The translations under genes and the position numbers were made by a program. Below, piece after piece: positions 1 through 64,000 of a stretch of DNA of 64,000 nt; positions within the stretch are counted from its first letter, which is position 1, and every line of letters starts with the position of its first letter. The DNA comes from Patescibacteria group bacterium UBA3531 (GTDB lineage Bacteria > Patescibacteriota > Minisyncoccia > Phycocordibacterales > UBA3531). The stretch covers positions 1,018-65,017 of the forward strand of contig DFOW01000004.1 in NCBI GenBank assembly GCA_002376885.1. The letters run 5' to 3'. The notes beneath the pieces were generated by a model. The model had not been told where the DNA came from. It was given only the letters and a program-made list of their open reading frames with translations, and made no database searches.

Positions 1-363
1 GATATTGAGCATGAATTTGCCTTGTGGAGTGGGTTCAAACCAAAAAGTTGGAGATTTTAGCGATTTTATTTTCCCACTATCAACGAGAAATATAATACGC
101 CCACCATCTACGCTATTTCTCGCCAAGCGGTCGGGATGCCACGCTAAAATTCCTTCTGCTTCACCTCGCTCCACACGCGCAAGCATTTCGTTAAACTGCG
201 GACGCCCTGGCTGTTTGGCAGTCTGCGATTCTCGAAAGGTGTCCACAATGTGCAAATGCTCGCGCGCAGCAAACTCATTCAATTCTACTTCCTGCGCTTC
301 AAGCGATAACACTTGGCGGTCATCTTCATCGGTTGATTTGCGAATGTAGAGGAAGTAGTTCAT
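1..363 (-). CDS. Serine recombinase (resolvase/invertase family), N-terminal catalytic domain; C-terminus runs off the left window edge
   Basis: Minus-strand translation from the ATG at 363 gives MNYFLYIRKSTDEDDRQVLSLEAQEVELNEF...ILAWHPDRLARN. The YxRxST(D/E)xQ...SLxxQ and DRLxRN motifs are typical of serine recombinases. It is missing from the ORF track because no stop falls inside the window. Confidence 0.7.
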   Translation of the reverse strand, partial: MNYFLYIRKSTDEDDRQVLSLEAQEVELNEFAAREHLHIVDTFRESQTAKQPGRPQFNEMLARVERGEAEGILAWHPDRLARNSVDGGRIIFLVDSGKIKSLKSPTFWFEPTPQGKFMLNI

Positions 364-580
364 AGCTTTTGGTCATTTAAAAATTATTGCTGCAACTTTC
401 GCGATAGCGAAAGAAAAAAGATTGGCTCACTGCACGAATCTGCAGAATGTTCGAAGAACATGGAACCCGCTTTTGCGGGATCGCGCGCTTCTGATTTCGT
501 GGCAAAACCCCTGGAAAATCCTCGCGGATTTTCCGCTCCCTGTCGCCGTAGGCGACCGAGATTCTGCCTCTTGTTCTGAC

Positions 581-887
581 TGGCTCCGCGGGCAGGACTC
601 GAACCTGCAACCAATACGTTACATCGATCCTATTGTTTCTAATAGGGATGGACTATATCATCATCCTTCCAATTATGATTAGGATGCAAGGCGCTTCGAC
701 CCCAAAATTGGGGGCTACTCCCGTAAGGGATAGTCTCTGAACCTTCCAAATAAAATCTGGCTTGGCTGCTGATTACCATCGTCTTCACGTTACGGCTTCC
801 AGCAATTCACCTTGTTTTTCAACCTACGTTTCCGTAGAAAGCTGCGTATCGCCACAGCGTACTGCTCTACCATTGAGCTACCGCGGA
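581..887 (-). tRNA. tRNA-Asn(GUU) interrupted by a group I intron in the anticodon loop (5' exon 854-887, intron 622-853, 3' exon with encoded CCA 581-621)
   Basis: Minus-strand 5' exon TCCGCGG-TA-GCTC-AATGGTA-GAGC-A-GTACG-CTGT. The 3' exon TAA-CGTAT-TGGTT-GCAGG-TTCGAGT-CCTGC-CCGCGGA-G-CCA completes the acceptor, D, anticodon and T arms. The spliced anticodon loop is CUGUUAA, i.e. GUU. The exon ends in U and the intron ends in G. Confidence 0.75.
622..853 (-). ncRNA. Group I self-splicing intron (232 nt) inside the tRNA-Asn gene
   Basis: On the minus strand it contains group I core elements P-like AAUUGCUGGAAG, Q AAUCAGCAG, R GGUUCAGAGACUA and S GAUAUAGUCC. The internal guide sequence GCAGC near the intron 5' end pairs with exon GCUGU, with a U.G wobble at the splice site. 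The terminal nucleotide is G. Confidence 0.7.
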
Positions 888-1041
888 ATATATTTGGTTC
901 TGAAAAGAACGCTGTAACAGCATATCAAAAAAGACCCATCCTGAAAATCCCCTACCTTTGGTTTGAGTCTTGTCTTACCATAGGTTCCTCTCGACACACA
1001 CTTCATGCCAAATATTTAGTGAAATTAAAGAAAACAAAAGA

Positions 1042-1398
1042 CTATTCATCTTCCCTCAAAATCTTTTCCATCTCCTTCCCTCTCGCAAGTTCGTCAATTA
1101 GTTTGTCTAAGTAACGAATCTCTCGCATCTTTTTCTCTTTTATATCTTCTACCCTAATGCCGCACACCATGCCTTTAATTAGTTTTCTTTTGGGGTTTAG
1201 TTTTGGGGCCTTTTTAAAAAAGGTTTCAAAGTCTGTTTCTTTTTTTAATTGGGTCTCCAGTTTTTTGGGAGTATATCCTGTTAGCCAGTGAATAATCTCA
1301 TCAACTTCTTTTTTAGTTCGTCCCTTTTTCTTCGCTTTATCAACATAAAGCGGATACACGCTCGCAAAACTCATTGTATAAATACGATGCTTTTTCAT
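1042..1398 (-). CDS. DUF2200-family protein
   Basis: The [31 protein letters not shown]-terminus is typical of the DUF2200 family. Confidence 0.55.
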
Positions 1399-1407
1399 AC
1401 CCCTATT

Positions 1408-1980
1408 TTATTCAAACAAGCTCCAGAACCTCCTATAGAGCGAGGGGGCTGGTGCATTTTCTTCTGGGTTTTCGTCTTCAAGGGTGTAGCGTTCCCGGCT
1501 CGGCGCATCTTCGTACGTATCAAAATATTCCTCGGCATTATCGGCAGTTTCTCTAAGCGACGGCGTTGCATCCTCTACAATATCAACCGAATCGCTGACT
1601 GTTTTTGGTGAAAAACCGCCTGTGAGCCCCTGGAAGACTGCATCAAGCCAGTCGGTGAACCTTCCCCATGCCGAAGGTGAGTCGTCCTCCTCTTCTTCGC
1701 TTTCTTCTTTAGGAACAATACTCTCACCATCTTCATCGTGTGGAAGAATGGTAACAATACCGTGCCCACAACCATCTGGAGCAGGATCGGGCACACCATT
1801 TAATTCTCCGTGATAATGAACATCATCACAATTTTCTCCATGACTTAAGCTCGTATCAGCTAAAGGTACCACCTGCCCAGCAACCATTGCTTCATGATCA
1901 GCGAAAGCGGTGTTTAAAAATAGAAAAAGTGCTATGGCTATAACAAACAATGTGTAGGAGATTTGTTTAGCTAATGTCAT
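1408..1980 (-). CDS. Hypothetical secreted acidic protein with N-terminal signal/TM segment
   Basis: Hydrophobic N-terminus followed by a D/E-rich region. No recognisable domain. Confidence 0.4.
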   Translation of the reverse strand: MTLAKQISYTLFVIAIALFLFLNTAFADHEAMVAGQVVPLADTSLSHGENCDDVHYHGELNGVPDPAPDGCGHGIVTILPHDEDGESIVPKEESEEEEDDSPSAWGRFTDWLDAVFQGLTGGFSPKTVSDSVDIVEDATPSLRETADNAEEYFDTYEDAPSRERYTLEDENPEENAPAPSLYRRFWSLFE

Positions 1981-2078
1981 ACATTAAGTATACTCTAGGA
2001 TCAAAATCGGCAAAACAGAAACGTACCTGATAAAAACGCTTTTGTTTCTATCAAAGATTCGTATAGTTATAGATACAC

Positions 2079-2360
2079 ATGGGAAGAAAGATATTACGTA
2101 TTGGAATAATCACACTACTGTTACTACTAATACCCTTCGTGGCAATGCAATTTACTGATGAAGTTGTGTGGGATTTTTCTGATTTTGCCATCATGGGAAT
2201 ACTCCTTTTTGTAACAGGAATTATTTTTGAATTAGTACGAAGCAATATAACCAATAAGGTTGCTCGAACAACGGCAGGTGTTGTAATCATCCTGCTCTTT
2301 TTACTCGTTTGGGCAGAGCTTGCTGTTGGAATTTTTGGAACTCCGTGGGCAGGCTCTTAA
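2079..2360 (+). CDS. Small integral membrane protein (hypothetical)
   Basis: Three predicted TM helices in 93 aa. Confidence 0.4.
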   Translation: MGRKILRIGIITLLLLLIPFVAMQFTDEVVWDFSDFAIMGILLFVTGIIFELVRSNITNKVARTTAGVVIILLFLLVWAELAVGIFGTPWAGS

Positions 2361-2366
2361 ACTTCC

Positions 2367-2705
2367 TTACTTTTGAGGATTGTATTTAATTTTTTTAGGT
2401 ACACCCTCCAGTAAATCTTCTGCTGTCATTTCAAGCATTGATGCAATTTTTAAAACAGTGGCAAGAGCACTTAGTGTAATATCTTTTGCTTTGTCTTTAT
2501 CAAAATCTGTCCCATGTTCGTACGCCTCGCACACCGAAGCTAATTTACCTGCTGATTTTGAAAGGTGTCTCGAGCTATGAGAAATAATCTCGTAATCCCA
2601 CCTTTCTTTAGGTAGGTGTCTTAATTTCCAATACACCTCCTCATCGCACCAAAACACTTTATCTATAAGATCAATAAGTTCTTGAAGATTTTTTGGATCC
2701 TTCAT
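2367..2705 (-). CDS. Hypothetical all-alpha protein (possible MazG-like NTP pyrophosphohydrolase fold)
   Basis: Weak E-rich helical motifs. The assignment is tentative. Confidence 0.3.
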   Translation of the reverse strand: MKDPKNLQELIDLIDKVFWCDEEVYWKLRHLPKERWDYEIISHSSRHLSKSAGKLASVCEAYEHGTDFDKDKAKDITLSALATVLKIASMLEMTAEDLLEGVPKKIKYNPQK

Positions 2706-2931
2706 AATTACATCCTACCACAGGCCTTTATTACAAGATTATGCTATACTCACCCCATGCACAAAGTTAAGGTTGAACAACACACGTTTACGGGAGGCAT
2801 GTGGTTTGTTGCATGGCTCTTTACCATTGGCTACCTACAGCTAACTGCTGGAAAAGCCATCCTTGCAATTATTTTGTGGCCCTATTATTTAGGAGCACAC
2901 TTTAGCCCATTACTCGTAAGCTAAATCTATT

Positions 2932-3132
2932 ATGAAGACACTAAAATGTGACCTGTGCGACCATGAAGCACAGGGAGAAACTTTTGAAGCATGGATGAAC
3001 GCCCTTAAACCCCATTATGCAGAGGCCCATGCTGATTTTATGAAAGAAAAGGGAGACATGTCTCCAGAAGAACAGCAAAAAGCTATGCAAATATGGATGG
3101 AAGAGAATAAAAAACGATTTGAAGACGCATAA
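2932..3132 (+). CDS. Small hypothetical protein
   Basis: 66-aa ORF with good coding appearance, followed by the next ORF with an overlapping RBS region. Confidence 0.35.
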   Translation: MKTLKCDLCDHEAQGETFEAWMNALKPHYAEAHADFMKEKGDMSPEEQQKAMQIWMEENKKRFEDA

Positions 3133-3143
3133 TTATAATCCAT

Positions 3144-3494
3144 ATGAAGAAACTTATTGTTATCTATTACGCCAACAAAGAAGCGCAAGCCGAAATGGAA
3201 AAAAGTGGCAATCAAAGTGAAGAAGATATAAAAAAGGCCATGGAACCATGGATGGAGTGGGCAAAAGCTTGTGGAGATAACCTTGTCGACCTCGGTACTC
3301 CCTTGGGCGGTGGTAAAAAAATTACCAGTTCAGGAAGCGAAGCAAGCGAAAAAGGAGCAGTAGGTTACTCTATTTTACAAGCAAACAGCATGGACGATGC
3401 AGAAAAGATGCTTCAAAATCATCCTCACACATCATGGAATGCAGGGTGTTCCATTGAGGTTTATGAAGCAATGCCTTTACCAGAATTAAATTAG
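3144..3494 (+). CDS. Hypothetical protein
   Basis: 116-aa ORF co-oriented with its neighbours. Confidence 0.4.
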   Translation: MKKLIVIYYANKEAQAEMEKSGNQSEEDIKKAMEPWMEWAKACGDNLVDLGTPLGGGKKITSSGSEASEKGAVGYSILQANSMDDAEKMLQNHPHTSWNAGCSIEVYEAMPLPELN

Positions 3495-3500
3495 ATTATT

Positions 3501-3626
3501 ATGGCAAAACGAGCAACAGGAATTGAAAAAACAAAGACATCAAGGTCTAAAAAAACAAAAAAACGACTTGCTGCAAAACGAGAAATGCTAAAGAAAAAGG
3601 CAGAAAAAAGAAGCAAGCGAAAATAG
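3501..3626 (+). CDS. Small highly basic protein (41 aa, K/R-rich)
   Basis: MAKRATGIEKTKTSRSKKTKKRLAAKREMLKKKAEKRSKRK, immediately followed by a rho-independent terminator. Confidence 0.35.
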   Translation: MAKRATGIEKTKTSRSKKTKKRLAAKREMLKKKAEKRSKRK

Positions 3627-3632
3627 ACTATG

Positions 3633-3659
3633 AAAAAACTCTCCTTGTGGGAGTTTTTT
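3633..3659 (+). terminator. Rho-independent terminator
   Basis: aaaaaactctcc-ttgt-gggagtttttt hairpin plus T-run. Confidence 0.6.
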
Positions 3660-3695
3660 CATGATATGATTTCCTCATAATCTAATAGATAATCT

Positions 3696-4133
3696 ATGGC
3701 AAAAAAAGTAGAGCTAAAAACAAAGAAGAACAAAGCAAGTGTCTCTGGGTTTTTAAATAAAATTAAAGATCCTGAAAAAAAGAAGGACGCAAAAAAAATT
3801 GTCTCAATCATGAAAGAGGTTACAAAAGAAAAGCCAACCATGTGGGGTTCAAGTATTGTTGGTTTTGGAAACTATCATTTTAAATATGCATCCGGACGTG
3901 AGGGAGATTGGATGATTACCGGGTTTTCTCCTCGATCTCAAAACCTAACCGTATACATCATGCCGGGGTACTCATTCCCTGAATATAAAGCTCTTTTAAA
4001 AAAGCTAGGGCCACACAAACTTGGTAAATCCTGCTTATACATTAAACGTCTTGACGACATTCACATTCCAACCTTAAAAAAGCTGATTGCCCGTGGGTAC
4101 AAAGACATGAAAACCGAGTATAAACAAAAATAA
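3696..4133 (+). CDS. DUF1801 (YdhG-like) domain protein
   Basis: Core motifs match DUF1801 proteins: WGSSIVGFGNYHFKY...REGDWMITGFSPR...LTVYIM. Confidence 0.55.
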   Translation: MAKKVELKTKKNKASVSGFLNKIKDPEKKKDAKKIVSIMKEVTKEKPTMWGSSIVGFGNYHFKYASGREGDWMITGFSPRSQNLTVYIMPGYSFPEYKALLKKLGPHKLGKSCLYIKRLDDIHIPTLKKLIARGYKDMKTEYKQK

Positions 4134-4717
4134 TGAAGAAACGTTGCGCATGGCCAGGCAATAACGAACTTATGCTTGCCTACCATGATACCGAATGGGG
4201 CACCCCACAAACAGACGACAACATTTTATTTGAATACCTTTTACTTGATTCGTTTCAAGCAGGGCTCTCGTGGCAAATTATGATTAATAAACGCGAGAAT
4301 TTTAGGAGTGCATTTGATGATTTTGATGCTAAAAAAATCTCTAAATACAGTACTGTCAAAAAGCGATCGCTCTTAAATGATCCCGGAATTGTCCGCAATA
4401 GACTCAAAATAGAAGCTGCTGTCTCTAACGCAAAAGGGTTCTTGGAACTTCAAAAAGAATTTGGAAGTTTTAGTAATTATTTGTGGAGCTTTGTGGACTA
4501 CCAACCCATTCAAAATAAATGGAAAACCTTAAAACAAATCCCGACAAAGACTCCCCTTTCAGACACCATAAGTCGTGATCTAAAAAAACGAGGGTTCAAC
4601 TTTGTTGGCTCAACTATTATTTACGCCTTTATGCAGGGCTGTGGCATGGTAAATGACCATACAACCGACTGCTTTCGATACAAACAAGTCGCTAAAAAAC
4701 GAGTCAAAAAGACTTGA
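4133..4717 (+). CDS. tag: DNA-3-methyladenine glycosylase I
   Basis: CAWPG..YHDTEWG N-terminal signature and overall Tag-family similarity. Confidence 0.85.
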   Translation: MKKRCAWPGNNELMLAYHDTEWGTPQTDDNILFEYLLLDSFQAGLSWQIMINKRENFRSAFDDFDAKKISKYSTVKKRSLLNDPGIVRNRLKIEAAVSNAKGFLELQKEFGSFSNYLWSFVDYQPIQNKWKTLKQIPTKTPLSDTISRDLKKRGFNFVGSTIIYAFMQGCGMVNDHTTDCFRYKQVAKKRVKKT

Positions 4718-4742
4718 CTTTTTAAAAAGACTATAGTACTAT
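4714..4742 (+). promoter_or_regulatory. Sigma-70-type promoter for the cold-shock gene (TTGACT-17-TACTAT)
   Basis: Canonical -35/-10 hexamers with a 17-nt spacer about 90 nt upstream of csp. Long 5' UTRs are typical of csp genes. Confidence 0.5.
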
Positions 4743-4833
4743 ACCAACATCAATCTAGTGCCACAGAGAGGACAGTCGAGACCATCTTAGGGTAACGTAG
4801 TTTGAAATATTAAAAGAGTTACACAAAATCGAA

Positions 4834-5034
4834 ATGGCAAAGGGCGAAATCGTCCGATTGACTGATCGAGGATTTGGGTTCATTAAGCCAGAAGGAAGCG
4901 ACAAAGATCTTTTCTTTCACGCTAACGAACTTGAGGGAGTTGAATTCAACGACCTTAAGGAAGGTGACGCAGTTACCTTCGAGGAAGCACAAGGCGACAA
5001 AGGACCTAATGCTACGAAAGTTAGTCGAGCATAA
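4834..5034 (+). CDS. cspA: Cold-shock protein (CspA family)
   Basis: GFGFI and FFHAN RNP motifs in a 66-aa protein. Confidence 0.9.
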   Translation: MAKGEIVRLTDRGFGFIKPEGSDKDLFFHANELEGVEFNDLKEGDAVTFEEAQGDKGPNATKVSRA

Positions 5035-5041
5035 GTAAAAC

Positions 5042-5071
5042 AAAAACACTCCGGACTCCCGGAGTGTTTTT
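5042..5071 (+). terminator. Rho-independent terminator after csp
   Basis: aaaaacactccggg-actc-ccggagtgttttt. Confidence 0.7.
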
Positions 5072-5082
5072 GTTTTATATCT

Positions 5083-5208
5083 TTACGCTCTAGATTTTTT
5101 AAAGCAGTCTCTACAGGTAAGTTGATCCATTCGGGCAGGATCTGGTTCAAACGGAAGTTCTTTAATGTCTCCCCCGCACTTGCCACACTTCCAGTCTCCT
5201 TGAAACAT
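5083..5208 (-). CDS. Small zinc-ribbon protein (CxxC...CxxC), about 42 aa
   Basis: MFQGDWKCGKCGGDIKELPFEPDPARMDQLTCRDCFKKSRA. A strong SD (GGGGAGAGGAAA) lies just upstream. An in-frame upstream ATG at 5235 is also possible. Confidence 0.4.
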   Translation of the reverse strand: MFQGDWKCGKCGGDIKELPFEPDPARMDQLTCRDCFKKSRA

Positions 5209-5268
5209 TTTCCTCTCCCCTTGTTCGTACGCCATTTTTGATTCTTATTTATTAGTAACTTCGATTGA

Positions 5269-5703
5269 TTATACCTTAGGCTTCTTTTTTACCAAACCCT
5301 TCCCATTACACATTCCACACCTGCATCCATGGGGTTTGATTAAGTCTTCAAAATACTCTTTTCCGTAATTATATGAGAGCTCTTCTCCAGGGTGAATTTT
5401 GCGTCGTGTATAAATAAAAAAACGTTTTCCATCTTGCTCGACATAACAATTGGGCTTGCATGAATGATTGATATACCGAGCAGTATTTTGCCTACCGGTT
5501 CCATCAATCGTCCATTTTCTATCTATTTTAAACAGATACTTCCCGCTTTTTTTATCAGCTTCCTCTTCATTTAAAAGTGGTCCGTAATACTCAACCACAT
5601 AATCCCCCCTTGGGATTTCATTTACGGCATAAAGGCCAAGCCCCGCGCTCGATTTACCTACTCGGAGTTTATGTTTGCCAATCCGTGGATATTTATATGC
5701 CAT
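5269..5703 (-). CDS. SET-domain protein (putative protein-lysine methyltransferase)
   Basis: SET signature NHSCKPNC...GEELSYNYG plus a post-SET Cys cluster CRCGMC. Confidence 0.85.
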   Translation of the reverse strand: MAYKYPRIGKHKLRVGKSSAGLGLYAVNEIPRGDYVVEYYGPLLNEEEADKKSGKYLFKIDRKWTIDGTGRQNTARYINHSCKPNCYVEQDGKRFFIYTRRKIHPGEELSYNYGKEYFEDLIKPHGCRCGMCNGKGLVKKKPKV

Positions 5704-5728
5704 AGGAAGTACACTATAGCACACAAGG

Positions 5729-6037
5729 TTATTTTCTTCCCCATCTGTCTTTGTCTCTTCCGTGACACTTATCCATTACACGTTTAAATCCTTCGTCAAG
5801 ATCTAAATCAAGAGAATTAGCAAGACAACATAATGTAAAGATTATGTCAGCCGCCTCGTCTTCAAGCTCTTTAATGTCCTCTGTATCCTTTTTCTTTTTT
5901 GGACCAAACCGGTGATTTATCTCGCGCGCAAGTTCTCCTGTCTCTTCAGTCAGTCGTGCCATTATTTCGAGAGGTTTCCAATACCCTATCTTAATTTGTT
6001 GTACCCATTCTTCTACCTCTTTTTGATGTTCCTTCAT
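5729..6037 (-). CDS. MazG-like nucleoside triphosphate pyrophosphohydrolase
   Basis: EETGELAREI...EDEAADIIFTL EExxE/D motifs of the MazG/NTP-PPase fold. Confidence 0.75.
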   Translation of the reverse strand: MKEHQKEVEEWVQQIKIGYWKPLEIMARLTEETGELAREINHRFGPKKKKDTEDIKELEDEAADIIFTLCCLANSLDLDLDEGFKRVMDKCHGRDKDRWGRK

Positions 6038-6076
6038 ATGCCAAGCATATCATAGAAATATGCTATACTCTCCCTC

Positions 6077-6220
6077 ATGGAATTATCCAAAGAGGAATTG
6101 GCAAAACTACTAAAAGAGGCCGAAGCTGCCCATGCCGAACACGAAAAAGAGCTGGGTAAACGAGACGACGCATGGCCCACATGGTATGCCAACTACATTG
6201 TTAATAAACTAAACGAATAA
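6077..6220 (+). CDS. Small conserved hypothetical protein (47 aa)
   Basis: MELSKEELAKLLKEAEAAHAEHEKELGKRDDAWPTWYANYIVNKLNE. Clean ATG and stop, helical. Confidence 0.35.
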   Translation: MELSKEELAKLLKEAEAAHAEHEKELGKRDDAWPTWYANYIVNKLNE

Positions 6221-6252
6221 ATACTATAAAGACGGGGGTCCACAACGGCTAA

Positions 6253-7089
6253 TTATTTGTCTCCATACACAAGGGCACTTGCCTCTTTTACAATGTTTCC
6301 GGCAATTGCCTCGTTGATTTCGTATTGCTTAATAAGCTCTTGGGCAGAGTGAGGAACAATGTCCTGTGCGAGCATCATATTAAATTTAGCGAGCTTTTGA
6401 AGTGAATCTTTATCTATTGAAGGAAGTACCGTAACAGGGTACAAAACATGCTCGCTAATAATTTTAGCGAGACTATCTTTCCCTGGGTAATCCCACCCGG
6501 TCATTTTAATGCCTCTACACTTGCCGTACGTGATTGCCTTACTGGTAAACTTAGTGTTGGTGATGAGCCACATTGAGTGTGTTGCTTGTTCTCGTTCTTT
6601 TACCTCTTGCAGGCGATAAATATCTTCAAGACGGGCATCTGCATACATAGTGGTATCAATATGAATTTTTGCACCTCGCATATTATGATATTTTGCTTCA
6701 ATTAAATAATGATTACCGTCCTTTTTTGCGATAACATCTATCTCGTGAGGAACACACTCACCTTCCATCATTACATTTCGTTTTGTCGTGTACCCCATGC
6801 TTTTAAGTATGACCTCTAGAAATTGTTCAAATAAAAAGCCAGCAGGACCAAGTTCCCGCATTCCTTTTTTTAAATTGTAACGGCCCGCAACATAAAGGTT
6901 CTCTTTTACCAAGTACTGTGAAGCGCGACGAAAAATTTCGGACGTTGTCACTCCTGGCTCAAGCTCTTTCTCTACCGTAGAACACACCGTCCCAACTAAT
7001 TTCTCGGGAGCACCAGCGTCTCGCAAAGATGAACAAAACTTATCTTTACTAAAATTTTCCTCTTCTCCCGTGTCTTTTATGACTTTCAT
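6253..7089 (-). CDS. ATP-cone domain fused to an Mrr-like restriction-endonuclease-fold domain
   Basis: N-terminus MKVIKDTGEEENFSKDKFCSSL is ATP-cone-like. The C-terminal part has a PD-(D/E)xK-like core (HEIDVIAKKDGNHYLIEAKY). Confidence 0.55.
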   Translation of the reverse strand: MKVIKDTGEEENFSKDKFCSSLRDAGAPEKLVGTVCSTVEKELEPGVTTSEIFRRASQYLVKENLYVAGRYNLKKGMRELGPAGFLFEQFLEVILKSMGYTTKRNVMMEGECVPHEIDVIAKKDGNHYLIEAKYHNMRGAKIHIDTTMYADARLEDIYRLQEVKEREQATHSMWLITNTKFTSKAITYGKCRGIKMTGWDYPGKDSLAKIISEHVLYPVTVLPSIDKDSLQKLAKFNMMLAQDIVPHSAQELIKQYEINEAIAGNIVKEASALVYGDK

Positions 7090-7553
7090 GAAAGCTCTTC
7101 AATATCATTTAGTACTTCGTCTGCATGTTTTTTAGGAGTCACCTTCTCATAAATCCGTGCGATCTTCCCTTTCGGGTCAATAAGATATGAGTTACGAAGC
7201 GTGCCCATATATTCACGCCCCATGAACTTTTTCTTCCCCCATACTCCATACTTATTTACCACTTTTTTATCTTCGTCAGAAAGAAGTGTAAACGGTAACT
7301 TATATTTATCTTTAAACTTTTTATGACTTTTGACAGGATCTATACTTACTCCAAGAACCGTAATTCCCTTTTTCTTAAAATCTTTATATGCATCTTTTAT
7401 GGTAACCGCCTCAACTGTGCAGCCGGGAGTGTCATCTTTTGGGTAAAAATACAAAAGAACCCATTCTCCTTTATAATCAGAGAGTTTATGTGTATCTTCG
7501 TTTTCGTCAAGAAGTGAAAACGCTGGTGCTTTTTGTCCTTCTTTTAGTTTCAT
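7086..7553 (-). CDS. bcp: Peroxiredoxin Bcp (thiol peroxidase)
   Basis: YFYPKDDTPGCT motif. Confidence 0.9.
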   Translation of the reverse strand: MKLKEGQKAPAFSLLDENEDTHKLSDYKGEWVLLYFYPKDDTPGCTVEAVTIKDAYKDFKKKGITVLGVSIDPVKSHKKFKDKYKLPFTLLSDEDKKVVNKYGVWGKKKFMGREYMGTLRNSYLIDPKGKIARIYEKVTPKKHADEVLNDIEELS

Positions 7554-7554
7554 A

Positions 7555-8568
7555 CTATTTATTTACTACATTAATTGGTTTTCCTTCTTTAAAACTTTTT
7601 AGATTTTCTACGGTTGTATCAACAATGCGCTGAAGCGCTTCTTTAGTATTAAAAGCATTGTGAGGAGTAACGATAACATTAGGAAGATCAATAAAAGCAT
7701 GGTTTGCTAAAAGAATTTTTAGACTCTCTCCTTTTGGGTGGCCTGTTGCAAGAAATTCAAGCTCATCACGAATTACACCTTCCTCTTCAAGAACATCAAG
7801 GCCAGCGCCGGCAAGTTTTCCGGACTTAAGTGCTTCAACAAGTGCCTCTGTCTTAACAATAGGGCCACGACTGGTATTTAAAAGTACGGCACCGTCCTTC
7901 ATTTTTGCCATGGTCTCTTTGTTTAAAAGATGATGTGTGCTGTCATTGTGCGGAATATGGAGCGTCACTATGTCAGCAAGAGCTAAGACCTCTTCAAACG
8001 ACTTACATTCAACATTAAACTCTTCTGCACACTTAAGGTCTGGGTTAGTATCGCTAGCAATGATATGCATATCAAATCCTTTTGCAATCTTGATAACATT
8101 TTTACCAATCGTCCCCATTCCAATAACACCAAGCGTTTTCCCTCTTAGGTCAAAGCCAGTCATGTCCTCGGGACTAAAAATCCCCTTCTCCCGAAGCCTG
8201 TCGTAGGACTCATAGATTCTTTTACTTAACGTTAAAAGGAGCGCAAAGGTGTGTTCTGCAACAGTGTTTTCTCCATATGAAGGCACATTTGAAACAACTA
8301 TCCCCTTTTCTTTCGCGGTAGCAATGTCCACATGGTCAAACCCAGTTGAGCGAGTAGTTATGTATTTTACGTTCGGAAATGCTTCTATAACTTTTTTTGA
8401 AACACGCGAGTTTACAAAGGTGGAGATTGCGTCATATTCGCTCGCATCCTCGGGAATGCTTTCATCATTTAAAACACCGTCGATAAGATCGATGGTAATT
8501 CCTTCTATTTGATTGAGAGTAAAATATTCTCTGTCAGAATCCTTTACATTAAAGTAAGCGACTTTCAT
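7555..8568 (-). CDS. D-isomer-specific 2-hydroxyacid dehydrogenase (D-lactate dehydrogenase-like)
   Basis: GxGxxG NAD-binding motif GVIGMGTIGK and a catalytic His region in a 337-aa protein. Confidence 0.85.
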   Translation of the reverse strand: MKVAYFNVKDSDREYFTLNQIEGITIDLIDGVLNDESIPEDASEYDAISTFVNSRVSKKVIEAFPNVKYITTRSTGFDHVDIATAKEKGIVVSNVPSYGENTVAEHTFALLLTLSKRIYESYDRLREKGIFSPEDMTGFDLRGKTLGVIGMGTIGKNVIKIAKGFDMHIIASDTNPDLKCAEEFNVECKSFEEVLALADIVTLHIPHNDSTHHLLNKETMAKMKDGAVLLNTSRGPIVKTEALVEALKSGKLAGAGLDVLEEEGVIRDELEFLATGHPKGESLKILLANHAFIDLPNVIVTPHNAFNTKEALQRIVDTTVENLKSFKEGKPINVVNK

Positions 8569-8592
8569 ACAGCGTATTGTTTTGTTTTTACC

Positions 8593-9066
8593 TTAAAGAT
8601 CAGGGCTTGCAAGCCATTCAAGGGCTTCTTTTTTTGAGTCAAACGCTTTAAAGTTATTTCGTTCAGCAAGTGCAAACACGGTCTCTTCAGCAAGTTTAAT
8701 AAAAGTACTCGCTCCAAAGGTCGCTGTCTTTCTAATATAGGGCTTGTCATCCTTTAAAACATCTGCAATTAAAGAAACTACTTTTGGGCTATAACTTGTA
8801 AAGTTGGACAGATCAACAAGGGCGTTTATCATTTCTCCTTTTTTATTATAAAGATCTACTGCAAGCTCATGAAGTTTTTCTAAAAACTCTCCGAGTTCTG
8901 CCACTTCTTCATCGGTTGAAGAGCTTGCAAGCTTTACATCGATAATATTCCCCTCAAGAACATCGGCCGTATGCCGTCCTCCAACATTTATTGATTCTTC
9001 CATAATGTCACTAGTATACACGAAAGACCCTTTTTGTTCTCCACACGATTTTGAGGAGATAAGCAC
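8593..9066 (-). CDS. Hypothetical protein, possible STAS/SpoIIAA-like fold
   Basis: Weak resemblance only. Co-oriented with ldh. Confidence 0.3.
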   Translation of the reverse strand: MLISSKSCGEQKGSFVYTSDIMEESINVGGRHTADVLEGNIIDVKLASSSTDEEVAELGEFLEKLHELAVDLYNKKGEMINALVDLSNFTSYSPKVVSLIADVLKDDKPYIRKTATFGASTFIKLAEETVFALAERNNFKAFDSKKEALEWLASPDL

Positions 9067-9087
9067 AGTATTGATATAATAGCCCTA

Positions 9088-9486
9088 ATGATTGATTTTA
9101 GCCTTGGGGAGTACCAGCAAGTTGTTTTAGCTCTCTCGCGCCTTACGGTAGGGCTTGTAATGGTGTATTTTGGATGGCCTAAAATTAAAGATCTTCGGGC
9201 AAATGCTAATGATTTTACTGGGATGGGCTTTAAGCCAGGGTGGTTTTGGGGTACCCCCATCGCATTCCTTGAATTCTTTGGAGGAATTTTAATGATTGTT
9301 GGAGTGTATGCAGAAATCTTCGCTATCTTGTTTGCCGCCCAAATGCTTGTAGGAACTATCTGGAAGGTAAAAGTACAGAAAGGCTTCCCCCATTATTCCT
9401 ACGACCTTATTTTATTTGCGCTGTGTCTTGTGCTTATTGTGTTTGGAGCAGGTAGTTATTCTGTCCTTCCCTTCTCCTTCTCATAA
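9088..9486 (+). CDS. DoxX-family membrane protein
   Basis: Four TM helices with a DoxX-like pattern. Confidence 0.7.
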   Translation: MIDFSLGEYQQVVLALSRLTVGLVMVYFGWPKIKDLRANANDFTGMGFKPGWFWGTPIAFLEFFGGILMIVGVYAEIFAILFAAQMLVGTIWKVKVQKGFPHYSYDLILFALCLVLIVFGAGSYSVLPFSFS

Positions 9487-10205
9487 CCCGCAAATTCTTC
9501 CATTTTAATATTGTCGGGAGAGACCTCAAGCTCTTCTAACACTTTATTCATGGCGCGCACCATAGCAGGTGGACCCACCACGTAAAAAATACACGTATCA
9601 ATATCTGTTAAATTCTTTTTGAGCATATCGGATGATATGTAACCGTGCTCAAGATCCTGGCCACTTACCTCTTCGTTGGTTACGGTATGCAACAAATCCA
9701 TTATTTTGTTTTCTTTCTTTTCATGGAGTTCAGATAAAAATGGAGCGTCTCCAAGTGTACGAGTAGATAAAACAAGCGTCATGGGGCGTTTTATTTTCTC
9801 TTCTTCAGCACTCCGCACCATACTCATAATAGGAGTAATGCCAATCCCCCCTACTAAAAATACTGCTCGTTTGTTGGTGTCCTGATGAAGCAAGAATGCG
9901 CCAAAAGGACCGTCTAAAAGAATCTCTTCGCTTTCTTTTAAGTTTCCTAAACACCTTTTAAATGCACTGTCTCGCATTCGTATGGCAACCTCAAGATATT
10001 CATGCTTGGGGGTACTTACTAAAGAAAAAACGCGGGCGTCTCCTTCATCATCTGTCTCTTTTGGATTAATAAGGGTGAGCTCTATGTATTGCCCTGGCTT
10101 ATAGGTAAACCCATCAGGTTTTGTAAAAAAGAAGGCCATAGTGCCGTCAGCAACCCTCTCTTTTTTAACGAATGTAATAGTTTGTTTATCCATGACGACC
10201 ATCAT
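9456..10205 (-). CDS. FAD/NAD(P)-binding oxidoreductase (ferredoxin-NADP reductase-like)
   Basis: RxFS FAD-binding motif (ARVFSLVS) and NAD-binding GGIGITP. Confidence 0.75.
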   Translation of the reverse strand: MMVVMDKQTITFVKKERVADGTMAFFFTKPDGFTYKPGQYIELTLINPKETDDEGDARVFSLVSTPKHEYLEVAIRMRDSAFKRCLGNLKESEEILLDGPFGAFLLHQDTNKRAVFLVGGIGITPIMSMVRSAEEEKIKRPMTLVLSTRTLGDAPFLSELHEKKENKIMDLLHTVTNEEVSGQDLEHGYISSDMLKKNLTDIDTCIFYVVGPPAMVRAMNKVLEELEVSPDNIKMEEFAGYEKEKGRTE

Positions 10206-10270
10206 ACCATAGGCTTTTCTTTTCAGGGCTTTTCGTTACAATGGATCTATTACTCGAAAATATTTGATTC

Positions 10271-10771
10271 ATGGAAAATAAAACGCTTGTTATTATCATC
10301 CTTATTGTTCTTGCTATTTTAGTCATTGGATTTGCCTTCTTCCAGTCATTCCGCGGAACCACAGACACACCAACCAACGAAGAATCCGATCCTGAAGAAC
10401 TGGTTTACCCAACCATAAGCCCCGAGCAAGTCGTGCAAGAGTTTTATGATTGGTATTTAACAGAAGGAAACGCTCTCCCAAATGAGAACTTTGCAACAAG
10501 TTCATCTCTTACAGCTCGATTTATAAATTCAGTACAAGCACAGATCGCAACAGAAGAAGAGTTCGATCGTGATCCATTTGTGTGTTCAGCAGAATTGCCA
10601 CTTGAAGTTTCAACAAACTCAACCAATATCAATGATAGACGAGCAAACGTTGTCGTTGATTCTGTTCTTTCAGAAGTTGAGATGATTTCGTTTATTGCAG
10701 AACTTGATTTGACCGAAGATGCGAGCGCGTGGCAAATCAATAATGTTGTGTGTTTTGTAAAAGGGATCTAG
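10271..10771 (+). CDS. Membrane-anchored hypothetical protein
   Basis: N-terminal TM helix followed by a soluble domain of unknown function. Confidence 0.4.
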   Translation: MENKTLVIIILIVLAILVIGFAFFQSFRGTTDTPTNEESDPEELVYPTISPEQVVQEFYDWYLTEGNALPNENFATSSSLTARFINSVQAQIATEEEFDRDPFVCSAELPLEVSTNSTNINDRRANVVVDSVLSEVEMISFIAELDLTEDASAWQINNVVCFVKGI

Positions 10772-10892
10772 AAAGGAATCTAAAGGACCCAAATTTTGGA
10801 ATAGCTTCTCTTTGGGGGGTCTTTGCATGTTTTGTTCTAGTTTTTGGTATACTTTAAAACAAGTCGTATTATTTTTTTATTAACTATTTTTT

Positions 10893-11186
10893 ATGGAAAA
10901 TAACACCCTTTCAAATACCCCTCAAGGAGGAGCAAAAAGCAAAGCAAACGCATCTTTGTTTTCTGGAATTTTGTCCATCTTGTTTGGTTTCAGTATCAGT
11001 CTTATTGGTCTAGTCTTTCCTCTGGTTACTGTTGTTACTGGAGTAATAGCTTTATCAAAGGGTTCTGCCGACAAGAGCGTGTCAAGAAATAGTTGGATAG
11101 GAATTGGATTAGTCGTGATAGCGATATTGCTGTGGCTCGTTGGAGTTCCTGGTCCAATTGGTGCTCTTTTTGATGGGCTACTTTAG
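10893..11186 (+). CDS. Small membrane protein (DUF4190-like)
   Basis: Two TM helices with a glycine-zipper. Confidence 0.4.
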   Translation: MENNTLSNTPQGGAKSKANASLFSGILSILFGFSISLIGLVFPLVTVVTGVIALSKGSADKSVSRNSWIGIGLVVIAILLWLVGVPGPIGALFDGLL

Positions 11187-11224
11187 TTTAGGTTTGAAAA
11201 ACCCTCTAATTTTTAACTAACCTT

Positions 11225-11815
11225 ATGCAAGGCTCTGGCAGTTTTACTTGGTCTATAACCCAAGAGGAATTTAGAAATAGAAGGAAAAAGGCAATTCGGA
11301 ACTTATTTATCCCCCTTCTATTTATTGGGGTTATTGCTGGAACGGTAGGATACCCTCTTTTATTTCTGGGTGATTTATTTCGTGATCCGAAAAGTGTATT
11401 AGCAACCGTACTGTATATTTTAGGGGGAATTGTGTTGGCGAGTCTGGTTCTGTATTTCGGTACAGGTCTCATAAGAAGAGGAACATACAGCTACTCTATA
11501 TCTGAAAAAGGAATTTCCATCTCTGTTGGTAAAAAGAAAAAAGACTATGAATGGATCTTGTTTAGGGGTTTCTATGAATATCTAACGCAAAATGCCAGCA
11601 GTGGGAAGCGACACGTATTGTCTGATCAAGAAAGTAAAATCACAGGTGGAATCTTATATCTAATTAAAAAGGGCGGTTTTATAAAGATATTTGTCGTGGT
11701 TTACACAGAGCCAGATAACCACGAAAAAGTGATAAATATTTTATCCAACTATCTTTCAAAGGAAGAATCAACTTTATCTAAGGACTTGGGTCTTACTAGG
11801 TTTGAGTTTAAGTAG
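11225..11815 (+). CDS. Membrane protein (hypothetical)
   Basis: Two N-terminal TM helices followed by a soluble domain. Confidence 0.4.
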   Translation: MQGSGSFTWSITQEEFRNRRKKAIRNLFIPLLFIGVIAGTVGYPLLFLGDLFRDPKSVLATVLYILGGIVLASLVLYFGTGLIRRGTYSYSISEKGISISVGKKKKDYEWILFRGFYEYLTQNASSGKRHVLSDQESKITGGILYLIKKGGFIKIFVVVYTEPDNHEKVINILSNYLSKEESTLSKDLGLTRFEFK

Positions 11816-11886
11816 CTCAAGCTTCTCTTTAACCTCCTCTATACAACTCTCATTCCACAATACCTCAATTATTGGAACAGCTTTTC

Positions 11887-12309
11887 CTAACGAACCCGAG
11901 AAAGCTGATTATAGAGCCACGCAATCAAAACCCCTCCCACAAAGCCATCTACAAGCCCCCAGAGGCTTCCTGCAAGAGCGCCTATCCAGGTGCTGTCATA
12001 ACCAATATAAAAGCCAGACAGGGCCTCTACTGCCCCCACTCCAACTCCATAAATAGAAAATACTCCTAAAATAAAGGTTCCCGAGCCGATAGCAATTCCA
12101 AGCGCAAGTCCAAAGTTCATGACATCAATACCACGACTCCCACTCGCTGAGACATTGGTAACGCTCACCCCGACAAGGTGTCGAGACCGATGCGGACATG
12201 TGCACTCTTCCAAGAGTTTATAACGATGAGAACATGACGCATTCATGCACACACTTGGCCGATCCGAAACGCTTGTGCATTCTGCACCTCTACAAATAAA
12301 ATGTGTCAT
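11887..12309 (-). CDS. Cys-rich N-terminal / glycine-zipper membrane protein (hypothetical)
   Basis: CxxxC...C...C cluster followed by G-rich TM helices. Confidence 0.35.
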   Translation of the reverse strand: MTHFICRGAECTSVSDRPSVCMNASCSHRYKLLEECTCPHRSRHLVGVSVTNVSASGSRGIDVMNFGLALGIAIGSGTFILGVFSIYGVGVGAVEALSGFYIGYDSTWIGALAGSLWGLVDGFVGGVLIAWLYNQLSRVR

Positions 12310-12400
12310 AGATTATTACTTGATGTTTATTTTAACAAAGACAGGACGTACTTTTAACATAGTTTTCCACTTTTAACCCTTGTGTTATAGTGCATTCATC

Positions 12401-13207
12401 ATGACAGAGGAAATCATTTTAGGAATTGTTCAAGGTATTACGGAGTGGCTCCCGGTCAGCTCATCTGGAATGCTTCTTTTAATTGAAAATAATTTTTTTG
12501 CAAATTCTTCTCGGAGTCTCGTTGACAACCTGCAACTCATAACCTTCCTTCATTTAGGGACCTTCTTCTCTGCCCTTATTTATTTCAGGCGAGATGTATG
12601 GAATGTCATAAAAACTCTTTTCTCGTATAAAAAACAGTCTCAAACTGACCAAGCATTATTTCACTTTCTTTTATTAACAACTATTGTTACCGGAATTGTT
12701 GGCTACGGAATTAAAGAATTAATAGAATTTGCCGAGGGCGCTGTTGTATTTACCGGACCAATCATAAACGCTATTCTTGGGCTCCTTTTGATTGGTACTG
12801 CTATTGCTTCTCTTAAAAAAAGAGAGTCTGACAATCCTCGAGAAATAAGATCGCTTAATGGTAAAGACTCTGTATTTTTGGGAATCCTCCAGGGGCTTTC
12901 TGCATTCCCAGGCATCTCACGGTCTGGAACAACGGTGTTTGGGATCTTATTTAGACGGTTTGAGAAAGAATCTGCGCTCCGCGTGAGCTTTATTATGGGG
13001 CTCCCGGTAACTCTTGGAGCTAATATTGTTTGGGGGACCTTCTCGCTTGTGTTTACTGCTGCTAATCTTGTGGCTTTCTTCTTTTCATTTATTTTTGGTC
13101 TTCTTACTATTCATGTACTTTTGCGATTTGCCGAACGTGTAAACGTTGGCTATTTCCTTCTTCTTTTCGGAATCTTACTTGTTTTAGCGTCATTTCTTCC
13201 ACTATAA
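12401..13207 (+). CDS. uppP: Undecaprenyl-diphosphatase
   Basis: EWLPVSSSG and PGISRSG signature motifs with multiple TM helices. Confidence 0.9.
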   Translation: MTEEIILGIVQGITEWLPVSSSGMLLLIENNFFANSSRSLVDNLQLITFLHLGTFFSALIYFRRDVWNVIKTLFSYKKQSQTDQALFHFLLLTTIVTGIVGYGIKELIEFAEGAVVFTGPIINAILGLLLIGTAIASLKKRESDNPREIRSLNGKDSVFLGILQGLSAFPGISRSGTTVFGILFRRFEKESALRVSFIMGLPVTLGANIVWGTFSLVFTAANLVAFFFSFIFGLLTIHVLLRFAERVNVGYFLLLFGILLVLASFLPL

Positions 13208-13214
13208 GTGAGGG

Positions 13215-13242
13215 TTGAAAACTCAAATATTTTTTGTATAGT
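13215..13242 (+). promoter_or_regulatory. Sigma-70-like promoter (TTGAAA-16-TATAGT) driving a GC-rich mini-gene
   Basis: Canonical hexamers directly upstream of the GC-rich ORF at 13274. Confidence 0.4.
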
Positions 13243-13273
13243 GTAGCCAGACCTTTAACGGAAGGGGGATCCG

Positions 13274-13498
13274 TTGGATCAAATCGGCGTGGAAGATGCT
13301 GGGGCACAGGCTGCCGTTTACCACTTCAAGGACGACTCTCGCTGTGGCGAGATCGTACCGAAAGGGAACGGTACCAAACGGTGGGAGTGCAACGGCTGTG
13401 GAATCTTCATCGCGGAGGGCAGTCTTCGATTCGCCCTACCGGTTCACCCAACCCAGATGATCTCTCCTGAGATCGAAACGAGGGCTACCGCACGGTAG
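13274..13498 (+). CDS. GC-rich cassette gene: small hypothetical protein (TTG start)
   Basis: SD GGAAGGGGGA lies 4 nt upstream. The ORF is 62% GC in an AT-rich genome and ends in a perfect 11-bp hairpin terminator. The product contains C..CNGC. Confidence 0.4.
   Translation: MDQIGVEDAGAQAAVYHFKDDSRCGEIVPKGNGTKRWECNGCGIFIAEGSLRFALPVHPTQMISPEIETRATAR
13473..13497. terminator. Bidirectional hairpin terminator (gagggctaccg-cac-cggtagccctc)
   Basis: Perfect 11-bp stem flanked by T-runs on both strands, between the converging cassette gene and glyQS. Confidence 0.6.
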
Positions 13499-13511
13499 CC
13501 CTCGAACCTTT

Positions 13512-14891
13512 TTAAGAGAATTTTTCTTCTAAATATTTTTTAAGGTCAGATATAGCAACTCTATCTTGTGTCATAGTGTCGCGTTCACGCACCGTAACTG
13601 CTTTGTCTTCAAGCGAATCAAAATCGATAGTTATGCAAAACGGTGTCCCAATTTCATCTTGTCGTCTGTATCGCTTCCCTATTGATTGTGTCTCATCGTA
13701 TGCACACACAAAGCTATCTTTTAATTCATTAAAAATGGTTTTTGCTTCACTTGTGAGTTCGTCTTTTTTAGAAAGTGGAAGAATAGCAACTTTTACGGGA
13801 GCAATGTTTTTATTCAGTCGTAACACTATACGCTCTTCCCCATTCACTTCTTCTTCATCATAAGCGTCCGCCAAAAGCGCCAAAAAGAGTCTTCCAACAC
13901 CACCTGATGTCTCAACCACATGCGGAATAAACTTATCGTTTGTTTCTTGATCAAAATATTCAAGCGATACTCCTGAATGCTTTTGGTGCTGTGTTAAGTC
14001 GTAACTACCGCGCGCATGGATCCCCTCAAGCTCTCCCCACCCAAACGGGAATTTATATTCAATATCATCTGCCTTAGTAGCATAAAATACGAGGTTCTCG
14101 TGAGGAGCCCATTTTAGGTTCTTTTTATTGAGCCCAAGCTCAACGAGCGCATTAAATCGGTACTCTTTAAACTCATCGTAGTATTTCATTTCATCCTCTG
14201 GGCGTACAAAAAATTGCATTTCCATTTGCTCAAATTCTCGCGTTCTAAAAAGGTATTGCCGTGGAGAAATCTCATTCCTAAATGCCTTTCCTATTTGGGC
14301 CACTCCAAAAGGAATTTTTTGGTTAGTAGTATCAAGCACATTTTTATAGTTAATATAAATACCTTGTGCAGTCTCCCCTCGCAAGTAACTTGGACCACTA
14401 TTGCTTGTGGTTCCTAAATTTGATTCAGTAAGTAAGTTAAATTTTTTAACGGGAGTAAATTCATTGTCTGGGCACTCTGGACACTTGATATCTTTTTTAT
14501 GCTTTTCAAATAATTCATTGAGCTCATCTTCTGACATCTTCTCGTCTGCCCCTACTCCAATCTCTTCAAGCAAATGGTCTGCGCGGAATCGTTTTCCGTT
14601 TTTTTTACATTCAACAAGTGGGTCAGAGAATCCACTCGTGTGACCACTTGCTTCCCACACCTTTGGATGCATAAAAATCCCTGAATCAAGCCCAACAATG
14701 TCGGGGCGTCCTTGAACCATAATGCGCCACCATTCCCTTTTAATATTATTAGCAAGCTCTACTCCTGTTGGCCCATAATCGTACACACCCGCAAACCCTC
14801 CATAAATTTCTGACGAAGGATAGACAAACCCTCTCCGTTTTAAAAGAGAGGTTAACTTTTCCATCTTTTCGATATCTTTGTCTTTTGCCAT
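13512..14891 (-). CDS. glyQS: Glycine--tRNA ligase (dimeric GlyRS)
   Basis: Full-length class II GlyRS homology (459 aa). Confidence 0.95.
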   Translation of the reverse strand: MAKDKDIEKMEKLTSLLKRRGFVYPSSEIYGGFAGVYDYGPTGVELANNIKREWWRIMVQGRPDIVGLDSGIFMHPKVWEASGHTSGFSDPLVECKKNGKRFRADHLLEEIGVGADEKMSEDELNELFEKHKKDIKCPECPDNEFTPVKKFNLLTESNLGTTSNSGPSYLRGETAQGIYINYKNVLDTTNQKIPFGVAQIGKAFRNEISPRQYLFRTREFEQMEMQFFVRPEDEMKYYDEFKEYRFNALVELGLNKKNLKWAPHENLVFYATKADDIEYKFPFGWGELEGIHARGSYDLTQHQKHSGVSLEYFDQETNDKFIPHVVETSGGVGRLFLALLADAYDEEEVNGEERIVLRLNKNIAPVKVAILPLSKKDELTSEAKTIFNELKDSFVCAYDETQSIGKRYRRQDEIGTPFCITIDFDSLEDKAVTVRERDTMTQDRVAISDLKKYLEEKFS

Positions 14892-14932
14892 CCTAATAAA
14901 ATTCTTAATTATCTTTTTGTATGGTTTATGTT

Positions 14933-14957
14933 TGTCCCGTGGAATTTTAACAGGACA
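14933..14957 (-). promoter_or_regulatory. Conserved 25-bp palindromic motif (TGTCCCGT-N9-ACGGGACA family) about 42 nt upstream of the glyQS start
   Basis: tgtcccgtggaattttaacaggaca, followed in gene orientation by the conserved leader TTAAGAATTTTATTAGG-ATG. Confidence 0.55.
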
Positions 14958-14959
14958 GG

Positions 14960-15331
14960 TTACAATAGTTGTTTTATATTCTCGGGTGGTCTTCCAAGCA
15001 CAGCACGATCCCCTCGTTCAATAATGGGCCGTTGCATAAGGTCTGGATACTGTATCATAAGATCAATATATTCGTCATCGGTAAGCTCTTTATCTTTTAA
15101 TTTGAGCTCTTTATACTTCTCCTCGCTTGTCCGCACAAGCTCACGCGGAGTAATCCCAAGCTTTTCTATAAGCCCCGCAAGTTTTTTATGAGACAAAGGA
15201 TTGGTATGGTATTCCCACACCTCATATGCCATCATGGCTTTATCCAAAATAGCGATTGTTTCTCTGCATTTTGAGCACGTAGACTTCTCATACACCACCA
15301 AGTGCGAATCTTCGCTATTTTTTTCTGACAT
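14960..15331 (-). CDS. ArsC/Spx-family protein (arsenate reductase-like)
   Basis: CSKCR redox motif near the N-terminus and an ArsC-family fold. Confidence 0.7.
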   Translation of the reverse strand: MSEKNSEDSHLVVYEKSTCSKCRETIAILDKAMMAYEVWEYHTNPLSHKKLAGLIEKLGITPRELVRTSEEKYKELKLKDKELTDDEYIDLMIQYPDLMQRPIIERGDRAVLGRPPENIKQLL

Positions 15332-15381
15332 GGTTAAATTGTACCTATAATTTGTTATTATCGCCAGACACAAAAACAAAC

Positions 15382-16020
15382 ATGAAAGACGACATTATCC
15401 TTATAAACAAACCCCCGGGAATCACATCATACGATGTTATCCGCAAACTTAAACAAAAGTTCCCAGGAGAGAAGCTTGGCCATGCCGGCACCCTTGATCC
15501 TCTCGCAGAGGGGCTTTTACTGGTTGGGATTGGGAAAGGCACAAAAAAACTAAAAGACTTAATCGGGTTCCCTAAAACCTATGAAGCAACTGTTCTTATT
15601 GGTAAGAAAACAACAACCGGAGATTTGGAGGGAGATATTACTGAAGAAAAGAATGTTGAGAGTCTTACTGAAAAAGAAGTCCGGGATGTTTTAGAAGAGC
15701 TGACAGGAATAATCAGAATCCCTATTCCCCTTTATTCTGCTATTAAATACAAAGGTAAGCGCTTGTATAAACATGCTCGAGAGGGCGCAGACATAGAGAC
15801 ACCCCATGGTGATATGGAAGTTCATTCAACCACCTTAAACAACCTAAAAAAAGAAGGGGCATATTATTATCTTGATCTTACGCTTTCTGTTGGGAGCGGG
15901 ACCTATATTCGCTCAATTGCAGAAGAGATTGGAAAACGTTTAGGATACCCCGCGACCACAGCCCATCTTAAAAGGACATCTATTGGAGAGTATTTTTTAG
16001 AAGATGCGCAAAGCATATAA
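15382..16020 (+). CDS. truB: tRNA pseudouridine(55) synthase
   Basis: GHAGTLDP catalytic motif. Confidence 0.9.
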   Translation: MKDDIILINKPPGITSYDVIRKLKQKFPGEKLGHAGTLDPLAEGLLLVGIGKGTKKLKDLIGFPKTYEATVLIGKKTTTGDLEGDITEEKNVESLTEKEVRDVLEELTGIIRIPIPLYSAIKYKGKRLYKHAREGADIETPHGDMEVHSTTLNNLKKEGAYYYLDLTLSVGSGTYIRSIAEEIGKRLGYPATTAHLKRTSIGEYFLEDAQSI

Positions 16021-16024
16021 AACA

Positions 16025-16050
16025 AAAATACCCCGAGTCGGGGTATTTTT
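16025..16050 (+). terminator. Rho-independent terminator after truB
   Basis: aaaataccccga-gtc-ggggtattttt. Confidence 0.7.
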
Positions 16051-16067
16051 GTTTGGTCAATTTCAAA

Positions 16068-17246
16068 TTAAGACCAGAGTCTGTTTTTGAGTAAATGAAG
16101 CACACTTCCAAATGTTGCAAGGAAGAGAATAAACGATGCCAAGAACCCAATAACAGGAATAAGCATGAGTGCCAAAAGCACTACCACTCCTACAATCGCT
16201 GTTACCCAATCAAGTCTGATATCATCGCTTCGTGTTGCAAGCTTAATAGCAAGCGCTCCAATAACCACACTTGTTGCAAGTTTTGCAGCAAGTAATACGG
16301 TCATGTATCCAAGTCCAAGCAAGAAACCAAGAGGCATTCCAATAAGGGTAATGAGAAGAATGAATGCCAAAATTGGGAGAATAATGAGCGCCACAAATCC
16401 TACTCCTACACTCTTCCAAAATGATCGTGCTACATGAGACACGACACTTCGTGTTCCATCTTTTGCTGCGTAGACAAGAATAAGAGCCACCACCAAAAGC
16501 ATAAGGGCCATGGTTGTTACCCCAAATCCTAGGATTTTTTCTCCTGTTGGAGGGGCATCGCTTCTCATAACTTCTTCAAAGGTGAGTTCTCCTCGAACCG
16601 TTGCACCTTCGTCAATTTTTGCTTCTTTTGACGATTCATAGACACCACCACCAATGTTTGCGCCGTTACCAATCACAAGTCCGTCTTGAACTTTTGCATT
16701 AAGTGACCCAAGAATTGTTCCATTGATCCGGAGTTCTCCTCCTTCAACTCGAACATCTCCTGTTACCGTTCCGTCAATCGTGGTAAGTCCACCAAACACA
16801 ACCACATCTCCTGACACGGTTGCGCCCGATACCAAGTGCACTACCCCACCAGCGGCGACAACATCACCACCAACAGCATTTGCTACTTGAACGTTTCCTC
16901 CTGCTACTCGAAGATCATCTCGGACAAATCCCAAAATGTTTACGTCACCCCCTGCAACAAGAGCATCCCGGCCAACACCACCAGAGACAGTTACATTACC
17001 CCCTGCTCCAATAAGGTTCCCGGATGTTTCTCCAAGAACAGTAACTTCACCTCCTGCAATAAGAAGGTCTCCTATAACGTTGCCTGAGAGTGTTGCAACA
17101 CCCGCAGCAACGTACAAATCGTCACGAACGGTTTCTCGTTCAGGAAGAGCAAACTCCTCTCCCCCTTCAAAGGTTGCTCCATACACAGTCGCCGTTCCAA
17201 AAACTGCGACAAACAAGAGCACACCCAAGGCTATAAATTTATTCAT
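16068..17246 (-). CDS. Bactofilin-like (polymer-forming cytoskeletal, DUF583-type repeat) protein with signal peptide and C-terminal multi-TM region
   Basis: Tandem AGG(N/D)V.V.G repeats typical of bactofilin beta-helix proteins, followed by three TM helices. Confidence 0.5.
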   Translation of the reverse strand: MNKFIALGVLLFVAVFGTATVYGATFEGGEEFALPERETVRDDLYVAAGVATLSGNVIGDLLIAGGEVTVLGETSGNLIGAGGNVTVSGGVGRDALVAGGDVNILGFVRDDLRVAGGNVQVANAVGGDVVAAGGVVHLVSGATVSGDVVVFGGLTTIDGTVTGDVRVEGGELRINGTILGSLNAKVQDGLVIGNGANIGGGVYESSKEAKIDEGATVRGELTFEEVMRSDAPPTGEKILGFGVTTMALMLLVVALILVYAAKDGTRSVVSHVARSFWKSVGVGFVALIILPILAFILLITLIGMPLGFLLGLGYMTVLLAAKLATSVVIGALAIKLATRSDDIRLDWVTAIVGVVVLLALMLIPVIGFLASFILFLATFGSVLHLLKNRLWS

Positions 17247-17282
17247 TATAAAAAATGCTAGTTATTAATACCTACGTTCTAC

Positions 17283-17520
17283 CAAAAAACGGGACTCTCT
17301 ACAAGGAGGCAAGGTTAAAGGCCCGGCCGCCGAAGCGAACCGGGCCTTCTTCAACCTGAGAGTGCTCCAGCCGGAGCAGTTAGACGTGTCAGTGACATCC
17401 TTTGGCGTGAGGGTAGCCACATCGGGCCTCTCCACTTGCAGCCGGTCTCAGGCGGGGATGGTTTGAGACAACGAAGCCGGTTGAACCACCACCCTGCACG
17501 TGCTGGAAGCAGTCTAACAA
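17283..17520. other. GC-rich (~60%) ORF-poor intergenic island; candidate structured ncRNA or decayed GC-rich cassette
   Basis: Sharp GC jump between two AT-rich minus-strand genes. The minus strand has a GC hairpin (ggcccgg...ccgggcc) followed by a U-run. Internal direct repeats GGAGCAGTTAGAC and GGAAGCAGTCTAAC are present. Confidence 0.3.
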
Positions 17521-17570
17521 TTTGTATTTAAAAATCAACCCCGTCAAATAACCCCACAGGGTTAGCTTCG

Positions 17571-18344
17571 CTATTTGACCGGGTCAAGCTCTATCCCTAC
17601 TGGGCAGTGATCACTACCCAAAACATAATCTAGTATAAAAGCGCTTTTGAGATTCTTTTGCACATCAGGGCTCGTAATAAAATAGTCTATTCTCCACCCC
17701 ACGTTGCGGTCTCTGGCACGACTCTTCATATCCCACCAGCTGTAAGCATCACGTCTGTCAGGGTAAAAATGCCGAAAGGTATCAATATAGCCAGCGGCCA
17801 TAAGCTCATCAAACCAGGCGCGTTCTTCTTCCCGGAAGCCTGCCCTGCCTTCGTTTTCTTTTGGGCGGGCCAGGTCAATCTCTTCGTGGGCAACATTTAA
17901 ATCCCCACACATTACCACCTTGTGACCCTTTTTACGGAGTCCTTCCATAAATTCTAAAATCGCATCGTTGTATTCGAGCTTCATAGGAAGACGTTCTTCC
18001 ATACCACTGTTTGGAAAGTAACAGTTTATGAGTACAAAATCTTTAAAATAAGCAACGAGTGTTCGTCCTTCGTCATCAAATTTTTTAACACCAAATCCTT
18101 TTTCTACCCTCTCGGGTTTTATTTTTGTATAAATAGCAACGCCATTAAACCCTTTACGTTTTTTTGTATGGTCAAAATATCCGGTGTAGCCGTCGGGATT
18201 CTTTAATTCATCTACCAAATCCACTTCTTCTGCCTTTGTTTCTTGAAGACACAAAATATCGGGACTGTCGTCATATAACCAATCCAAAAATCCATTTTTG
18301 TGAGTCGCCCGTAACCCATTCACATTCCAAGACAATATTCGCAT
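17571..18344 (-). CDS. xthA: Exodeoxyribonuclease III
   Basis: MRILSWNVNGLRA...QETK N-terminal and GSDHCPV C-terminal motifs. The longer upstream extension in the ORF track is GC-rich and probably not translated. Confidence 0.9.
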   Translation of the reverse strand: MRILSWNVNGLRATHKNGFLDWLYDDSPDILCLQETKAEEVDLVDELKNPDGYTGYFDHTKKRKGFNGVAIYTKIKPERVEKGFGVKKFDDEGRTLVAYFKDFVLINCYFPNSGMEERLPMKLEYNDAILEFMEGLRKKGHKVVMCGDLNVAHEEIDLARPKENEGRAGFREEERAWFDELMAAGYIDTFRHFYPDRRDAYSWWDMKSRARDRNVGWRIDYFITSPDVQKNLKSAFILDYVLGSDHCPVGIELDPVK

Positions 18345-18435
18345 GAACTCGATTATACCAGACAAACTTGCAATAAAGGCCCTAGTTATATAAATTGGAT
18401 ACGGACTGGCAATCATGCCTGAAAGGAGCAGTACC

Positions 18436-18903
18436 GTGCAGGAGCACACCCATTCGTGGTCTGGCACCCAGATCGAAGGTTTCCGGCTGGTTGCCGGAGC
18501 AGAGATCCGAGGTACCGACCGCTACGATTCCTCGACGGGCAAGTGGGAGCCTCCGCCCCCTGCTGTCGGCCGCAACATGGACGACCCCTACGATCGGGGC
18601 CTCACCCTCGAGGAAGGGTGCCCGACCATGTGGATTCGTCCGGAGCTCTCCGACAACACGAAGGAGCTTCTCATGCTCCTCCGAGCGCGGCTTCTCGACA
18701 TCCATGAGAAGAGCATGACGGCTACGCGTCTCCCGATCGGGAGGTGGGAGCAGTATCCCGTCCCCAGCCGAGAGAGCGTGCAGGAGCTTCGTGACTGCGG
18801 GCTCGTCGCCCCCTACCAGGGCAAGACCTACGAGACCGAGTTCACGACGGTTCTCCGCCTGACGGAGCTCGGAAGGGAGACCGCCGAAGGACTCCTCTCC
18901 TGA
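18436..18903 (+). CDS. GC-rich cassette gene: hypothetical protein (GTG start after SD AAGGAG)
   Basis: About 62% GC. Upstream is TTGCAA...TATATA. It is followed by the hairpin terminator ggccccggccgcg...cgcgccggggcc. Confidence 0.45.
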   Translation: MQEHTHSWSGTQIEGFRLVAGAEIRGTDRYDSSTGKWEPPPPAVGRNMDDPYDRGLTLEEGCPTMWIRPELSDNTKELLMLLRARLLDIHEKSMTATRLPIGRWEQYPVPSRESVQELRDCGLVAPYQGKTYETEFTTVLRLTELGRETAEGLLS

Positions 18904-18912
18904 TCAACCAGA

Positions 18913-18953
18913 GGCCCCGGCCGCGTTCACACGCGCCGGGGCCTTTCATTTTT
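18913..18953 (+). terminator. GC-hairpin terminator (copy 1 of a duplicated terminator)
   Basis: ggccccggccgcgttcacacgcgccggggcc followed by tttcatttttg. Confidence 0.6.
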
Positions 18954-19044
18954 GTTGACAATATATTTTTTATATTGTAATTTTTTTTCAGGTGTACACG
19001 CGACGCAGTCGAGAGACACTGTCGCAAAAACACAGGAGCAAATC

Positions 19045-19698
19045 GTGTCTAGAAAAAACCTTGGACTGGACGTTGGACAAGCTCAGGAGCTCAAGCTTGC
19101 CTTCAGGCGTCATGATTGGGACAATGAGCTCATCAAGCGACTTTGCGAATCGAATATCCTGGGCGACGCCCTCGACATCCTTCGTGGAGACGCGCAAGCC
19201 GTTCCGATCGAACGTGTCGTCGACCTTGGAGCGGAGCCTGAGATCAAGGACGGTAGTGTGGTCGTCAAGCACGTGAAGCAGGGGGTGAAGCCTTGGCGCG
19301 ACATTCGTCTCGCCCTCATCGACCCCAGGGATCTGCACTACACCAGACTGGGGATCCCTTACGACCAAGAACCGCCTGATCAGAGGATCATGGAGATCAA
19401 CCCTCGAACCATGAGGCCACACTTCCTGAAGGGACAGCGCCCAGCGAACATCCTCATGAGGGATTTTCTCCTCGAGATCCCTCATCTGATCCCTCACGAC
19501 TGGGTCCCCAGGGCCCCAATCGTGTTCTGGGGGACGGTCTGCAAGAGCGATACCACCTACTGGGTTCCCGGGATCAACCAGGACTTCGGCGGGTGGTACG
19601 CTCACGATTGCCGGGTGGAGATGCCTCGCGATCGCATCATGCTCCGTAACTACGACAACCCCTGCGTCGTCCTGACGTCGGCACCGTCGATTGTCTGA
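19045..19698 (+). CDS. GC-rich cassette gene: hypothetical protein (GTG start after SD CAGGAG)
   Basis: About 60% GC ORF followed by a near-identical copy of the 18913 terminator. Confidence 0.45.
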   Translation: MSRKNLGLDVGQAQELKLAFRRHDWDNELIKRLCESNILGDALDILRGDAQAVPIERVVDLGAEPEIKDGSVVVKHVKQGVKPWRDIRLALIDPRDLHYTRLGIPYDQEPPDQRIMEINPRTMRPHFLKGQRPANILMRDFLLEIPHLIPHDWVPRAPIVFWGTVCKSDTTYWVPGINQDFGGWYAHDCRVEMPRDRIMLRNYDNPCVVLTSAPSIV

Positions 19699-19709
19699 AG
19701 TGTTCTGAT

Positions 19710-19750
19710 GGCCCCGGCCGCGTTCATGCGCGCCGGGGCCTTTCGTTTTA
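19710..19750 (+). terminator. GC-hairpin terminator (copy 2)
   Basis: ggccccggccgcgttcatgcgcgccggggcc followed by tttcgtttt. Confidence 0.6.
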
Positions 19751-19765
19751 CTATTATTCCCCTAG

Positions 19766-19891
19766 CACAACTTTCAAAAGAGCTCTCGGAGCCCGAGCGG
19801 GCCGGTGTCCCGCTTGCAGGACGAGCGAGGGTGAGAGCGAGCAAAAAATCCCCGCTGGGGGATTTTATTGCGTGTCTTTTGAAAGTTTGTG
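19766..19891 (+). repeat. MITE-like GC-rich repeat, copy A (TIRs CACAACTTTCAAAAG ... CTTTTGAAAGTTTGTG)
   Basis: Shares the core AGAGCTCTCGGAGCCCGAGCGGGC...GAGCGAGGGTGAGAGCGAG plus a 3' hairpin/T-run with copies at 34582, 45986 (inverted) and 49193. Confidence 0.65.
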
Positions 19892-19898
19892 CAAAACC

Positions 19899-21212
19899 CT
19901 AGTAACTCAAAAGCCTCTTCGCCTTCTCATGTGTCCTAATCTTCTCATGCGCCTTTGCTTCAATTTGCCTAATTCGCTCTCGGGTCACTCCAAACTCCTG
20001 CCCCACTTCTTCAAGCGTTCTCATTACCCCATCGTTTAATCCATAACGCATTTCAAGAATCTTTCTTTCTTTTGGTGAAAGGTCTCCTAAGATTTCACGA
20101 ATCTGATCTGCCAAAATTCTGCGGGCACTTTCATTATCGGGTGACAAAATTTTATCGTCTGGAATAAATTCTCCCAGTGTTGATTGTTCGTCTCCACTAT
20201 CCCCCACCGGCTTTTCGAGCGAGATGGTTGTTTGATTAATCTTTTCAATCTGATGAACCTTTTCTACTTCAATTCCCATTTCAGTTGCAACTTCCTCAGG
20301 AAGCGGTTCGCGTCCCAAGTCTTGCGACAATCGCCTTACAATTTGCTTATACTTTGCGATGGTTTCAACCATGTGCACGGGAATTCGAATGGTTCGAGAT
20401 TGATCGGCAAGTGCCCGGGTAATACTTTGCCTGATCCACCAGGTTGCATACGTTGAGAACTTAAATCCTTTGGTGTGATCAAACTTCTCTACCGCCTTAA
20501 AGAGCCCCAAATTTCCCTCTTGAATAAGGTCAAGGAGCGTAAGATCGGGACTCCTACCAATGTATTTTTTAGCGATAGAAACCACGAGTCTCAGGTTGGC
20601 TTTAGCGAGCGCTTTTCGTGCTTCATCGTCCCCTTCTAAAATTTGCTTTGCAAGATCTTTTTCATCTTTTGCACTAATCAATTTATATTGACCGATTTCT
20701 TTAAGGTACATTTGCACAGAGTCAAGAGATGGATCACCTTGTGGCAAATTCTTTAGAATATCATCTTTGTCATCGCCATCAGTATCGAGATTAATAAATC
20801 CACCCGATTCTAAAACATCAATTTGTGCTTCGCTAAATCGTTCATAAAGTTCCTCTAAAAAGAGGATATTATTCTCTACATCTGGGAATTCTTTTAAGAG
20901 CTCACTGTAAGTAACAAATCCTCTTTTTTTACCACGCCTAATAAGAGCGTCTGCTTTTGACTCAAGATCCTCCTTCTTTTTTGAAACACGTCTTGTTGCT
21001 TTTTTTGTGGTTTTTTTGGCAACCTTTTTCTTAGCTACTTTTTTGGTTTTTGTAGCTTTTTTTGTTGTTTTTTTAGCTACTTTCTTTTTTGAAACTTTTT
21101 TTAATGCCTTTTTTTTACTTGCCCGTCCGGTCGCCGGGCTTGTTTTTTTAGCCACCTTTTTTCGGGTGGTTTTTTTAGCCTTCTTTTTAGTTGTCTTCTT
21201 TTTTGCTGGCAT
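19899..21212 (-). CDS. rpoD: RNA polymerase sigma-70 factor RpoD with an N-terminal lysine/alanine-rich (histone H1-like) tail
   Basis: Regions 1.2-4 are conserved. The first ~75 aa are KKTT/AKK repeats. Confidence 0.9.
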
Positions 21213-21255
21213 CCTAATAAAAATTCTTAATTAATAACGTTTTGTGACACGTGTT

Positions 21256-21280
21256 CGTCCCGTGGAATTTTAACAGGACA
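21256..21280 (-). promoter_or_regulatory. Conserved 25-bp palindromic motif about 44 nt upstream of rpoD (between dnaG and rpoD)
   Basis: tcgtcccgtggaattttaacaggaca, plus the conserved leader ATTAAGAATTTTTATTAGG-ATG in gene orientation. Confidence 0.55.
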
Positions 21281-21285
21281 AGTTC

Positions 21286-22989
21286 TTATTGATTTTTTAA
21301 TTTATCTAATTCTTGTTGAATTTTAAAATGTTCTTTTTGATACTCTTCTGCTTTTTTAAGATCTTGCGTGTGCTCTGCCTCTTTTAACTTTTTGAAGAGT
21401 TCTGTACTTTTGTCGCGAAGCACTTCTGCTTTATAACTGTCGAAGAGTTCGTGTATTTGATCGATGATTCTATCCGAGTCTTTATACCATAACTCGGCCT
21501 TAAATTCTAGTTCTGTTTGCTTATTTTTATCGAGTTTTTGTATTCGTTTTTTGAGTTCATCTTCACCAACTGTTTCGCGTACTTCTCGCGCAACCTCATC
21601 TACTGAAATCTTTTCTTTCATCGACCATAAATACAAACCAATGATTTCTTCAATTATTCTTTCTTTTCTTTCTTTTACTATTGTTTGTTCTTCTTTTTGT
21701 TTTTGATGTACGGATTCTTTCGGGGTCTCCTTATCTACCTTCTCAAGTTCTTCTCTTAATGCCTTCTCAGGGATATCTGCTTTTTGCGACACAAGAGTTA
21801 CAAAATGAGCCTGATCAATCTTATTTTCTATACGGGATAAAAGCGGTACAAGAACCGTGTTAACGGCCTGTTTTAAGGCGCGAGATTCTTTTTGCGTCTC
21901 TATTAAGCGCTCCATTATGTATTCAACAATGTGCTTTGCGCCCTTTACGCCATAGAGCCACTTTGTTTTGTCTTCTAAAATAAGATCTGCTGGATCTTTT
22001 TTATCAATAAGAACAACTTTCACATTGAGCCCTGTGGCAAGTGCCATCTCTCCCCCGCGAAGGAGTGCTCGCTTGCCAGCACCGTCTGAATCAAACGCAA
22101 ACACAATGGTACCCGCTAAACGCTTAATAATGTTTAAGTGGTCGGCTGTAAGAGCAGTCCCCGAGACAGCAACCGTATTGGTAATGCCTGCCTGGTGAGA
22201 CATAATGACATCCATTTGCCCCTCAACAAAAATACACTCATTCTTTTTTCTGATTGCTTCTTTTGCTAAATGATAGGGATACAAGATGCGAGACTTGTCG
22301 TAAAGAAGTGTTTGAGGGGTGTTTATATACTTACCGCCCTTCTCATCATTGCCATAAATACGCCCCGAAAACCCAACCACGCGCCCCATGTGATCAGACA
22401 AAGGAAACATTACCCTGTTCCTAAAACGATCGTAGTGGCTATTGTGTTTATCTCCAGGAATAATCATTCCCGCCTTTTCTATCAAGTCTCGTCCGTAACC
22501 CTTCTTTTCTAAGTGTGTAAGCAACGACCTCCATTCATCGGGAACATAGCCAATCTTAAAGTCCTTAATTGTTTGCTCGGTGAGTCCTCTTTTTTTTAAG
22601 TAAGAAACAACCTCTTTATTGAGCTCTAGATTTTCTTTGTAAAACTCTGTTGCTTCTTCTAAAAGTTTAAAGAGTCTCTCTTTTTCTCCTTGAGTTTTTG
22701 GATCAACTTTTTCAATCTCAACCCCCGCTCTGTCTGCCAAGATTTTAAGTGCTTCTCTGAACTCAACCCCTTCAATTTCTTCAATAAAGCTAAAGATGTC
22801 TCCCCCGCGGTTACATCCAAAACAATGGTATGAATCACGCCCAGGAGATACAAAAAATGAAGGAGTCTTTTCGTTATGGAAGGGGCACGGCGCCTTAAAA
22901 TTACCTCCAGCTTTCTCGAGTTTTAAATACGAACTCACCACGTCAACGATACCAAGGCGAGATTTAATTTTCTCTACCGTGCCGCTCAT
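21286..22989 (-). CDS. dnaG: DNA primase
   Basis: CPFHNEKTPSF...CFGC zinc-binding domain and a TOPRIM core. Confidence 0.95.
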   Translation of the reverse strand: MSGTVEKIKSRLGIVDVVSSYLKLEKAGGNFKAPCPFHNEKTPSFFVSPGRDSYHCFGCNRGGDIFSFIEEIEGVEFREALKILADRAGVEIEKVDPKTQGEKERLFKLLEEATEFYKENLELNKEVVSYLKKRGLTEQTIKDFKIGYVPDEWRSLLTHLEKKGYGRDLIEKAGMIIPGDKHNSHYDRFRNRVMFPLSDHMGRVVGFSGRIYGNDEKGGKYINTPQTLLYDKSRILYPYHLAKEAIRKKNECIFVEGQMDVIMSHQAGITNTVAVSGTALTADHLNIIKRLAGTIVFAFDSDGAGKRALLRGGEMALATGLNVKVVLIDKKDPADLILEDKTKWLYGVKGAKHIVEYIMERLIETQKESRALKQAVNTVLVPLLSRIENKIDQAHFVTLVSQKADIPEKALREELEKVDKETPKESVHQKQKEEQTIVKERKERIIEEIIGLYLWSMKEKISVDEVAREVRETVGEDELKKRIQKLDKNKQTELEFKAELWYKDSDRIIDQIHELFDSYKAEVLRDKSTELFKKLKEAEHTQDLKKAEEYQKEHFKIQQELDKLKNQ

Positions 22990-23013
22990 TCGAGTAGAAT
23001 ACTATTATTTTAT

Positions 23014-26000
23014 TTAGTTGTCCTCTCCTTCGTTTTCTTCTTCTGGCTCTGGGGCAACTTCATCGATAATGTCACCAAAGTGACCTTGAGAGAGTCCTGT
23101 TCCTGCTGGAATAAGGCGTCCAATGATTACGTTTTCTTTCAGTCCTCGTAAGTTGTCAGTCTTTCCGTTTACTGCTGCGTCAATCAAAACCTTTGTAGTG
23201 TTTTGGAATGAAGATGCTGAAAGGAAGCTTCCTGATGAAAGCGCAACTTCTGAGATTCCAAGAAGTACGGTGTCTGCAACTGCTTGCTCTCCTCCGTCTT
23301 CTTTAACACGTGCGTTCTCGATCTCTACGTCTTCGGTTTCTACAACTTCTCCTGCTACAAATCGAGTGTCTCCTGCTTTTTTAATCTTCTTTCGTGAAAG
23401 CATTTTTCGCATAATCACTTCAATGTGTTTACGTGAGATACTTGCTCCTTGTGTTTCGTAGAGTCTACTTGCTTCGCGCAAAATATAATCTTGCGTCTTT
23501 TCTGCACCTGCATATTTGAAGAGTTCTTGTAAGTGTGCTGATCCGTCAGTCAAAAGGTCTCCACGGTCTACATGGTCTCCCTTTTTAACAACCGGTGTTC
23601 GCACTGGTGGAACTTCAAATTCAAGTGACTTTTCTTTCTTGCCTTTCATTTCTCCTTCATCTGCTAGAATTGTAATGATCTTTGATTTACCGTCTGATTT
23701 AACTTCGGCAACGGTTCCTGCAATGGTAGTAATAATAGCCGCATTCTTTGGCTCTCTTCGTTCAAAGATTTCTTCAACTCGTGGAAGTCCAGTGGTGATG
23801 TCTCCTCCAGCTGACGCGATTCCTCCTGCATGGAAGGTACGCATAGTAAGCTGAGTTCCTGGTTCACCAATCGCTTGAGCTGCAATAACTCCCACTGCTT
23901 CTCCAATCTCAACTGGTTTATTTCGTCCAAGGTCGAGTCCGTAACATTTTTGACACACGCCTCGAGTTAATTTACAGGTAAGTGGTGAAAATACTGACAC
24001 ACTTGGAATCGCATCTTCTTCAATAAGGTCTGCATCTCGTTTTGAAAGAAGATGACCTTTTTTAAAGAGAACTTTGTTTCCTTGTTTAATGTCTTTTGAA
24101 ACAATCTTTCCGTCAATATCGGCACTGATTCCTTTAGTAAATCCTGACCCTTGCGGAATAAAGTATTCTCGTCCGTCTTTGTCGCCACAATCATCTGCAG
24201 TAATAATGATGTCTTGAGCAACATCAACCATTTTTCGGGTAAGGTATCCGGCACGTGCAGTGTTAAGTGCGGTGTCGGCAAGTCCCTTTCGTGCTCCGTG
24301 AGTAGTAATAAAGTACTCAAGAGGAGAAAGTCCTTCTTTGTATGATGGGATAATTGGGAAGTCGATGGTTCTACTCTTCACGTCTGCAATGAGCCCCTTC
24401 ATTCCTGACATTTGCGAAAGCTGACTAATAGAGCTTCGTGCCTTAGATGTTAAGAGATCGTATACAGAACCGTTCTTATTGAGTTTCCCTGGAATTGCTT
24501 CCTCGATTTGATTCTTTGCGTCTTGCCATGCAGCAATAACCATTCGGTATCGTTCTTCTTCAGAAAGAAGTCCTTTTTCGTAATTTCCTTCGATGGTTTC
24601 TACTTTTGTTCGAGCTTCGTCGATAATGACTTTCTTTTCTTCTTCAATGTCTGGAAGGTCTTCAATACCCCAGGTTGTTCCTGAATTGGTTGCATATTTG
24701 AATCCAAAATCTTTCAGCTTGTCTAAAATATCTGCAATGTTTTCAACTCCGTATTCTAAGATAAGGTCTTCAACAATAGTGTTAATTTCCTTAAGTGTTA
24801 CTTCGTGATTAATGAATGGGAAATCTTTTGGAAGAATACTGTTAAAGAGGATTCGTCCTACTGATGTTTCAAACACTTTCCCCTCAAACTGTTTGTACTT
24901 TGGATTATCAGTTCCGAGAACTTTTACTTTTGATCGGAAACTAATTCGTCCAAATTCATATGCGGTAATAGCTGCGTTTGGTGAAGAAAATGCTTCTCCC
25001 TCTCCCTTTTCGCCATCAACGGTCTTAGTCATCCAAAAGATTCCAAGAACCATGTCCATTCGAGGACCAACGATAGGGTCTCCGTTTCCTGGCTTTAGAA
25101 GGTTTTTATTTGCAGACATGAGGTTGCGAGCCTCGGCTTGCGCCTCTTCAGAGAGAGGAACGTGCACCGCCATTTGGTCACCGTCGAAGTCTGCGTTAAA
25201 TGCAGTACATACAAGTGGGTGGATTTGAATAGCGTTTCCTTCAATCAAGATTGGTTGGAACGCTTGAATACCAAGTCTGTGGAGCGTCGGCGCTCGGTTT
25301 AAGAGCACATACTTTCCTTTAATCACCTCTTCCAAGATTGCCCATACTTCTGGGATCCCTTCGTCAATTAGTCGGTTTGCGCCACGAATGTTAAAGGCCA
25401 ACTCTTGTTCAAGAAGTTTTGAAATAACAAATGGTCGGAACAATTCGAGTGCCATGTGTTTTGGAAGCCCACATTGATCAAGTTTTAAGTGAGGACCAAC
25501 CACAATCACACTTCGTCCAGAATAATCTACTCGTTTACCAAGAAGGTTTTGCCTAAAGCGTCCTTGTTTACCTTTAAGCATGTCTGCCATTGATTTAAGT
25601 GGACGACGCTGTGCTTGGCTCATTGCTTCTGTTCCCCCCTTACGCAAAGAGTTATCAATCAAGGCATCAACTGCTTCTTGCAAGATTCGTTTTTCGTTAC
25701 GCAAAATAACATCAGGAGCGTTTAAGTCCTTAAGTTTCTTAAGCCTGTTGTTTCGGTTGATAACTCGCCTGTACAAGTCGTTAATGTCACTGGTTGCGTG
25801 TCGTCCACCATCAAGTGCCACCATTGGTCGCAAGGCTGGCGGAAGAACCGGAATAGTAGTTAAACACATCCATTCAGGCCGTACACCTGCTCTCCTCATT
25901 GATTTGATAAGGTTAAGTCGTTTTTGTACCCGTGGTCGTTCGGTTGCTCCTGCAGTTTCAAAGTGAGCTTCTGTATCTTTTAGAAGCTTATCAAGATCGA

Positions 26001-26727
26001 TATTTTTTAGAATATTGTAAATTGCTTCTGCTCCGATCTCTGCCTCAAAAAGTGTTCCGAACTTAAGCGAATACCGTTGGTACGTTGCCTCATCAAGAAC
26101 AATTCCCTCTTTAATTTCATTTAATTCTTTTTTAACCGCCTGGAATTGCTCTTTTGCATTTTCTTTATCTTTTGCAACCTTAATAGACTTGAGCGCATTT
26201 TTATATTCACGATCAAGTTCTTTTAAGATAGTTTGTCGTTCGTTTTCATCTACTTTGGTAACAATGTACCCAGCAAAGTAGACAACTCGTTCAAGATCCC
26301 CTACTGAAAGCCCCAGCAAGGTTCCCATCTTTGAAGGGATTCCTCGCAAAAACCAAATGTGCGTTACCGGGCTTGCCAAATCAATATGACCCATTCGCTC
26401 TCGACGAACAATGCTTCGTGTTACCTCAACACCACACTTTTCACACACAATGTTTTTGTAGCGGATTCGTCTGTATTTACCACAGTAACATTCATAGTCT
26501 TTTTCAGGACCAAAGATTCGTTCATCAAAAAGTCCTCCTCGTTCACTTCGTTGTGTTCGGTAGTTAATAGTTTCAGGTCGAGTAACCTCTCCATATGACC
26601 AGTCATGAATCTTTTCAGGAGACGCAACCTTTACACCAATTGCTTCAAAATCGGTAATGTCGCGCGCCTTCATTGGTCGTACTTTTTGTGGTGTCTCTTC
26701 AACACCTTCTGTTTTAGTTCGTGGCAT
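23014..26727 (-). CDS. rpoC: DNA-directed RNA polymerase subunit beta'
   Basis: NADFDGD catalytic motif, a Zn finger near the N-terminus, and a 1237-aa length. Confidence 0.97.
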   Translation of the reverse strand: MPRTKTEGVEETPQKVRPMKARDITDFEAIGVKVASPEKIHDWSYGEVTRPETINYRTQRSERGGLFDERIFGPEKDYECYCGKYRRIRYKNIVCEKCGVEVTRSIVRRERMGHIDLASPVTHIWFLRGIPSKMGTLLGLSVGDLERVVYFAGYIVTKVDENERQTILKELDREYKNALKSIKVAKDKENAKEQFQAVKKELNEIKEGIVLDEATYQRYSLKFGTLFEAEIGAEAIYNILKNIDLDKLLKDTEAHFETAGATERPRVQKRLNLIKSMRRAGVRPEWMCLTTIPVLPPALRPMVALDGGRHATSDINDLYRRVINRNNRLKKLKDLNAPDVILRNEKRILQEAVDALIDNSLRKGGTEAMSQAQRRPLKSMADMLKGKQGRFRQNLLGKRVDYSGRSVIVVGPHLKLDQCGLPKHMALELFRPFVISKLLEQELAFNIRGANRLIDEGIPEVWAILEEVIKGKYVLLNRAPTLHRLGIQAFQPILIEGNAIQIHPLVCTAFNADFDGDQMAVHVPLSEEAQAEARNLMSANKNLLKPGNGDPIVGPRMDMVLGIFWMTKTVDGEKGEGEAFSSPNAAITAYEFGRISFRSKVKVLGTDNPKYKQFEGKVFETSVGRILFNSILPKDFPFINHEVTLKEINTIVEDLILEYGVENIADILDKLKDFGFKYATNSGTTWGIEDLPDIEEEKKVIIDEARTKVETIEGNYEKGLLSEEERYRMVIAAWQDAKNQIEEAIPGKLNKNGSVYDLLTSKARSSISQLSQMSGMKGLIADVKSRTIDFPIIPSYKEGLSPLEYFITTHGARKGLADTALNTARAGYLTRKMVDVAQDIIITADDCGDKDGREYFIPQGSGFTKGISADIDGKIVSKDIKQGNKVLFKKGHLLSKRDADLIEEDAIPSVSVFSPLTCKLTRGVCQKCYGLDLGRNKPVEIGEAVGVIAAQAIGEPGTQLTMRTFHAGGIASAGGDITTGLPRVEEIFERREPKNAAIITTIAGTVAEVKSDGKSKIITILADEGEMKGKKEKSLEFEVPPVRTPVVKKGDHVDRGDLLTDGSAHLQELFKYAGAEKTQDYILREASRLYETQGASISRKHIEVIMRKMLSRKKIKKAGDTRFVAGEVVETEDVEIENARVKEDGGEQAVADTVLLGISEVALSSGSFLSASSFQNTTKVLIDAAVNGKTDNLRGLKENVIIGRLIPAGTGLSQGHFGDIIDEVAPEPEEENEGEDN

Positions 26728-26732
26728 AGTGA

Positions 26733-29700
26733 TTATTCTTTTTTAAGTTCAATATCAAGCGCCAAACCTTTTAGTTCGTTCAAAAGCACCTTAAATGATG
26801 CTGGTAAGTTTGGTTGCTTAATTCGTTCTCCTTTGACAATTGAGTCAAAGGTCATGGCTCGACCCTGAATATCGTCTGATTTAATCGTAAGCATTTCACG
26901 CAAGGTATGCGCAGCACCGTATCCTTCAAGAGCCCACACCTCCATTTCTCCAAATCGTTGTCCTCCTCGTTGCGCCTTACCTCCCAAAGGTTGTTGCGTA
27001 ATCAAAGAGTACGGACCAATTGAACGCATGTGAATCTTGTCTTCCACCATATGGTGAAGTTTTAAGATATACATGTATCCAATAGCGATATCTTTATCAA
27101 ATTTCTCTCCGGTTTGTCCGTCGTAGAGTGTTACTTTTCCGCTTTCGTTGAATCCTGATTCTTTAAGTTCTTCTTTAATTTCATTAACACTCGCACCCAT
27201 AAATGACGGCGTGATGGCTTGGTAATCCAAAGTATGTGCTGCAAGTCCTAAGTGCATTTCAAGAATCTGACCCAAGTTCATTCGTGAAGGAACTCCGAGC
27301 GGTGTCAAAATAACATCAACGGGTGTTCCGTCTTCCATGTATGGCATGTCTTCTTCCGGAAGGATTCGAGAAATAACTCCCTTGTTTCCGTGTCGTCCTG
27401 CAAGCTTGTCTCCTACTGAAATGTTTCGTACTTGTGCAATCTCGATTCCAATAGCTTTAATAACTCCTGATTCAAGCTTGTCTCCTTTATCTCGAGAGAA
27501 TACTTTGACGCCAACAACTCGTCCTCGTTTTCCGTGTTCCATTCGGAGTGAAGTGTCTTTTACATCTCGAGCTTTTTCTCCAAAAATACTTCGGAGGAGT
27601 CGTTCTTCTGGAGTAAGTTCAGTTTCCCCCTTTGGAGTAATCTTTCCAACCAAGATATCTCCAGGGCCAACTTCTGCACCTACTCGGATAACACCTTCTT
27701 CATCCAAGTTTTTAAGTTTTGCTTCACTTACATTTGGAATATCGTGAGTAGTAACTTCTGGTCCTAGTTTTGTATCACGAACGTTTACCGTGAACTCTTC
27801 AATATGAATGGTTGAGAATACAGAGTTCTTTACCAATCGTTCAGAAATAATAATCGCGTCTTCGTAGTTTGCCCCCTCCCAACTCATGAAGGCAACAAAT
27901 GCATTTTGACCAAGCGCTAATTGCCCCTTATCACTTGAAGAGGTGTCTGCCAAAAGTTCTCCCTTCTTAACTTTTTGCCCCTTGTTAACTACCGCTCGGT
28001 GATGAAGTGCGGTAAATCCGTTGGTTCGTACATAATTCAAAAGAGTATACGTAGTTTCTTTTGTTCCCTTAACAACAATCTTTTGAGCATCAACTTCAGT
28101 TACGGTTCCTGCTTCTTTTGCATAGAGTAATCGCCCTGTATCTTTTGCAGCAACTTCCTCAACCCCTGTTGCAACAATTGGTGCTTCAGGAGTAAGACAT
28201 GGAGTTGCTTGTTTTTGCATGTTTGAACCCATGAGTGCTCGGTTTGCGTCGTCGTTTTCTAGAAACGGAATGGTGCTGGTTGCAATTGAGAATGCTTGGT
28301 TTGTTGCAACTTCTATATACTCAACTTCTTTTGCTTCCATAAAATGAGGTCGCCCATTAATACGACACTCAACAACGTCTCCTTCTAGTTTTCCTTTATC
28401 GTCGTAAGCAACGCCGGCATGTGCAATAACACTCTTTTCTTCTTCAAGAGCGGTGAGGTATACCAATTCATCGGTAATAACTCCCTTCTCTACTTTTCGG
28501 TACGGAGTTTCGATAACACCAAATTGATTGAGTCGCGCATATGACGCAAGACTCAAGATAAGACCGATGTTTGGTCCTTCTGGTGTTTGAATAGGACACA
28601 CTCGCCCATAGTGTGATGGGTGCACGTCTCGAACTTCAAGTCCTGCCCGTTCTCGGGTAAGTCCTCCGGGGCCAAGCGCTGAAAGACGTCGCAAGTGTTC
28701 AAGCTCTGCCAAAATGTTTTCTTGAGACATGAACTGACACAATTGGTTCGTATTAAAGAATTCTTTGATTCGCGCCTGGAATGGTCGTGGGTTAATTAGT
28801 TGGATGGGATTAGTAACCGTTGCATCAATAGTAGACATTCGGTCCTGAACTCCTCGTTTTAATTGGGTCAACCCAACTCGAAGCTTTCCTTGGATCAATT
28901 CTCCAACGGCTCGTACACGTCTGAGTCCCATGTGATCAATATCATCTGGTTCTGCACCAGGAGTATTATTGAGTTCAATAATATGAGAAACGATTGAGAC
29001 AATGTCATCGTAGGTAATTCCAGCGCTTTCTTCTCCTTTCTTTGTTCCAAATCGTTTATTAAATCGGTATCGTCCAACATCAGAAAGATCGTACTTTGCT
29101 TCACTAAAGAGATCTTGAATGAAGGTCTTCGCACTCGCTACGGTAATAAGTTCACTGTCTCTGATTTTTCGATACACCTCAACGAATGCTTCTTCTTGAG
29201 TTTTTGCGTGATCTTTTTCGAGTGTATTTTGAATATACGGAGTTTCGCTTTGTGCATCTTTAAACCTGTTTAAGATATGCTCGTCGCTTGTTTGTTCCCC
29301 TTCTCCTAACACACGCAAAAGAGCCGAAACTGGGAATTTTCGTTTTCGGTCGATTCGGACATAGATCGCATCATCTAAGTCAGTCTCAATTTCAATCCAT
29401 GCACCTCGTGCTGGAATAATTTTTGCACCAAAGCGTCGTTCTCCTCGAATGTCTTGAGCGGTAAAGAAGACTCCAAAGCTTCGTGCGAGTTGTGGAACCA
29501 CTACCTTCTCAACACCGTTAATAATGAAGGTTCCGTGATCCGTCATTAAAGGAAGATCTGCCAAGAAGAGCTCTTGCTCCTTTTCCTCTTTTAATGAAAG
29601 ATTCTTAAGTTTTACCCGAACCTTAAGCGGTGCATCGTATGAGAGGTTGTGTTCTTTTGCGTAATGCTCATCAAATTTTGGTTTTTCAAGCCATAAATCA

Positions 29701-29879
29701 GAAAACTCCAAATGGAATTTATTTTCTGAATAATCTTTGATAGGAGAAAAGTCTTTGAATGTTTCTTTAATTCCCTTCTCCAAAAGTGCCTCGTACGACT
29801 TAATTTGGGTTTCGACAAGGTTTGGAAGACCTGCAAGCGGGTCTTTATACTTACCGAAATGCTTTTGTTTTAGTTGCAT
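26733..29879 (-). CDS. rpoB: DNA-directed RNA polymerase subunit beta
   Basis: Full-length RpoB homology (1048 aa), directly upstream of rpoC. Confidence 0.97.
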   Translation of the reverse strand: MQLKQKHFGKYKDPLAGLPNLVETQIKSYEALLEKGIKETFKDFSPIKDYSENKFHLEFSDLWLEKPKFDEHYAKEHNLSYDAPLKVRVKLKNLSLKEEKEQELFLADLPLMTDHGTFIINGVEKVVVPQLARSFGVFFTAQDIRGERRFGAKIIPARGAWIEIETDLDDAIYVRIDRKRKFPVSALLRVLGEGEQTSDEHILNRFKDAQSETPYIQNTLEKDHAKTQEEAFVEVYRKIRDSELITVASAKTFIQDLFSEAKYDLSDVGRYRFNKRFGTKKGEESAGITYDDIVSIVSHIIELNNTPGAEPDDIDHMGLRRVRAVGELIQGKLRVGLTQLKRGVQDRMSTIDATVTNPIQLINPRPFQARIKEFFNTNQLCQFMSQENILAELEHLRRLSALGPGGLTRERAGLEVRDVHPSHYGRVCPIQTPEGPNIGLILSLASYARLNQFGVIETPYRKVEKGVITDELVYLTALEEEKSVIAHAGVAYDDKGKLEGDVVECRINGRPHFMEAKEVEYIEVATNQAFSIATSTIPFLENDDANRALMGSNMQKQATPCLTPEAPIVATGVEEVAAKDTGRLLYAKEAGTVTEVDAQKIVVKGTKETTYTLLNYVRTNGFTALHHRAVVNKGQKVKKGELLADTSSSDKGQLALGQNAFVAFMSWEGANYEDAIIISERLVKNSVFSTIHIEEFTVNVRDTKLGPEVTTHDIPNVSEAKLKNLDEEGVIRVGAEVGPGDILVGKITPKGETELTPEERLLRSIFGEKARDVKDTSLRMEHGKRGRVVGVKVFSRDKGDKLESGVIKAIGIEIAQVRNISVGDKLAGRHGNKGVISRILPEEDMPYMEDGTPVDVILTPLGVPSRMNLGQILEMHLGLAAHTLDYQAITPSFMGASVNEIKEELKESGFNESGKVTLYDGQTGEKFDKDIAIGYMYILKLHHMVEDKIHMRSIGPYSLITQQPLGGKAQRGGQRFGEMEVWALEGYGAAHTLREMLTIKSDDIQGRAMTFDSIVKGERIKQPNLPASFKVLLNELKGLALDIELKKE

Positions 29880-30149
29880 TACGCGTTTTATGTTTATCTG
29901 CGGCTAATAAAGCGGAGTGCAAAATGCACCCGAGAAAAAGAAACGCCCCGTGACCCTAATGCGAGGCATTCAACTATGTATTTGTTTATGAAAAGACAGT
30001 ATTCCTCTTATTAAAAATGTCTATGTAGGGACAGCCTGAAAGAATATCAAACGAGGCCGAGCTCTACAAGGGTTCACACAAGTATATTGAAAATGGCTAT
30101 CTGTGTCAAGAATTTAGCTTTAAAATTGGACTCTCTTGTGGATAACCCA

Positions 30150-30785
30150 CTATTTTCCTTTTTCTCTCCACTCGTCAATTTTCTTATGATCCCCCGAAAG
30201 AAGCACCTTGGGCACTTTATGATTCTTTTTCTTCCAGGTAAGAGTCTCTGGCCGAGTGTAGACATCGCGCCCCGCTACTCTGTTTTCTTCTACAGATTCT
30301 TTGTCTCCCAACACACCGGGAATGTGGCGAGACACAGCATCAATAACAATATTGGTTGGGAGCTCTCCTCCTGTTAAAACGTAATCCCCTATTGAATAAA
30401 CTGTTGGTTTTAAAACTTTCTCCACTCGCGCATCAATACCTTCGTAACGTCCTGAAATTAAAATAAGATGTTTTTCTTTAGCAAGTTTTTGTGCATCTTT
30501 GTTGGTAAATTTTTTACCACGGGGAGAAAAGAGGATTACCTTTGCCTTCTTCAGCCCTTTTGCTTTTTGCACGGCACGTAAAATTGGCTCGGCTGTCATA
30601 ACCATTCCTGGGCCGCCACCGTATGGAATATTGTCTACCTTTTTATGTTTATCCTTCGTAAAATCACGAGGGTTGTAATATGAAATTTTTATTTTCTTGC
30701 TCTTTTGTGCCCGACCCAAGATAGACTCGTTTACATACGAGGAAATCATCTCAGGGAAAATAGCAACTGCGTGAAAATGAATCAT
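30150..30785 (-). CDS. trmD: tRNA (guanine37-N1)-methyltransferase
   Basis: TrmD SPOUT-fold motifs (GGGPGMV... and LSGDH). Confidence 0.85.
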   Translation of the reverse strand: MIHFHAVAIFPEMISSYVNESILGRAQKSKKIKISYYNPRDFTKDKHKKVDNIPYGGGPGMVMTAEPILRAVQKAKGLKKAKVILFSPRGKKFTNKDAQKLAKEKHLILISGRYEGIDARVEKVLKPTVYSIGDYVLTGGELPTNIVIDAVSRHIPGVLGDKESVEENRVAGRDVYTRPETLTWKKKNHKVPKVLLSGDHKKIDEWREKGK

Positions 30786-30845
30786 ACTTCAAAACAAAAA
30801 CCGCACATCAGGGTGAGGGGCGGTTTTTGTTGTAGTTTTAAGAGT

Positions 30846-31154
30846 CTATACTTTTAGGTCTTGCATTGCTTCATCAACGCTTGCTGCTGCTGACTTAGCT
30901 CCACCTTCTGGTTCGTTAATCTTAAGGGTCACTCGTGCTTGATGCTTCATTCCCACTACCCGAAGGAGGGTTCTGATAGCCTTAGCGGTGTTTCCCTTCT
31001 TCCCGATCACCTTACCCATGTCTTCTGGGTTAAGGTCAAGAATGAGAAGGACTCCCATTTCATCAACCGTTCGGTCGATTTTTACATCTTCCGGATGGTC
31101 AACAAGTGACTTGATAACGAACTCAAGAAACTCCTGATCAGATACTTCTGCCAT
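30846..31154 (-). CDS. KH-domain RNA-binding protein (KhpA/YlqC-like)
   Basis: GKVIGKKGNTAKAIRTLL KH motif in an rpsP-khpA-trmD arrangement. Confidence 0.8.
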   Translation of the reverse strand: MAEVSDQEFLEFVIKSLVDHPEDVKIDRTVDEMGVLLILDLNPEDMGKVIGKKGNTAKAIRTLLRVVGMKHQARVTLKINEPEGGAKSAAASVDEAMQDLKV

Positions 31155-31269
31155 GTCTTCCTTGGTTTTCTAGTAAATCTAAACGTATCTCTTCGACCCC
31201 TTTACTATAATACTGTATAACAAAAATATACCAGAGGAGGGGCATTTGTCAAAACAAAAAAAGAGGAGT

Positions 31270-31764
31270 TTATTCCTCTTTTTTCTCCTCTTCTTTTGGT
31301 TCCTCTGGCTTTTCCTCTTCAGCTGGTTTTTCTTCTTCCTGAGGCTCTTCCTTCTTTTCTTCAGTTTCAGCAGGCGCGTCTTCTTTATTTTCTTCTGTTG
31401 GAGCTTCAGCGTCTCCCTCAGTCTTTACTTCTTCCTGCGCAGTTTCTGCTTCTGGAGTTTGTTCGGTCGCAGGTTCTTCAGACTCTTCTTTTGGTTTTCG
31501 TTTTGGAAGAACGTTACGTTTACCCCCTTCTACGATTTTTTCATCTACTAAAAAGTTATGGAGTGTACCAGACACTTGGGCCCCTTGCCCCATCCAGTAC
31601 TTGATTCGTTCGCTGTTAAGTTCGCGCTTGCCTTGTTTTGCATCATACCATCCAAGCTTTTCTACAATCTTCCCGCTCTTTGGTCCGGTAGTGTGTTCAG
31701 CAACAATAACCCGGAATACCGGGTCGTGCTTTCGTCCAGTTCGTTGCATTCGAATCTTTAACAT
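31270..31764 (-). CDS. rpsP: 30S ribosomal protein S16 with a long acidic, Glu/Lys/Pro-rich C-terminal extension
   Basis: MLKIRMQRTGRKHDPVFRVIVAEH S16 core followed by an ~80-aa EEK-rich tail. Confidence 0.9.
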   Translation of the reverse strand: MLKIRMQRTGRKHDPVFRVIVAEHTTGPKSGKIVEKLGWYDAKQGKRELNSERIKYWMGQGAQVSGTLHNFLVDEKIVEGGKRNVLPKRKPKEESEEPATEQTPEAETAQEEVKTEGDAEAPTEENKEDAPAETEEKKEEPQEEEKPAEEEKPEEPKEEEKKEE

Positions 31765-31849
31765 ACCAGAGGATAGTACCAGATGAGCGCATATGGGTCA
31801 ATAGAGCCCTCTTTGCTTCAAGGGCGTACTCTGGTATCGTTACGGGAGT

Positions 31850-33799
31850 ATGCCAAAGGCACAACCTAAGAAAAAGGAGAGTGTAGAAGGAGCCCTACGA
31901 ATCGGGCCCTCTTTTGTTGGATACCTTGCTCACCCAACGTTTGACACTGAAATTGAAATTCCCAACGAATCCCTCAAAGGAGCCTTGCCGGGAGACACTG
32001 TCGTAGTTCAACTAACCGGTAAGCAAAAAACATCAGGACACTTTGGAAAAGTCACTAAAATCGTTACCCGAAAACGAAGTTCGTTTGTAGGGACACTTCG
32101 TAAAGTCGGACGATCATTTGTAGTACTACCTGACAATGAACGCATTTACCAAAAGATAATGGTTTCTAAAAAAGAGTTGGCTGGAGCAAAGTCAGGATCA
32201 AAAGTAGTGGCAAAAGTAAAAACCTGGGGAAAGCCCGATGAGCCCATCATGGCGAGCATCGACAAGATACTTGGGAAACCCGGACAACACGAAACCGAAA
32301 TGCTTTCGATTCTTTACGATAAAGAATTTACTCCCGACTTTCCGTCTGATGTAGAAAAAGAAGCAAAAGCCGTTCGTTCGTACTTACAAAACGAAGATAT
32401 TAAAAAACGGAAAGACTTTAGAGGCACCACCACCTTCACTATCGACCCCGTAGACGCAAAAGACTTTGATGATGCCTTATCTGTTAAAAAACTCGACAAT
32501 AATTTGTTTGAGGTAGGTATCCATATTGCAGACGTTACCTATTTTGTTCGCCCAGGAACACGACTTGACCAAGAAGGAGCCAAGCGTGCTACCAGCATTT
32601 ATCTTGTAGACAGAACCATCCCCATGCTCCCTGAAACACTTTCAAACGACCTATGTAGTTTAAACCCGAACGAAGAAAAGCTCGCCTTTTCAGCAGTATT
32701 TCAAATGGATAAAGATGGAAACATTCATAAAGAATGGTTTGGACGAACACGAATCAAATCAGATAAACGATTCACCTATGAGAACGCTCAAAAAACTCTC
32801 GATACAAAAAAGGGAGAATTTTATGAGGAGCTCACCATCTTAAATAATCTCGCTAAAAAACTTCGGAAAGAAAAGTTTAAAAAAGGAGCCATTGCCTTTG
32901 AAAGCAAAGAGCTTCGCTTTGAGCTGGACGAGAAAATGCGTCCCGTAAAGATCATTAAAAAAGACAGGCTCGACACTCATATGCTTGTTGAGGACTTCAT
33001 GCTTTTGGCTAATAAAAAAGTAACTGAATATGTAGATCGCCTTGAAAAGCGCTCAAAAGTAAAACATCATTTTATTTACCGAGTACATGATCAACCTGAT
33101 GAAGAAAAGATTGAGCGTGTCTTGGATCTTCTTAAAAAACTTGGTCACGAGATCCACAGAAAAGGAAAAAAGATTACCTCATACGATATCAATACTATTT
33201 TGGCCAAAGTAGCAGGGACTCCAGAAGAAAACTTGATTCAAACCGCCATGGTGCGTTCAATGGCAAAAGCAGAGTACACTACCAAAAACATTGGTCACTT
33301 TGGACTCGCCTTCCCGTTTTATACGCACTTTACGTCCCCCATCAGACGTTACCCCGACGTTATGGTGCACCGGCTCCTTGAAAAATATTTACATAACGAG
33401 AACGTATCAAAACAAGAAGTTGAGCGATACCAAGAGCTCTCACTCCACTCTTCCCAACGCGAGAGAGTTGCAGAAGAAGCAGAACGCGAAAGCAAAAAGT
33501 ACAAACAAGCAGAGTATATGTCCTTCCATGTTGGAGAAGAATTTACGGGGACTATTTCTGGTGTGACTCGATTTGGAATGTTTGTACAAGAAAACGAGAC
33601 TCTTGCCGAAGGACTTGTTGCCATGAGGAGCTTAGGAGATGACTATTACTCATACGACGAATCAAATCTTTCTCTTGTAGGAGAAAAAACAAAAAGAAAA
33701 TTCCAACTGGGAGATACCGTAAAAATTAAAGTTAAAAAAGTGGATGTACGAAAACGCCAAATTGATTACGTATTAGTAGAAGAAAAAAATAAGAAATAG
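31850..33799 (+). CDS. rnr: Ribonuclease R (RNB family 3'-5' exoribonuclease)
   Basis: RNB catalytic domain and C-terminal S1 domain in a 649-aa protein. Confidence 0.9.
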   Translation: MPKAQPKKKESVEGALRIGPSFVGYLAHPTFDTEIEIPNESLKGALPGDTVVVQLTGKQKTSGHFGKVTKIVTRKRSSFVGTLRKVGRSFVVLPDNERIYQKIMVSKKELAGAKSGSKVVAKVKTWGKPDEPIMASIDKILGKPGQHETEMLSILYDKEFTPDFPSDVEKEAKAVRSYLQNEDIKKRKDFRGTTTFTIDPVDAKDFDDALSVKKLDNNLFEVGIHIADVTYFVRPGTRLDQEGAKRATSIYLVDRTIPMLPETLSNDLCSLNPNEEKLAFSAVFQMDKDGNIHKEWFGRTRIKSDKRFTYENAQKTLDTKKGEFYEELTILNNLAKKLRKEKFKKGAIAFESKELRFELDEKMRPVKIIKKDRLDTHMLVEDFMLLANKKVTEYVDRLEKRSKVKHHFIYRVHDQPDEEKIERVLDLLKKLGHEIHRKGKKITSYDINTILAKVAGTPEENLIQTAMVRSMAKAEYTTKNIGHFGLAFPFYTHFTSPIRRYPDVMVHRLLEKYLHNENVSKQEVERYQELSLHSSQRERVAEEAERESKKYKQAEYMSFHVGEEFTGTISGVTRFGMFVQENETLAEGLVAMRSLGDDYYSYDESNLSLVGEKTKRKFQLGDTVKIKVKKVDVRKRQIDYVLVEEKNKK

Positions 33800-33839
33800 A
33801 AAAAGCCCCGCTTCCGCGAGGCTTGGATCCTCCCTCTCA

Positions 33840-33915
33840 TGGAATGCCCGGCTGGATTCGAACCAGCGACCTTCACGTTGGCAACGTGACGCTCTTGCCA
33901 CTAAGCTACGGGCAT
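33840..33915 (-). tRNA. tRNA-Gly(GCC), CCA encoded
   Basis: Cloverleaf: ATGCCCG acceptor, anticodon loop TTGCCAA, T-loop TTCGAAT. Confidence 0.85.
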
Positions 33916-33929
33916 CCATGAGAAAGAAG

Positions 33930-34003
33930 TGGCTCCCCCGGTTGGAGTCGAACCAACACCTTCGCCCCCACAGGGCGATGCTCTGCACTGAGCTACGGGG
34001 GAG
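33930..34003 (-). tRNA. tRNA-His(GUG), CCA encoded
   Basis: Anticodon loop CTGTGGG, D-arm GCTCAGTGCAGAGC, T-loop TTCGACT. Confidence 0.8.
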
Positions 34004-34053
34004 TAGCGGCTTTTGATACTACAGAAAAGCATTTTTAGTGTCAACAGAACTTT

Positions 34054-34082
34054 ATTGACTTTGAATACAAGAGGAGTAGAAA
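34054..34082 (+). promoter_or_regulatory. Sigma-70-like promoter (TTGACT-16-TAGAAA) for a GC-rich two-gene cassette
   Basis: Hexamers directly upstream of SD GGAGG and the ATG at 34103. Confidence 0.35.
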
Positions 34083-34102
34083 TAAAGGTGGAGGAAGTCG
34101 CC

Positions 34103-34306
34103 ATGCGCTGGGCAAGCCAAACTGTTTCAGATGAAGAGCGGGATGCGCTCGATGCAGCGCTTCACGCAACCGAAGGTCTCGGTGAAGACGATCTGTCGAC
34201 GAAAAACATGAGGCGTGCAATGTTCGTTCTGCTCATTGTCGCTGCTCTCGTGATTGGACTCGGCGTCATCAAGCCGGCACTCGAGAACGGTGGATCATTC
34301 CTGTAA
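34103..34306 (+). CDS. GC-rich cassette gene: small single-TM protein
   Basis: MRWASQTVSDEERDALDAAL...FVLLIVAALVIGLGVI with SD GGAGG. About 60% GC. Confidence 0.4.
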   Translation: MRWASQTVSDEERDALDAALHATEGLGEDDLSTKNMRRAMFVLLIVAALVIGLGVIKPALENGGSFL

Positions 34307-34317
34307 AGGAGGGCCAA

Positions 34318-34524
34318 ATGTTCCGAGCAAAGACTAGCAACCCCAATGAATGGGGCTGGGGCGGGGGCAGGTACGCCGACTACGAGGAAGAAGAGCCGTT
34401 CTACCTCGTGGACGCCGTGATCGTTCTCGTTGCGGTGTGCGCATACGGCGTATGGTGGCTCATCTCTACGCCGTTCAAGAAGGCGCGTGCCGCCATCGTC
34501 AACCGCCGCGCGCGGAACTGCTAG
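34318..34524 (+). CDS. GC-rich cassette gene: small single-TM protein
   Basis: MFRAKTSNPNEWGWGGGRYADYEEEEPFYLVDAVIVLVAVCAYGVWWLI. About 62% GC. Confidence 0.4.
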   Translation: MFRAKTSNPNEWGWGGGRYADYEEEEPFYLVDAVIVLVAVCAYGVWWLISTPFKKARAAIVNRRARNC

Positions 34525-34581
34525 CCAAAGGGCGCGAACGTTCATTCGTTCGCGCCCTTGCTGTATATTTTCCAACGTTAC

Positions 34582-34690
34582 GTTTTTAAGAGCTCTCGGA
34601 GCCCGAGCGGGCTGGTATCCGCAGGATGAGTGAGGGCGAGAGCGAGAAAAAAATTCCCGCCGGGGAATTTTATTTCGTGTCTTAAAAATG
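34582..34690 (+). repeat. MITE-like GC-rich repeat, copy B
   Basis: AAGAGCTCTCGGAGCCCGAGCGGGCTGG...GAGTGAGGGCGAGAGCGAG plus the aattcccgccggggaatt hairpin. Flanked by inverted TTTTTAAGA. Confidence 0.65.
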
Positions 34691-34703
34691 TAATGTTAGC
34701 TTC

Positions 34704-36932
34704 CTATTTCGCAATCTTCACTGCCTCGTCAAATTTAACCGAAAGCATTTTTGAAATTCCATCACTCCCCATGGTTACTCCATAGAGGACACCTGCTCGA
34801 GACATGGTCTCTCTGTTGTGAGTAATAATAATTAACTGTGCATGACGTGCTAAGTTTTCAAGCATGTCTCCGTATTTACGAGAGTTTGCTTCGTCGAGCG
34901 CTGCATCGGTTTCATCGAGTACCAAAAACGGAGGCGGGTTAACCTGACTCATTGCAAACAAAAGTGCAATTGAAGTCAGCGCACGTTCCCCACCAGAGAG
35001 CATTTCAAGCCCCCGGATTTTTTTACGTGGAAGGTTTACCGAAATATCAATTCCCTCTTCAAACTCTTCTTCGTCTCCGCCAAGTTGTGCAAGCTCTTCT
35101 TCGCTCTTTAACTTTCCGATGCGAGCAAACTGGAGCCCTGCCTTCCCTCCCCCAAACATGAGCTCGAAGAACTTTTGGAATTCAATATTAATTTTTCCGA
35201 TTCCTTTTTTAAATTCAACTTCAAGTTTTTCTTCAAGATCTTTAATAACTTCTTTAAGAGACCCTTCGCTCTTTGTTAAATCTTCGATTTCTTTTTCTAA
35301 AAATTCATCTCGGCCTTTGATTTCCTCATATTCACCAAGCATAGCGTCCCCTGCAGGGCCAATTTCTTCAATACGAATCTTTAATCGTTCAATCTCTTTT
35401 TTGGTAACTGCGGCCCCGCTTGAAGAATCCCAGCCGTCTCCTCCATCTTTTTTAAAGATTGCTTCAAGTTCGTTTTTACCCTCTTCCCCATAGATTCTCC
35501 CTGCTTCATGAAGCTCATGCTCTACTTCTCGATCGCGTATTCCAAGAGCTTCTTCGCGTCCCTTGAGCGCTTCAAGTCCTGCTAGAAGCTCTGCGCGTTT
35601 TTCTTTTGCTTCAAAATATTCACGCTCCTTTGTCATTCGTTCTTTTGCTTTTTGGGTAAGCTCACCCTTGAGTGCCTCCAAACGGTCCAGCAGCTCTTTT
35701 TCTGACTCTCCTATTTTTTTGATGTCGTCTTCAAGCTTTTCTTTTTCGCCCCTCAATTTTTCAAGCTCTTCGTTTATAGCTTCACCAATAGAGCTCTCTT
35801 CGCTATCAATATTTTCTTCTTTAAACGACATAAGCGCATAGCGAATCTCTTCAAGTCCAGAAACAGCTTCGTCAAGTGTCGAAGAAGATTTTGCATCTTC
35901 AATAATTCGTTCGAGCTCGTCAATAAAACTCCCTACATTTACTGCTGGGAGCATATGTTCTCCATTATCACTTCCTGGCGTCTCTGCTTCACGCTCTTTC
36001 AGCTCAACAATACCTTCAAGACGCCCGAGCATTCGGGCAAGTTCGTCTTTTTTACTACGGAGATCGTGGAGGGATTTTTCGATCCCCAATTGTTCTTCGC
36101 TTACTTCTTCTTGATCGGTTCCACCTCTTTTTGAATCAAGTTCGTCAATTACTTTTTCAATCTTTCCGAGTTCGTCTTCTGGATGCTTCCGTTCTTTTTC
36201 GATCTCTTTTTTACTTTCGATGATGTATGCCCCCTCTTTTTTAAAGAATTCTTTATAGAGACCAAGTAGCTCATCTTTAAGTGCTTTTGCCTTTTCAATC
36301 TTCTCTGCTTCTTTTTGAAGGAACCGTAAATGCCCCCCAATCTCACGACGGAGCGACTGTGCCTCTTTTATGTTTTCTTTTGTTTTGGTGAGTTTTTTAC
36401 CACTCTCTTCAATCTTCCAATGGTACACACGAAGCCCAAGCGCATCCTCAATCATTCCGCGTCTATCTTTTAATGATGCTCCTAAAATCCTATCAGCCTC
36501 GTTTTGGCTAATAATGTGGTGGCTGGATGCACCAAGAGAAACTTGCGAAAGAAGTTCGATAATGTCTCGCAGTCGTACCTTACTCCCATTTATTGAGTAT
36601 TCGTTTGCGCCGTCACGATACACTACACGCTCGATAGCAACTTCTGGGAAGTCGATATCAAACTGTTTTTTACTATTATCAAAAACAAGTGTTACGCTTG
36701 CCCGGTTCATTCGGGTTGCTCCACCACCACCATTAAAAATAAGATCTTCTCCTTTTTTACCCCGGAGCGACTTCATTGACTGCTCCCCGAGCGTCCAACG
36801 AAACGCCTCTGCAATGTTTGATTTACCAGATCCATTAGGACCCACAATAGCCGAGACCGGTGAGTCAAAATCGAGAACTGTTTTTTTAGCAAATGATTTA
36901 AAGCCGTTTAATTCCAGCCGTTTTAGATACAT
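34704..36932 (-). CDS. smc: SMC-like chromosome segregation ATPase (short, 742 aa)
   Basis: N-terminal Walker A GPNGSGKSN, coiled coil, C-terminal LSGGERALT signature and Walker B FLVLDETDAALD. It is shorter than the canonical ~1180-aa SMC. Confidence 0.8.
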   Translation of the reverse strand: MYLKRLELNGFKSFAKKTVLDFDSPVSAIVGPNGSGKSNIAEAFRWTLGEQSMKSLRGKKGEDLIFNGGGGATRMNRASVTLVFDNSKKQFDIDFPEVAIERVVYRDGANEYSINGSKVRLRDIIELLSQVSLGASSHHIISQNEADRILGASLKDRRGMIEDALGLRVYHWKIEESGKKLTKTKENIKEAQSLRREIGGHLRFLQKEAEKIEKAKALKDELLGLYKEFFKKEGAYIIESKKEIEKERKHPEDELGKIEKVIDELDSKRGGTDQEEVSEEQLGIEKSLHDLRSKKDELARMLGRLEGIVELKEREAETPGSDNGEHMLPAVNVGSFIDELERIIEDAKSSSTLDEAVSGLEEIRYALMSFKEENIDSEESSIGEAINEELEKLRGEKEKLEDDIKKIGESEKELLDRLEALKGELTQKAKERMTKEREYFEAKEKRAELLAGLEALKGREEALGIRDREVEHELHEAGRIYGEEGKNELEAIFKKDGGDGWDSSSGAAVTKKEIERLKIRIEEIGPAGDAMLGEYEEIKGRDEFLEKEIEDLTKSEGSLKEVIKDLEEKLEVEFKKGIGKINIEFQKFFELMFGGGKAGLQFARIGKLKSEEELAQLGGDEEEFEEGIDISVNLPRKKIRGLEMLSGGERALTSIALLFAMSQVNPPPFLVLDETDAALDEANSRKYGDMLENLARHAQLIIITHNRETMSRAGVLYGVTMGSDGISKMLSVKFDEAVKIAK

Positions 36933-36971
36933 AGTTTATTCACTCTATCAGGAGACCCTTCTAACCTCAAG

Positions 36972-37673
36972 CTACTCCCACCCCATCTTCGCCAGCCCTT
37001 CGTGCGCTGCATTTTGCTCTGCCTCCTGCTTTGAGGCCCCTGTCCCTTCCGCAATATCTTCGTCGGCGATAAAAAGACCAACGGTAAATACTTTGGCATG
37101 GTCGGGTCCATCTTCATTCAAGACTTTGTAAGTAGGAGTAACACCCCTTTTTTCTTGAGAAAGTTCTTGAAACCGACTTTTGGCATCTTGCCACAGTTTT
37201 TTATCTACAATCTCTTGTGCTTTGGGTAACAAAACTCGTGCAATAAATTCTTGCGCTTTTGCGTATCCTCCATCTAAATATAGTGCTCCAACGAGCGCTT
37301 CAAAAGTATTTGCCAAAATATATGAACGAGCGCGCCCCACACTATTTGCCTCTCCTTTTGAGAGAAGTAGGTAGTCATTAAACCCAAGATCATGCCCTAT
37401 ACTGCTTAGCATGTGTGTATTTACAAGCGCAGCACGGATAGCCGTAAGTTCCCCCTCTGGTTTGTCTGGGTAGAGTCCAAAAATATGCTCGGTTACCACA
37501 AGCTCAAGAACCGCGTCTCCTAAATATTCTAGCCGCTCATTGTGCCCAAGCGTTTCACCTGGGTTCTCGTTTATGTATGAACGATGAATAAACGCTTGAC
37601 GCAGTAAATCGTTATTGTCGAAATGAAGATTTGTTGTGTTTAAAAATTCTTCAAAGTTACTCTCTCCTTCCAT
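36972..37673 (-). CDS. rnc: Ribonuclease III
   Basis: ERLEYLGDAVL signature plus a dsRBD. Confidence 0.95.
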   Translation of the reverse strand: MEGESNFEEFLNTTNLHFDNNDLLRQAFIHRSYINENPGETLGHNERLEYLGDAVLELVVTEHIFGLYPDKPEGELTAIRAALVNTHMLSSIGHDLGFNDYLLLSKGEANSVGRARSYILANTFEALVGALYLDGGYAKAQEFIARVLLPKAQEIVDKKLWQDAKSRFQELSQEKRGVTPTYKVLNEDGPDHAKVFTVGLFIADEDIAEGTGASKQEAEQNAAHEGLAKMGWE

Positions 37674-37688
37674 ATTCGTGTAATTGAG

Positions 37689-38582
37689 TTATAGGTAATT
37701 TTTTGTGATTGATTCTATTCCTTTGGTAATAATCGGGAGCATATCGCCATATACTTTTAAATCTGCCACGTCTCCGAGTGGAAACCATTTAGCATCATCA
37801 AGGCCTCCTTCTTTTTTGAGTTCGAGTGTGTCGATTGTGGCACGCGCTAAAAAGTACGATACATGCTTCCTGATTTTTCCCTTTTCAGGGTCGCTAGCAG
37901 TGTATTCGTTTTCGCCTATTGTTTCAAGGAGCTCAATATCGAGATTCATTTCTTCTTTAATCTCCCTGATTGCAGCATCCTCTATCTTTTCCTTCTCCCC
38001 TACGTGTCCTTTTGAGAGGGTCCAGTAACCAAACACATCATGAACAAAAGCCAAGTACACCTGGCCATTTGATTCTTTTTTAAAGACCACAGCTCCAACC
38101 AGTTCCTCTTTTGGCATTTTTTTGGGGTCAGTCTCTTTTTTGCTGGTTTCATTTTTTCCGGGCTCGCCCATCTCTTTATAGATGGTACCAAGTACTCCGT
38201 TTACAAAGCGACCGCTATTTTCCCCTCCAAACGCTTTGGCAAGCTCGATTGCTTCGTTAATAGCAACTTTTGGAGGAACCTCTTTTCTGTCAGAAAAAAG
38301 AAGCTCGTAGAGACCGAGCCTGAGCACGTTTCTATCAACAATAGAGATTTTAGGGAGCGGCCATTCTGGTGCCGCTTTTTCAATCACAGCATCGAGGGTT
38401 TGTTGCTTTTCAACAATCCCTTCTACGAGTTTTAAAATATAGTTTTCATCTCCGAGTCCTGGAGCAAATTCTTTAATATTGTAGAGCACAAACTCTTTGA
38501 GTTTGTCCTTTGGACAACCGTTAAAATCCCACTCAAAGAGAGATTGTAGTGCAACACTGCGCGCTAAGTGTCGTTGTGCCAT
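37689..38582 (-). CDS. nusB: NusB-like antitermination domain fused to a C-terminal NUDIX hydrolase domain
   Basis: N-terminal NusB fold (ARSVALQSLFEWDF...). C-terminal Nudix box GHVGEKEKIEDAAIREIKEEMNL. Confidence 0.65.
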   Translation of the reverse strand: MAQRHLARSVALQSLFEWDFNGCPKDKLKEFVLYNIKEFAPGLGDENYILKLVEGIVEKQQTLDAVIEKAAPEWPLPKISIVDRNVLRLGLYELLFSDRKEVPPKVAINEAIELAKAFGGENSGRFVNGVLGTIYKEMGEPGKNETSKKETDPKKMPKEELVGAVVFKKESNGQVYLAFVHDVFGYWTLSKGHVGEKEKIEDAAIREIKEEMNLDIELLETIGENEYTASDPEKGKIRKHVSYFLARATIDTLELKKEGGLDDAKWFPLGDVADLKVYGDMLPIITKGIESITKNYL

Positions 38583-38638
38583 ACGTACTTAAAGAACTCC
38601 AATAAAAAATAATCGGTGCATTTAGTATACACCGACTA

Positions 38639-38911
38639 TTATTTTTGAGAAAGTGATTCTGCGTCCAGCTTTCCAGACTTTTCTTCTTGTGCCTGAAGCT
38701 CTTCTTGTTTGGCCTTTTTTTCCTTCTTAGTGAGTTTTTTCAGTACGTCTCGATATTGCTTTCCTCGGTAGGTTCCGCAGTTTTCGCAAACCGTGTGTCG
38801 TTGGTGCTTTTCGCCACATTTTGAGCATGCCGAAAGCCGCACCTCACTTAATTTGTGATGGCTTCTGCGGTTAGCCGTATGGCTTCGGGTATGTCGCATT
38901 CGTACTGACAT
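38639..38911 (-). CDS. rpmF: 50S ribosomal protein L32 with a C-terminal K/E-rich extension
   Basis: MSVRMRHTRSHTANRRSHHKL...CSKCGEKHQRHTVCENCG zinc-ribbon L32 core. Confidence 0.8.
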   Translation of the reverse strand: MSVRMRHTRSHTANRRSHHKLSEVRLSACSKCGEKHQRHTVCENCGTYRGKQYRDVLKKLTKKEKKAKQEELQAQEEKSGKLDAESLSQK

Positions 38912-39012
38912 AGTGGCTCTAGTATACGGATTTATGCTTGTTTTGCAATATAAGGGGGTTTTAGTGTCGATATTTCGTCATTCGTGCCAAAAAATATACA
39001 GCACCCCCCATA

Positions 39013-39041
39013 TTGACAAATAGCATACTTTATGTTAGTAT
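39013..39041 (+). promoter_or_regulatory. Sigma-70-like promoter (TTGACA-17-TAGTAT) for a GC-rich mini-gene
   Basis: Perfect -35 hexamer, 17-nt spacer, and TAGTAT -10. Confidence 0.45.
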
Positions 39042-39114
39042 ATCTGCAGTTAAGACGAGTCAAAGTTCTGGGTTGGAACTCCCTGTCTTGTTGTTCTCTA
39101 AGGAAAGGCAACAC

Positions 39115-39282
39115 ATGAGCATTCCCTTCCAGGAAAGGATTACGGAACGCGTCAAGGGAACGGAGCGACGGCGGATCCAGGAGATCCAGAACCTCCATCC
39201 GTTCTTCTTCCGCCGTAGCTTCCTGCTCGCCCTCTCGGTGATCCTGACGGTCTTCTACTACATCGAGTTCTTCCCGAAGTAA
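39115..39282 (+). CDS. GC-rich cassette gene: small single-TM peptide (55 aa)
   Basis: MSIPFQERITERVKGTERRRIQEIQNLHPFFFRRSFLLALSVILTVFYYIEFFPK with SD GGAAAGG. Followed by the 39306 hairpin terminator. Confidence 0.4.
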   Translation: MSIPFQERITERVKGTERRRIQEIQNLHPFFFRRSFLLALSVILTVFYYIEFFPK

Positions 39283-39305
39283 CGGGGACTGCCACGCCCA
39301 GGGCT

Positions 39306-39351
39306 CGCCCATGGAGGCCACCACACAAACAACTTTGGTTCTGTGTGTGGT
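39306..39351 (+). terminator. GC-hairpin terminator
   Basis: ggccaccacacaaacaactttggttctgtgtgtggtggcc followed by a T-run. Confidence 0.6.
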
Positions 39352-39468
39352 GGCCTTTTTCTTATTTCGATATCCCCAAGAAACCACATTTGGGAGTGTC
39401 CACCCTAAACAATTTTTCTGCGAAAAACTGAGAGGGCAAGCAGGAAAATAATTAAAAAATTTCTCGTA

Positions 39469-39591
39469 GAAACACAGTTTGAAGTGCTGCCGCAGACGAT
39501 TTTGATTGGTCCACCCTTTGGGTGGAAAATCGTCGAGGATAAGGAAACACCACCGCTGGAGTGGGGTTTCCGGTGCTTCAAGCTGTGTTTC
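39469..39591. repeat. 123-bp element closed by 19-bp terminal inverted repeats (GAAACACAGTTTGAAGTGC / GTGCTTCAAGCTGTGTTTC) with internal hairpins; candidate sRNA or MITE
   Basis: Perfect or near-perfect long-range pairing of the ends. Internal stems: gacgatttt...aaaatcgtc, ccaccc-ttt-gggtgg and ggaaac...gtttcc. Confidence 0.4.
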
Positions 39592-39658
39592 TTAAAAAAT
39601 AAAATAAATAGTAGCGGCCCGGGCCCCGTGTGGGGGCCTCGGGCCGCGCGATGACGCT

Positions 39659-39850
39659 CTAGGGCGCCTTTCCCTTCTCCTCGGGCGGAGTCTGTTGTGC
39701 GGAGCCCAACGGCTCCACACCCTCCGGGTGATCGTCTTCGAAGGACCCCTCGCGGCGCCCGTCGAATGGGCGCGCTTGCCGGGACGGCATGGGATCTCTC
39801 GGCGGCGACTTTTCGCGAGGGCTACCGCCCCCGTTTCGAACAAAAGACAT
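39659..39850 (-). CDS. GC-rich cassette gene: small Gly/Pro/Arg/Glu-rich disordered protein
   Basis: About 66% GC. SD GGAGG lies 10 nt upstream of the ATG, with an upstream TTGCAG-17-TTTAAT promoter-like site and a downstream GC hairpin plus T-run on the minus strand. Confidence 0.35.
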   Translation of the reverse strand: MSFVRNGGGSPREKSPPRDPMPSRQARPFDGRREGSFEDDHPEGVEPLGSAQQTPPEEKGKAP

Positions 39851-39922
39851 CGTCTTCTTGCCTCCGTGGGTTTTAGGGTACCCACCATTAAACACAAACT
39901 CCCTTATTTCTGCAAGGGAGTT

Positions 39923-40534
39923 TTAAACAATGTTTCCAAGGAAGCTCTTCCTGTGTATTGGGCACGGTTTGTGTTTTTTTATGAGCTTCCGATGAAGCTC
40001 GGTTCCGTAGCCTTTATGCTCCTCAAACATATAGTGCGGATAACGGAGCGCAAACCCTTCCATTTTTTTATCGCGTGATACTTTTGCCACAATTGATGCG
40101 AGAGCAATTAAAACCTCTTGTTCATCTCCACGTATGATCGTTTCTTGTTGGGTGTAAAAAGCAGGTGCCTTAAGCCCGCCGTCTAATAAAATATGAGACC
40201 TCTCTGGATGCACTCCCAGCCGGTTTAAACACCGTTTTGTTGCTTTATAAATTGCTGGATTGATCCCTTCCCTATCTATAAAGTCAGGGCCAGAGAACGC
40301 AACAGCATATGAGAGCTCTTTTTGCACATGAAGCTTATGGAGTTCCTCAAAAATTTCTCTTCTTTTTTGCCCCGAGAGTTTTTTTGAATCTTTTACTTCA
40401 CGAAAAAATGAGAGTTTGGGAGATCTGAGTGGGGCAACCACCACCCCAACTGCTACAGGCCCCGCCAAAGGACCTCTTCCGGCCTCATCAACCCCCACAA
40501 AAAAGTGGTTAATGCTTGCTATTTTTTTGCTCAT
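39923..40534 (-). CDS. rnhB: Ribonuclease HII
   Basis: VGVDEAGRGPLAGPV catalytic motif. Confidence 0.95.
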   Translation of the reverse strand: MSKKIASINHFFVGVDEAGRGPLAGPVAVGVVVAPLRSPKLSFFREVKDSKKLSGQKRREIFEELHKLHVQKELSYAVAFSGPDFIDREGINPAIYKATKRCLNRLGVHPERSHILLDGGLKAPAFYTQQETIIRGDEQEVLIALASIVAKVSRDKKMEGFALRYPHYMFEEHKGYGTELHRKLIKKHKPCPIHRKSFLGNIV

Positions 40535-40568
40535 GCAAGCGATATTTGTTTTGCTATAATAGTCCCGT

Positions 40569-43500
40569 ATGTCATTCGTCCATCTCCATACTCACAGTCA
40601 TTATAGCCTACTCCAAGGACTCTCTAAAATTGAAGGGTTGGTAGATGCGGCAAAGAAAGACAAAATGCCGGCACTTGCACTAACGGACCATGGAAACCTT
40701 TATGGGGCCGTAAAGTTCTACAAAGCCTGCAAAAAGGCAGAAATAAAACCAATCATCGGCGCAGATATCTACATTGCCGAAAACTCGATGAAGGATACCC
40801 AACCAGGGAGCACAAATCGCACCTTTCACCTGGTATTGCTTGCAGAGACAAGCGAAGGTTACAAAAATTTGATTCGCCTTCTTACCGAGGCTCATTTAGA
40901 AGGATTTTATAATTACCCACGTGCCGACAAGGCGTTGTTAAAAAAATATAGCGAGGGACTTATTGCTCTTTCTGGTGACATTCAAGGAGAGGTCCCGCGG
41001 GCGCTATGGAACAAAGACGAAGAACGTGCAAAAGAGCTTGTGCAAGAATACAAAGCTATTTTTGGAGACAATAACTTTTTTATAGAAATCTCCCACCATC
41101 CGCACCTGGAACGCCATGACGAAATCATGGAAGGCCTGGTAAAGGTTGCAAAAGAAACAAAGACTCCCCTAGTTGCGGGGCAAGGATCGTACTACTTAAC
41201 CCCCGAAGATAAAGAAGCACACCGGACGCTCCTGGGAATTCAATCATCACATGCAACAAGTGAATCTGCCCGATTTTTTAGTGCAGAGGAAGATTACTCT
41301 TTTATCGATACAAAAACTGCCAAAGATTTATTTAAGGGTCATAAGGAAGCGATCGAGAATACCGTAAAAATTGCAGAGCGTTGCAACGCCGACATTGAGC
41401 CACCTGGTTGGGTCTTTCCTCTTGTTGAGCTTGAAGAAGGAAAGACTGCTGATGAACAGCTACGCGAGTATGCCTATAAAGGACTTGAGGACCGAGGAAT
41501 GGAAAAAACAAAAGAGGTTATTGATCGGCTTGAATACGAGCTCGACACTATTAAACAAAAAGGGTTTTCTCCTTATTTTTTGGTAGTGGCTGATCTTTTA
41601 TATTACGCACGCAAACACAATATCCTTACCACGATCCGTGGTTCGGTTGCGGGGTCTTTGGTTACGTACTTAACCAAGATTACGACCGTAGACCCCATCG
41701 AATACATGCTCCCTTTTGAACGGTTCTTGAATCCACAAAGACCAAGTGCCCCTGATATTGATATGGACTTTGCTGACGATCGTCGTGATGAAGTTATTGA
41801 ATACGCAAAAGAAAAGTATGGAGAAGACAAAGTAGCACAAATCGGAACCTTTGGAACCATGCTTGCGCGCGGTGTTGTGCGCGATACCGCCCGCGCCCTT
41901 GGTTACCCCTACGGCGCTGGGGATCGCATTGCAAAAATGATCCCATTTGGATCACAAGGATTCCCTATGACAATCGAGAAGGCACTTGATCTTGAACCCG
42001 ACCTAAAAGAAGCGTATGAAAACGATAGAGAGGTTACCGAGATTATAGACATGGCAAGAAAGATCGAAGGTAACGCACGCCACTGTAGTGTGCATGCTGC
42101 TGGTGTTGTTATGGCACCAGAGCCTCTTACCGAATATGTCCCTCTCCAACGCGAACAAAAAGGAAACAAAATCATCACCCAATACGACATGCATGATGTT
42201 GAAGAAGTTGGATTGATTAAGTTCGACTTTTTGGGAATCCGGAACCTTTCAATCTTGGCTCATGCTGTAGGAATCGTAGAAAAGACCCTAGGAGAAAAAG
42301 TAGACATTGAAAACGTTCCTCTTGATGATAAAAAAGTTTTTGAAATCCTTTCGAGAGGAGAAACCATGGGGCTCTTCCAACTAAACGGCGCAGCTATGAC
42401 ACGCTTTTTGATTGATCTAAAACCAACCACCATCCACGACATTAACGCAATGATCGCCCTGTATCGTCCTGGTCCGATGAAAAACATTCCCGACTACATT
42501 GCGCGCAAACACGGCAAACAAGCCGTTAGTTACTATCATCCAAAAATGAAAAACTTTTTGGAACGATCATATGGAATTTTGGTGTACCAAGATGACCTTC
42601 TTTCTGCTGCGCTTGAGCTTGCTGGATACACCTGGGAAACAGTAGACAAGTTCCGTAAGGCGGTTGGTAAAAAGATCCCAGAAGAAATGGCTAAACAACA
42701 TAAAATCTTCGTCGAGGGCTGTCAAAAACATTCTGGTATGAGTAAAAAAGAAGCAGAAGGTTTGTGGGATTTGTTCGAACCATTCCAAGGATACGGATTC
42801 AACAAGGCACATGCGGCAAGTTACGGAAAAGTTGCGTATCAAACGGCATACATGAAGGCCAATTATCCAAGCGAATACATGACCGCTGTTCTTACTGCCG
42901 AATCAGGAGATGTCGAGGAAATTGCTCGTATCGTTAATGAATGTAAGCGAATGGAGCTTGAAGTGTTGCCACCCGATGTAAATGAAAGCTTTGGTGGGTT
43001 TACTGTACTAAAAGATCCTGATGGAAACCCAAAAGACGACAAGATCCGTTTTGGTCTCTATACTATTAAAAATTTGGGAGAAGAGATTTCAAACGTTATT
43101 ATTTCTGAACGAAAAAAGAATGGTCCTTACAAAAGCTACCAAGATTTTTTGGAGCGTGTTCGTCATCAAAATTTAAACAAACGATCACTCGAGGCTCTTA
43201 TTAAGTCTGGCTCGCTTGATAATTTAGGAGAACGTGGGCAAATGCTTGCAAACTTAGAGTCAGTACTTGCCTACTCCCGTGATGGACTAAAACAATTAGA
43301 AGATCAAACATCCCTTTTTGGTCTTATGGAAGATGACGCGAGCTTGCCGCAGCTTCGTCTTGAAGAATCAGAACCTGCTTCGGCAGACGACAAACTTGGA
43401 TGGGAAAAGGAATTGTTAGGACTCTATCTATCGGGACACCCGCTCGATAAACACAAAAAGAGATTCGAAGGTAAAAAAACAATAAAAGATTATTTGTCGC

Positions 43501-43754
43501 TCCCGAGTGGTGTAACTGCACTTTGTGGTGGAATCATTGAAGAGGTACGAACCGTTACCACCAAAAAAGGAGAGCGAATGGCATTTGTACGTATGGCAGA
43601 TTTTGATACTGCCATTGAGGTAGTATTCTTCCCATCAAGTTATCAAAAATTTAAAGAGCACTTAGTGCCTGACATGTGCGTTGCTATAAAAGGACGCATC
43701 AGTAATCGCAATCAAGAAAAAAGCATGGTTGCAGAGGCAATCAAGCTATTGTAG
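40569..43754 (+). CDS. dnaE: DNA polymerase III alpha subunit
   Basis: N-terminal PHP domain (HLHTHSHYSLLQG), polymerase core and OB fold. 1061 aa. Confidence 0.95.
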   Translation: MSFVHLHTHSHYSLLQGLSKIEGLVDAAKKDKMPALALTDHGNLYGAVKFYKACKKAEIKPIIGADIYIAENSMKDTQPGSTNRTFHLVLLAETSEGYKNLIRLLTEAHLEGFYNYPRADKALLKKYSEGLIALSGDIQGEVPRALWNKDEERAKELVQEYKAIFGDNNFFIEISHHPHLERHDEIMEGLVKVAKETKTPLVAGQGSYYLTPEDKEAHRTLLGIQSSHATSESARFFSAEEDYSFIDTKTAKDLFKGHKEAIENTVKIAERCNADIEPPGWVFPLVELEEGKTADEQLREYAYKGLEDRGMEKTKEVIDRLEYELDTIKQKGFSPYFLVVADLLYYARKHNILTTIRGSVAGSLVTYLTKITTVDPIEYMLPFERFLNPQRPSAPDIDMDFADDRRDEVIEYAKEKYGEDKVAQIGTFGTMLARGVVRDTARALGYPYGAGDRIAKMIPFGSQGFPMTIEKALDLEPDLKEAYENDREVTEIIDMARKIEGNARHCSVHAAGVVMAPEPLTEYVPLQREQKGNKIITQYDMHDVEEVGLIKFDFLGIRNLSILAHAVGIVEKTLGEKVDIENVPLDDKKVFEILSRGETMGLFQLNGAAMTRFLIDLKPTTIHDINAMIALYRPGPMKNIPDYIARKHGKQAVSYYHPKMKNFLERSYGILVYQDDLLSAALELAGYTWETVDKFRKAVGKKIPEEMAKQHKIFVEGCQKHSGMSKKEAEGLWDLFEPFQGYGFNKAHAASYGKVAYQTAYMKANYPSEYMTAVLTAESGDVEEIARIVNECKRMELEVLPPDVNESFGGFTVLKDPDGNPKDDKIRFGLYTIKNLGEEISNVIISERKKNGPYKSYQDFLERVRHQNLNKRSLEALIKSGSLDNLGERGQMLANLESVLAYSRDGLKQLEDQTSLFGLMEDDASLPQLRLEESEPASADDKLGWEKELLGLYLSGHPLDKHKKRFEGKKTIKDYLSLPSGVTALCGGIIEEVRTVTTKKGERMAFVRMADFDTAIEVVFFPSSYQKFKEHLVPDMCVAIKGRISNRNQEKSMVAEAIKLL

Positions 43755-43778
43755 AGTACGAACAGAGAGGAGGGCACC

Positions 43779-44009
43779 ATGCCCAAACGATCCAAGTGGG
43801 GCTCGACCTGCCAAATCCCACACTGCGGAAAGAACGAAAACCGAGACCATGTCCGGATGACATTCTTCCGGAGGGGGGCCGGCGTAGTCTTCTTGTTTCT
43901 CTGCAGATGGCATCGGGCCATGAACACTCGAGCAATCCGCGAGAAGCGCGACTTCGGTCCGTTCATGTACACCGGTCGGGATAAGAGCCCGTCGCGCCAA
44001 GCTGCGTGA
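43779..44009 (+). CDS. GC-rich cassette gene: small Cys/His-containing protein
   Basis: About 60% GC with SD GAGGAGGG. MPKRSKWGSTCQIPHCGKNENRDH... It is inserted between dnaE and thrS and ends with a GC hairpin. Confidence 0.4.
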   Translation: MPKRSKWGSTCQIPHCGKNENRDHVRMTFFRRGAGVVFLFLCRWHRAMNTRAIREKRDFGPFMYTGRDKSPSRQAA

Positions 44010-44032
44010 CGGGCTCCGCCCTTTTTGTTACT

Positions 44033-45784
44033 ATGAAATTCATGGAAAAAGACGCTATTTCGAAAAAACGGCACTCTCTTGCACACGTTTTGGCTATGGC
44101 AGTACTTGAAAAAGACCCTAACGCCAAGCTCGCCATTGGACCCGCAATTGATACGGGTTTTTATTATGATTTTGAACTATCTTCCCCTCTTTCTGCAGAT
44201 GATCTTCCGGCACTTGAGACCCGAATGAAGGAACTGCTAAAAGAAGGCCTATCGTTTGAGGGACGCGAAGTTTCTCCAGATGAAGCACAAGAATTATTTA
44301 AACAATCCCCTTACAAACTTGATTTAATTGAAGAATTTACGAACGAAGGAAAAACTCTAACTGCATATTCAAGTGGAGATTTTACTGACCTTTGCGCAGG
44401 TGGACACGTTGATACTACAAAAGACATTGACCCAGATTCATTTTCTCTTGATAAATTGGCTGGTGCTTACTGGAGAGGTGACGAAAACAATCAAATGCTT
44501 ACACGAATTTATGGACTCGCATTTGAAACAAAAAAAGAATTAGAAGAGTACAAAAAACAGCAAGAAGAAGCTGAAAAACGAGACCATAGAAAGCTTGGGA
44601 AAGAGTTAGACCTTTTTGCTTTCTCTCCCCTTGTTGGTCCAGGACTCCCGCTCTTTACTCCCAAGGGTTCTCTTTTACGTGACTTGTTAGATGACTTTGT
44701 ATGGGAGCTTCGGCAAAAAGACGGTTACGACCGAGTAGATATTCCTCACATTACAAAAATTGATCTTTTTAAAACAAGTGGGCACTGGGACAAGTTCGGA
44801 GATGAACTCTTTCAAGTTAAAACAAGAGAGGATCATGTCTTTGCACTCAAACCAATGAATTGCCCACACCATACGCAAATTTATGCGCGTAAAAACCATA
44901 GCTATCGAGAGCTTCCTGTTCGCTATGCAAACACCACAAAATGTTATCGCGACGAACAAACAGGAGAATTAAGCGGTCTCTCACGTGTGCGCGCCTTCAC
45001 ACAAGATGATGCCCACGTTTTTTGTAGAACCAATCAAGTAGAAGAAGAAGTTGGAAAAGTCTGGGACATTGTAACGGGATTTTACAATGGTGTTGGTTAT
45101 TCTGATCTTCAAGTAACCCTTTCAGCGCACGACCCCAACAATATGGAAAAGTATCTTGGAGACAAGGCGCTCTGGGAACAAGCTGAGGGAATCTTAGGAA
45201 AAATAATTGAAGAAAAGACTGGCAAAAAAGCAGAAAAGATAGAGGGAGAAGCAGCATTTTATGGACCAAAAATAGACTTTATTACCAAAGACTCGATTGG
45301 AAGAGAGTGGCAGATTGCAACCATTCAGCTCGACATGAATCTACCAGAACGCTTTGACTTAACCTGCACAAACGAAAAAGGAGAAAAAGAACGAATCGTT
45401 ATGATTCATGCAGCGATCATGGGATCAATTGAACGCTTCCTTTCTGTTTATATAGAACATACGGGTGGGGTGTTCCCTCTTTTCCTTTCCCCTGTTCAGG
45501 TTGCAATCCTCCCTATCGCAGACAGCCATAAAGAATATGCCGAGGAAGTTAGAAAAACACTCGAAGAAAATGGAGTCCGTGTTGAACAGAGAAGCGAAGA
45601 TGAAACGCTTGGAAAAAAGATTAGGAGCGTAAAAGAACAAAAGATTCCTTACTTTATTGTTATCGGAGACAAAGAAGTTGAAAGTAAGAGTGTAAAGCTT
45701 GAGTCTCGAAGTGGAGATGGAGAAGAAATGAATACAGAAGAACTTCTCTCAAAACTCAAAAAAGAAATAGATGACAAAGCCTAA
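44033..45784 (+). CDS. thrS: Threonine--tRNA ligase
   Basis: Class II aaRS motifs and a ThrRS zinc site (CPHH region). The N-terminal editing/TGS domains appear reduced. Confidence 0.9.
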   Translation: MKFMEKDAISKKRHSLAHVLAMAVLEKDPNAKLAIGPAIDTGFYYDFELSSPLSADDLPALETRMKELLKEGLSFEGREVSPDEAQELFKQSPYKLDLIEEFTNEGKTLTAYSSGDFTDLCAGGHVDTTKDIDPDSFSLDKLAGAYWRGDENNQMLTRIYGLAFETKKELEEYKKQQEEAEKRDHRKLGKELDLFAFSPLVGPGLPLFTPKGSLLRDLLDDFVWELRQKDGYDRVDIPHITKIDLFKTSGHWDKFGDELFQVKTREDHVFALKPMNCPHHTQIYARKNHSYRELPVRYANTTKCYRDEQTGELSGLSRVRAFTQDDAHVFCRTNQVEEEVGKVWDIVTGFYNGVGYSDLQVTLSAHDPNNMEKYLGDKALWEQAEGILGKIIEEKTGKKAEKIEGEAAFYGPKIDFITKDSIGREWQIATIQLDMNLPERFDLTCTNEKGEKERIVMIHAAIMGSIERFLSVYIEHTGGVFPLFLSPVQVAILPIADSHKEYAEEVRKTLEENGVRVEQRSEDETLGKKIRSVKEQKIPYFIVIGDKEVESKSVKLESRSGDGEEMNTEELLSKLKKEIDDKA

Positions 45785-45985
45785 AGGGGTTTTCCATTCA
45801 AAAGAAGTACTACATCATTTTAGATGCAAACAATGTAATAAGTGGTGGAGTGTTGGTGATGCGCCTTCTCGTAAGAAGATATGGTACTGCCCTTGGTGTG
45901 GTGCACAACAGTAATAAATTTGGTATTGCTTGCCCGTTTTAATTCAAGAGAATTTGATTCGGGCGCATGGTGTGGGACTGAACAA

Positions 45986-46113
45986 CACTAACTTTCAAAA
46001 GATACGAAATAAAATTCCCCAGCGGGAATTTTTTTCTCACTCTCACCCTCGCTCATCCTGTAAAACAGGACACCGGCCCGCTCGGGCTCCGAGAGCTCTT
46101 TTGAAAGTTGTGT
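45986..46113 (-). repeat. MITE-like GC-rich repeat, copy C (inverted orientation)
   Basis: The reverse complement matches copy A nearly end to end, including the TIRs CACTAACTTTCAAAAG / CTTTTGAAAGTTGTGTT. Confidence 0.65.
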
Positions 46114-46246
46114 TAGGAAATAAAAAGTTTATTAGCATCCACAGGAGATTTGCTTGGTTAAAAAATCTCCGAGGATAGAGCGAGTCTCCGCCGGAGAGAC
46201 GAGCGTCTGGTAAACTTTTTATTTACACAACACACTCTCAAAACAA

Positions 46247-46266
46247 AAATCCCCCGGTCGGGGGAC
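46247..46266. terminator. Bidirectional terminator hairpin (tcccccgg-tcg-ggggga) with T/A runs on both sides
   Basis: Between the converging thrS-side region and the membrane gene at 46290. Confidence 0.5.
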
Positions 46267-46289
46267 TTTTGTATAAGGAACTTGTTTGA

Positions 46290-46709
46290 TTATAGCATTA
46301 AGACAATCGCAATTGTCATGAGGACAAACGATACAAGGTAATAAAGTGCTCCAATTACCGTTATACCCTTATCTTTATCTTCGTATAAAATGCTATTAGC
46401 CATTACTGTTGCCGTAAACCCAAGCCATACAATAATTCCTAATTCAACTGCCTTACCGATTGAGTCAACTGATAGTACTGCCACAAAAAGATAGAGCACG
46501 TAAGACATTACAAGCGTAACAATCAGTCCAAGACCCATAGCCTTTTTCGCATCTGCGTCAAATTTCCCCGAAACAGGCTTTCCTATTCGCGCCATGTAAT
46601 CCATCCATTTTTTTCCAAAAAGTGGTCCGTACCAAAGCATACCAACAATGGTTCCGACAATGGTGGCTACAATAATCGCTGTGTAATCAACTGAAACTAC
46701 AAAAAGCAT
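46290..46709 (-). CDS. DUF1761-like membrane protein
   Basis: Four TM helices. Confidence 0.5.
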   Translation of the reverse strand: MLFVVSVDYTAIIVATIVGTIVGMLWYGPLFGKKWMDYMARIGKPVSGKFDADAKKAMGLGLIVTLVMSYVLYLFVAVLSVDSIGKAVELGIIVWLGFTATVMANSILYEDKDKGITVIGALYYLVSFVLMTIAIVLML

Positions 46710-46741
46710 ACTGTTTTATTTTTCTATTGTTCAAATTCGAC

Positions 46742-47506
46742 CTATAAATAGTCTAGCAAGAATTCATCAAAGAAATCGAAATTCTCGTAACCAAACTGGA
46801 TTAAAACTCCAAAATTCCCTTGAAATAAAAGGATTCCAAGGAAGATAAGGAAAATCCCTCCAATCACCTCAATCCACCTTAAATACTTGGCCATTGCCTG
46901 GATATAAGTAGTTGCTCGAGCATAAAAAAGAGCAATCCAAAGAAACGGAATGGCAAGCCCAAGAGAAAATACTCCCAGTAAAAATGCGCCCTGAAGAACA
47001 GTGTTTGATTGTGTTGCAAGGGCCAAGATTCCTGCCAAAATAGGACCAACGCACGGTGTCCATCCAACTGCAAACGAGCTCCCGATAACAAACGAACTTG
47101 ATGGCTTTCCTACTGTTAAAAAGCTTGGCATCTTCATTCGTCGTTCGGTTTGCAAAAACGGCAACTTAAATACCCCGAGCATAAACAAACCAAAAGCAAT
47201 TACGAGGATTCCTCCAATACGTCTCATCCATAATTGAAAGTCTGCAAACTGTGCGCCTAAAAATCCTGCAAACGTACCAAATAAAATAAACACAAGAGAA
47301 AACCCAACGATAAAGAAGAGTCCGTTTAAAAAGATTTTTCGGCGAGCGGCTTTTGCCGTTTCCGGATTCTCTAAATCCTTTGTAGAGACACCACTAATAA
47401 ACCCTAAGTAGCCCGGAACAATCGGCAACGTGCACGGTGCCAAAAACATTAAGAGCCCTGCAAAAAATGCTGATCCAATGGCGATTCCTCCTATTTCTAA
47501 AATCAT
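46742..47506 (-). CDS. ccdA: Cytochrome c-type biogenesis / thiol-disulfide transporter CcdA (DsbD family)
   Basis: APCTLPIVPGYLGF and PCVGPILA conserved Cys motifs. Six TM helices. Confidence 0.85.
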   Translation of the reverse strand: MILEIGGIAIGSAFFAGLLMFLAPCTLPIVPGYLGFISGVSTKDLENPETAKAARRKIFLNGLFFIVGFSLVFILFGTFAGFLGAQFADFQLWMRRIGGILVIAFGLFMLGVFKLPFLQTERRMKMPSFLTVGKPSSSFVIGSSFAVGWTPCVGPILAGILALATQSNTVLQGAFLLGVFSLGLAIPFLWIALFYARATTYIQAMAKYLRWIEVIGGIFLIFLGILLFQGNFGVLIQFGYENFDFFDEFLLDYL

Positions 47507-47507
47507 A

Positions 47508-48053
47508 TTAGTATTGCGCTAACACTTCTTGGGTCTTTTCTCGCATTTCGCTAAGTGGCATAAACCCTCGCTTATGAATAACAATTTCCCCTTCTTTATT
47601 CACATATATTGTCTCTGGCATAGAGAATCCTCCGATGCTTCGGTAAAATGAATCTTCTGGGTCAAGCAAAAAGAGCATTCCATCTGCGATCCCCCTATCT
47701 TCAACATAGCTTTTTGACTCTTCAAGCGACTCTTTTCTATTGACTGCAATCACTTGTATATCATCACCAAACTCTTCTTGAAGCTCCGCAAAATCAGGAA
47801 GCTCGGTTACGCAAAACGGACACCATGTTGCCCAAGAATTTATAATCAAAACCTCTCCTTGAAAATCACTAAACGAATGTGTATTTCCGTTATGGTCTTC
47901 TAATGTCAAATCCGGCAAAGGAAAAAGTCCTCCATTATTAAGAGCAACTTCCTCGCTTCCACTTAAACTAAAGTAACCAAGTGCAGCGAGTATCCCAATT
48001 ACTAAAACAATTATTGATCCTGGTACTAAGTATGTTTGTGTGCCTTGTGCCAT
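47508..48053 (-). CDS. TlpA/ResA-like thiol-disulfide oxidoreductase (thioredoxin fold)
   Basis: WATWCPFC active site with an N-terminal membrane anchor. Confidence 0.85.
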   Translation of the reverse strand: MAQGTQTYLVPGSIIVLVIGILAALGYFSLSGSEEVALNNGGLFPLPDLTLEDHNGNTHSFSDFQGEVLIINSWATWCPFCVTELPDFAELQEEFGDDIQVIAVNRKESLEESKSYVEDRGIADGMLFLLDPEDSFYRSIGGFSMPETIYVNKEGEIVIHKRGFMPLSEMREKTQEVLAQY

Positions 48054-48064
48054 ATTTCTATCTG

Positions 48065-49159
48065 TTACTTATATACTTCAGTATTTGGGTGGACCGATAC
48101 CCATGAGAACCAAAAGCCATCGAGGTGCGGAATAAGAGTTCCGTCTTGATCAATAATAGTGACAACACCTGACTGGTTTTTGGTAATAGTAAGAGTGTTA
48201 CCTGCAAAGGTGTCTGTGATTGTTCCAACAGGAAGCGCTCTTTCTAAATAAGCTTTAGTTTGCTCATCAATTTCAATACCCAATACAAAGTCCTTTTCAA
48301 ACAACCTATCGTCTTGGTTGGTAACTGGGAAGAAGAGTCCTTCGGTTGTGTAGTAGTCGCCGTAGGGGTCACGTCCGTAGGAACGTGTATACCCCGTGTC
48401 TTGCGAGAGAACTTTTGTATTAGGATGTGCCTTTTTCCAATCTTCCCAACGAACCGTATCTGCCGGCAACAAATTGAGGCGTGCGCCAGTTTCTACACCA
48501 AGCACTGCTTCTCCTAACACTTGGGACCAAAGACTTTCGTCATCCTCATTTGCAGCACGGTTATACATTAAAAGATTTGATTGCCATAGCCTTCCCGACA
48601 CACCAAATTCTTGCGGTTCTCCATTTACTCGGCGATCAAACACTACGCCTGTACCACACAATGGACAGTACGTTACAAGTACTGGCTCACCCCCGATAGT
48701 ATCGTTTACAATTTCATGCCACACCAAAATTTGATACGGGTAAAATCGTGCTTCTCCGTCTATAACAAGCCCAAGTCCTACATCAGTCTGATCATTCAAA
48801 AAATCATCACCGTCTTTTCTTGAAACAAACTTTGGGTCATCAATTGCGGGGATTCCGTCTTTTGGTGGTCCGCCGCTTTCAATCTCACCAAGCGGGATTG
48901 AGTGCTTAACACCGTCAGTTACAAACACTTCGCGATTTGATTCTGATCGTTTTTGTGTATCTTTTACTTCATTCTTGGTTGTTCCATTAGCTTCAGAACC
49001 CTCTCCCACTTCTCCTTCTATCTGCTCCATCATTTCAGTTTCCTCTCCTAGAGGGACTGTTTCGCCACTCGGAATAGGAAAGCTATTTTGGTGCCTCAAA
49101 ATTAGAAACGCCCCAAGAGCGATAAGAATAATCCAAACAATGGCATTTTTTATATCCAT
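48065..49159 (-). CDS. DUF3179 domain protein
   Basis: GIPAIDDPKF...YCPLCGTG region typical of DUF3179. N-terminal TM helix. Confidence 0.65.
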   Translation of the reverse strand: MDIKNAIVWIILIALGAFLILRHQNSFPIPSGETVPLGEETEMMEQIEGEVGEGSEANGTTKNEVKDTQKRSESNREVFVTDGVKHSIPLGEIESGGPPKDGIPAIDDPKFVSRKDGDDFLNDQTDVGLGLVIDGEARFYPYQILVWHEIVNDTIGGEPVLVTYCPLCGTGVVFDRRVNGEPQEFGVSGRLWQSNLLMYNRAANEDDESLWSQVLGEAVLGVETGARLNLLPADTVRWEDWKKAHPNTKVLSQDTGYTRSYGRDPYGDYYTTEGLFFPVTNQDDRLFEKDFVLGIEIDEQTKAYLERALPVGTITDTFAGNTLTITKNQSGVVTIIDQDGTLIPHLDGFWFSWVSVHPNTEVYK

Positions 49160-49192
49160 CCCATTAGAAATTTACACTAATAAAATTAAAAA

Positions 49193-49321
49193 ATAATATC
49201 CCTGAAAGAGCTCTCGAGTCCGAGCGGGCATGGTTTTTGCGGAAGCAAAAGAGCGAGGACGAGAGCGAGAGCCAAAACCATCGCTGGTTGTTTTGAGCTC
49301 GTGTCTTTCGGGGATATTATT
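49193..49321 (+). repeat. MITE-like GC-rich repeat, copy D (divergent)
   Basis: AAGAGCTCTCGAGTCCGAGCGGGC...GAGCGAGGACGAGAGCGAGAGCC core. TIRs AATAATATCCCTGAAAG / CTTTCGGGGATATTATT. Confidence 0.6.
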
Positions 49322-49370
49322 TTTATTATATGTGTGCGTTAACATGGTGAATTTCTAACGGGACAAGTAC

Positions 49371-49655
49371 CTACACATTTAAGAGTTTTAATATTTGCAA
49401 AAGTTTATGCGCCTCTTTGCTGTTGGTAATTTGGTAACACATCATTTGCCCACGACGAAAGCACTCAACCACACCTCGCCCTTCAAGCTTCGCTAATTGA
49501 TGAGAGGTGGCAGAGTGTGTTGCCCCAATAGCGTGCGCAATTTCGTTCACACACACTTCTCTATCTTCTTTTATTAAGTACGAAAGAATCTTAACCCGAG
49601 TTGGATCAGAAATAAGTTTTATAGTGTCTGTTGCCTCAAGAATCGCTCGTGTCAT
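49371..49655 (-). CDS. ArsR/SmtB-family transcriptional regulator
   Basis: Winged HTH with ELCVCDL-like VCVNEIA and HQL.L motifs. Confidence 0.85.
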   Translation of the reverse strand: MTRAILEATDTIKLISDPTRVKILSYLIKEDREVCVNEIAHAIGATHSATSHQLAKLEGRGVVECFRRGQMMCYQITNSKEAHKLLQILKLLNV

Positions 49656-49661
49656 AAATAT

Positions 49662-49690
49662 ATGAATATATGTTCATATATTAACAATAA
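49662..49690. promoter_or_regulatory. Candidate ArsR operator: AT-rich inverted repeat ATATGAA-N6-TTCATAT immediately upstream of the arsR start
   Basis: aaatatatgaatatatgttcatatatt. ArsR/SmtB repressors typically autoregulate via a 12-2-12-type palindrome. Confidence 0.4.
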
Positions 49691-49766
49691 AGCAATGGGT
49701 GTCAACCCTGTTAAATAAGCACAACAGTGCTTGCCCTCGGTATTTAACAGGTTCAAATGTGGAAAA

Positions 49767-50213
49767 CTATTTATAAAAAATAGTTATTTCGTGGGCGTCA
49801 TCAAGCTCTCGTAAATCTGATGGGTTGTCTTTTTGTAAAATGAGTGTCCCCCGCTCTCCGTATTCTGGCCTTTCAAATTCTATTGTCGCTTCAAATGGCA
49901 CAAAATCAGTTGTCATCCAACTCCCTTGTGCGGTTGCAAAGTGTTCAGCAATAATCCTTCCATCCCAATCAGTAAGTATTATCGGGAAGCTCGCCTCAAA
50001 AAACCAAGGACCAACTGCCTCCCCTTTTATAACAAGCGGGCTTGTGATTTCGTCTCCTGATTTGGGAGTAGTAACACGAATTAATTCGTGTTCAGTTACT
50101 TCAAACGTTCTTTCTGAATGTTTATTTGCCTCTTCATAGTATGCCACTCCCACAATAAGAAGGAGCACTATAAAAAGTACTATCCAATAGTTATCCATTA
50201 AATTAAACATCAA
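49767..50213 (-). CDS. Gmad2-like immunoglobulin-fold domain protein, membrane-anchored
   Basis: N-terminal TM helix. GEAVGPWFFEASFPIILTDWDGRII resembles Gmad2 domains. Confidence 0.45.
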   Translation of the reverse strand: MMFNLMDNYWIVLFIVLLLIVGVAYYEEANKHSERTFEVTEHELIRVTTPKSGDEITSPLVIKGEAVGPWFFEASFPIILTDWDGRIIAEHFATAQGSWMTTDFVPFEATIEFERPEYGERGTLILQKDNPSDLRELDDAHEITIFYK

Positions 50214-50221
50214 GTGTATAG

Positions 50222-50671
50222 CTAACCCTCATCTTCTGAGCAAATTATATCTTTGGTTTTCTCTCCATTATTATCTTCTCCCCAAACAGTATACCTCCAC
50301 CACGTCGGTATAAATCGAATAAAATACATGCCTGGTTCGTCTTTGTATGTCTCTGCCTCTTTGATTTTACCAAAGTGGATATTTTGCACCTCAAGAAGAT
50401 CTTCTTTGCCCACCACTTGAGCAGTTCCATCCAGTTGAAGAGTTTTCATCTCATGTTCAGAGAAACCAATTACCACTGTTGCTGGAATTTCTCCTCCTTC
50501 CAACAATGCCTCGCTTTTTCTGTAAGCCTTTTCTGTAAAAAAATAAATTTCGGATACATCGTCTTTTGACGACATGTGTAGTGTCGCCCCGTGGGGGTTG
50601 CCGTCTTTCCTTAACACAGAAAAAACTGCCACCCTACTGTTTTTTACAAAGTTCTCTATCTCCTTTTTCAT
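50222..50671 (-). CDS. Pyridoxamine 5'-phosphate oxidase-like (FMN-binding split barrel) protein
   Basis: VAVFSVLRKDGNPHGATLHM pattern typical of the PNPOx-like family. Confidence 0.55.
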   Translation of the reverse strand: MKKEIENFVKNSRVAVFSVLRKDGNPHGATLHMSSKDDVSEIYFFTEKAYRKSEALLEGGEIPATVVIGFSEHEMKTLQLDGTAQVVGKEDLLEVQNIHFGKIKEAETYKDEPGMYFIRFIPTWWRYTVWGEDNNGEKTKDIICSEDEG

Positions 50672-50674
50672 GAC

Positions 50675-52732
50675 TTAAATATCTAAGTTAGCGAGCTTTG
50701 CATTGTTTTGGATAAAGCTCTTGCGAGGACCAACTTCGTTACCCATCAAAATATCAAAGATTTTATCTGCCTCCACAGCGTCATCAATGGTCACTTGTTT
50801 AAGCACTCTGTTTTCTGGATTCATACTGGTCTCCCACAGCTCTTGCGCATTCATTTCTCCAAGTCCCTTGTATCGCTGTACTGAAATCTTAGGAGTACGC
50901 TTTTTAGTTTTTGCTTCTTTCTCTTTTTCTTCGGTTTCTTCTCCTTCACTTCCCTCTTCATCAGAATCAGTTGGGTCCTCATCTACCGGCATTTCATCTC
51001 CTGCAACTTCAATTTTTTGGTCTTCAGTATAAGCATAGGTAACCTCTTTCCCCTTCTTGATTTTATAGAGTGGTGGTTGCGCCACATATACATTCCCTGC
51101 CTCAATAAGTGGTTTAAAGTATCGGTAAAACAATGTCAAAAGAAGGGTTCGAATATGAGAACCATCAACGTCGGCGTCGGTTGCGATAATAATTTTGTGA
51201 TATCGAAGCTTTGAAATATCAAACGTGTCTCCAATAGCAGAACCAAGAGCAATTACCATTGATTTAATCTCTTTGTTTGCAAGCATTTTATCGATTCGTG
51301 CTCGTTCAACGTTCAAAGGTTTACCACGAAGTGGTAAGATCGCTTGGGTTCGCCTGTCGCGCCCTTGTTTTGCGGTACCACCAGCAGAGTCTCCCTCTAC
51401 AATAAAGAGCTCTGCCTCTTCTGCTTTTCGTGTTTGGCAATCCGCCAACTTCCCTGGCAAGGTCATCCCTTCAAGAGCACCCTTTCTAAGAACACTATCC
51501 TTGGCCGCTTTAGCAGCTTTGCGTGCAGAGAGTGCCAAGTTTGCCTTTGAAATGATTGCTTTTGCGTCATCAGGATGTTCTTCCAAAAAGCTTGAGAAGG
51601 TTTCTCCCATAAGGGCTTCTACAGCACTCCTGGCCTCTACGTTTCCAAGTTTTGCTTTTGTTTGTCCTTCAAATTGTGCATCTGTAAGTTTTACCGAAAC
51701 AACAGCTGTGATTCCTTCGCGCACATCATCTCCTGAAAACGTTTCTCCATTTTTAAGAAGATTGTTCTTTTTTCCGTAATCATTGATGGCGCGAGTCAGT
51801 GCTGTTCTGAACCCAGTAATATGAGTTCCTCCTTCTGGAGTTGAAGTATTGTTTGCAAAACCAATCTCTTTTACCGAAAGATCGTCAACGTACTGAAGTG
51901 CAATCTCGATAATCATTCCATTCACTTCTTTTTCTACATAAAAAATGTTTTTATGAATCGGCTTTTCGTGAACATTGTAAAACTGAACAAGCGACAAAAG
52001 TCCGCCCTCAAAGTAAAAGGTTTGCGATGGAACCGGAAGTTTGAGGTCATTTATAAAAAAGGCTTCGTTAAAGTCTGCTTTGCCGGCATAGTTTCGTGCA
52101 TCAATAACACGAATACGGAGACCCTTGGTAAGGTAGGCCTGCTCTCGCATTCGGTTAACGATTTTATCGAAGCTGTAAACGGTTTCAGAAAAAATTTCTG
52201 CATCCGCCTTAAAGGTAACAATGGTCCCTGTCTTTTTTGAAGTTCCGAGTTTTTTAACAGCGGCTTTCTTTTTACCTCGTTTGTATTCTTGAACGTACCG
52301 TCCGCCATCTCGGTGCACCTCGGCACGCGTCCATTCAGAAAGCGCATTTACTACCGACGCACCCACACCATGGAGTCCTCCTGAGATCTTATACCCAGAG
52401 TCATCAAACTTTCCTCCCGCATGGAGTGTTGTCATCACCGTCTCAAGTGCAGAAACGCCTGTTCGTTTATGCTTTGCCACGGGAATACCAGCACCATTAT
52501 CTACCACCCGAACAACTTCTCCTGGCAAAAGGGCAACCTCAATTTGGTCAGCTGTTCCTGCCATTGCCTCGTCTCTTGAGTTATCAAAAATCTCAATTAA
52601 AAGGTGGTGGAGACCTTCGGGACCCGTAGAACCAATATACATTCCCGGTCGTTTTCTAACCGGCTCAAGACCCTCAAGAACTACAATATTCTCGGCGTCG
52701 TAATTTCGTGATTTAGCGCTTTGTTTAGCCAT
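50675..52732 (-). CDS. gyrB: DNA gyrase subunit B
   Basis: GHKL ATPase, TOPRIM (EGDSAGG) and C-terminal tail. 685 aa. Confidence 0.9.
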   Translation of the reverse strand: MAKQSAKSRNYDAENIVVLEGLEPVRKRPGMYIGSTGPEGLHHLLIEIFDNSRDEAMAGTADQIEVALLPGEVVRVVDNGAGIPVAKHKRTGVSALETVMTTLHAGGKFDDSGYKISGGLHGVGASVVNALSEWTRAEVHRDGGRYVQEYKRGKKKAAVKKLGTSKKTGTIVTFKADAEIFSETVYSFDKIVNRMREQAYLTKGLRIRVIDARNYAGKADFNEAFFINDLKLPVPSQTFYFEGGLLSLVQFYNVHEKPIHKNIFYVEKEVNGMIIEIALQYVDDLSVKEIGFANNTSTPEGGTHITGFRTALTRAINDYGKKNNLLKNGETFSGDDVREGITAVVSVKLTDAQFEGQTKAKLGNVEARSAVEALMGETFSSFLEEHPDDAKAIISKANLALSARKAAKAAKDSVLRKGALEGMTLPGKLADCQTRKAEEAELFIVEGDSAGGTAKQGRDRRTQAILPLRGKPLNVERARIDKMLANKEIKSMVIALGSAIGDTFDISKLRYHKIIIATDADVDGSHIRTLLLTLFYRYFKPLIEAGNVYVAQPPLYKIKKGKEVTYAYTEDQKIEVAGDEMPVDEDPTDSDEEGSEGEETEEKEKEAKTKKRTPKISVQRYKGLGEMNAQELWETSMNPENRVLKQVTIDDAVEADKIFDILMGNEVGPRKSFIQNNAKLANLDI

Positions 52733-52765
52733 ATTTACCTGAATATCTTAGCATATTTTCTAGCA

Positions 52766-52794
52766 AAAATCCACCTTATTTCAGGTGGATTTTT
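52766..52794 (-). terminator. Rho-independent terminator downstream of pheS
   Basis: aaaaatccacct-tatttc-aggtggattttt. Confidence 0.6.
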
Positions 52795-52823
52795 GGGGGT
52801 AAAATAAGGAGATTTTAGGGGAT

Positions 52824-53978
52824 CTATTCTCTTAGTTCCCCACCGAAGTCACTCTTCGTCATTTCTTCAATTTCTTCGTGAACTTTATTCACTTCTTCGT
52901 TAGTAAGAGTTCTATCCAAATGTCTGTAGATAATTCGAAAAGTGTAACTTGTTTTTCCTTTGCCAAACTTTTCTTCGTTTTCGTATTTATCGGTTTGGTC
53001 CATTTCCTCAATCATGTCTTCTGCAACATCGCGAACCGAATCAAAATAATCATTTAAAACAAAATCTTCTCCGACAATAAATGAAATGTCTCGCAACACT
53101 GGTGGAAATTTAGAAACTTCTTGATACGTTTGTCCAAGTTTGAGTTGGCGTTTTACTCGAGCGTCTGGCGACCATAAAAGTCTAATGTCAGGGAGCTTCA
53201 TAGAAGCGATGGCGAGTCGTTCAAGACCAAACCCAAACGCCCAGCCGTTGTAGCCTTCTAACTTCAGATTCTTTAATACGCTCTTGCGAGGGAGTCCTGA
53301 ACCAAGCATCTCTACCCACTCACCGTTAATAAATGCCTCCATCTCAAAACTTGGATCAGTGTAGGGGAAGGTGTCATCGTTAAACCTAATTTTTGTCTCT
53401 GCCCCAAAAATACTTTTTGCAATATCAGAAAGCACCTCTTTTAATTGGTCCCCCGTAACGGTTTCTTTTTCATCAGGAGCCAAGTAGAGTCCCCCCATTT
53501 GATGGAAGACATTCATGTGTTGTCGGTCAATCTCATCCTTCCGGTACACCTTTCCAAAACAAAGTGCTCCAAATGATTCTTTATTTTTTATCTTTTCTTG
53601 AATTTCTGGCTGATTGAAGTAGTAATACCAAAATACCGTATCGTGTGTCCGCAAAACATTTGCCTCATCCACATAGTACGTATCAGACTTGCTTCGAGAC
53701 GGATGCCCTGGAGGCATGTTAAAGAGATCAAATAAAATATCTACCGGGACAATCTCGGGGATCTTAATAACATCAAAACCCTTAAGACCCTCTACGGTTA
53801 AGGTTCGTTTTACAATTTCATTTAAAGGATTCCCTTCTGTCCGAGAAAGATCCGGCATAGAAAGGAACCGTTTAAGGCGTGCTGAATCGGGATCGTCCCT
53901 ACCTTCAAGCTCTTTTTTTAGCTCTGTTTCTTTGGGAGTCTCTACAAGAATTGTGTCTAAGCTGGTGTCTTCTTTCAT
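52824..53978 (-). CDS. pheS: Monomeric (mitochondrial-type) phenylalanine--tRNA ligase: PheS-like catalytic core fused to a C-terminal FDX-ACB anticodon-binding domain
   Basis: Class II motifs (FRNDDTFPYTDPSFE, GWAFGFGLERL) plus a C-terminal FPPVLRDISFIV...YTFRIIYRH domain resembling the ferredoxin-fold anticodon-binding domain of PheT/mtPheRS. No pheT is seen nearby. Confidence 0.75.
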   Translation of the reverse strand: MKEDTSLDTILVETPKETELKKELEGRDDPDSARLKRFLSMPDLSRTEGNPLNEIVKRTLTVEGLKGFDVIKIPEIVPVDILFDLFNMPPGHPSRSKSDTYYVDEANVLRTHDTVFWYYYFNQPEIQEKIKNKESFGALCFGKVYRKDEIDRQHMNVFHQMGGLYLAPDEKETVTGDQLKEVLSDIAKSIFGAETKIRFNDDTFPYTDPSFEMEAFINGEWVEMLGSGLPRKSVLKNLKLEGYNGWAFGFGLERLAIASMKLPDIRLLWSPDARVKRQLKLGQTYQEVSKFPPVLRDISFIVGEDFVLNDYFDSVRDVAEDMIEEMDQTDKYENEEKFGKGKTSYTFRIIYRHLDRTLTNEEVNKVHEEIEEMTKSDFGGELRE

Positions 53979-54032
53979 GGTTGCATCACCAAGTATAGCT
54001 AAAAATGCCTAGGTGACAAGACTAAAAAAGAC

Positions 54033-54446
54033 TTAGAAGTTTTGGATTGAAATATTCCAATCTTTTGATTTTTTGAAGAGGTCAGTACCTTTAATTATAT
54101 AGACCACATCAAATTGCTGTTTTCTTTTTGGGTAGTTTTGAAACTCAATAACAAAGTATTTCAATATCTCCTTTAAAGGAATCTCCAGAGTGATGAGTGA
54201 GCCGTGCTCCTTTTTGGCATATGATTTGGCAATCTCTTCTCTATCAGTAAAATACTGCCGCGTAAACGGTTGGATCTTAAACATTTTGGTCACAATACTG
54301 TTTAAATCTTCTGGGTAGGAAAGATCTCCTTGGGCCCTCCGTCTTAAAATCTCAAGCCATCCTTCATTAAACTTTTCCTCAACTTCTTTATCTTTATGGG
54401 TAAATTCACTTGATTTTATGCCCCTATAAAGTTTTAGTGTTTCCAT
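54033..54446 (-). CDS. Hypothetical protein
   Basis: 137-aa ORF with good coding statistics and no recognised domain. Confidence 0.4.
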   Translation of the reverse strand: METLKLYRGIKSSEFTHKDKEVEEKFNEGWLEILRRRAQGDLSYPEDLNSIVTKMFKIQPFTRQYFTDREEIAKSYAKKEHGSLITLEIPLKEILKYFVIEFQNYPKRKQQFDVVYIIKGTDLFKKSKDWNISIQNF

Positions 54447-54448
54447 GA

Positions 54449-54970
54449 CTACTCTGGCACATTAATAATCTCTATACCTCTAGGCAGGCTACTTTTAATT
54501 CTCTCATATACTTCAGAACTCAAGACAGACACACCACCTAAAAACCCCTCGTTCTGTTCTTCTATAAGGAGAATCGCATCGCTAATCTCTTGTGCAACTT
54601 CTTCCTCCTTCAAACCAACGGTTCCAGCCGCAAGTAATGGGAAAACAATACTTTTATATCCATCCGCAATAGCCATCTCCAGAGCTTTTACTGTCGTTTG
54701 TTGCACCTCAGGCAAAGAAAGTTTTGCCTTGGTCTGCCAGTTTATTGTTGGTATATGATAAATAGCTTTAGCTTTGAGATTGCCTGGACCAGAAGAAAAA
54801 ACTTCACCAATAGCTCCTGGAGAATTTTTTTGAACTTCCTGAAAAACCTTTTTACCTGCTTTCTTTTCAATCCATCGCGCTAAACCACCCCCAGGTGTAA
54901 AATCCGCATCAGATGCGTTTACGATCACATCGACAGGAGCATTAGTAATATCCCCGACATATATTTTCAT
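54449..54970 (-). CDS. Macro-domain protein (ADP-ribose binding / O-acetyl-ADP-ribose deacetylase-like)
   Basis: MKIYVGDITNAPVDVIVNASD...GGGLA...AIYHIP macro-domain motifs. The start was moved to the internal Met to avoid overlap with tRNA-Thr. Confidence 0.7.
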   Translation of the reverse strand: MKIYVGDITNAPVDVIVNASDADFTPGGGLARWIEKKAGKKVFQEVQKNSPGAIGEVFSSGPGNLKAKAIYHIPTINWQTKAKLSLPEVQQTTVKALEMAIADGYKSIVFPLLAAGTVGLKEEEVAQEISDAILLIEEQNEGFLGGVSVLSSEVYERIKSSLPRGIEIINVPE

Positions 54971-54971
54971 G

Positions 54972-55044
54972 AGCCACCCGTCGGACTCGAACCGACGACC
55001 CACGCTTTACAAAAGCGTTGCTCTACCAACTGAGCTAGGGTGGC
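54972..55044 (-). tRNA. tRNA-Thr(UGU), no encoded CCA
   Basis: GCCACCC acceptor, D-arm GCTCAGTTGGTAGAGC, anticodon loop TTTGTAA, T-loop TTCGAGT. Confidence 0.85.
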
Positions 55045-55642
55045 ATGTTTTTTTATATTCCTCAATCCATCCGTTAATAATCGTCAACAGCTCTTTGTCG
55101 GAATATCTGAGTGAAAGAGTACCATATTGTGCAGAGGTTTTATAGGTCCCCCTTCCTCCCTTATGGACATATGGCTTACTAAATTGAGACATCGGAATCC
55201 CTGTTATTTTTGACCAAAATTTTGTTACTTTCTCTTTATTGTGTTCTGGATACAAATGGATAAGTGCTCTTAGCCGACCTTCTGAAACGCCACAGACATT
55301 CCTAAGAAACTGCAAGAAGACCTGAATCATTTGTGGATCACTATTACTAAAAACTACTCCGTTTCCCTTTTTCGTACCCTCACCCCAATAAAGCATTACA
55401 CCAGCAATCCTAATTTCTTCTAGCTTTCTTCCTCTTTTTGTTTTTATTGTAAAAGAACCTTTTTTGTGTTTTGTTGTGTTTAGATATCGTATTGCCTCAC
55501 TTCTATCTCGCCGTTTAACACCAGCGCTATCAAGTAGACTCCTTACTTTCCAAACTTTTATATTTGTAAGATCTGAAATTTGTTTAACAGAGAGTTTTTT
55601 CTGTACGTACAAAAACTCAATCTTTTTTTCTAGATGCGCCAT
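55007..55642 (-). CDS. HTH-containing protein with a degenerate LAGLIDADG-like motif (possible homing-endonuclease-like DNA-binding protein); 3' end overlaps tRNA-Thr
   Basis: N-terminal HTH (LSVKQISDLTNIKVWKVRSLL). IAGVMLYWGEGTKKGNGVVFSNSD resembles a LAGLIDADG core. The last ~12 codons run into the tRNA gene. Confidence 0.3.
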   Translation of the reverse strand: MAHLEKKIEFLYVQKKLSVKQISDLTNIKVWKVRSLLDSAGVKRRDRSEAIRYLNTTKHKKGSFTIKTKRGRKLEEIRIAGVMLYWGEGTKKGNGVVFSNSDPQMIQVFLQFLRNVCGVSEGRLRALIHLYPEHNKEKVTKFWSKITGIPMSQFSKPYVHKGGRGTYKTSAQYGTLSLRYSDKELLTIINGWIEEYKKTCHPSSVGRATLL

Positions 55643-55684
55643 GGTGAAACAATAGCACACCTATTGTTAGTAAACAATTCTACC

Positions 55685-56083
55685 CTATTCTACAATGTGC
55701 CCTGTACCATTCTTTTTTGCATCTTCCTTATGAACAGATATATTCTTCATGTAAAGAGACGCGGCTTGGCGACGTCGTGATACATCACCTTTGCCGTCAA
55801 TATAATGTACAAGTGTTGTATGGTGTTTGGCAAGAGTCCTTCGCAAGGCTCGATACCCATGCACAATATTTACCAAAAGTACCCGCAAAAAGTGGAAGAA
55901 CCCTTTTTTTGATTGATGCGCTGCATAATCACCAAGATCAAGAAGAAAGTGTTTTGTTGTCTCAACAAGTGAATGCGTTCTCTCCTCTTCTTCATGTGCG
56001 CGTCTTGCACGGGCAATAAGTACGATCGTCATACCAAGAAGAGCGCCCCATACAAGTGATCCAAAAACTATAAGAGCAGTCAT
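55685..56083 (-). CDS. Membrane-anchored hypothetical protein
   Basis: N-terminal TM helix. Basic. Confidence 0.35.
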   Translation of the reverse strand: MTALIVFGSLVWGALLGMTIVLIARARRAHEEEERTHSLVETTKHFLLDLGDYAAHQSKKGFFHFLRVLLVNIVHGYRALRRTLAKHHTTLVHYIDGKGDVSRRRQAASLYMKNISVHKEDAKKNGTGHIVE

Positions 56084-56108
56084 AAGTACCTTTTAGTATA
56101 CAGGAGTA

Positions 56109-56567
56109 TTAGCGGCCTGTGATTGAGAACCGTGTAAAGTTTCCAACTTCTGTTCGTTCACCAAACTTTTGTGTTGCAGTTTGAATAAGGTCGTCGATAG
56201 TATGAGAAGGATCTTTTACAAAATCACTTTTTACAAGCGTATCTTTATCTGCTGGATTCATGGCAGCAACATGCATTGCAATGTCGTATGCCAACTGTTT
56301 AAATTCTTCGTTTTTTGCAACAAAGTCAGTCTCACACAAAAGCTCTACAATAGCTCCAATGTCGCCATCTCCATGGATATATGCTTGAACAACACCAGAG
56401 TTTAGGTCTCTTCCTGACTTCTTTTCTTTAACGTGAGTCCCTGTTGTTTTTAGAACCTCCATGGCTTTGGCCATGTCTCCTCCCGCTTCCTCAAGAGCTT
56501 TTTTACATTGCATGACAGAAATGCCTGTCTTCTCTCGAAGCTCTTTTACTTGATCGGTTGTGATCAT
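56109..56567 (-). CDS. tsf: Elongation factor Ts (short form)
   Basis: N-terminal UBA-like LREKTGISVMQCKKALEEAGGDMAKAMEVLK. 152 aa, as in many reduced genomes. Confidence 0.9.
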   Translation of the reverse strand: MITTDQVKELREKTGISVMQCKKALEEAGGDMAKAMEVLKTTGTHVKEKKSGRDLNSGVVQAYIHGDGDIGAIVELLCETDFVAKNEEFKQLAYDIAMHVAAMNPADKDTLVKSDFVKDPSHTIDDLIQTATQKFGERTEVGNFTRFSITGR

Positions 56568-56611
56568 CCCAATAAAAATTCTTAAATGCTAATTAAATTC
56601 GACTATCTTTT

Positions 56612-56636
56612 TGTCCCGTGGAATTTTAACGGGACA
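56612..56636 (-). promoter_or_regulatory. Conserved 25-bp perfect palindrome about 45 nt upstream of tsf (between rpsB and tsf)
   Basis: tgtcccgtggaattttaacgggaca, plus the conserved leader TTTAAGAATTTTTATTGGG-ATG in gene orientation. Confidence 0.55.
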
Positions 56637-56643
56637 AGTAGTA

Positions 56644-57339
56644 CTATTCCTTTCCTTCTTTATATGCGTTTTTAATTCTCTCAACAAAAAATTCAATACT
56701 CTTTAGCGAAGCATCATTTGCAACAATTGGATACGTGATTTTTCTGATGTCGCAATCTGAACCAGAAAGCGATACCACTGGTACTCCCATTTTTACTGCT
56801 TCGGTTACCGCAATGTCTTCCTCTTTTGAATCAACAACAAAAAGTGCATCCGGGGTTTTGTCGATTCCTTCGACGCCTCCAAATTTCCGTTCAAGGTCAC
56901 CCATTTCTTTTGCAATTACTCCTTGTTCTTTTTTAGTGTATTTATCAAGTCCTCCTTCTGCCTTTTCTTTTTTGAGTTCGGTGAGACGTTCAATTCTTTT
57001 TCGTACTTCGGTGAAGTTTGTAAGGAGTCCTCCAATCCATCGTTCGGAAACATATGGGGCTTGCGCCTCCTTTGCGGCGGCTTCGATAATCCCTTTTGCT
57101 TCGGGTTTTGTTCCTACAAACAAAAGAGTCTTTCCTGATTCTGCAAGACCTTTTACAAATTTTTCTGCCTCTCCTAAAAGATCCTCAGTCTTTTTAAGGT
57201 CTAATACGTCAAGATTGTGCTTTTTTCCAAAGACAAAGTCCTTTACTGATGCGTGGCGTCTTGCACGAGTAAAAGCAAGGTGAGCCCCCGCTTCAAACAT
57301 TTCGTCTACGGTTGTGCTATCTGATAGTTTTTCTGCCAT
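56644..57339 (-). CDS. rpsB: 30S ribosomal protein S2
   Basis: Full-length S2 homology, directly upstream of tsf. Confidence 0.95.
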   Translation of the reverse strand: MAEKLSDSTTVDEMFEAGAHLAFTRARRHASVKDFVFGKKHNLDVLDLKKTEDLLGEAEKFVKGLAESGKTLLFVGTKPEAKGIIEAAAKEAQAPYVSERWIGGLLTNFTEVRKRIERLTELKKEKAEGGLDKYTKKEQGVIAKEMGDLERKFGGVEGIDKTPDALFVVDSKEEDIAVTEAVKMGVPVVSLSGSDCDIRKITYPIVANDASLKSIEFFVERIKNAYKEGKE

Positions 57340-57462
57340 ATGTCTTTATTTAAACCCGTAAGAGATCCCTACGGGTTGCAGAAAGAATGATAGCAAAAGC
57401 CCCCAAAATATGCAATATAGACTTGTTTTGGGCTATTTTTGTTAGGTTTTAAGAACCTGCCG

Positions 57463-60400
57463 TTAGATTTCTCCACCTCCTGTTACTGCACAATCTAGAG
57501 GGCACACCAATGGGTTCTCTCCAGAAAAGGCCTCACAGATGCCATTACCACAATTGTTTTCATCCCCACCCGTTGGGTCATAACATCCATTCCCCACAGG
57601 ATCAGAGAGACATGCTTCGAGTTCAGGTCCTGGCGGTTCATTATATCCATCAATCCAACATCCCGGATCATTTTCATCAATAAGGCCATCATTGTCATTA
57701 TCGCTTGTATCATCACATACATCACCAAGAGGAGGGTCAATAATCACAATGTCACAATTTGCAGTGTCAACTGAAGATGTAACGTTATCAGTAACTCGAA
57801 ATACAGAAGACCTAAGACCAGTTGTGGGGTACGTTACCCCCGCAATGTCCTCTGTCACGCCGCTCGCATCTCCTGTCCATAAATACGAGAAGTCTCCTGA
57901 TCCCCCAAAAACACTCCCATCCCATGTTACTGGTTGGTTAACTTCTTGCTCAACAAGAGGCACTGCGTTACAAGACACAACAAGTGGAGGAAAAGCAGGG
58001 GGGCCAACAGTAAAAGCTGTAGAAAGACAATTACTGAGCGGGTCTTCATTTTCTTCAACAATGTCATTCTCAGAATCTGCACATAATCGAAGACGATGAT
58101 CCCCCTCTATAGCAGTCCAACCAGAAGAAACAACACTCTCAGTATTCCCGGAAAGAAGTGATGAGATGTCGCCTCCAGAAAGGGTTACATCGTATGAACC
58201 ATTGTCATCTAGATCAATACTGAATTCGTTGGAAAAGGCACCAACATCTTCTGTACCAACATTCTCGATCACTCCTGAAAGTGTTATGACTTCACCCTCC
58301 GAGACATCAGTTGGTTCGGTAAGACTCTCCACCGAAAGATCTGTTATTGGTGCAAAAGCTACCGTTGAATCGTAATAAAATGACCGAAGCCTAAAACCAT
58401 TATCTTCATCCCCTCCTGCACCCTGAACCCGGCACTCCAATGTGTTTAAACCAGTAAATGAAATGTTTGGTGTACTCCATACGCGAGGAAGAAGAACCCC
58501 ACAGGCATTCATATTAAACTGGTCAAATTCATTGACACCATTAATAAAACACTGAACGCGCTCCCCACCTCTTACTTCAAAACCTGCTCGGAGCGTCATT
58601 TCTGGTGGAACTGCCTGGAACTGAAGATACACCTGATCTTTCCAACTGTCACCGTCGGGACAACCGCTTGTTGGTCCTGTGACACACGCAACCGTACCAG
58701 GCCCGGCATTGTCATAACACACTTCACACACTCCTCCTGCATTTATAACCTCCTCAGCGTTACTTATAGAGCATTGTGAATTGTCCCCCCCCTCTGTTGG
58801 ATCAGCTTGTGTCAAGTCAATAACAGGAAACGTTCTTTTTACCTCCCTAAAAGAAATATTATCCACATATAACTTTAATGAATGATATTCCGCAGGGCCC
58901 AAATTTGGTTCTGGCCCTGGGAATGCCGGGCTATGAGTGCTGTCCGGATAATTAAGACAGAAAAAAATACTATCACACAACCTTGTTAGAACATTTTCTG
59001 GACCACCGTGCATTCCTTCGAATTCAAAGTAGAGTCGCGCATTTTCATAGGGAGGAAGATCAGAAAATCCCGCAATCATGCCTGTTCTCGGCGTCTCAAA
59101 CCAAATACCAAACTCACCCAAAGGATTAGAACAAATGTTTGGGTCAGATGGAGTAACATCTCCATCGAGAATTGGCTTACAGTCTTCGTAGTAATCATAG
59201 GAAAGAGATTCCAAATCTATCCTATTATTTCCGTTCTCGTCTGTAATGTACCATTGCCATCCAAATGATTCGTATGAACCTAAGATGGCACGCGGAATAG
59301 AACCATCCGGTGTTAGACCTATAGCAACAGATTCATAGGCATTAAAAACATAGGACCCTGACTGAAACCCCGGAGGAGATATAGTTAAGCCAAATGACAG
59401 TAAGTCACCCGTCTCATCTTCAACAAGACGCTCAAAAACCCCTTCCTGATCTGGTGCCCTCGTTAAAGCTCCAATCCCCGAAAAAAATACGTCATCTCCT
59501 ATGCGTTCAGTAATCACAATATCTGGATCATTCTCGTCAAGGATATATTCAAGAGCATCGGCAGAAGATGGAACAAAAATGGAAATTCCTACCACCGTCA
59601 ACAAAAACATAGAAGTCATAATGCTCTTTTTGTTTTTTTTCATAAAAAAACCTATTACAATAATAACCAAAATAATGACCCCAACAATAAGTATGACAAT
59701 TTTGTTGTCCTGGCGGAAATCAATACCCGAGGAAGGTGTGTCTGCTTTAAGAATAAACACCTCCTCAAAAGAATCGAGCACTTCTCCATCACTTTTTGCC
59801 TCTACCGACAATACTAAACGCTCTACGTCTCGCAAAGAAGAAGACAACGGTATCTGTATATCATAAACAGAATTTTGACCACTAACTGTAATTGTAGATT
59901 CTCCTAAGATTTTTTCTTTATCAGCTTCTTTTACCACCACAGAAATCTCTCCGTTGAACTCACTAGAATCTATCAAAATCTTTGATTCCAAAATTCCTTC
60001 TATTTCTTCATTAAAATCAATTCCCTTTACGTTAACAAACGCACCACGAATCAAAAGAGAGGTATTTAAAACATCAGAAACTCTCTCACCTTTTTCATTT
60101 TCAAACGAAACCATTAACTTATACAATCCTGGAGTGTTGGGTGCAATAAACGATGCTTCGAGTGTTTTGTTCTCTTGTGGCTCTACTGTATTTGCATTAC
60201 TGGTTGTTTCAAGGTCAAATACCTCTCCTGTCCTTGTGTCGCGAACAGAGAAGACCGGTAGTACTGAAAATGACTGAGACGCCCCCTCAACAACAATATC
60301 AACTGAATGCTCTTCAGCCGGCTCAAAAGCATATATATCTAAAAATCTAGGTGTAACACCAACGAGAGGAAGATAAAATGGCACAGAATTCTCTTTATAT

Positions 60401-60885
60401 CGCACGTCTTGTATAGCAATAACAGGGTTTTCTTGTGCTTCTTCTGTATTTCCAAAGGTAACCCTCTCAGGAAAAGTACTAATGATGTCTAACCCATCTG
60501 AAGAAGAAAAGAAGAGCTTAACGTAATACTCTCCAGGCCCAATAGTATTTGGCATTATATGAGAGAACGTAACCAACGTCCTCTCACCAGGAAGAATGGT
60601 TTGTGAACCTTGAATCGACTCGTATGAAAGTGCTTTTCGAGGATTCTCTGAAAGAGCATCTTCTTGCGAGCCAAAGATTCCCACATCATAAAAAATTTCA
60701 ATACTTTTTTCTGCTTTTTTGTTCCCTACAACCGCTCTTCCTTCAATAGAATTTTCTGTTTGTTTTGTAATAGATACATTTTCAACTGAAAGAGAAGGGA
60801 GAAACTGAGCTAACGCTGGAGTAGCCACAAATAAAAACGGTGCCATAAAAAGGCCGCCAAAATAGAACCAATAAAAACCTTTCAT
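57463..60885 (-). CDS. Giant (1140 aa) secreted/surface protein with signal peptide, internal TM helix, and a Cys-rich, Asp-rich (calcium-binding-like DNDNDG) C-terminal region
   Basis: N-terminal signal peptide. An internal hydrophobic helix at about aa 400-420. C-terminal CDDTSDNDNDGLIDENDPGCW and multiple Cys pairs. Confidence 0.5.
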   Translation of the reverse strand: MKGFYWFYFGGLFMAPFLFVATPALAQFLPSLSVENVSITKQTENSIEGRAVVGNKKAEKSIEIFYDVGIFGSQEDALSENPRKALSYESIQGSQTILPGERTLVTFSHIMPNTIGPGEYYVKLFFSSSDGLDIISTFPERVTFGNTEEAQENPVIAIQDVRYKENSVPFYLPLVGVTPRFLDIYAFEPAEEHSVDIVVEGASQSFSVLPVFSVRDTRTGEVFDLETTSNANTVEPQENKTLEASFIAPNTPGLYKLMVSFENEKGERVSDVLNTSLLIRGAFVNVKGIDFNEEIEGILESKILIDSSEFNGEISVVVKEADKEKILGESTITVSGQNSVYDIQIPLSSSLRDVERLVLSVEAKSDGEVLDSFEEVFILKADTPSSGIDFRQDNKIVILIVGVIILVIIVIGFFMKKNKKSIMTSMFLLTVVGISIFVPSSADALEYILDENDPDIVITERIGDDVFFSGIGALTRAPDQEGVFERLVEDETGDLLSFGLTISPPGFQSGSYVFNAYESVAIGLTPDGSIPRAILGSYESFGWQWYITDENGNNRIDLESLSYDYYEDCKPILDGDVTPSDPNICSNPLGEFGIWFETPRTGMIAGFSDLPPYENARLYFEFEGMHGGPENVLTRLCDSIFFCLNYPDSTHSPAFPGPEPNLGPAEYHSLKLYVDNISFREVKRTFPVIDLTQADPTEGGDNSQCSISNAEEVINAGGVCEVCYDNAGPGTVACVTGPTSGCPDGDSWKDQVYLQFQAVPPEMTLRAGFEVRGGERVQCFINGVNEFDQFNMNACGVLLPRVWSTPNISFTGLNTLECRVQGAGGDEDNGFRLRSFYYDSTVAFAPITDLSVESLTEPTDVSEGEVITLSGVIENVGTEDVGAFSNEFSIDLDDNGSYDVTLSGGDISSLLSGNTESVVSSGWTAIEGDHRLRLCADSENDIVEENEDPLSNCLSTAFTVGPPAFPPLVVSCNAVPLVEQEVNQPVTWDGSVFGGSGDFSYLWTGDASGVTEDIAGVTYPTTGLRSSVFRVTDNVTSSVDTANCDIVIIDPPLGDVCDDTSDNDNDGLIDENDPGCWIDGYNEPPGPELEACLSDPVGNGCYDPTGGDENNCGNGICEAFSGENPLVCPLDCAVTGGGEI

Positions 60886-60947
60886 TACTTTAAGTGTATA
60901 TGTATATGGACTTTTAAAAAAGGAAGTCTATCCACACACCACAACAA

Positions 60948-61916
60948 TTAAGGTGTTTTATTTTTTTCCACTTTGTTGGCCTCTTCGTTAAGTGTATCTA
61001 CTACTTGATCAAGATCCCCTCCCAAGATTCCTTCTATGTCGTGCCAGCTTTTTTTAATTCGGTGATCGGTGATCCTATTTTGCGGATAATTGTAAGTTCT
61101 GATTTTTTCGCTTCTGTCCCCTGTTCCGATTTGTGACTTTCTGTCTCCTCCTTCTTCTTTGGAACGACGTTCATCTTCAATCTCTTGAAGTTTTGCCGTT
61201 AAAATCTCCATCGCTTTTTCTCGGTTTCGTAACTGCTTTCGTTCACTTTGGCTCCGCACCACAATCCCTGTTGGTTTGTGGGTAATACGAACCGCTGTCT
61301 CCACCTTATTAACATTTTGACCACCGGCTCCTCCACTCCTTGAAAATTCTACTTCAATATCAGACTCCTTGATCTCTACAGTCGTCTGGGGTCTGATTGG
61401 AAGTACCGCAACCGACGCTGTTGAAGTATGGATACGCCCTTGTTTTTCAGTCGCTGGAATTCGTTGTACACGGTGTACGCCTGACTCATACTGAAGGGCT
61501 TCATATACTCCACGTCCTAAAATAGAAATTGAAACTTCTTTATATCCACCAAGTTCGCTTTTTGATTCATCAGTGATAATAAAATCCCACTTTTTTCGTT
61601 CGGCATATTTTTGATACATTTCCATTAAATTGAGTGCAAAAATACTTGCCTCTTCTCCACCAGCACCTGCTCTAATTTCCATAATAATCTCCTTGGGGGA
61701 CGCGACTTCTTTTTTGTCTTTCTCGATGATAGCCTGCATTTGCCCCATAAGTTCTGACCTATTTTTTTCAATATCTTTTGCTTCTTCTTCTGCGGCTTCT
61801 TTCATTTCGGGATCACCAAAAAGCTCCTCAGCCTCTTTCAACTTGTCTGTTAGCCTTTCATACTCCTGGTAAAGATAGGTAGTTTTTGGATTGTCTTTAA
61901 AATCTTCTGGATTCAT
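60948..61916 (-). CDS. prfA: Peptide chain release factor 1
   Basis: PAT tripeptide (RF1 type) and GGQ motif ([11 protein letters not shown]). Confidence 0.9.
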
Positions 61917-62077
61917 CCCGTACGAAATTGTTACTCTTAATCTATCCCTTGCTAGAAATTATATATCCCTTCGACCTAGACATCTGTAGCTATTACGTCT
62001 CCTGCTGAATTTCTGACGGGATAAATAATCAATAAAAAAAAGCCCAGGCCTAATTCAAGGTTTGGACTCTTTCCTAG

Positions 62078-62428
62078 TTACTTCTTTTCTTTCTTGCTTG
62101 CCCCTTCGAAATCTTTTGATTTCGTGTCGGAGTTGGTTCCTCCGGCTTTTCTAACCTTTTCTTTTTTTGCCTTAGGAGTACCTGCTTTTGCCATTCGAGT
62201 CTTGAACTTCTCTACTCGCCCCGCTGTATCTACCACAGTCTCTTTCCCGGTGTAAAAGGGGTGTGATGCGCTTGAGATTTCTACTCTAAAGAGGGGGTAT
62301 TCTTTGCCGTCAGTCCATTTATCAGTTTCTTCAGTCTCTACGGTTGAGGCAATCAAAAACTTCTCGCCACTGGTATTGTCGAAAAAAATAACTGGTCGGT
62401 AGTTTTCTGGGTGAATTTCCTTTTTCAT
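62078..62428 (-). CDS. rpmE: 50S ribosomal protein L31 (type B) with a basic C-terminal extension
   Basis: [18 protein letters not shown]31 N-terminus. The start was moved to the internal Met. Confidence 0.8.
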
Positions 62429-62494
62429 TACCCAGAGACTATATACAAATACGTCCCTAAAATCAAGGTTTTTAGGCCAAAACACCCCCTATAC

Positions 62495-62523
62495 TTGACA
62501 AATATATACAAATATGCTATTAT
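62495..62523 (+). promoter_or_regulatory. Consensus sigma-70 promoter (TTGACA-17-TATTAT) driving a GC-rich two-gene cassette
   Basis: Perfect -35 and near-perfect -10 about 60 nt upstream of SD AAGGAGA and the GTG start. Confidence 0.5.
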
Positions 62524-62585
62524 AAGGGTAGAAACATAGGGAAAGGCATTGTGCCTCCCCTACTGCTCACCACAAGGAGAACATC

Positions 62586-62828
62586 GTGCACTACGAAACG
62601 TTCGTTCGCGACCTGAAGACCAACGAGCTCAACATCGCCGGGCTCATCTTCACTAGCGTGCTCTTCGTGACCTTCGGCCTGATCTACTGCTCCGGCGGCG
62701 CCGCCTTCCTGCCCATCATCATGTTCGGCGCACTGGCGGCCACGATCGCCCTCGGCGAGCTCCGCTACAACAAGAAGCTCCACGAGAAGTGGTTCAAGCA
62801 CGCCAACGAGGGCACGATCTGGACCTGA
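62586..62828 (+). CDS. GC-rich cassette gene 1: small two-TM protein (GTG start), paralogous N-terminus (M-HYETFV)
   Basis: About 60% GC. SD AAGGAGA lies 6 nt upstream of the GTG. TM helices LIFTSVLFVTFGLIY and FLPIIMFGALAATIAL. Confidence 0.45.
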   Translation: MHYETFVRDLKTNELNIAGLIFTSVLFVTFGLIYCSGGAAFLPIIMFGALAATIALGELRYNKKLHEKWFKHANEGTIWT

Positions 62829-62852
62829 TCACACCTGACAGGAGATGAGACC

Positions 62853-63014
62853 ATGGAGACGTTCGTTGACCTCTGGTCGTCCTACGCCATCTGCTACGCT
62901 ATCGGGTTCATGCTCTTGGTTCGCCCGAAGCTTCCGGCAGGTAGCGTCTGGATCAAGGTGTTCTACGGATCGCTTCTGGTCTTCTCAACCGTCGCGTTCC
63001 TACACCAGACCTAA
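62853..63014 (+). CDS. GC-rich cassette gene 2: small two-TM protein (METFVD...), paralog of gene 1
   Basis: SD AGGAGA upstream of the ATG. Shares the ETFV N-terminal motif with the upstream ORF. Followed by the terminator aaagccacttcactcgaagtggcttt plus a T-run. Confidence 0.4.
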   Translation: METFVDLWSSYAICYAIGFMLLVRPKLPAGSVWIKVFYGSLLVFSTVAFLHQT

Positions 63015-63035
63015 GCATGTCTTAAGAACTGCCCA

Positions 63036-63070
63036 AAGCCACTTCACTCGAAGTGGCTTTCTTCATTTTT
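63036..63070 (+). terminator. Rho-independent terminator
   Basis: aaagccacttcac-tcg-aagtggcttt followed by cttcattttt. Confidence 0.6.
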
Positions 63071-63126
63071 CATATCTTTCCAAGAAACCATATTTGAGAG
63101 CGTCTGCCCAAATGTGGTTTCTTAAA

Positions 63127-63600
63127 TTAAGATCTGATTTTTAAAAGTGCCTCAAAAAATCCTTGACCCCAAGCGAGAACTTTACCTTTGGGAGCCACCA
63201 AGGCTTCTGCCTTTTTCTTAAATTTTGTATATTCTTCTAATGCTTCTTCCTCGATATCTTCCCAGACATCACCTATCACGCAATCAAATTTTCTCTTGGA
63301 GTTGTATTCATAAAAATCTCCTATCTGTACATCTCCATGGACAAAACCATCTCTTTTTTTCAACTCTTCAATAAGATCTCCAAGCTTTTCTATCGTAAGA
63401 ACAGATGTCACTTTTTTGTTTTCTAATAGATACCCCTGAACCGCCCCAAGGCCATAACCAGCAACTAAAACATCCCCGTATGCTTGGTCAGCGATCTTTT
63501 TTTGAGCACGACGTTCGACAGGAATATCCCACATCCATAAATAGTCATCTATCCACAGAAATCGATGTCCTTTTTGTTCTAGAATCTCTATTTTCGGCAC
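63127..63600 (-). CDS. Hypothetical protein (possible small Rossmann-like methyltransferase/spermidine-synthase-like fold)
   Basis: VLVAGYGLGAVQGYL glycine-rich motif and DCVIGD. Weak assignment. Confidence 0.35.
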   Translation of the reverse strand: MPKIEILEQKGHRFLWIDDYLWMWDIPVERRAQKKIADQAYGDVLVAGYGLGAVQGYLLENKKVTSVLTIEKLGDLIEELKKRDGFVHGDVQIGDFYEYNSKRKFDCVIGDVWEDIEEEALEEYTKFKKKAEALVAPKGKVLAWGQGFFEALLKIRS

Positions 63601-63609
63601 AAATTCTTT

Positions 63610-63849
63610 TTAATTCCCTTCCAAAATATCAATCTGCTTTTGATATTTAGACGCGAGACCCATTACGTCATCTCCGTAAAATCCATAGGCTGGGTTTGTA
63701 GCATTTGTCCATCCGGCAAAGTAACGGAGGGCTGCCAATCGCTCTGCATCATAACCACCCTCATCGGCACCATTTTCTGACAAGAGAAGAGAGCTTGCCA
63801 TAATTGCATCTTGCGGTGTCCATGGATTTGCAGGGCTTGCCTTACCCAA
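63610..63849 (-). CDS. Hypothetical protein fragment; adjacent overlapping frame suggests possible frameshift or pseudogene
   Basis: Two overlapping minus-strand ORFs (63610-63849 and 63663-63932) in different frames continue to the window edge. Confidence 0.2.
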   Translation of the reverse strand: MGKASPANPWTPQDAIMASSLLLSENGADEGGYDAERLAALRYFAGWTNATNPAYGFYGDDVMGLASKYQKQIDILEGN

Positions 63850-64000
63850 AAGCCGTCTGATTCTGTCTTCGCCTGCTTCATATTGCCATGGCCCTTGCCA
63901 ATAGTCGGTCCATGCCAGACTCCTTTGTGCATTATTGCAATCCCCTGTTTTTGTATTTATAAATCCTCCATAACATACCCAGGTTGATGGAATAAACTGT

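Follow-up and report, generated by a model that had tools for sequence, protein, structure and literature searches.

Integron cassettes consist of a promoterless ORF followed by an attC site, 57-141 nt long and organized as R''/L''-L'/R' with GTTRRRY, and REP elements are palindromes present in many dispersed copies per genome. For a target duplication of 40-49 nt, we know of no well-known transposition mechanism that fits. Among DGRs, a clade restricted to Patescibacteria has been designated 'DGR clade 2', and published VR domains have been described as systematically C-Lec (Roux et al. 2021, PMC8144416). In this report, we examine a 64,000-nucleotide stretch (hereafter, the window) of the AT-rich genome of a marine member of the Patescibacteria (CPR), in which two small, GC-rich genes, ORF1 and ORF2, are placed between xthA and rpoD. 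The explanation that we favor, with a probability of about 0.65, is that positions ~18396-19749 are a lineage-specific, alien insert in a variable rpoD-xthA slot, that its two genes are unrelated and would be transcribed independently, and that the ORF2 unit would have been inserted directly 3' of the ORF1 terminator, with duplication of about 40 nt of the target.

The original prediction described a tandem pair of GC-rich ORFs with GTG starts, each preceded by an SD and followed by a near-identical hairpin and T-run, and this description holds overall. Two annotation artefacts at the locus can be removed. The gene xthA (exodeoxyribonuclease III, 257 aa; 17571..18344, minus strand) starts at the ATG at 18342-18344: the Pfam Exo_endo_phos domain (E 3e-32) begins at residue 4-5 of the 257-aa form, other gene calls use the same start, and an orthologue in a related genome (L102), 65% identical, also has the N-terminus MRILSWNVNG. 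The longer 5' extension of xthA, which ORF1 was thought to overlap in antisense, is thus an artefact, and the two genes do not overlap. A candidate extended -10 for xthA, TGgTATAAT, can be read from the sequence at 18352-18360 on the minus strand. The other artefact is a 205-aa antisense ORF, which some pipelines call instead of ORF2; it is the shadow of ORF2, whose frame has at least 77 homologues, and an equally long open antisense frame is present in half of the ORF2-family genes. It had been put down to GC skew; the verdict of artefact stands, but the frame arises from codon periodicity in DNA of high GC3. On the far side of the locus, rpoD (437 aa, with Pfam sigma-70 regions; 19899..21212, minus strand, stop codon at 19899-19901) is convergent with ORF2.

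The dnaG-rpoD pair is a conserved backbone; among 80 related loci, it is syntenic in all those with an upstream flank of sufficient length. Neither ORF1 nor ORF2 was found in these 80 neighborhoods, and the suggested comparison of the xthA-rpoD region among relatives hence shows that the two genes are not conserved core. The slot of the closest relative contains rpoD, a ZIP-like transporter gene and then xthA; only one relative has xthA beside rpoD, so gain of the insert is not separable from replacement. No remnant of the ZIP gene was found in the window, and the GC-rich intergenic segment at 17300-17500 has no detected homology to the L102 relative. All seven contigs with an identical RpoD carry the insert, with no empty-site variant among them.

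The segment is compositionally alien: GC content is 0.58-0.65 over 18400-19800 against 0.35-0.45 in the flanks, and GC3 reaches 0.79 in ORF1 and 0.72 in ORF2 against 0.35-0.40 for xthA, rpoD and dnaG and 0.35 for the genome. Homologues of ORF1 reside in contigs of 55-57% GC, where they look compositionally native and show no GC excess. In the ORF2 family, high GC3 is a codon trait of the whole family: the gene exceeds its flanks in GC3 in 57 of 63 loci, and in DGR cassettes the target gene lies 16-38 points above RT and Avd in 13 cases out of 13. Composition alone is therefore no proof of a recent transfer of ORF2. The window contains at least four further small genes that are rich in GC3 and end in GC hairpin terminators.

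Both ORFs are real genes, and each is preceded by a candidate promoter and an SD of its own. ORF1 (155 aa; 18436..18903, plus strand) starts with GTG downstream of the SD AGGAG (18424-18428), and unit 1 would consist of a candidate promoter, this SD and ORF1. The promoter candidate, TTGCAA and TAAATT separated by 17 nt (18368..18396, plus strand), was read from the sequence and is a weak 8/12 match; a consensus scan called no promoter for either gene, the ORF1 candidate being below threshold. A word-indexed search had returned only the gene itself, which made ORF1 look like an orphan; this label was rejected because a full HMMER scan gave 40 full-length homologues at E<=1e-3. ORF1 is a member of a sparse, unnamed family of ~150-aa proteins, and its homologues in two of the loci, L093 and L094, occur singly. 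In the AF2 model (pLDDT 89.6), the N-terminal ~65 aa form a beta domain, after which comes a MarR-like winged helix-turn-helix, and residues H6, G21, D28, Y30, G35, W37 and R68 are invariant in the family alignment (A2). In Foldseek searches the C-terminal ~90 residues superpose on MarR-family chains (MarR, ZitR, AdcR, PefR) with a probability of 0.9-1.0, which places the domain in the wHTH fold, and the weak sequence matches in the PDB, with E values of only 0.04-0.3, are all wHTH proteins. Unlike MarR-family proteins, ORF1 has an additional conserved N-terminal beta domain (HxHPxSG...DxYDSSxGxW), and neither ORF1 nor 29 aligned relatives match any Pfam or NCBIfam model, those of MarR included. 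In view of the predicted MarR-like winged helix, ORF1 probably binds nucleic acid.

ORF2 (217 aa; 19045..19698, plus strand) also starts with GTG, after the SD AGGAG at 19034-19038, and its AF2 model (pLDDT 85.8) shows a three-helix domain at the N-terminus and a beta-rich one at the C-terminus. It is unrelated to ORF1 (BLASTP E 0.6). We found 77 homologous proteins (alignment A1) and 133 loci in species genomes; the family is Patescibacteria-wide, its members occur as single GC-rich units with a different context in every genome, and many of them have been proven to be DGR variable proteins. In 21-22 of 80 loci the homologue is followed, 0.9-1.5 kb further downstream, by Avd and RT, in the order target, TR, avd, RT. 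The five VR/TR pairs first checked are 123 nt long, and each of their 13-20 mismatches falls on a TR adenine; in a wider scan of 63 parsed loci, 15 proved to contain TR-like repeats in which TR adenines account for 80% or more of the mismatches. The variable region of these relatives is formed by the C-terminal 41 codons.

Homology of ORF2 to members with verified VR/TR pairs (for example, P0069 in L010) is clear, with E values of 1e-15 to 1e-21; compared with the variable proteins of DGR clade 2, identity is 33-40% over ~75-85% of the length of ORF2. ORF2 shares with these relatives its domain order, leader hairpin and codon bias, but lacks their VR signature: the C-terminus of its subfamily is without the N/D/G/S/Y/C pattern, the 3' end of ORF2 has no TR-like repeat anywhere in the 64-kb window, and tblastn with the RT and Avd of L010 gave no match there, so that neither a VR/TR pair nor an RT and Avd nearby mark this copy as an active DGR target. 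The ORF2 branch may have lost diversification, or may never have had it. As regards the C-type-lectin fold of published VR domains, searches of the PDB and BFVD with the predicted fold of ORF2 gave no match, to C-type lectins or otherwise, and with the threshold relaxed to E<=1 not one of the 77 family members is picked up by the Pfam models for CLec, FGE or DUF1566. Scans of Pfam, PHROGs, PADLOC and NCBIfam returned nothing for ORF1 or ORF2, and with regard to anti-phage defence or TA systems, no PADLOC family appeared at E<=1 for either protein. With respect to a phage or plasmid origin, tblastn found no match in INPHARED phages, and no relative of the ORF2 family was found in IMG/VR. ORF2 is most likely a binding protein of fixed specificity that keeps the 5'-UTR control hairpin of its family.

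Unit 2 would consist of a TTGACA-type promoter, this leader hairpin, the SD and ORF2. Comparison of upstream sequences points to a promoter TTGACA, 17 nt, TAATTT at 18955..18983 (plus strand), the position of which is conserved in the subfamily homologues at L004, L013, L014 and L182, and from which transcription is predicted to start near 18990. The hairpin, at 18997..19028 (plus strand) just 5' of the SD, has an outer stem GCGAC (19000-19004) / GTCGC (19021-19025), an internal loop, an inner stem GTC/GAC and a GAGA loop. With its covariance model (R1), the leader of the window reaches 35.1 bits (E 3e-5), and in the alignment 96% of cells are paired, with double changes in six of nine pairs. 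When run on 982 kb, the model gave plus-strand matches at E<=1 just upstream of a family gene in ~53 loci and a single off-target, on the minus strand (E 0.33); on 675 kb of control DNA, the only match was a new homologue locus that was absent from the seed. The leader is thus conserved, covarying and specific to the ORF2 family across 1.66 Mb. None of the 4227 covariance models of Rfam gave a relevant match at E<=10 in this region of the window, and none reached its gathering score in 13 homologue loci.

The two hairpins have the features of Rho-independent terminators, and probably act as such. Copy 1 (18913..18954, plus strand) has a 13-bp GC stem with one bulge and a UCAC loop, followed by TTTCATTTTTG; copy 2 (19710..19749, plus strand) has the same stem, a loop that differs by 2 nt, and then TTTCGTTTT. 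They begin 9 and 11 nt past the stop codons, both fold to -32.5 kcal/mol (z -5.6 and -4.7), and the U-rich tracts 3' of the stems are TTTCATTTTT and TTTCGTTTT. A strict consensus scan missed both of them because the T-runs are interrupted. The position, stable GC-rich stem and T-rich run are those of intrinsic terminators; what is unusual is that the two copies are 93% alike over 40 nt and form direct repeats around one gene unit. The repeat includes the T-run, 37 of its 40 nt are identical, and the differences concern two loop bases and one T-run base. The copies lie 797 nt apart behind unrelated genes, and they are near-identical because they are two direct-repeat copies around the ORF2 unit. 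The 31-nt pattern GGCCCCGGCCGCG-N6-CGCGCCGGGGCC has exactly two matches in the window (18913-18943 and 19710-19740) and none in 100 shuffles. A search for further copies, as the original prediction had proposed, showed that the motif is not common, with none beyond these two in the 64 kb of the window, none in 174 other Patescibacteria loci and none in viral contigs.

What the repeats bracket is the ORF2 transcription unit alone, from the -35 to the stop. The same geometry is found at L014 (Patescibacteria UBA2103, CP174360), at an HU-tRNA junction, where the ORF2 homologue is bracketed by a different terminator repeat of 49 nt (47/49 identical), and in both genomes the left repeat ends 1-2 nt ahead of the -35 hexamer. 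The bracketing-repeat score is 31 for the window (40 nt) and 43 for L014; 168 mismatched control pairs averaged 8.4 and reached 13 at most. Flanking repeats are present in only two of six ORF2-subfamily loci, none being found at L004, L013, L006 and L182. Taken together, the window and the second genome suggest that the insertion took place at a terminator and duplicated the target, and the UBA2103 case would be a similar, independent event at a different terminator. The L014 homologue has a terminator of its own, whose loop (TTCACA) and tail (TTTC.T.TT) also occur in the hairpin of the window; the repeated hairpin could therefore have belonged to the ORF2 unit as its terminator and been copied upstream, instead of deriving from the terminator of ORF1. 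The insert resembles small genomic islets and target-site-duplicating insertions, such as integrative elements with att direct repeats or REP-associated insertions, in that it is alien, occupies a variable slot, is flanked by direct repeats and is absent from relatives. It differs from them in being only ~757 nt long, in having no integrase or transposase, nor any mobility gene, and in its repeat, which comprises an entire terminator (40-49 nt) and has a different sequence in each of the two genomes.

As predicted, the second terminator abuts copy A of a MITE-like palindromic element (~19753-19892), which starts directly after the second T-run and fills the gap up to the rpoD stop codon. The element, defined by alignment of three copies that are 78-92% alike (the others at 34561-34683 and 45986-46128), is ~140 nt long, non-coding, and has the features of a MITE; its TIRs measure ~17 nt, and a terminator-like, bidirectional hairpin lies inside it. 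Copy A forms a long hairpin (-64 kcal/mol, z -4.6). 'CCCTAG' was considered as a target-site duplication for copy A but then discarded, as the three copies remain homologous past the TIR on the left. Hairpins precede the left end of the element in all three copies.

Reuse of one terminator had been taken as the sign of a modular or duplicated cassette. In a module of this kind, ORF1 would be a winged-helix regulator and ORF2 an effector, for example defence- or toxin-antitoxin-like; the two would have been acquired together and would move together, with the terminator as common design. The genes are indeed adjacent and co-oriented, with near-identical terminators and very similar C3-rich codons (A3 0.07 and 0.10), ORF1 has a DNA-binding fold, and the palindrome in the ORF2 leader might be an operator. 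However, we consider a module very unlikely: the proteins are unrelated, ORF1 homologues occur in none of the 90 other ORF2-family loci, the leader is conserved in the ~53 loci although ORF1 is missing there, the ORF1 homologues at L093 and L094 stand alone, PADLOC gives no match, and a strong terminator and a separate promoter-like site lie between the two genes. Our preferred reading, two independent genes in one slot, also has to be weighed against a native origin, in which both genes would be vertically inherited and lineage-specific, GC3 and a strong promoter, leader and terminator would reflect selection (for example, for very high expression), and local gene conversion would keep the terminators alike. 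The family-wide GC3 of ORF2, the other GC3-rich genes of the window and the fixation of the insert in the seven population contigs all agree with such an origin. It is nevertheless improbable, since both genes are missing from the 80 related rpoD neighborhoods and another gene occupies the slot of the closest relative, the context of ORF2 homologues changes with every genome, ORF1 homologues are not enriched in GC relative to the genomes that carry them, and rpoD and dnaG of the window have a GC3 of only ~0.35.

The direct repeats themselves allow another interpretation, namely that the hairpins serve first of all for recombination or mobility, whether as REP-like sites from a GC-rich donor or as att-/dif-like ones, and that the ORF2 unit is a circularisable cassette that came in through recombination at the hairpin. 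The repeats surround a minimal gene that is complete from its -35 to its stop, and do so in the same geometry at L014; family genes are single GC-rich units in unrelated contexts; the copies differ mostly in the central loop, as do the spacers of recombinase sites; and hairpins also stand ahead of the left ends of the MITE copies. Against a dedicated site-specific system, the repeats of the window and of L014 are wholly different, and the motif is scarce, with two copies in 64 kb and none in 174 other loci or in viral contigs. No recombinase was identified beside the locus, and the T-runs and position suit ordinary intrinsic terminators. Integron attC features are missing as well, since the repeat holds a 31-nt near-perfect palindrome with neither RYYYAAC nor GTTRRRY, and each ORF has a promoter-like site of its own. 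We thus regard recombination sites as unlikely, and retain a lineage-specific, alien insert in which the ORF2 unit would have been added with target duplication.

A more far-reaching proposal, which we hold to be doubtful, combines several of these features. ORF2-type genes would be minimal mobile units (promoter, leader, ORF, terminator) that insert directly 3' of intrinsic terminators with a duplication of 40-49 nt, as an undescribed type of non-autonomous cassette; the family as a whole would be a DGR-diversifiable binding protein on a non-C-type-lectin scaffold, and its HTH-like N-terminal three-helix domain would autoregulate via the 5'-UTR hairpin.

Two 'hypothetical' genes have thereby gained a context, and the locus opens up an unnamed Patescibacteria protein family that has both DGR-hypermutated and fixed members and no detectable C-type-lectin signature. 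The family uses C3-rich codons decoupled from those of the host genome, and even from those of RT and Avd of the same cassette, and its covarying 5'-UTR hairpin is absent from Rfam. Should such bracketing prove general, insertion of this kind would explain how the very small genomes of symbionts can shuffle accessory genes one by one although they carry no mobility genes.

The window is AT-rich, with a GC content of 0.42 and a median GC3 of 0.35 among its long ORFs, and GC climbs to 0.58-0.65 over 18400-19800, the span that holds ORF1 (18436-18903, plus strand; GTG start, AGGAG 7 nt upstream) and ORF2 (19045-19698, plus strand; GTG start, AGGAG 6 nt upstream). The original prediction of two GC-rich genes with GTG starts, each followed by a near-identical hairpin and the second also by a MITE, was confirmed from the sequence. 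It had further placed ORF1 antisense to a 5' extension of xthA, but the 281- or 298-aa form that apparently creates this overlap is an over-call: translation truly starts with the ATG at 18342-18344, giving a 257-aa product in which residue 4-5 opens the Exo_endo_phos domain, other pipelines also call this form, and the orthologue of the closest relative, 65% identical, begins MRILSWNVNG too. The 205-aa antisense ORF at 18988-19605, which is called as a gene instead of ORF2 in some contigs, was rightly suspected to be an artefact; many homologues exist in the ORF2 frame, and an equally long antisense frame is open in half of the ORF2-family genes, and it is a shadow ORF. A GC-rich (0.60) intergenic stretch at 17300-17500, which separates a DUF8173 gene from xthA, matches no Rfam family, shows no resemblance to the closest relative, and may be an unrecognised small RNA. 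A group I catalytic intron (Rfam RF00028, 89 bits) lies at 629-863 on the minus strand.

The idea of a duplicated or modular two-gene cassette was not upheld. ORF1 and ORF2 encode unrelated proteins, promoter-like sites and terminators are separate for the two genes, and no ORF1 relative was found by tblastn and profile search at 90 other ORF2-family loci; the pair is therefore not a module, and the locus is a small islet whose two genes are independent. In the suggested comparison with related regions, the dnaG-rpoD arrangement is conserved across related metagenomic loci, in none of which either gene was found, and xthA downstream of rpoD is kept only in the closest relative (RpoD 82%), where the slot is occupied by a gene for a 254-aa ZIP-like membrane protein in the same orientation as its neighbours. 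No remnant of the ZIP gene was found in the window, and the insert is present in all seven contigs with identical RpoD, which come from several marine samples. The slot is variable, and ORF1 and ORF2 are lineage-specific; the reading as a foreign insert holds, and these loci fit gain and replacement alike.

A word-indexed search with ORF1 returned nothing besides ORF1 itself, and when 1.84 billion representatives were scanned in full with HMMER, 40 homologues of 142-165 aa emerged that align end to end, with a conserved N-terminal motif (HxHPxSG..G.RL.PGA....D.YDSS.G.W) and a conserved C-terminal one (HPECVQEL.D.G.L...VY.LT..G). ORF1 matches no curated family. Its AF2 model is confident (pLDDT 89.6), and Foldseek aligns the C-terminal ~90 residues with MarR-type winged helices at probabilities of up to 1.0 (E 0.04-0.3); sequence matches in the PDB are weak and likewise to wHTH proteins. 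In two homologue loci, on contigs of 55-57% GC, the gene is solitary and compositionally ordinary. Since the ORF1 family has no GC trait comparable to that of ORF2 among the homologue loci compared, transfer from a GC-richer genome remains the best reading for ORF1. Functional assignments for both ORF1 and ORF2 are putative.

A search of the protein collection gave 77 homologues of ORF2, and species-representative genomes contain 133 loci of its family. Named records are nearly all from Patescibacteria/CPR, a few having other bin labels, and every record found lacks annotation. Their alignment separates the ORF2 subfamily (P0001-P0011, 46-55% identity) from a larger group of ~190-aa proteins ending in FFWGTVYRxxxGxLxVRxLxWxxGRWxWxxxWLxxxWxxxxPAAVRAS, in which hypervariable positions hold N, D, G, S, Y, C, H, R and F. 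This C-terminus is the variable region of a diversity-generating retroelement (DGR). An Avd accessory gene (minus strand) and a reverse transcriptase (RT; plus strand) lie 0.9-1.5 kb downstream of the homologue in 21-22 of 80 loci; in the first five 123-nt pairs of variable and template repeats (VR/TR) checked, all 13-20 mismatches fall at TR adenines, and a wider scan, covering 63 parsed loci, detected TR-like repeats in 15. A DGR clade restricted to Patescibacteria, with mostly unannotated targets, is already known (PMC8144416; PMC11661182). ORF2 shows no VR-like pattern when aligned with the family, no TR, RT or Avd was found within the 64-kb window, and RT is also absent from five other ORF2-subfamily loci examined; within a family of DGR targets, ORF2 is therefore a member that lacks a DGR. 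Its model (pLDDT 85.8) combines an N-terminal three-helix unit with beta-rich middle and C-terminal parts, and has no PDB or BFVD match. At E<=1, no match to the Pfam models CLec, FGE or DUF1566 was obtained for any of the 77 members; the weak Pfam signals are confined to the N-terminus (ScsC_N in 31 members; DUF771, HTH_17, MerR_1 and Phage_Nu1 in a few).

Family membership also accounts for the GC richness of ORF2. Family genes are richer in GC than their flanks at 57 of 63 loci (mean 0.556 versus 0.474), the bump being limited to the gene itself. In all 13 DGR cassettes compared (ORF2-family loci among L013-L092, plus L010), target GC3 exceeds that of the adjoining RT and Avd genes by 16-38 points, and the excess persists with the VR left out (C3 ~0.43, A3 ~0.11). 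The GC richness of ORF2 is thus a trait of its whole family, a host-independent codon bias, and composition is no simple evidence of transfer for ORF2. Candidate causes of the bias are avoidance of adenine and selection on codons for high expression.

A hairpin lying just ahead of the SD is common to the upstream sequences of ORF2 homologues (GCRAC, 3 nt, GTTC, loop, GAAC, 3 nt, GTYGC) and is found in the window at 18997-19028 on the plus strand, downstream of a predicted promoter (TTGACA-17-TAATTT) whose location is kept in subfamily homologues. Among 40 aligned sequences, pairing is kept in 96% of cells, a figure inflated by the choice of the seed by eye, with double changes at six of nine pairs; none of the shuffles attained as much covariation. 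An independent test is provided by specificity: over 982 kb (E<=1), the covariance model matched the plus strand just upstream of a family gene at ~53 loci, with one minus-strand off-target (E 0.33), and in 675 kb of unrelated Patescibacteria DNA its single match fell at the expected position in a further homologue locus, new to the set. Because plus-strand scores are the higher and the loop varies from 3 to 12 nt, an RNA element seems a better fit than a dimeric DNA operator. The leader has no Rfam match and is a previously undescribed RNA motif. The larger, DGR-type subfamily carries an additional conserved element, GCCATAGCAG...CTGCTATGGCAAACC(hairpin)GAGCCCGCTGGCA, ~60-130 nt upstream of the gene and followed by the common hairpin (L015, L017, L018, L024, L026, L045, L067 and others); no Rfam family matches it at gathering score. 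L015, a Patescibacteria comparison locus, also contains a LOOT RNA (RF03000, 64.8 bits) at 139-258.

The two terminators, starting at 18913 and 19710, lie 9-11 nt past the stop codons and read GGCCCCGGCCGCGTTCA(CA/TG)CGCGCCGGGGCC followed by a T-rich tail. When further copies were sought, as had been proposed, a pattern scan of the 64-kb window gave exactly these two matches and none in shuffles. The repeat spans 40 nt (37/40 identical), with a predicted folding energy of -32.5 kcal/mol for both copies; the left copy stops 2 nt short of the ORF2 -35 hexamer, the right one starts 11 nt past its stop codon, and 757 nt separate them. The copies are direct repeats bracketing the ORF2 unit. When upstream and downstream flanks were compared without bias at 56 family loci, two outliers stood out, L014 (score 43) and the window (31); 168 mismatched control pairs averaged 8.4 and never exceeded 13. 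In L014, the complete chromosome of Patescibacteria UBA2103, a 49-nt direct repeat (5842-5890 and 6647-6695; 47/49 identical, both mismatches in or beside the loop) brackets a 46% identical ORF2 homologue, in a slot with an HU gene on one side and a tRNA gene on the other. Its sequence differs from that of the window and contains a bidirectional terminator; one copy lies just before the -35, the other past the homologue's own terminator, with 756 nt between. No such flanking repeats were found at four other ORF2-subfamily loci.

The same geometry at two independent loci suggests that single-gene ORF2-type units may recurrently enter just 3' of a terminator, duplicating it; ORF1 with its terminator would then have been present first, and the ORF2 unit would have arrived later. 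This reading is tempered by the four subfamily loci that lack such repeats; moreover, no mechanism is known to yield 40-49-nt duplications without a recombinase. The window hairpin might instead be ORF2's own terminator, copied upstream, as its loop and tail are shared with the own terminator of the L014 homologue.

A MITE-like palindromic element of ~140 nt directly follows the second T-rich tail and ends a few bases from the rpoD stop (copy A, 19753-19892); copies B and C lie at 34561-34683 and 45986-46128. A stem-loop occurs within ~8-20 nt of the left end, in MITE orientation, at all three copies, which hints at insertion adjacent to hairpins. Copy C adjoins another palindromic element, at 46099-46243, whose ends are related. 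At least four further small GC3-rich genes with GC hairpin terminators are present in the window. A second GC3-rich mini-island (34103-34683), adjoining two tRNA genes (33843-34002), comprises ORFs of 67 aa (34103-34306) and 68 aa (34318-34524; GC3 0.81) without Pfam matches, a GC hairpin terminator (~34527-34560) and, directly after it, copy B, a layout like that of ORF2, its terminator and copy A. Genes at 39600-39850 (minus), 43779-44030 (plus) and 62496-63014 (plus), with GC3 of 0.70, 0.71 and 0.94, each have an SD and a GC-rich hairpin terminator; the gene at 62586 encodes an 80-aa membrane protein behind a predicted TTGACA-17-TATTAT promoter. Such genes, with their SD and hairpin, suggest that small genes of distinct composition form a class throughout the genome.

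The interest of the locus lies chiefly in ORF2, which brings to light a DGR-target family with fixed members and an undescribed leader RNA motif, and which also points to a host-independent codon bias and to recurrent terminator-bracketed insertion.

Follow-up and report, generated by a model that had tools for sequence, protein, structure and literature searches.

Four copies of a small, non-coding repeat in the window (the whole stretch of 64,000 nt that was analysed, from a Patescibacteria genome) were found to belong to a family of folded elements. Judged on its sequences, this family has an even chance of representing an uncatalogued, structure-constrained, non-autonomous mobile element that is probably transcribed. 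A classical miniature inverted-repeat transposable element (MITE) of the terminal inverted repeat (TIR) type is unlikely, and the element is not the vehicle of the GC-rich cassettes next to which two of the copies lie.

The four copies in the window

The four copies proposed in a sequence-only reading of the window were confirmed in position and strand; the family pattern gave exactly four matches, compared to none in 100 shuffles, and covariance model R1 scored the copies at 88.7–100.1 bits (E = 1e-26 to 3e-30). Copy A (whole element, 19764–19893, + strand; R1 100.1 bits, E = 3e-30; MFE −59.1 kcal/mol, z −5.2) is composed of the 5' arm of helix P1 (19766–19781), the P2 core (19782–19838), the P3 hairpin (19841–19871) and the 3' arm of P1 (19875–19891). 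Copy B (34572–34704, + strand; 88.7 bits) is delimited as the DNA inserted relative to an empty site in locus L059, and its final base completes the smc stop codon. Copy C lies at 45984–46115 (− strand; 97.5 bits), with the thrS stop codon 200 nt away, and copy D, the most divergent of the four, at 49186–49326 (+ strand; 99.4 bits, folding z −5.5). With lengths of 126–141 bp (n = 4) and no ORF, the copies are small, non-coding and multi-copy, as MITEs are.

The shared core AGAGCTCTCGGAGCCCGAGCGGGC was found to be exact in A, B and C and to read AGAGCTCTCGAGTCCGAGCGGGC in D, and the block GAGCGAGGGTGAGAGCGAG towards the 3' end is exact in A, with one to two mismatched positions in each of B, C and D. 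For copies A and C, described earlier as near-identical, the identity is 88.5%, several of the differences being compensatory within P3. In copy D, P1 is formed by AAUAAUAUCCCUGAAAGA / UCUUUCGGGGAUAUUAUU, including a U-G pair, and the inner helix of P2 is GUCC/GGAC in place of GCCC/GGGU. Copy D, which had been placed at the 3' end of the DUF3179 gene, lies instead at its 5' end, the start codon being at 49159; an ArsR-type gene has its 3' end 45 nt away. In a genome of ~1 Mb, a density of four copies per 64 kb would correspond to tens of copies, where hundreds had been suggested.

Head to head with copy C lies a partner at 46120–46224 (+ strand), which shows a weak R1 match at 46147–46233 and was aligned with 39466–39594. 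Its structure is a different, simpler long stem, with P1 formed by AAAUAAAAAGUUUA/UAAACUUUUUAUUU, followed by a hairpin, GAGGAUAG and a hairpin with a CCGCCGG loop. Another weak R1 match, at 13440–13536, was rejected as a family member, being an ordinary hairpin pair.

Range of the family and gene context

A pattern search of metagenomes yielded 35 loci with a GC content of 0.35–0.71, and model R1 added five divergent copies. The hosts are Patescibacteria (the window itself) and Omnitrophota, the placement of the high-GC group in the latter being based on one neighbouring gene. The cmscan check suggested with the sequence-only reading revealed no match to any Rfam 15 model over the window copies or 27 loci, be it at the gathering threshold or at E up to 10; the family is absent from Rfam. 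A blastn search of one member against plasmids and phages gave no match. Two pattern scans of IMG/VR were performed, one of which was empty and the other gave only contig L008, without the rest of the motif. Scanning genome contigs using a pattern with the genome-specific AGAG prefix returned only chance matches in high-GC genomes, none of them with the remaining motif. No description of the element was found in the literature when searched by sequence string, accession and topic.

Neighbouring ORFs were clustered all against all and 29 neighbours were analysed by Pfam, with no conserved partner gene emerging; the neighbour-ORF clusters obtained were spurious ORFs spanning the element itself. 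ORFs located between paired elements (L033, L044) matched no Pfam family and showed no mutual similarity. The 64 kb window and the family loci yielded neither the cognate transposase with matching TIRs that was to be sought according to the earlier reading nor any other protein for mobilisation. Aminoacyl-tRNA synthetase genes (thrS, lysS, gltX, alaS) seemed to be overrepresented among the neighbours, but a T-box-like link, considered for this reason, was rejected because orientation and position were inconsistent.

Fold and covariation

Each copy folds as a three-way junction consisting of P1, P2 and P3, and the element length in the family is 125–190 nt. The inverted repeats flanking the copies, noted previously as terminal inverted repeats, are real, and they are the closing helix P1 of this junction. 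Within the window genome, they do not constitute one shared terminus; P1 is present in three unrelated sequence versions (A/C, B and D), with complementarity kept in all of them. Across the family, P1 comprises 17–34 bp, differs in sequence in almost every copy and carries periodic tandem G·A or UAA/GAN loops. The conserved core resides in P2 and reads CUCUCG-NAG-NCC/GAGCGGGCAYGG...GAGCGA/GGNN-GAGAG plus a variable hairpin; it is laid out as the helix CUCUC/GAGAG, a 3-nt bulge, a 4-bp helix, C-GA-G/C-GA-G tandem purine pairs, the loop GAGCGGGCAYGG and the variable hairpin. P3 is a conserved hairpin, the loop position C118 of which pairs with G39 of the P2 loop. In total, the junctions and internal loops contain ~30 conserved nucleotides, and the peripheral hairpin is variable in length.

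In the stems, 94.3% of the cells pair, compared to 38–51% in slid controls, and compensatory change was found in 15 of 26 pairs. The covariation score was 0.425 versus about 0.1 and was reached by none of 500 shuffles, with many of the "invariant" core columns being imposed by the search pattern and P1 being judged from single-sequence folds. In the divergent copies, the "fixed" helix CUCUC/GAGAG is replaced by CUCGC/GCGAG. Across the family, the tertiary loop-to-internal-loop pair 39–118 is G:C in 32 cases, C:G in four and broken in none. The predicted helices are, hence, backed by compensatory changes beyond those of the controls, as is characteristic of a conserved structured RNA. A pseudoknot between CUCGC of the P3 loop and GCGAG of the 3' strand of P2 was considered and dropped because, unlike G39:C118, it shows no covariation.

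In 34 of 35 members, the named strand gives a more stable fold than the complementary strand, with a mean difference of 11 kcal/mol, and the covarying P1 termini contain G-U pairs on only one of the strands; it is this G-U asymmetry only that assigns the strand of CUCUCG...GAGAG polarity. The sequence does not discriminate between RNA and single-stranded DNA, since C-GA-G tandem mismatches and GCGAAGC loops form stably in DNA, too. The fold would form in a single strand of the assigned polarity, which is most probably a transcribed RNA.

A compact three-way junction with about 30 conserved nucleotides, a tertiary pair and a length-variable peripheral hairpin, with no conserved gene context and no Rfam match, could also be expected of a new class of self-cleaving or catalytic RNA which, like hammerhead and twister ribozymes, would be multi-copy and have no constant partner gene. 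We regard such a class as improbable, given that there is no similarity to known ribozyme models, that no permuted forms were found and that a closing helix of 17–34 bp is atypical of such ribozymes.

Insertion sites and direct repeats

Three comparisons of filled and empty sites revealed discrete insertion, with presence/absence polymorphism between relatives. Copy B is absent from both syntenic relatives, L059 and L060; comparison with the empty site in L059 showed the inserted DNA to span ~34572–34704, with a flanking repeat of 0–5 bp. Given the A-rich context, the repeat at copy B may be accidental. In the Omnitrophota locus L029, two elements (343 nt) are situated between pyrG and kdsA, with the flanks GATGAACCT/GATGAATCT and a direct repeat of 9 bp, whereas in four relatives, pyrG directly abuts kdsA, with no element. 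In the Omnitrophota locus L057, about 455 nt flanked by CGATGA (6 bp) lie between kdsA and kpsF, and the relatives have an ATGA overlap at this junction.

At copy A, the hexamer CCCTAG, as read from the sequence, is present at the 5' edge (19760–19765, + strand) and again at the 3' edge (19897–19902, + strand), where the rpoD stop codon (CTA as read here) lies within it; this pair is a candidate target-site duplication. A third CCCTAG at about 18381–18386 lies at the left edge of GC-rich cassette A. Other direct repeats measure 6 bp (L018) and at least 4 bp (L013). The repeats, by which copies are often bounded, vary between 4 and 9 bp in length, and the inserted DNA is without conserved end nucleotides. 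A blind longest-common-substring test for flanking repeats, with ends defined by MFE, was not significant and too noisy to be of use.

The copies often lie next to a convergent gene, about 12 nt or less from its stop codon. A stop codon is abutted by the 3' end of the element in about 11 loci and by the 5' end in two, and there is usually more free space on the 5' side of the element than on the other. The copy in L032 is located inside a group I intron at position about 788 of the 16S rRNA gene of a CPR-type organism, namely in the 3' periphery of the intron and not in the rRNA directly; all other copies are intergenic. Several Omnitrophota loci contain two elements head to head at a distance of 28–100 nt, which leaves little room for separate promoters. 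L018 and the window derive from related organisms and carry their copies at non-syntenic positions.

A classical MITE, that is, an internally deleted DNA transposon mobilised through cut-and-paste, with target-site duplication, by a DDE transposase that binds its TIRs and is itself encoded at another site, would conform with small, ORF-less, multi-copy elements with inverted termini and with insertion polymorphism accompanied by direct repeats of 6–9 bp; the inverted pairs of the Omnitrophota could serve as two transposon ends. The distribution of conservation makes this explanation quite unlikely, since copies from the same genome (A/C, B, D) have wholly different termini around a conserved interior, which is the reverse of a MITE, and the termini differ in nearly every metagenome copy as well. 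Moreover, the termini show covariation that includes G-U pairs on one strand, the inserted DNA is without conserved end nucleotides, the repeat lengths are 4, possibly 5, 6 and 9 bp, and no transposase was found in the 64 kb window or at any locus. A core of 26 or more nucleotides kept across a GC content of 35–71%, together with a covarying tertiary pair, is unexpected for decaying transposon relics. Of the non-autonomous transposable element put forward earlier, mobility is upheld by the three filled/empty comparisons and the short direct repeats, but the MITE logic is not supported, given divergent termini and a conserved interior.

An ordinary family of trans-acting small RNA genes, encoding, e.g., a protein-binding or scaffold RNA that is useful to the cell and spread only by duplication and horizontal transfer, without mobility of its own, would account for the strong covariation, the tertiary pair, the periodic tandem G·A or UAA/GAN loops along P1, the strand preference and the roomier 5' side, as well as for one copy that precedes a tRNA of the same strand by 12 nt. 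We consider such a family unlikely because the insertions are precise, occur between translationally coupled genes and duplicate the junction sequence, one copy resides inside a group I intron, and presence differs between closely related genomes. The non-syntenic copies in L018 and the window, and head-to-head pairs too close for promoters, argue in the same direction, and no consistent promoter signal was found.

For the structure-constrained mobile element, the fold would be recognised by trans-encoded machinery that copies or inserts the element; this would explain an interior conserved across phyla and ends drifting by compensatory change. A more far-reaching version, in which the elements are a new class of mobile structured RNA of ultra-small bacteria in two phyla, is conceivable but doubtful. 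Here, the three-way-junction fold would be the active agent, either being catalytic or serving as the handle of a reverse transcriptase or recombinase, and spread would occur via an RNA or single-strand intermediate into stop-codon-adjacent sites and introns.

Relation to the GC-rich cassettes

It had been observed correctly that two copies lie beside GC-rich cassettes; A and B are found just 3' of self-contained promoter-ORF-terminator cassettes, as is the L018 copy. This arrangement, the recurrence of CCCTAG at each of the three junctions that border cassette A and copy A, the REPIN-like inverted doublets of the Omnitrophota and the stability of the purine motifs in DNA could point to a folded single-stranded DNA recombination site (attC- or REP/REPIN-like) that is acted on by a tyrosine or HUH recombinase and moves the cassettes as their 3' module. 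The proposal that the element is the cassette vehicle is refuted for copy B, since the closest syntenic relative, L059, keeps the cassette with promoter and terminator and has no element. Further, the element is absent from three loci with homologues of ORF2 of cassette A, and the other AT-rich carriers have no GC-rich neighbour. No RYYYAAC/GTTRRRY core sites, GTAG or CGTC tags, arrays, or nearby integrase or Y1 transposase were found, and a recombination site of this kind is, thus, highly improbable. The likeness to attC fails in particular in that the copies are solitary or in inverted pairs, have no R''/R' core sites or integrase nearby and possess a highly conserved sequence core.

Possible role of the P3 hairpin in termination

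The small RNA family suggested by the sequence-only reading is borne out with regard to the conserved fold, strong covariation and strand preference; its "terminator", however, is the internal hairpin P3. P3 with its T-run matches the intrinsic terminator consensus weakly, and this in copies A, B and C only. A hairpin with a U-tract is not a family-wide trait, the high-GC members being without a T-run, and P3 lies inside P1. P3 is a conserved internal hairpin and not a general terminator. In the AT-rich window genome, A/U runs are present on both sides of the P3 hairpin, which here probably also terminates rpoD and smc, in both directions, in a secondary, lineage-specific use.

Comparison with known elements

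Correia/NEMIS, ERIC/IRU, RUP, Nezha and Rickettsia palindromic elements (RPEs) share with the present family a size of 100–190 bp, the lack of an ORF, multiple copies, long hairpins, an intergenic location, often at gene 3' ends, variable presence and short direct repeats at the flanks; RNA genes, too, are invaded by RPEs. Each of these palindromic repeats is confined to one genus or family, and its terminal repeats persist as the interior decays, whereas in the present family, the termini vary, the interior is kept across at least two phyla and 35–71% GC, and covariation is seen in the stems and in one tertiary pair.

REP/REPIN sequences, the subject of work by Bertels and Rainey from 2011, are reportedly structure-dependent and strand-specific, with a unit that can be an inverted doublet giving a larger hairpin, single copies also being present. 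Inverted doublets are found in the Omnitrophota loci, too. REPs are simple palindromes of 20–40 nt with a GTAG or CGTC tag, no target duplication and mobilisation by RAYT, a Y1 transposase of the IS200/IS605-like type; each arm of the present family is a three-way junction of 130–190 nt, tag and size do not conform, and no RAYT gene was found in the loci. Compared to SINEs, the direct repeats are likewise of variable length, but there is no A-rich tail, and no copy is adjacent to a reverse transcriptase, except for a protein with an RNase H/RVT_3 domain in L034.

With orphan structured RNA motifs from comparative genomics, e.g., the Weinberg 2017 set in Rfam, and with multi-copy self-cleaving ribozymes, the family has in common GC-rich islands in AT-rich intergenic DNA, conserved junctions, covarying stems, a peripheral hairpin of varying length and no fixed neighbour gene; it differs from them in having no Rfam 15 match and in the direct evidence of insertion at the DNA level. 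Like the rRNA introns and intervening sequences of Patescibacteria (PMC11270868), one member lies inside an insertion of the 16S gene and has a long terminal stem that is a plausible RNase III substrate, but it occupies the 3' peripheral part of a group I intron instead of lying directly in the rRNA.

Non-coding DNA is scarce in the very small genomes of Patescibacteria and Omnitrophota, and a repeat with an elaborate fold that occurs across phyla and is still inserting is, therefore, unexpected. If the fold is that of an RNA, a widespread orphan RNA class has been missed entirely by current annotation, with no Rfam model existing for it. If the element is mobile through its fold, it would be a bacterial element having its identity in structure and not in its ends, with a bearing on the uncoupling of operon genes, the origin of terminators and the peripheral domains of rRNA introns. 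The covariance model obtained in this analysis can be used to mask or annotate the elements. The elements may also break assemblies, as some copies are only about 100 nt or less away from the end of a contig.

Four copies of a three-way-junction element

All four repeats that the sequence-only reading had placed in the window were confirmed there, as copies A (19764-19893, +), B (34572-34704, +), C (45984-46115, −) and D (49186-49326, +), and they aligned with one another over their full length. The family pattern CTCTCG-N3-4-CCGAGCGG-N15-45-GAGNGAGGNNGAGAG matched the window (GC ~42%) exactly at these four copies and in none of 100 shuffles, and the covariance model R1 scored them at 88.7–100.1 bits. 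The shared core described for all four did not extend to D, whose core is a variant, and copies A and C, taken to be near-identical, measured 88.5% identity. The closest named homologues of the window proteins came from Paceibacterota, Vogelbacteria and Parcubacteria; the organism is therefore a Patescibacteria (CPR) bacterium.

Inverted termini were recovered in that the arms pair in every copy, and it was a conserved terminal sequence that was missing, three unrelated sequences being found: CACAACUUUCAAAAG in A and C, AACGUUACGUUUUUAAG in B and AAUAAUAUCCCUGAAAG in D. Both arms are complementary in each window copy, with G-U pairs falling on the strand of CUCUCG...GAGAG polarity (the named strand); the supposed terminal inverted repeats are a helix, the closing stem P1. 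An identical three-way junction was predicted for every window copy, with folding z-scores of −3.9 to −5.5. P1 is made of the termini; P2 consists of CUCUC, a 3-nt bulge, a 4-bp helix, C-GA-G opposite C-GA-G, the loop GAGCGGGCAYGG, a variable hairpin and GAGCGA ... GAGAG; P3 is a hairpin with the loop CNCGCNGGG. P2 is joined to P3 by the short segment NNAG, and P3 to P1 by GU(G). In many members P1 is interrupted 7–8 bp from the junction by internal loops, either tandem G.A or UAA/GAN, and roughly one helical turn farther out comes a further purine loop (GCGA/GAAG or GA/GA). In 34 of 35 members the complement folded less stably than the named strand (mean difference 11 kcal/mol).

Family and covariation

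A metagenome scan with the family pattern returned 35 loci (GC 0.35 to 0.71), all sharing this architecture, with a P1 of 17–34 bp whose sequence differs almost everywhere. Searching these loci with R1 added five divergent copies, which carry CUCGC/GCGAG in place of the pattern-fixed helix CUCUC/GAGAG. The proposed covariation check was run on a 36-sequence alignment: 94.3% of cells pair, versus 38–51% with slid partners, double changes occur at 15 of 26 pairs, and the covariation score of 0.425, versus ~0.1, was reached by none of 500 shuffles. Several invariant core columns are imposed by the search pattern; positions 39 (P2 loop) and 118 (P3 loop), both outside its constraint, are G:C in 32 sequences, C:G in four and broken in none.

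The Rfam search, also proposed, yielded no match in Rfam 15 at gathering or permissive thresholds. The element was not found in plasmid and phage collections, and IMG/VR held no genuine match, one scan being empty and the other giving a single chance match (L008) without the remaining motif. Text searches of the accessible literature returned no description of the element. By these searches it is not a known family.

Carriers and gene context

The window and L018 are Patescibacteria carriers; the CTP synthase beside the copies in L029 is 75–79% identical to proteins named Candidatus Omnitrophica/Omnitrophota. In carrier L032 the 16S rRNA gene (2384-4706, −; 2323 nt) is CPR-style and bears an insertion of ~810 nt at E. 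coli position ~788, between GGAUU and AGAUACCC. The insertion scored 35.8 bits as a group I intron, under Rfam's cut-off; exon U precedes the 5' splice site, and the last intron base is G. The element is placed inside it, between P9 and the 3' splice site.

Element neighbours are housekeeping genes; no partner gene recurs among them, and neither a transposase nor an integrase nor a reverse transcriptase was found there. One copy has a tRNA 12 nt downstream on the same strand. In ~11 loci, A (rpoD) and B (smc) among them, the 3' end of the element comes to within ~12 nt of a convergent ORF's stop codon; the 5' end is comparably near one in two. As for the terminator proposed from hairpin and T-run, P3 of A, B and C has an A-run 5' and a U-run 3' and scored as a weak terminator, and in the direction of the convergent gene, rpoD or smc, it amounts to a hairpin and 6–7 U immediately behind the stop codon. 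P3 of the GC-rich members is without these runs. A terminator role of P3 looks like a local secondary use.

Filled and empty sites

In L029, pyrG and kdsA are separated by two elements (343 nt), and in four Omnitrophota relatives (pyrG 75–85% identical) these genes overlap or abut. The flanking repeats of the insert, GATGAACCT and GATGAATCT, keep the pyrG stop codon in the left copy and the kdsA start codon in the right. At locus L057, ~455 nt between kdsA and kpsF hold one element plus another long-stem structure, flanked by CGATGA, and relatives have an ATGA overlap of the two genes; in L013 the same ATGA stands at both sides of the insert. Copy B is absent from the window's closest relative, L059 (SMC 83% identical, same rnc-smc-...-rnr order), where the smc stop codon is directly followed by the GC-rich terminator of cassette B, and L060 (SMC 72% identical) is also without the element. 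CCCTAG bounds copy A and ATCTCT the related L018 copy; the direct repeat at copy B may be accidental, given its A-rich context. End nucleotides are not common to the inserted DNAs.

The ends of a classical MITE stay conserved while its interior decays; the element shows the opposite, which disfavours that reading. Insertions that part coupled genes or enter an intron would be unexpected of a sedentary sRNA gene. A structure-constrained, non-autonomous mobile element fits better than either. There is perhaps an even chance that a single strand of CUCUCG polarity, most likely RNA, would fold into the three-way junction and act as a handle for trans-acting machinery. The choice of RNA over single-stranded DNA, a mobilising enzyme and any role for the host are all inferences.

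GC-rich cassettes

Cassettes of 55–70% GC in a 42% GC genome lie at 18387-19758 (A), about 34013-34571 (B), 39013-39360 (+) and 39600-39900 (−), each combining one or two ORFs, none of which matched a Pfam family, with an AT-rich sigma-70-like promoter and a GC-rich terminator. Cassette A has two terminators (18913-18943, 19710-19740), identical at 30 of 31 bases. Its ORF2 (19045-19698) has 77 homologues; judged by those bearing an organism name, all Patescibacteria, the family is Patescibacteria-only.

Copy A, copy B and the copy in L018 are each located 3' of such a self-contained unit, GC-richer than its surroundings, and the element had been suggested as the vehicle of these cassettes. L059, however, keeps cassette B, with promoter and GC-rich terminator, without the element, three other loci with ORF2-family members lack it, and no GC-rich neighbour accompanies it in other AT-rich carriers; the link is therefore not general. 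Element and cassettes probably share insertion-tolerant sites.

The hexamer CCCTAG occurs at ~18381-18386 (left of cassette A), 19760-19765 (between cassette and copy A) and 19897-19902 (right of copy A, overlapping the rpoD stop codon), an arrangement that would fit one insertion after another into a single site, two in all. A 5'-leader hairpin, GCGACGCAGUCGARAGACACUGUCGC, is conserved upstream of every ORF2-family member examined (window about 18990-19035; L051 about 9905-9960; L052 about 1215-1265; L053 about 9910-9960) and is a candidate cis-regulatory leader. In L051, a complete Patescibacteria genome (CP174360.1), the ORF2-family cassette sits between ~50-bp direct repeats (about 9850-9900 and about 10660-10715; UAUACUACCUAGGUAAC then a terminator hairpin), whose CCUAGGUAAC portion resembles CCCTAGTAAC beside window copy A.

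Paired elements and other folded structures

Elements of the Omnitrophota loci stand in head-to-head pairs, 5' ends facing, one of CUCUC type and one of CUCGC type, spaced by 28–100 nt or by 1–3.7 kb with uncharacterised ORFs in between. The head-to-head partner of copy C (46120-46224, +) has a different, simpler fold and resembles a second long-stem element at 39468-39592 (+; folding z −7.2). Together they form a second small family with a 14–21 bp closing stem, a hairpin, GAGGAUAR conserved between the two and a further hairpin whose loop is CCGCYGGAG; neither matched Rfam. One lysS-flanked locus, seen in two related samples (L012 1-164, L021 3330-3530), has the element core oppositely oriented between 30-bp perfect inverted arms, L012 starting exactly at an arm. 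The difference reflects either a genuine inversion or ambiguous assembly across the inverted repeat.

A tRNA gene not called by ARAGORN is interrupted by a group I intron (629-863, −, within about 580-885; Rfam 89 bits), with the exon halves UCCGCGGUAGCUCAAUGGUAGAGCA... and ...GCAGGUUCGAGUCCUGCCCGCGGAGCCA visible beside it, in agreement with a recent report of group I introns in Patescibacteria tRNA genes (PMC13011429).

Follow-up and report, generated by a model that had tools for sequence, protein, structure and literature searches.

A GC-rich two-gene cassette adjoining rpmE in an uncultured marine Patescibacterium and its predicted membrane peptides

A block of ~0.6 kb and ~60% GC (0.61) adjoins the L31 gene rpmE in the 42% GC genome of an uncultured marine Patescibacterium (Tara station 78, mesopelagic). 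Combining the analysis of this block with that of the whole 64,000-nucleotide stretch in which it lies (the window), we suggest, with a probability of roughly 0.6, that the block is a recently acquired, self-expressed and compositionally foreign accessory cassette of a 'moron-like' kind. The observations that carry this reading are the anatomy of the block, its coding frames, its foreign composition, the absence of homologues, the presence of sister cassettes in the same genome and the spread of one cassette gene among Patescibacteria. As an element the cassette is of an ordinary kind; its content is orphan, and the genome-wide pattern to which it belongs is intriguing.

Anatomy of the unit and its two products

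The block lies between rpmE on the minus strand to its left (Pfam Ribosomal_L31, E=7e-25) and a convergent minus-strand gene of 157 aa to its right, as the first-pass annotation had placed it, in a neighbourhood that also holds prfA, a methyltransferase-like gene and rplY. Over 62550-63000 its GC content is 0.56-0.64 against a window mean of 0.42. Read on the plus strand, it would comprise in order a promoter, a 56-nt leader, a first gene led by a Shine-Dalgarno (SD) site, a second SD-led gene and an intrinsic terminator; the earlier description of a GC-rich two-gene operon holds for these predicted signals, as a compact transcription unit.

A consensus scan places the promoter module at 62483-62524 (plus strand), with a -35 element TTGACA at 62495-62500, a 17-nt spacer and a TG-extended -10 element TATTAT at 62518-62523. 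These elements had been described as perfect; they are present and match 11 of the 12 consensus positions, not 12. The window has three sites with 11 or more of the 12 positions matched, where 1.8 would be expected, and the promoter match by itself is not beyond chance. The promoter stands back-to-back with that of rpmE, whose -35 is at 62466-62461 on the minus strand. With the transcription start inferred from the position of the -10, sequence and RNA folding predict a 5' UTR of ~56 nt (62530-62585, plus strand) with a hairpin at ~62537-62562, the complement of which gives the 'terminator-like' match at 62560-62540 on the minus strand.

Both SD sites and start codons are where the first-pass annotation had them. 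The SD of gene 1, AAGGAGA (62574-62580), lies 5 nt before a GTG at 62586; it is unpaired in the centroid fold, and in the MFE fold a weak 3-bp helix forms at its 3' end while the start codon is open. Gene 1 (62586-62828, plus strand, stop at 62826-62828) encodes 80 aa, MHYETFVRDLKTNELNIAGLIFTSVLFVTFGLIYCSGGAAFLPIIMFGALAATIALGELRYNKKLHEKWFKHANEGTIWT. A 24-nt spacer separates its stop from the ATG of gene 2 and contains a second SD found by regex, AGGAGA (62840-62845), 7 nt before the ATG at 62853. Gene 2 (62853-63014, plus strand, stop at 63012-63014) encodes 53 aa, METFVDLWSSYAICYAIGFMLLVRPKLPAGSVWIKVFYGSLLVFSTVAFLHQT. The terminator scan then finds, at 63035-63070, an 11-bp stem (AAAGCCACTTC/GAAGTGGCTTT) with a 4-nt loop, followed by CTTCATTTTT; the hairpin at 63035-63060 with its T-run folds with a dG of -16.7 kcal/mol (z -4.4), and the earlier claim of a strong terminator is borne out. 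Overlapping it, a post-terminator module (63053-63123, plus strand) contains the motif CCAAGAAACCAYATTTGRGAG, which occurs twice in the window against 0 expected, and a 15-bp imperfect palindrome (63082-63096/63109-63123) whose end is 4 nt away from the stop codon of the convergent gene and which would form a hairpin with a dG of -20.8 and a z of -6.6.

The two frames have the composition of coding sequence. GC at the three codon positions of gene 1 is 0.51/0.38/0.94, with 76 of 81 codons ending in G or C (binomial p=1e-11); in gene 2 GC3 is 0.80 and 43 of 54 codons end in G or C (p=2e-4). GC2 is ~0.38 in both frames, and the same pattern of periodicity is found in B2, a gene of a sister cassette that belongs to a genuine protein family. 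The coding periodicity of the two plus-strand frames is beyond chance and, as judged from the sequence, these two forward-strand ORFs are the genes.

Each peptide has two hydrophobic segments on the Kyte-Doolittle scale and is predicted by AlphaFold (AF2) to form a hairpin, in agreement with the two transmembrane (TM) helices each that were first proposed. In the gene 1 product, hydropathy places the TM segments at ~14-37 and ~35-60 and the AF2 model is a helix-turn-helix hairpin (H3-35/H39-75, pLDDT 73); the peptide has a single Cys and a basic, charged C-terminal tail, ELRYNKKLHEKWFKHANEGTIWT. In the gene 2 product (H2-22/H29-52, pLDDT 83), an RPKLPAGS loop links the two hydrophobic helices and there is no charged tail. 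Both products start with the ETFV motif of the first-pass annotation, as M-HY-ETFV in gene 1 and M-ETFV in gene 2, and at the DNA level 17 of 18 nt of the motif are identical with one 3-nt indel. The paralogous, duplicated pair that had been proposed on this basis did not survive comparison: the N-terminal ETFV(R)DL is the only part in common, BLASTP gives no alignment between the two products, and Smith-Waterman scores are no better than those of shuffles with or without the N-terminus (p ~0.35-0.38). We consider the two sequences to be unrelated.

Homology searches and integrity of the locus

The two peptides are orphans: searches of protein, phage, plasmid, viral and metagenome data gave no homologue of either. 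A word-indexed search of 5.8e9 proteins gave none, and a full HMMER search against 1.84e9 representatives gave a lone match, P0078, a tandem-repeat translation scored over 14 summed stretches that we regard as spurious. There was likewise no match by tblastn of both peptides against phages (50,697 records) and plasmids, by blastn of the focal DNA, in IMG/VR with both peptides, in PHROGs for either peptide up to E=1, in PDB sequences or in a Foldseek search of the PDB; among JGI metagenome contigs the source contig alone was recovered. Pfam, PADLOC and NCBIfam gave three sub-threshold matches, all for gene 1: 8xMP (Pfam E=0.027, 14.7 bits against a cut-off of 30), MerF (15.1 bits against a cut-off of 50; this family needs vicinal Cys pairs and gene 1 has its single Cys) and KwaA (PADLOC E=0.008 over 34 residues, weak). 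As all three fall on the TM hairpin, we attribute them to hydrophobic composition and reject them.

The block is 100% identical across six contigs from ENA, NCBI and Logan assemblies, and we therefore reject an assembly chimera or artefact. In one contig (L003) there are 21 mismatches, all clustered inside prfA at the contig end, and additional members of the protein clusters differ solely in having V or M at the start codon.

Sister cassettes and the reading as an acquired cassette

The window contains six GC-rich cassettes including the focal one, and a seventh (G) lies just beyond its end; all are on the plus strand, and nine of ten cassette ORFs have an SD by regex. Cassette D (39002-39408) has a promoter TTGACA-17-TAGTAT at 39013, the SD AAGGAAAGG, an ATG at 39115, a stop at 39282, a terminator at 39315-39356 and the shared 3' module; it encodes a 55-aa single-TM peptide. 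The 42-nt promoter module of the focal unit can be aligned to 39002-39042, upstream of D, with a score of 35 (the best of 300 shuffles scored 27), and 63053-63112 to 39350-39408, downstream of D, with a score of 49 (shuffle maximum 27). A degenerate third copy of the post-terminator module is found beyond the window, and promoter and post-terminator modules are common to the focal, D and G cassettes, which are divergent from rpmE, rpmF (L32) and rplY, respectively, i.e. from stand-alone ribosomal-protein genes.

Among the remaining cassettes, a pair (B, 18368-19749) lies between xth and rpoD: B1 (18436-18903) has a GTG start, 155 aa and a terminator at 18913-18952, and B2 (19045-19698) has a GTG start, 217 aa, a promoter at 18955, a conserved 5' UTR hairpin at 19000-19026 and a terminator at 19710-19749 near-identical to that of B1. 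Divergent from tRNA-His/Gly genes, a cassette at 34040-34560 encodes two single-TM peptides of 67 aa (34103-34306) and 68 aa (34318-34524, GC3 0.81) ahead of a terminator at 34530-34557. Between dnaE and thrS, at 43779-44009, the SD GAGGAGGG and an ATG precede a basic ORF of 76 aa (GC3 0.71). The weakest member (13215-13500) has a promoter-like site at 13215 and a Cys-rich 74-aa ORF starting with TTG (13274-13498, GC3 0.64), then a terminator hairpin, and no SD by the regex used.

Host genes are AT-rich and mostly lack an SD, whereas the cassettes are GC-rich and mostly SD-led. GC3 of host genes is 0.30-0.44 (~0.35) against the 0.94 and 0.80 of genes 1 and 2, and by a lenient test five of 34 long host ORFs have an SD, as do none of the seven called neighbouring genes. 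The first-pass annotation missed this context, namely that several similar cassettes accompany the locus in a genome of mostly SD-less genes, and it is the context that changed our reading of the focal locus. At least one cassette gene circulates: B2 has 77 homologues, every named one of which is from Paceibacterota, Parcubacteria or another Patescibacterium, and their hosts include relatives with 51-58% GC and GC3 of 0.6-0.8. In CP174360 an analogous GC-rich, SD-led cassette is divergent from rpsO, and copies of a 48-nt direct repeat stand on either side of the B2 cassette.

In the sense of Hendrix, a phage moron is an additional gene, inserted between two others, that brings a promoter and a terminator of its own and deviates in base composition. 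Given the contrast between AT-rich, mostly SD-less host genes and GC-rich, SD-led cassettes, we suggest that the cassettes behave like phage morons. The focal unit resembles a moron in being an autonomous promoter-ORF-terminator unit by its predicted signals, in having a GC content unlike that of both neighbours, in occupying an intergenic gap with the flanking genes intact and in encoding small accessory products, which in morons are often membrane proteins. It differs in that its flanks are core cellular genes (rpmE, prfA, rplY), no prophage is detectable and many chromosomal sites are occupied; since core cellular genes are found across the whole window (rpoD, dnaG, smc, dnaE, thrS, rpmE, rpmF, prfA), we call the cassette 'moron-like' only.

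A second parallel is offered by the PeSL 'mobile regulatory cassettes' of T4-type phages, in which promoter-early and stem-loop modules flank ORFans and mediate modular shuffling. Like these, short conserved modules associated with promoters and terminators bracket unrelated small ORFs in the focal, D and G cassettes, and B2 lies between near-identical terminators here and within the direct repeat in CP174360. Unlike them, the cassettes reside in a cellular genome, the shared frame has three examples and recombination products are not in evidence. The shared flanks could also belong to the intergenic sequence of the host and not to a mobile unit; IMG/VR contained no conserved flank motifs. Finally, horizontally acquired regions are common in Patescibacteria and ~62% of genes have no assigned function (PMC12455944). 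The focal cassette is like the islets and ORFans reported there in its deviant composition within a streamlined CPR genome and in the circulation of B2 among Patescibacteria only, as far as the homologues are named; it is unlike the usual islands in that islets of the focal type hold one or two genes in 0.3-1.4 kb and are far smaller, in that the cassettes have no integrase or mobility gene and in that they are SD-led among SD-less host genes.

We suggest the following scenario: (i) the block was acquired, probably recently, by horizontal transfer into the intergenic region upstream of rpmE, (ii) the donor may have been a Patescibacterium of higher GC or a mobile element from such a genome, (iii) transcription would start at the predicted promoter, and (iv) both peptides would be made and enter the cytoplasmic membrane as two-helix hairpins. 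More generally, cassettes of this type would carry their own expression signals, settle between host genes without disturbing them and be exchanged within the Patescibacterial gene pool. The GC3 of gene 1 is higher than that of any Patescibacterial gene examined. All recovered contigs carry the block, no empty-site allele was found, and no syntenic relative appeared among 12 related loci; relatives of the 157-aa neighbour with 45-59% identity occur in CPR and DPANN genomes, none of them adjoining rpmE. The term insertion is therefore argued from composition alone. No mobility gene flanks the focal cassette, and a search for target-site duplications or flanking direct repeats gave 12-nt AT-rich or T-rich repeats only, which we judge to be chance.

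If the genes are functional, the two co-translated hairpins might assemble into a small oligomer in the membrane that changes the permeability of the envelope or guards against such a change, and would then be accessory proteins of a toxin/immunity-like or holin-like kind and not metabolic ones; we offer this as a tentative model, well short of even odds. More speculative still is the proposal, rather improbable as a whole, that the cassettes represent an undescribed class in Paceibacteria-like Patescibacteria, in which GC-rich promoter-leader-SD-ORF-terminator units in an AT-rich, largely SD-less (leaderless-type) core genome would be bracketed by short conserved regulatory modules, lie on the lagging (plus) strand and preferentially back-to-back with stand-alone ribosomal-protein or tRNA promoters, move between lineages by recombination at the modules and carry small membrane or secreted proteins, among them a membrane-active pair made by genes 1 and 2, that serve episymbiosis. 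The literature search gave no paper that joins Patescibacteria with both leaderless mRNAs and SD sites.

Alternative readings and implications

The block could be inert foreign DNA, i.e. a recent and effectively neutral acquisition without a host role, the ORFs of which are intact only through youth. The extreme, unameliorated codon usage, the lack of homologues anywhere searched and the lack of polymorphism across the block among the recovered contigs, which would be needed in a selection test to show constraint, all fit this reading. We nevertheless consider it rather unlikely: start codons, well-spaced SDs, promoter and terminator are all intact, the architecture is found again in another genome and at least seven times in this one (six cassettes within the window and a seventh just beyond it), and reduced genomes are expected to lose useless DNA, so that this streamlined genome would be expected to have purged it.

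The holin/antiholin, bacteriocin/immunity and toxin/antitoxin roles proposed by the first-pass annotation found no positive evidence in these searches, and endolysin, transporter and phage genes are all absent nearby. The pair broadly resembles class II holins and type I toxins in size range, in a hairpin or single-TM topology, in the charged tail in the case of gene 1 and in a stand-alone transcription unit; it differs from them in lacking a family match, an endolysin and a recognisable antisense RNA gene and in having an SD that is predicted to be accessible. A type I toxin-antitoxin-like system or small membrane toxin, in which one or both peptides depolarise the membrane and are restrained by the partner peptide or by a small RNA that is antisense or adjacent, is in our view unlikely. 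Peptides that are small, hydrophobic and intergenic would be in keeping with it, as would the strong promoter and terminator, the long leader, the single-TM peptides of several cassettes and a 20-nt segment of cassette D that is 90% complementary to part of its ORF and lies 187 nt downstream of the matching part. Against this, no antisense promoter is found within or after the focal operon (minus strand, 62530-63130), inverted repeats inside the unit are ≤10 nt and at chance level, and folding predicts an unpaired SD for gene 1, whereas typical type I toxin mRNAs sequester SD or start. Type I toxins are usually <60 aa, a size that accommodates gene 2 (53 aa) and leaves gene 1, with 80 aa and two TM helices, atypical. 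Neither peptide has a homologue, nor, apart from the weak KwaA match of gene 1, a PADLOC family.

It is very unlikely that a prophage left the pair behind as a holin or as holin and antiholin, or that the unit is a phage moron in the strict sense. In gross features gene 1 is like a class II holin (80 aa, two TM helices, charged C-terminal tail), and the cassette is autonomous and deviates in composition; yet the PHROG, phage and IMG/VR searches were all negative, endolysin, integrase and other phage genes are absent over several kb, no charged tail is present in gene 2 and the focal unit has no dual-start motif. A two-peptide (class IIb) bacteriocin with immunity, which would have a double-glycine leader and, next to it, an ABC transporter with a C39 peptidase or an immunity gene, is not supported: on reading of the sequence neither N-terminus has a hydrophilic leader ending in GG, and the flanks contain no transporter.

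In AT-rich genomes, a block of high GC is in the classical case an RNA gene, and a structured non-coding RNA with incidental ORFs would account for a GC-rich intergenic block with promoter and terminator and for a transcript that folds somewhat more stably than shuffles (z = -2.7). The genome also has GC-rich, ORF-poor and strongly structured blocks, e.g. at 39440-39925 (z = -7.8). The z of the focal transcript is far weaker than that of this RNA-like block, the high GC3 and low GC2 appear exactly in the two SD-preceded frames, both frames yield clean TM-hairpin peptides and the block has no match in Rfam, even with E allowed to reach 10, which makes the RNA reading highly improbable.

We give next to no credence to the real gene being the 93-aa minus-strand ORF at 62520-62801, which is the longest in the block, is annotated by public gene callers on all six contigs and is present in protein collections, given that its GC1/2/3 of 0.85/0.36/0.51 mirrors what a high-GC3 gene on the opposite strand would give, its acidic, low-complexity product has no hydrophobic segment and no Pfam or NCBIfam match, its strand has no promoter and on reading no SD, and it would leave the plus-strand promoter, both SDs and the terminator unexplained. 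We judge it from its sequence to be a shadow ORF.

On this judgement, the public annotation of the locus is wrong. As the shadow ORF was chosen on all contigs, cassettes of high GC3 may be mis-called systematically in AT-rich genomes and thereby escape protein-level searches. By itself, the focal locus brings two more small, orphan membrane peptides into the large stock of CPR accessory genes that are uncharacterised. In the genome as a whole, AT-rich, SD-less core genes stand beside GC-rich, SD-led cassettes with canonical sigma-70 promoters and, if this contrast is general, it would provide a simple sequence signature for recently exchanged genes, possibly host-interaction factors, in Patescibacteria.

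Signals, setting and coding strand of the focal cassette

In the GC-rich focal block, sequence reading finds two plus-strand coding frames that are foreign in composition and equipped with a full complement of expression signals: (i) a promoter with TTGACA (62495-62500) and TATTAT (62518-62523) 17 nt apart and with TG directly before the -10 element, (ii) a Shine-Dalgarno (SD) sequence AAGGAGA (62574-62580) 5 nt ahead of the GTG of gene 1 (62586, stop 62826-62828; 80 codons), (iii) a second SD, AGGAGA (62840-62845), inside the 24-nt spacer between the gene 1 stop and the ATG of gene 2 (62853, end 63014; 53 codons), and (iv) a terminator (63035-63070) with an 11-bp GC-rich hairpin followed by a T-run (dG -16.7 kcal/mol, z -4.4). 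Sequence reading and ORF listing thus place all signals where the first-pass annotation had put them; the promoter that it called perfect has the described hexamers and spacing and matches the consensus at 11 of 12 positions. GC content is 56-64% in the block 62550-63000 versus 42% on average in the window.

As previously proposed, the cassette lies between rpmE and a minus-strand gene. To the left, rpmE (minus strand; Pfam Ribosomal_L31, E=7e-25) is followed by prfA; to the right, a minus-strand gene of 157 aa (63127-63600) has a weak methyltransferase-like PHROG match (phrog_15480, E=2e-10). Relatives of this neighbour with 45-59% identity are found in CPR (Saccharibacteria, Falkowbacteria) and DPANN (Nanoarchaeota, Woesearchaeota, Aenigmatarchaeota), and their scattered distribution with no synteny kept among them suggests exchange between domains among ultra-small organisms. 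The window encodes rpoD, dnaG, smc, dnaE, thrS, RNase HII, L32, L31, RF1 and tRNAs and is cellular chromosome. Exact copies of the 157-aa neighbour occur on 10 public contigs; by cluster names, the source sample is TARA_078_MES_0.22-3. Six of the contigs were retrieved, from ENA and NCBI Tara Oceans assemblies and from Logan assemblies (two sequencing runs), and an assembly chimera is ruled out because all six carry the block, 100% identical over 731 bp.

All public gene calls at the focal locus are a 93-aa minus-strand ORF (62520-62801). Codon-position composition argues against this ORF as the gene: GC1/GC2/GC3 is 0.51/0.38/0.94 in gene 1 and 0.48/0.39/0.80 in gene 2 (binomial p=1e-11 and p=2e-4, respectively, for third-position G/C excess), a pattern like that of B2, a demonstrable protein family from another cassette in the window (0.63/0.39/0.72), whereas the minus-strand ORF gives the mirror image as for a shadow frame (0.85/0.36/0.51). 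SD sites, promoter and terminator all belong to the plus-strand frames. Neither the minus-strand ORF nor an overlapping 99-aa plus-strand ORF has hydrophobic segments or domains, and their charge is odd. That the block is instead an RNA gene is unlikely given that Rfam returns no match even at E up to 10 and that its fold z-score is just -2.7, versus -7.8 for another GC-rich block of the window that does look like RNA.

Two predicted membrane peptides and their possible role

The earlier prediction of two TM helices per peptide is supported by hydrophobic stretches at ~14-37 and 35-60 in gene 1, the C-terminal tail of which is basic, and at ~7-23 and 32-50, linked by RPKLPAGS, in gene 2, and by single-sequence AlphaFold models, which give a helical hairpin for each (pLDDT 73 and 83, respectively). 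The proposed paralogy of the two peptides is not supported by pairwise alignment: BLASTP returned no alignment, Smith-Waterman scores were like those of shuffles (p=0.38; 0.34 without the N-terminus), and similarity is confined to ETFV(R)DL directly after the start codon, where the DNA, GA[A/G]ACGTTCGTT(CGC)GACCT, is identical at 17 of 18 nt with one codon indel. This match is no evidence of whole-protein homology; it may reflect a small duplicated start region or, alternatively, a functional N-terminal or translation-initiation motif.

No homologues of either gene were found in two large protein searches, nor in phages, plasmids, IMG/VR, metagenome contigs, PDB sequences or PDB folds, with the caveat that protein databases may under-represent relatives in like contexts because gene callers choose the wrong strand here. 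The lone full-HMMER match was rejected as a translated satellite repeat. The only matches in profile libraries, all on the TM hairpin of gene 1, are to 8xMP (E=0.027), KwaA (0.008) and MerF (0.015); they are far under curated cut-offs, and the MerF cysteine pairs are absent from gene 1.

In the mechanism that we envisage, host RNA polymerase would use the focal promoter; the host tRNA promoter, TTGACA-17-TAGTAT, makes the focal signals compatible with the host. The 56-nt leader is predicted to fold so that the SD of gene 1 stays open, and both peptides would be translated from one mRNA and inserted as hairpins. In membership tests, the pair lacks at least one defining feature of a holin, of a type I toxin-antitoxin and of a two-peptide bacteriocin alike. 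The observation of the first-pass annotation is confirmed and its interpretation partly supported. Our low-confidence suggestion is that the two peptides are an accessory pair acting on the membrane, either of toxin/immunity type or as modulators of permeability. A serious rival to this functional reading is that the block is young, neutral DNA.

Recurrent cassettes and their origin

Several further GC-rich patches are present in the window, and five are the same kind of object as the focal cassette, all on the plus strand: B (18368-19749; two units, with products of 155 aa and 217 aa), C (34040-34560; a pair of single-TM peptides; divergent from a tRNA operon), D (39002-39408; a single-TM peptide of 55 aa), E (43779-44009) and F (13215-13500). 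Each has ORF GC3 of 0.54-0.84, and in most of them the ORF comes with a promoter-like site, an SD and a terminator hairpin. A seventh plus-strand cassette, G, is found on this contig just past the window, ~2.3 kb beyond its end. There, an 88-aa ORF (2391-2657 of the retrieved locus L001) is called opposite the 88-aa ORF backed by SD, promoter and terminator; gene callers probably annotate an antisense shadow ORF here too, and high-GC3 cassettes in this AT-rich genome look to be systematically mis-annotated.

All seven cassettes (10 ORFs) are on the plus strand, host genes are mostly on the minus strand, and five cassettes are antiparallel to both neighbours (p ~0.008 for the orientation bias under random orientation). 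The plus strand is probably the lagging strand, as cumulative GC skew declines steadily across the window. An SD precedes 9 of 10 cassette ORFs and, with any start in the first third allowed, just 5 of 34 long host ORFs; it is found in none of the seven called genes adjoining the focal locus. In many host genes, e.g. rpmE, rplY, rpmF and rpoD, the start codon follows 5-20 nt after a hexamer resembling a -10 element, which together with the few SDs suggests that mRNAs of the host lineage are predominantly leaderless or short-leader, unlike the SD-led cassettes. The same contrast is seen in CP174360, a related complete genome (UBA2103), with an SD in 2 of 12 genes and an analogous GC-rich, SD-led cassette with promoter and terminator divergent from rpsO. 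At 12 loci from other CPR and DPANN genomes there were essentially no such cassettes.

Leader, ORF and terminator stem of the focal cassette are unrelated to those of cassette D, but the two cassettes have two flank modules in common: a 42-nt promoter module, CACCCCCyATA(C)TTGACAAATA...TAkTATA (score 35 versus a shuffle maximum of 27), and a 60-nt module from the terminator 3' arm through ATATC..CCAAGAAACCAyATTTGrGAG (score 49 versus 27). The 3' motif occurs twice in the window versus 0 expected. At the focal locus the 60-nt module gives rise to an imperfect palindrome of 15 bp (dG -20.8, z -6.6); cassette G has the promoter ATACTTGACT-17-TATTAT, and its version of the 3' motif is degenerate. 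IMG/VR contained no copy of either motif. Focal cassette, D and G each adjoin a ribosomal-protein promoter back-to-back, namely that of rpmE, rpmF and rplY, respectively. The modules may be part of a mobile unit or may be host intergenic sequence that received cargo. The promoter/start regions of rpmE and rplY are 84% identical over 44 nt (62426-62467 versus L001 2831-2873), with TTGATT...TAtAGaGTCTCTGGGTA-ATG in common, and on this alignment one ribosomal-protein promoter module is common to both.

B2, the 217-aa product of cassette B, belongs to a Patescibacteria-specific family of ~200 aa that has no Pfam domain. Each named protein among its 77 homologues is from Paceibacterota, Parcubacteria or another Patescibacterium, and the closest (50-55% identity) are in contigs of 51-58% GC, where the GC3 of core genes, among them rpsO, is 0.6-0.8. 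A leader hairpin, GCGACGmAGTCGArAGACACTGTCGC, is kept upstream of the B2-family gene across three genera at 46-52% protein identity (window 19000-19026; ~9945-9972 of the CP174360 locus; ~1245-1272 of the locus L024) and is a candidate cis-regulatory element. On either side of the B2 cassette stand terminators (18913-18952 and 19710-19749) with 92.5% identity over 40 nt, and in CP174360 it has on both sides a ~48-nt direct repeat (9856-9905 and 10664-10710 of the retrieved locus) that includes the hupA terminator; these duplicated brackets in two genomes hint at insertion or recombination at terminators. From the Patescibacteria-confined homologues, the high-GC relatives and the bracketed unit, sequence comparison indicates exchange of at least some of the cassettes among Patescibacteria, with lineages of higher GC, or mobile elements of these, as plausible sources. 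This is in line with published evidence that genes of unassigned function are often transferred horizontally in this phylum (PMC12455944). No donor of the focal cassette was identified among the relatives examined, as its GC3 of 0.94 is above that of them all.

Other elements, and the standing of the locus

A 20-nt inverted repeat (90% complementary) has one arm in the TM-coding part of the 55-aa ORF of cassette D (39220-39239) and the other 187 nt downstream, past its terminator (39427-39446); chance expectation for such a pair is, by our own rather than a tool-computed estimate, ~3e-4 in 600 nt. Possible readings are a target site like that of a type I antitoxin, or long-range structure within the mRNA. 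An ORF-poor block at 39440-39925, between cassette D and RNase HII and most likely minus strand, reaches 68% GC, has a predicted fold much more stable than those of its shuffles (dG -218 kcal/mol, z -7.8) and terminates in a hairpin and T-run on that strand. It has no Rfam or ARAGORN match and is a candidate large structured RNA, e.g. a divergent RNase P RNA or tmRNA, or other. An intergenic block at 17290-17500 (GC up to 61%, no convincing ORF, no Rfam match), between the gene for a 392-aa membrane protein and xth, may be a small structured RNA. A ~100-130-nt repeat with copies 81-90% identical (19761-19891 and 34588-34683, plus strand; 45986-46117, minus strand; L001 2166-2308) opens with a hairpin/T-run terminator (AAAATCCCCnnGCGGGGATTTTTT) and always lies directly 3' of a host gene (rpoD, smc, thrS, FAD-oxidase) in constant orientation relative to it; it may represent either a repeat associated with terminators or a small RNA derived from 3' ends. 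Close to where the window begins, a GC-rich patch contains a group I intron at 629-863 (minus strand; Rfam RF00028, 89 bits, E=2e-21).

The focal locus is a small, probably horizontally acquired, moron-like ORFan cassette, ordinary in kind. It stands somewhat above background in its wrong public annotation, which is systematic, in its extreme foreign signature, that is GC3 together with SD use in an SD-poor genome, and in the recurrent, strand-biased cassette architecture associated with ribosomal-protein promoters. This last pattern is the part worth follow-up.
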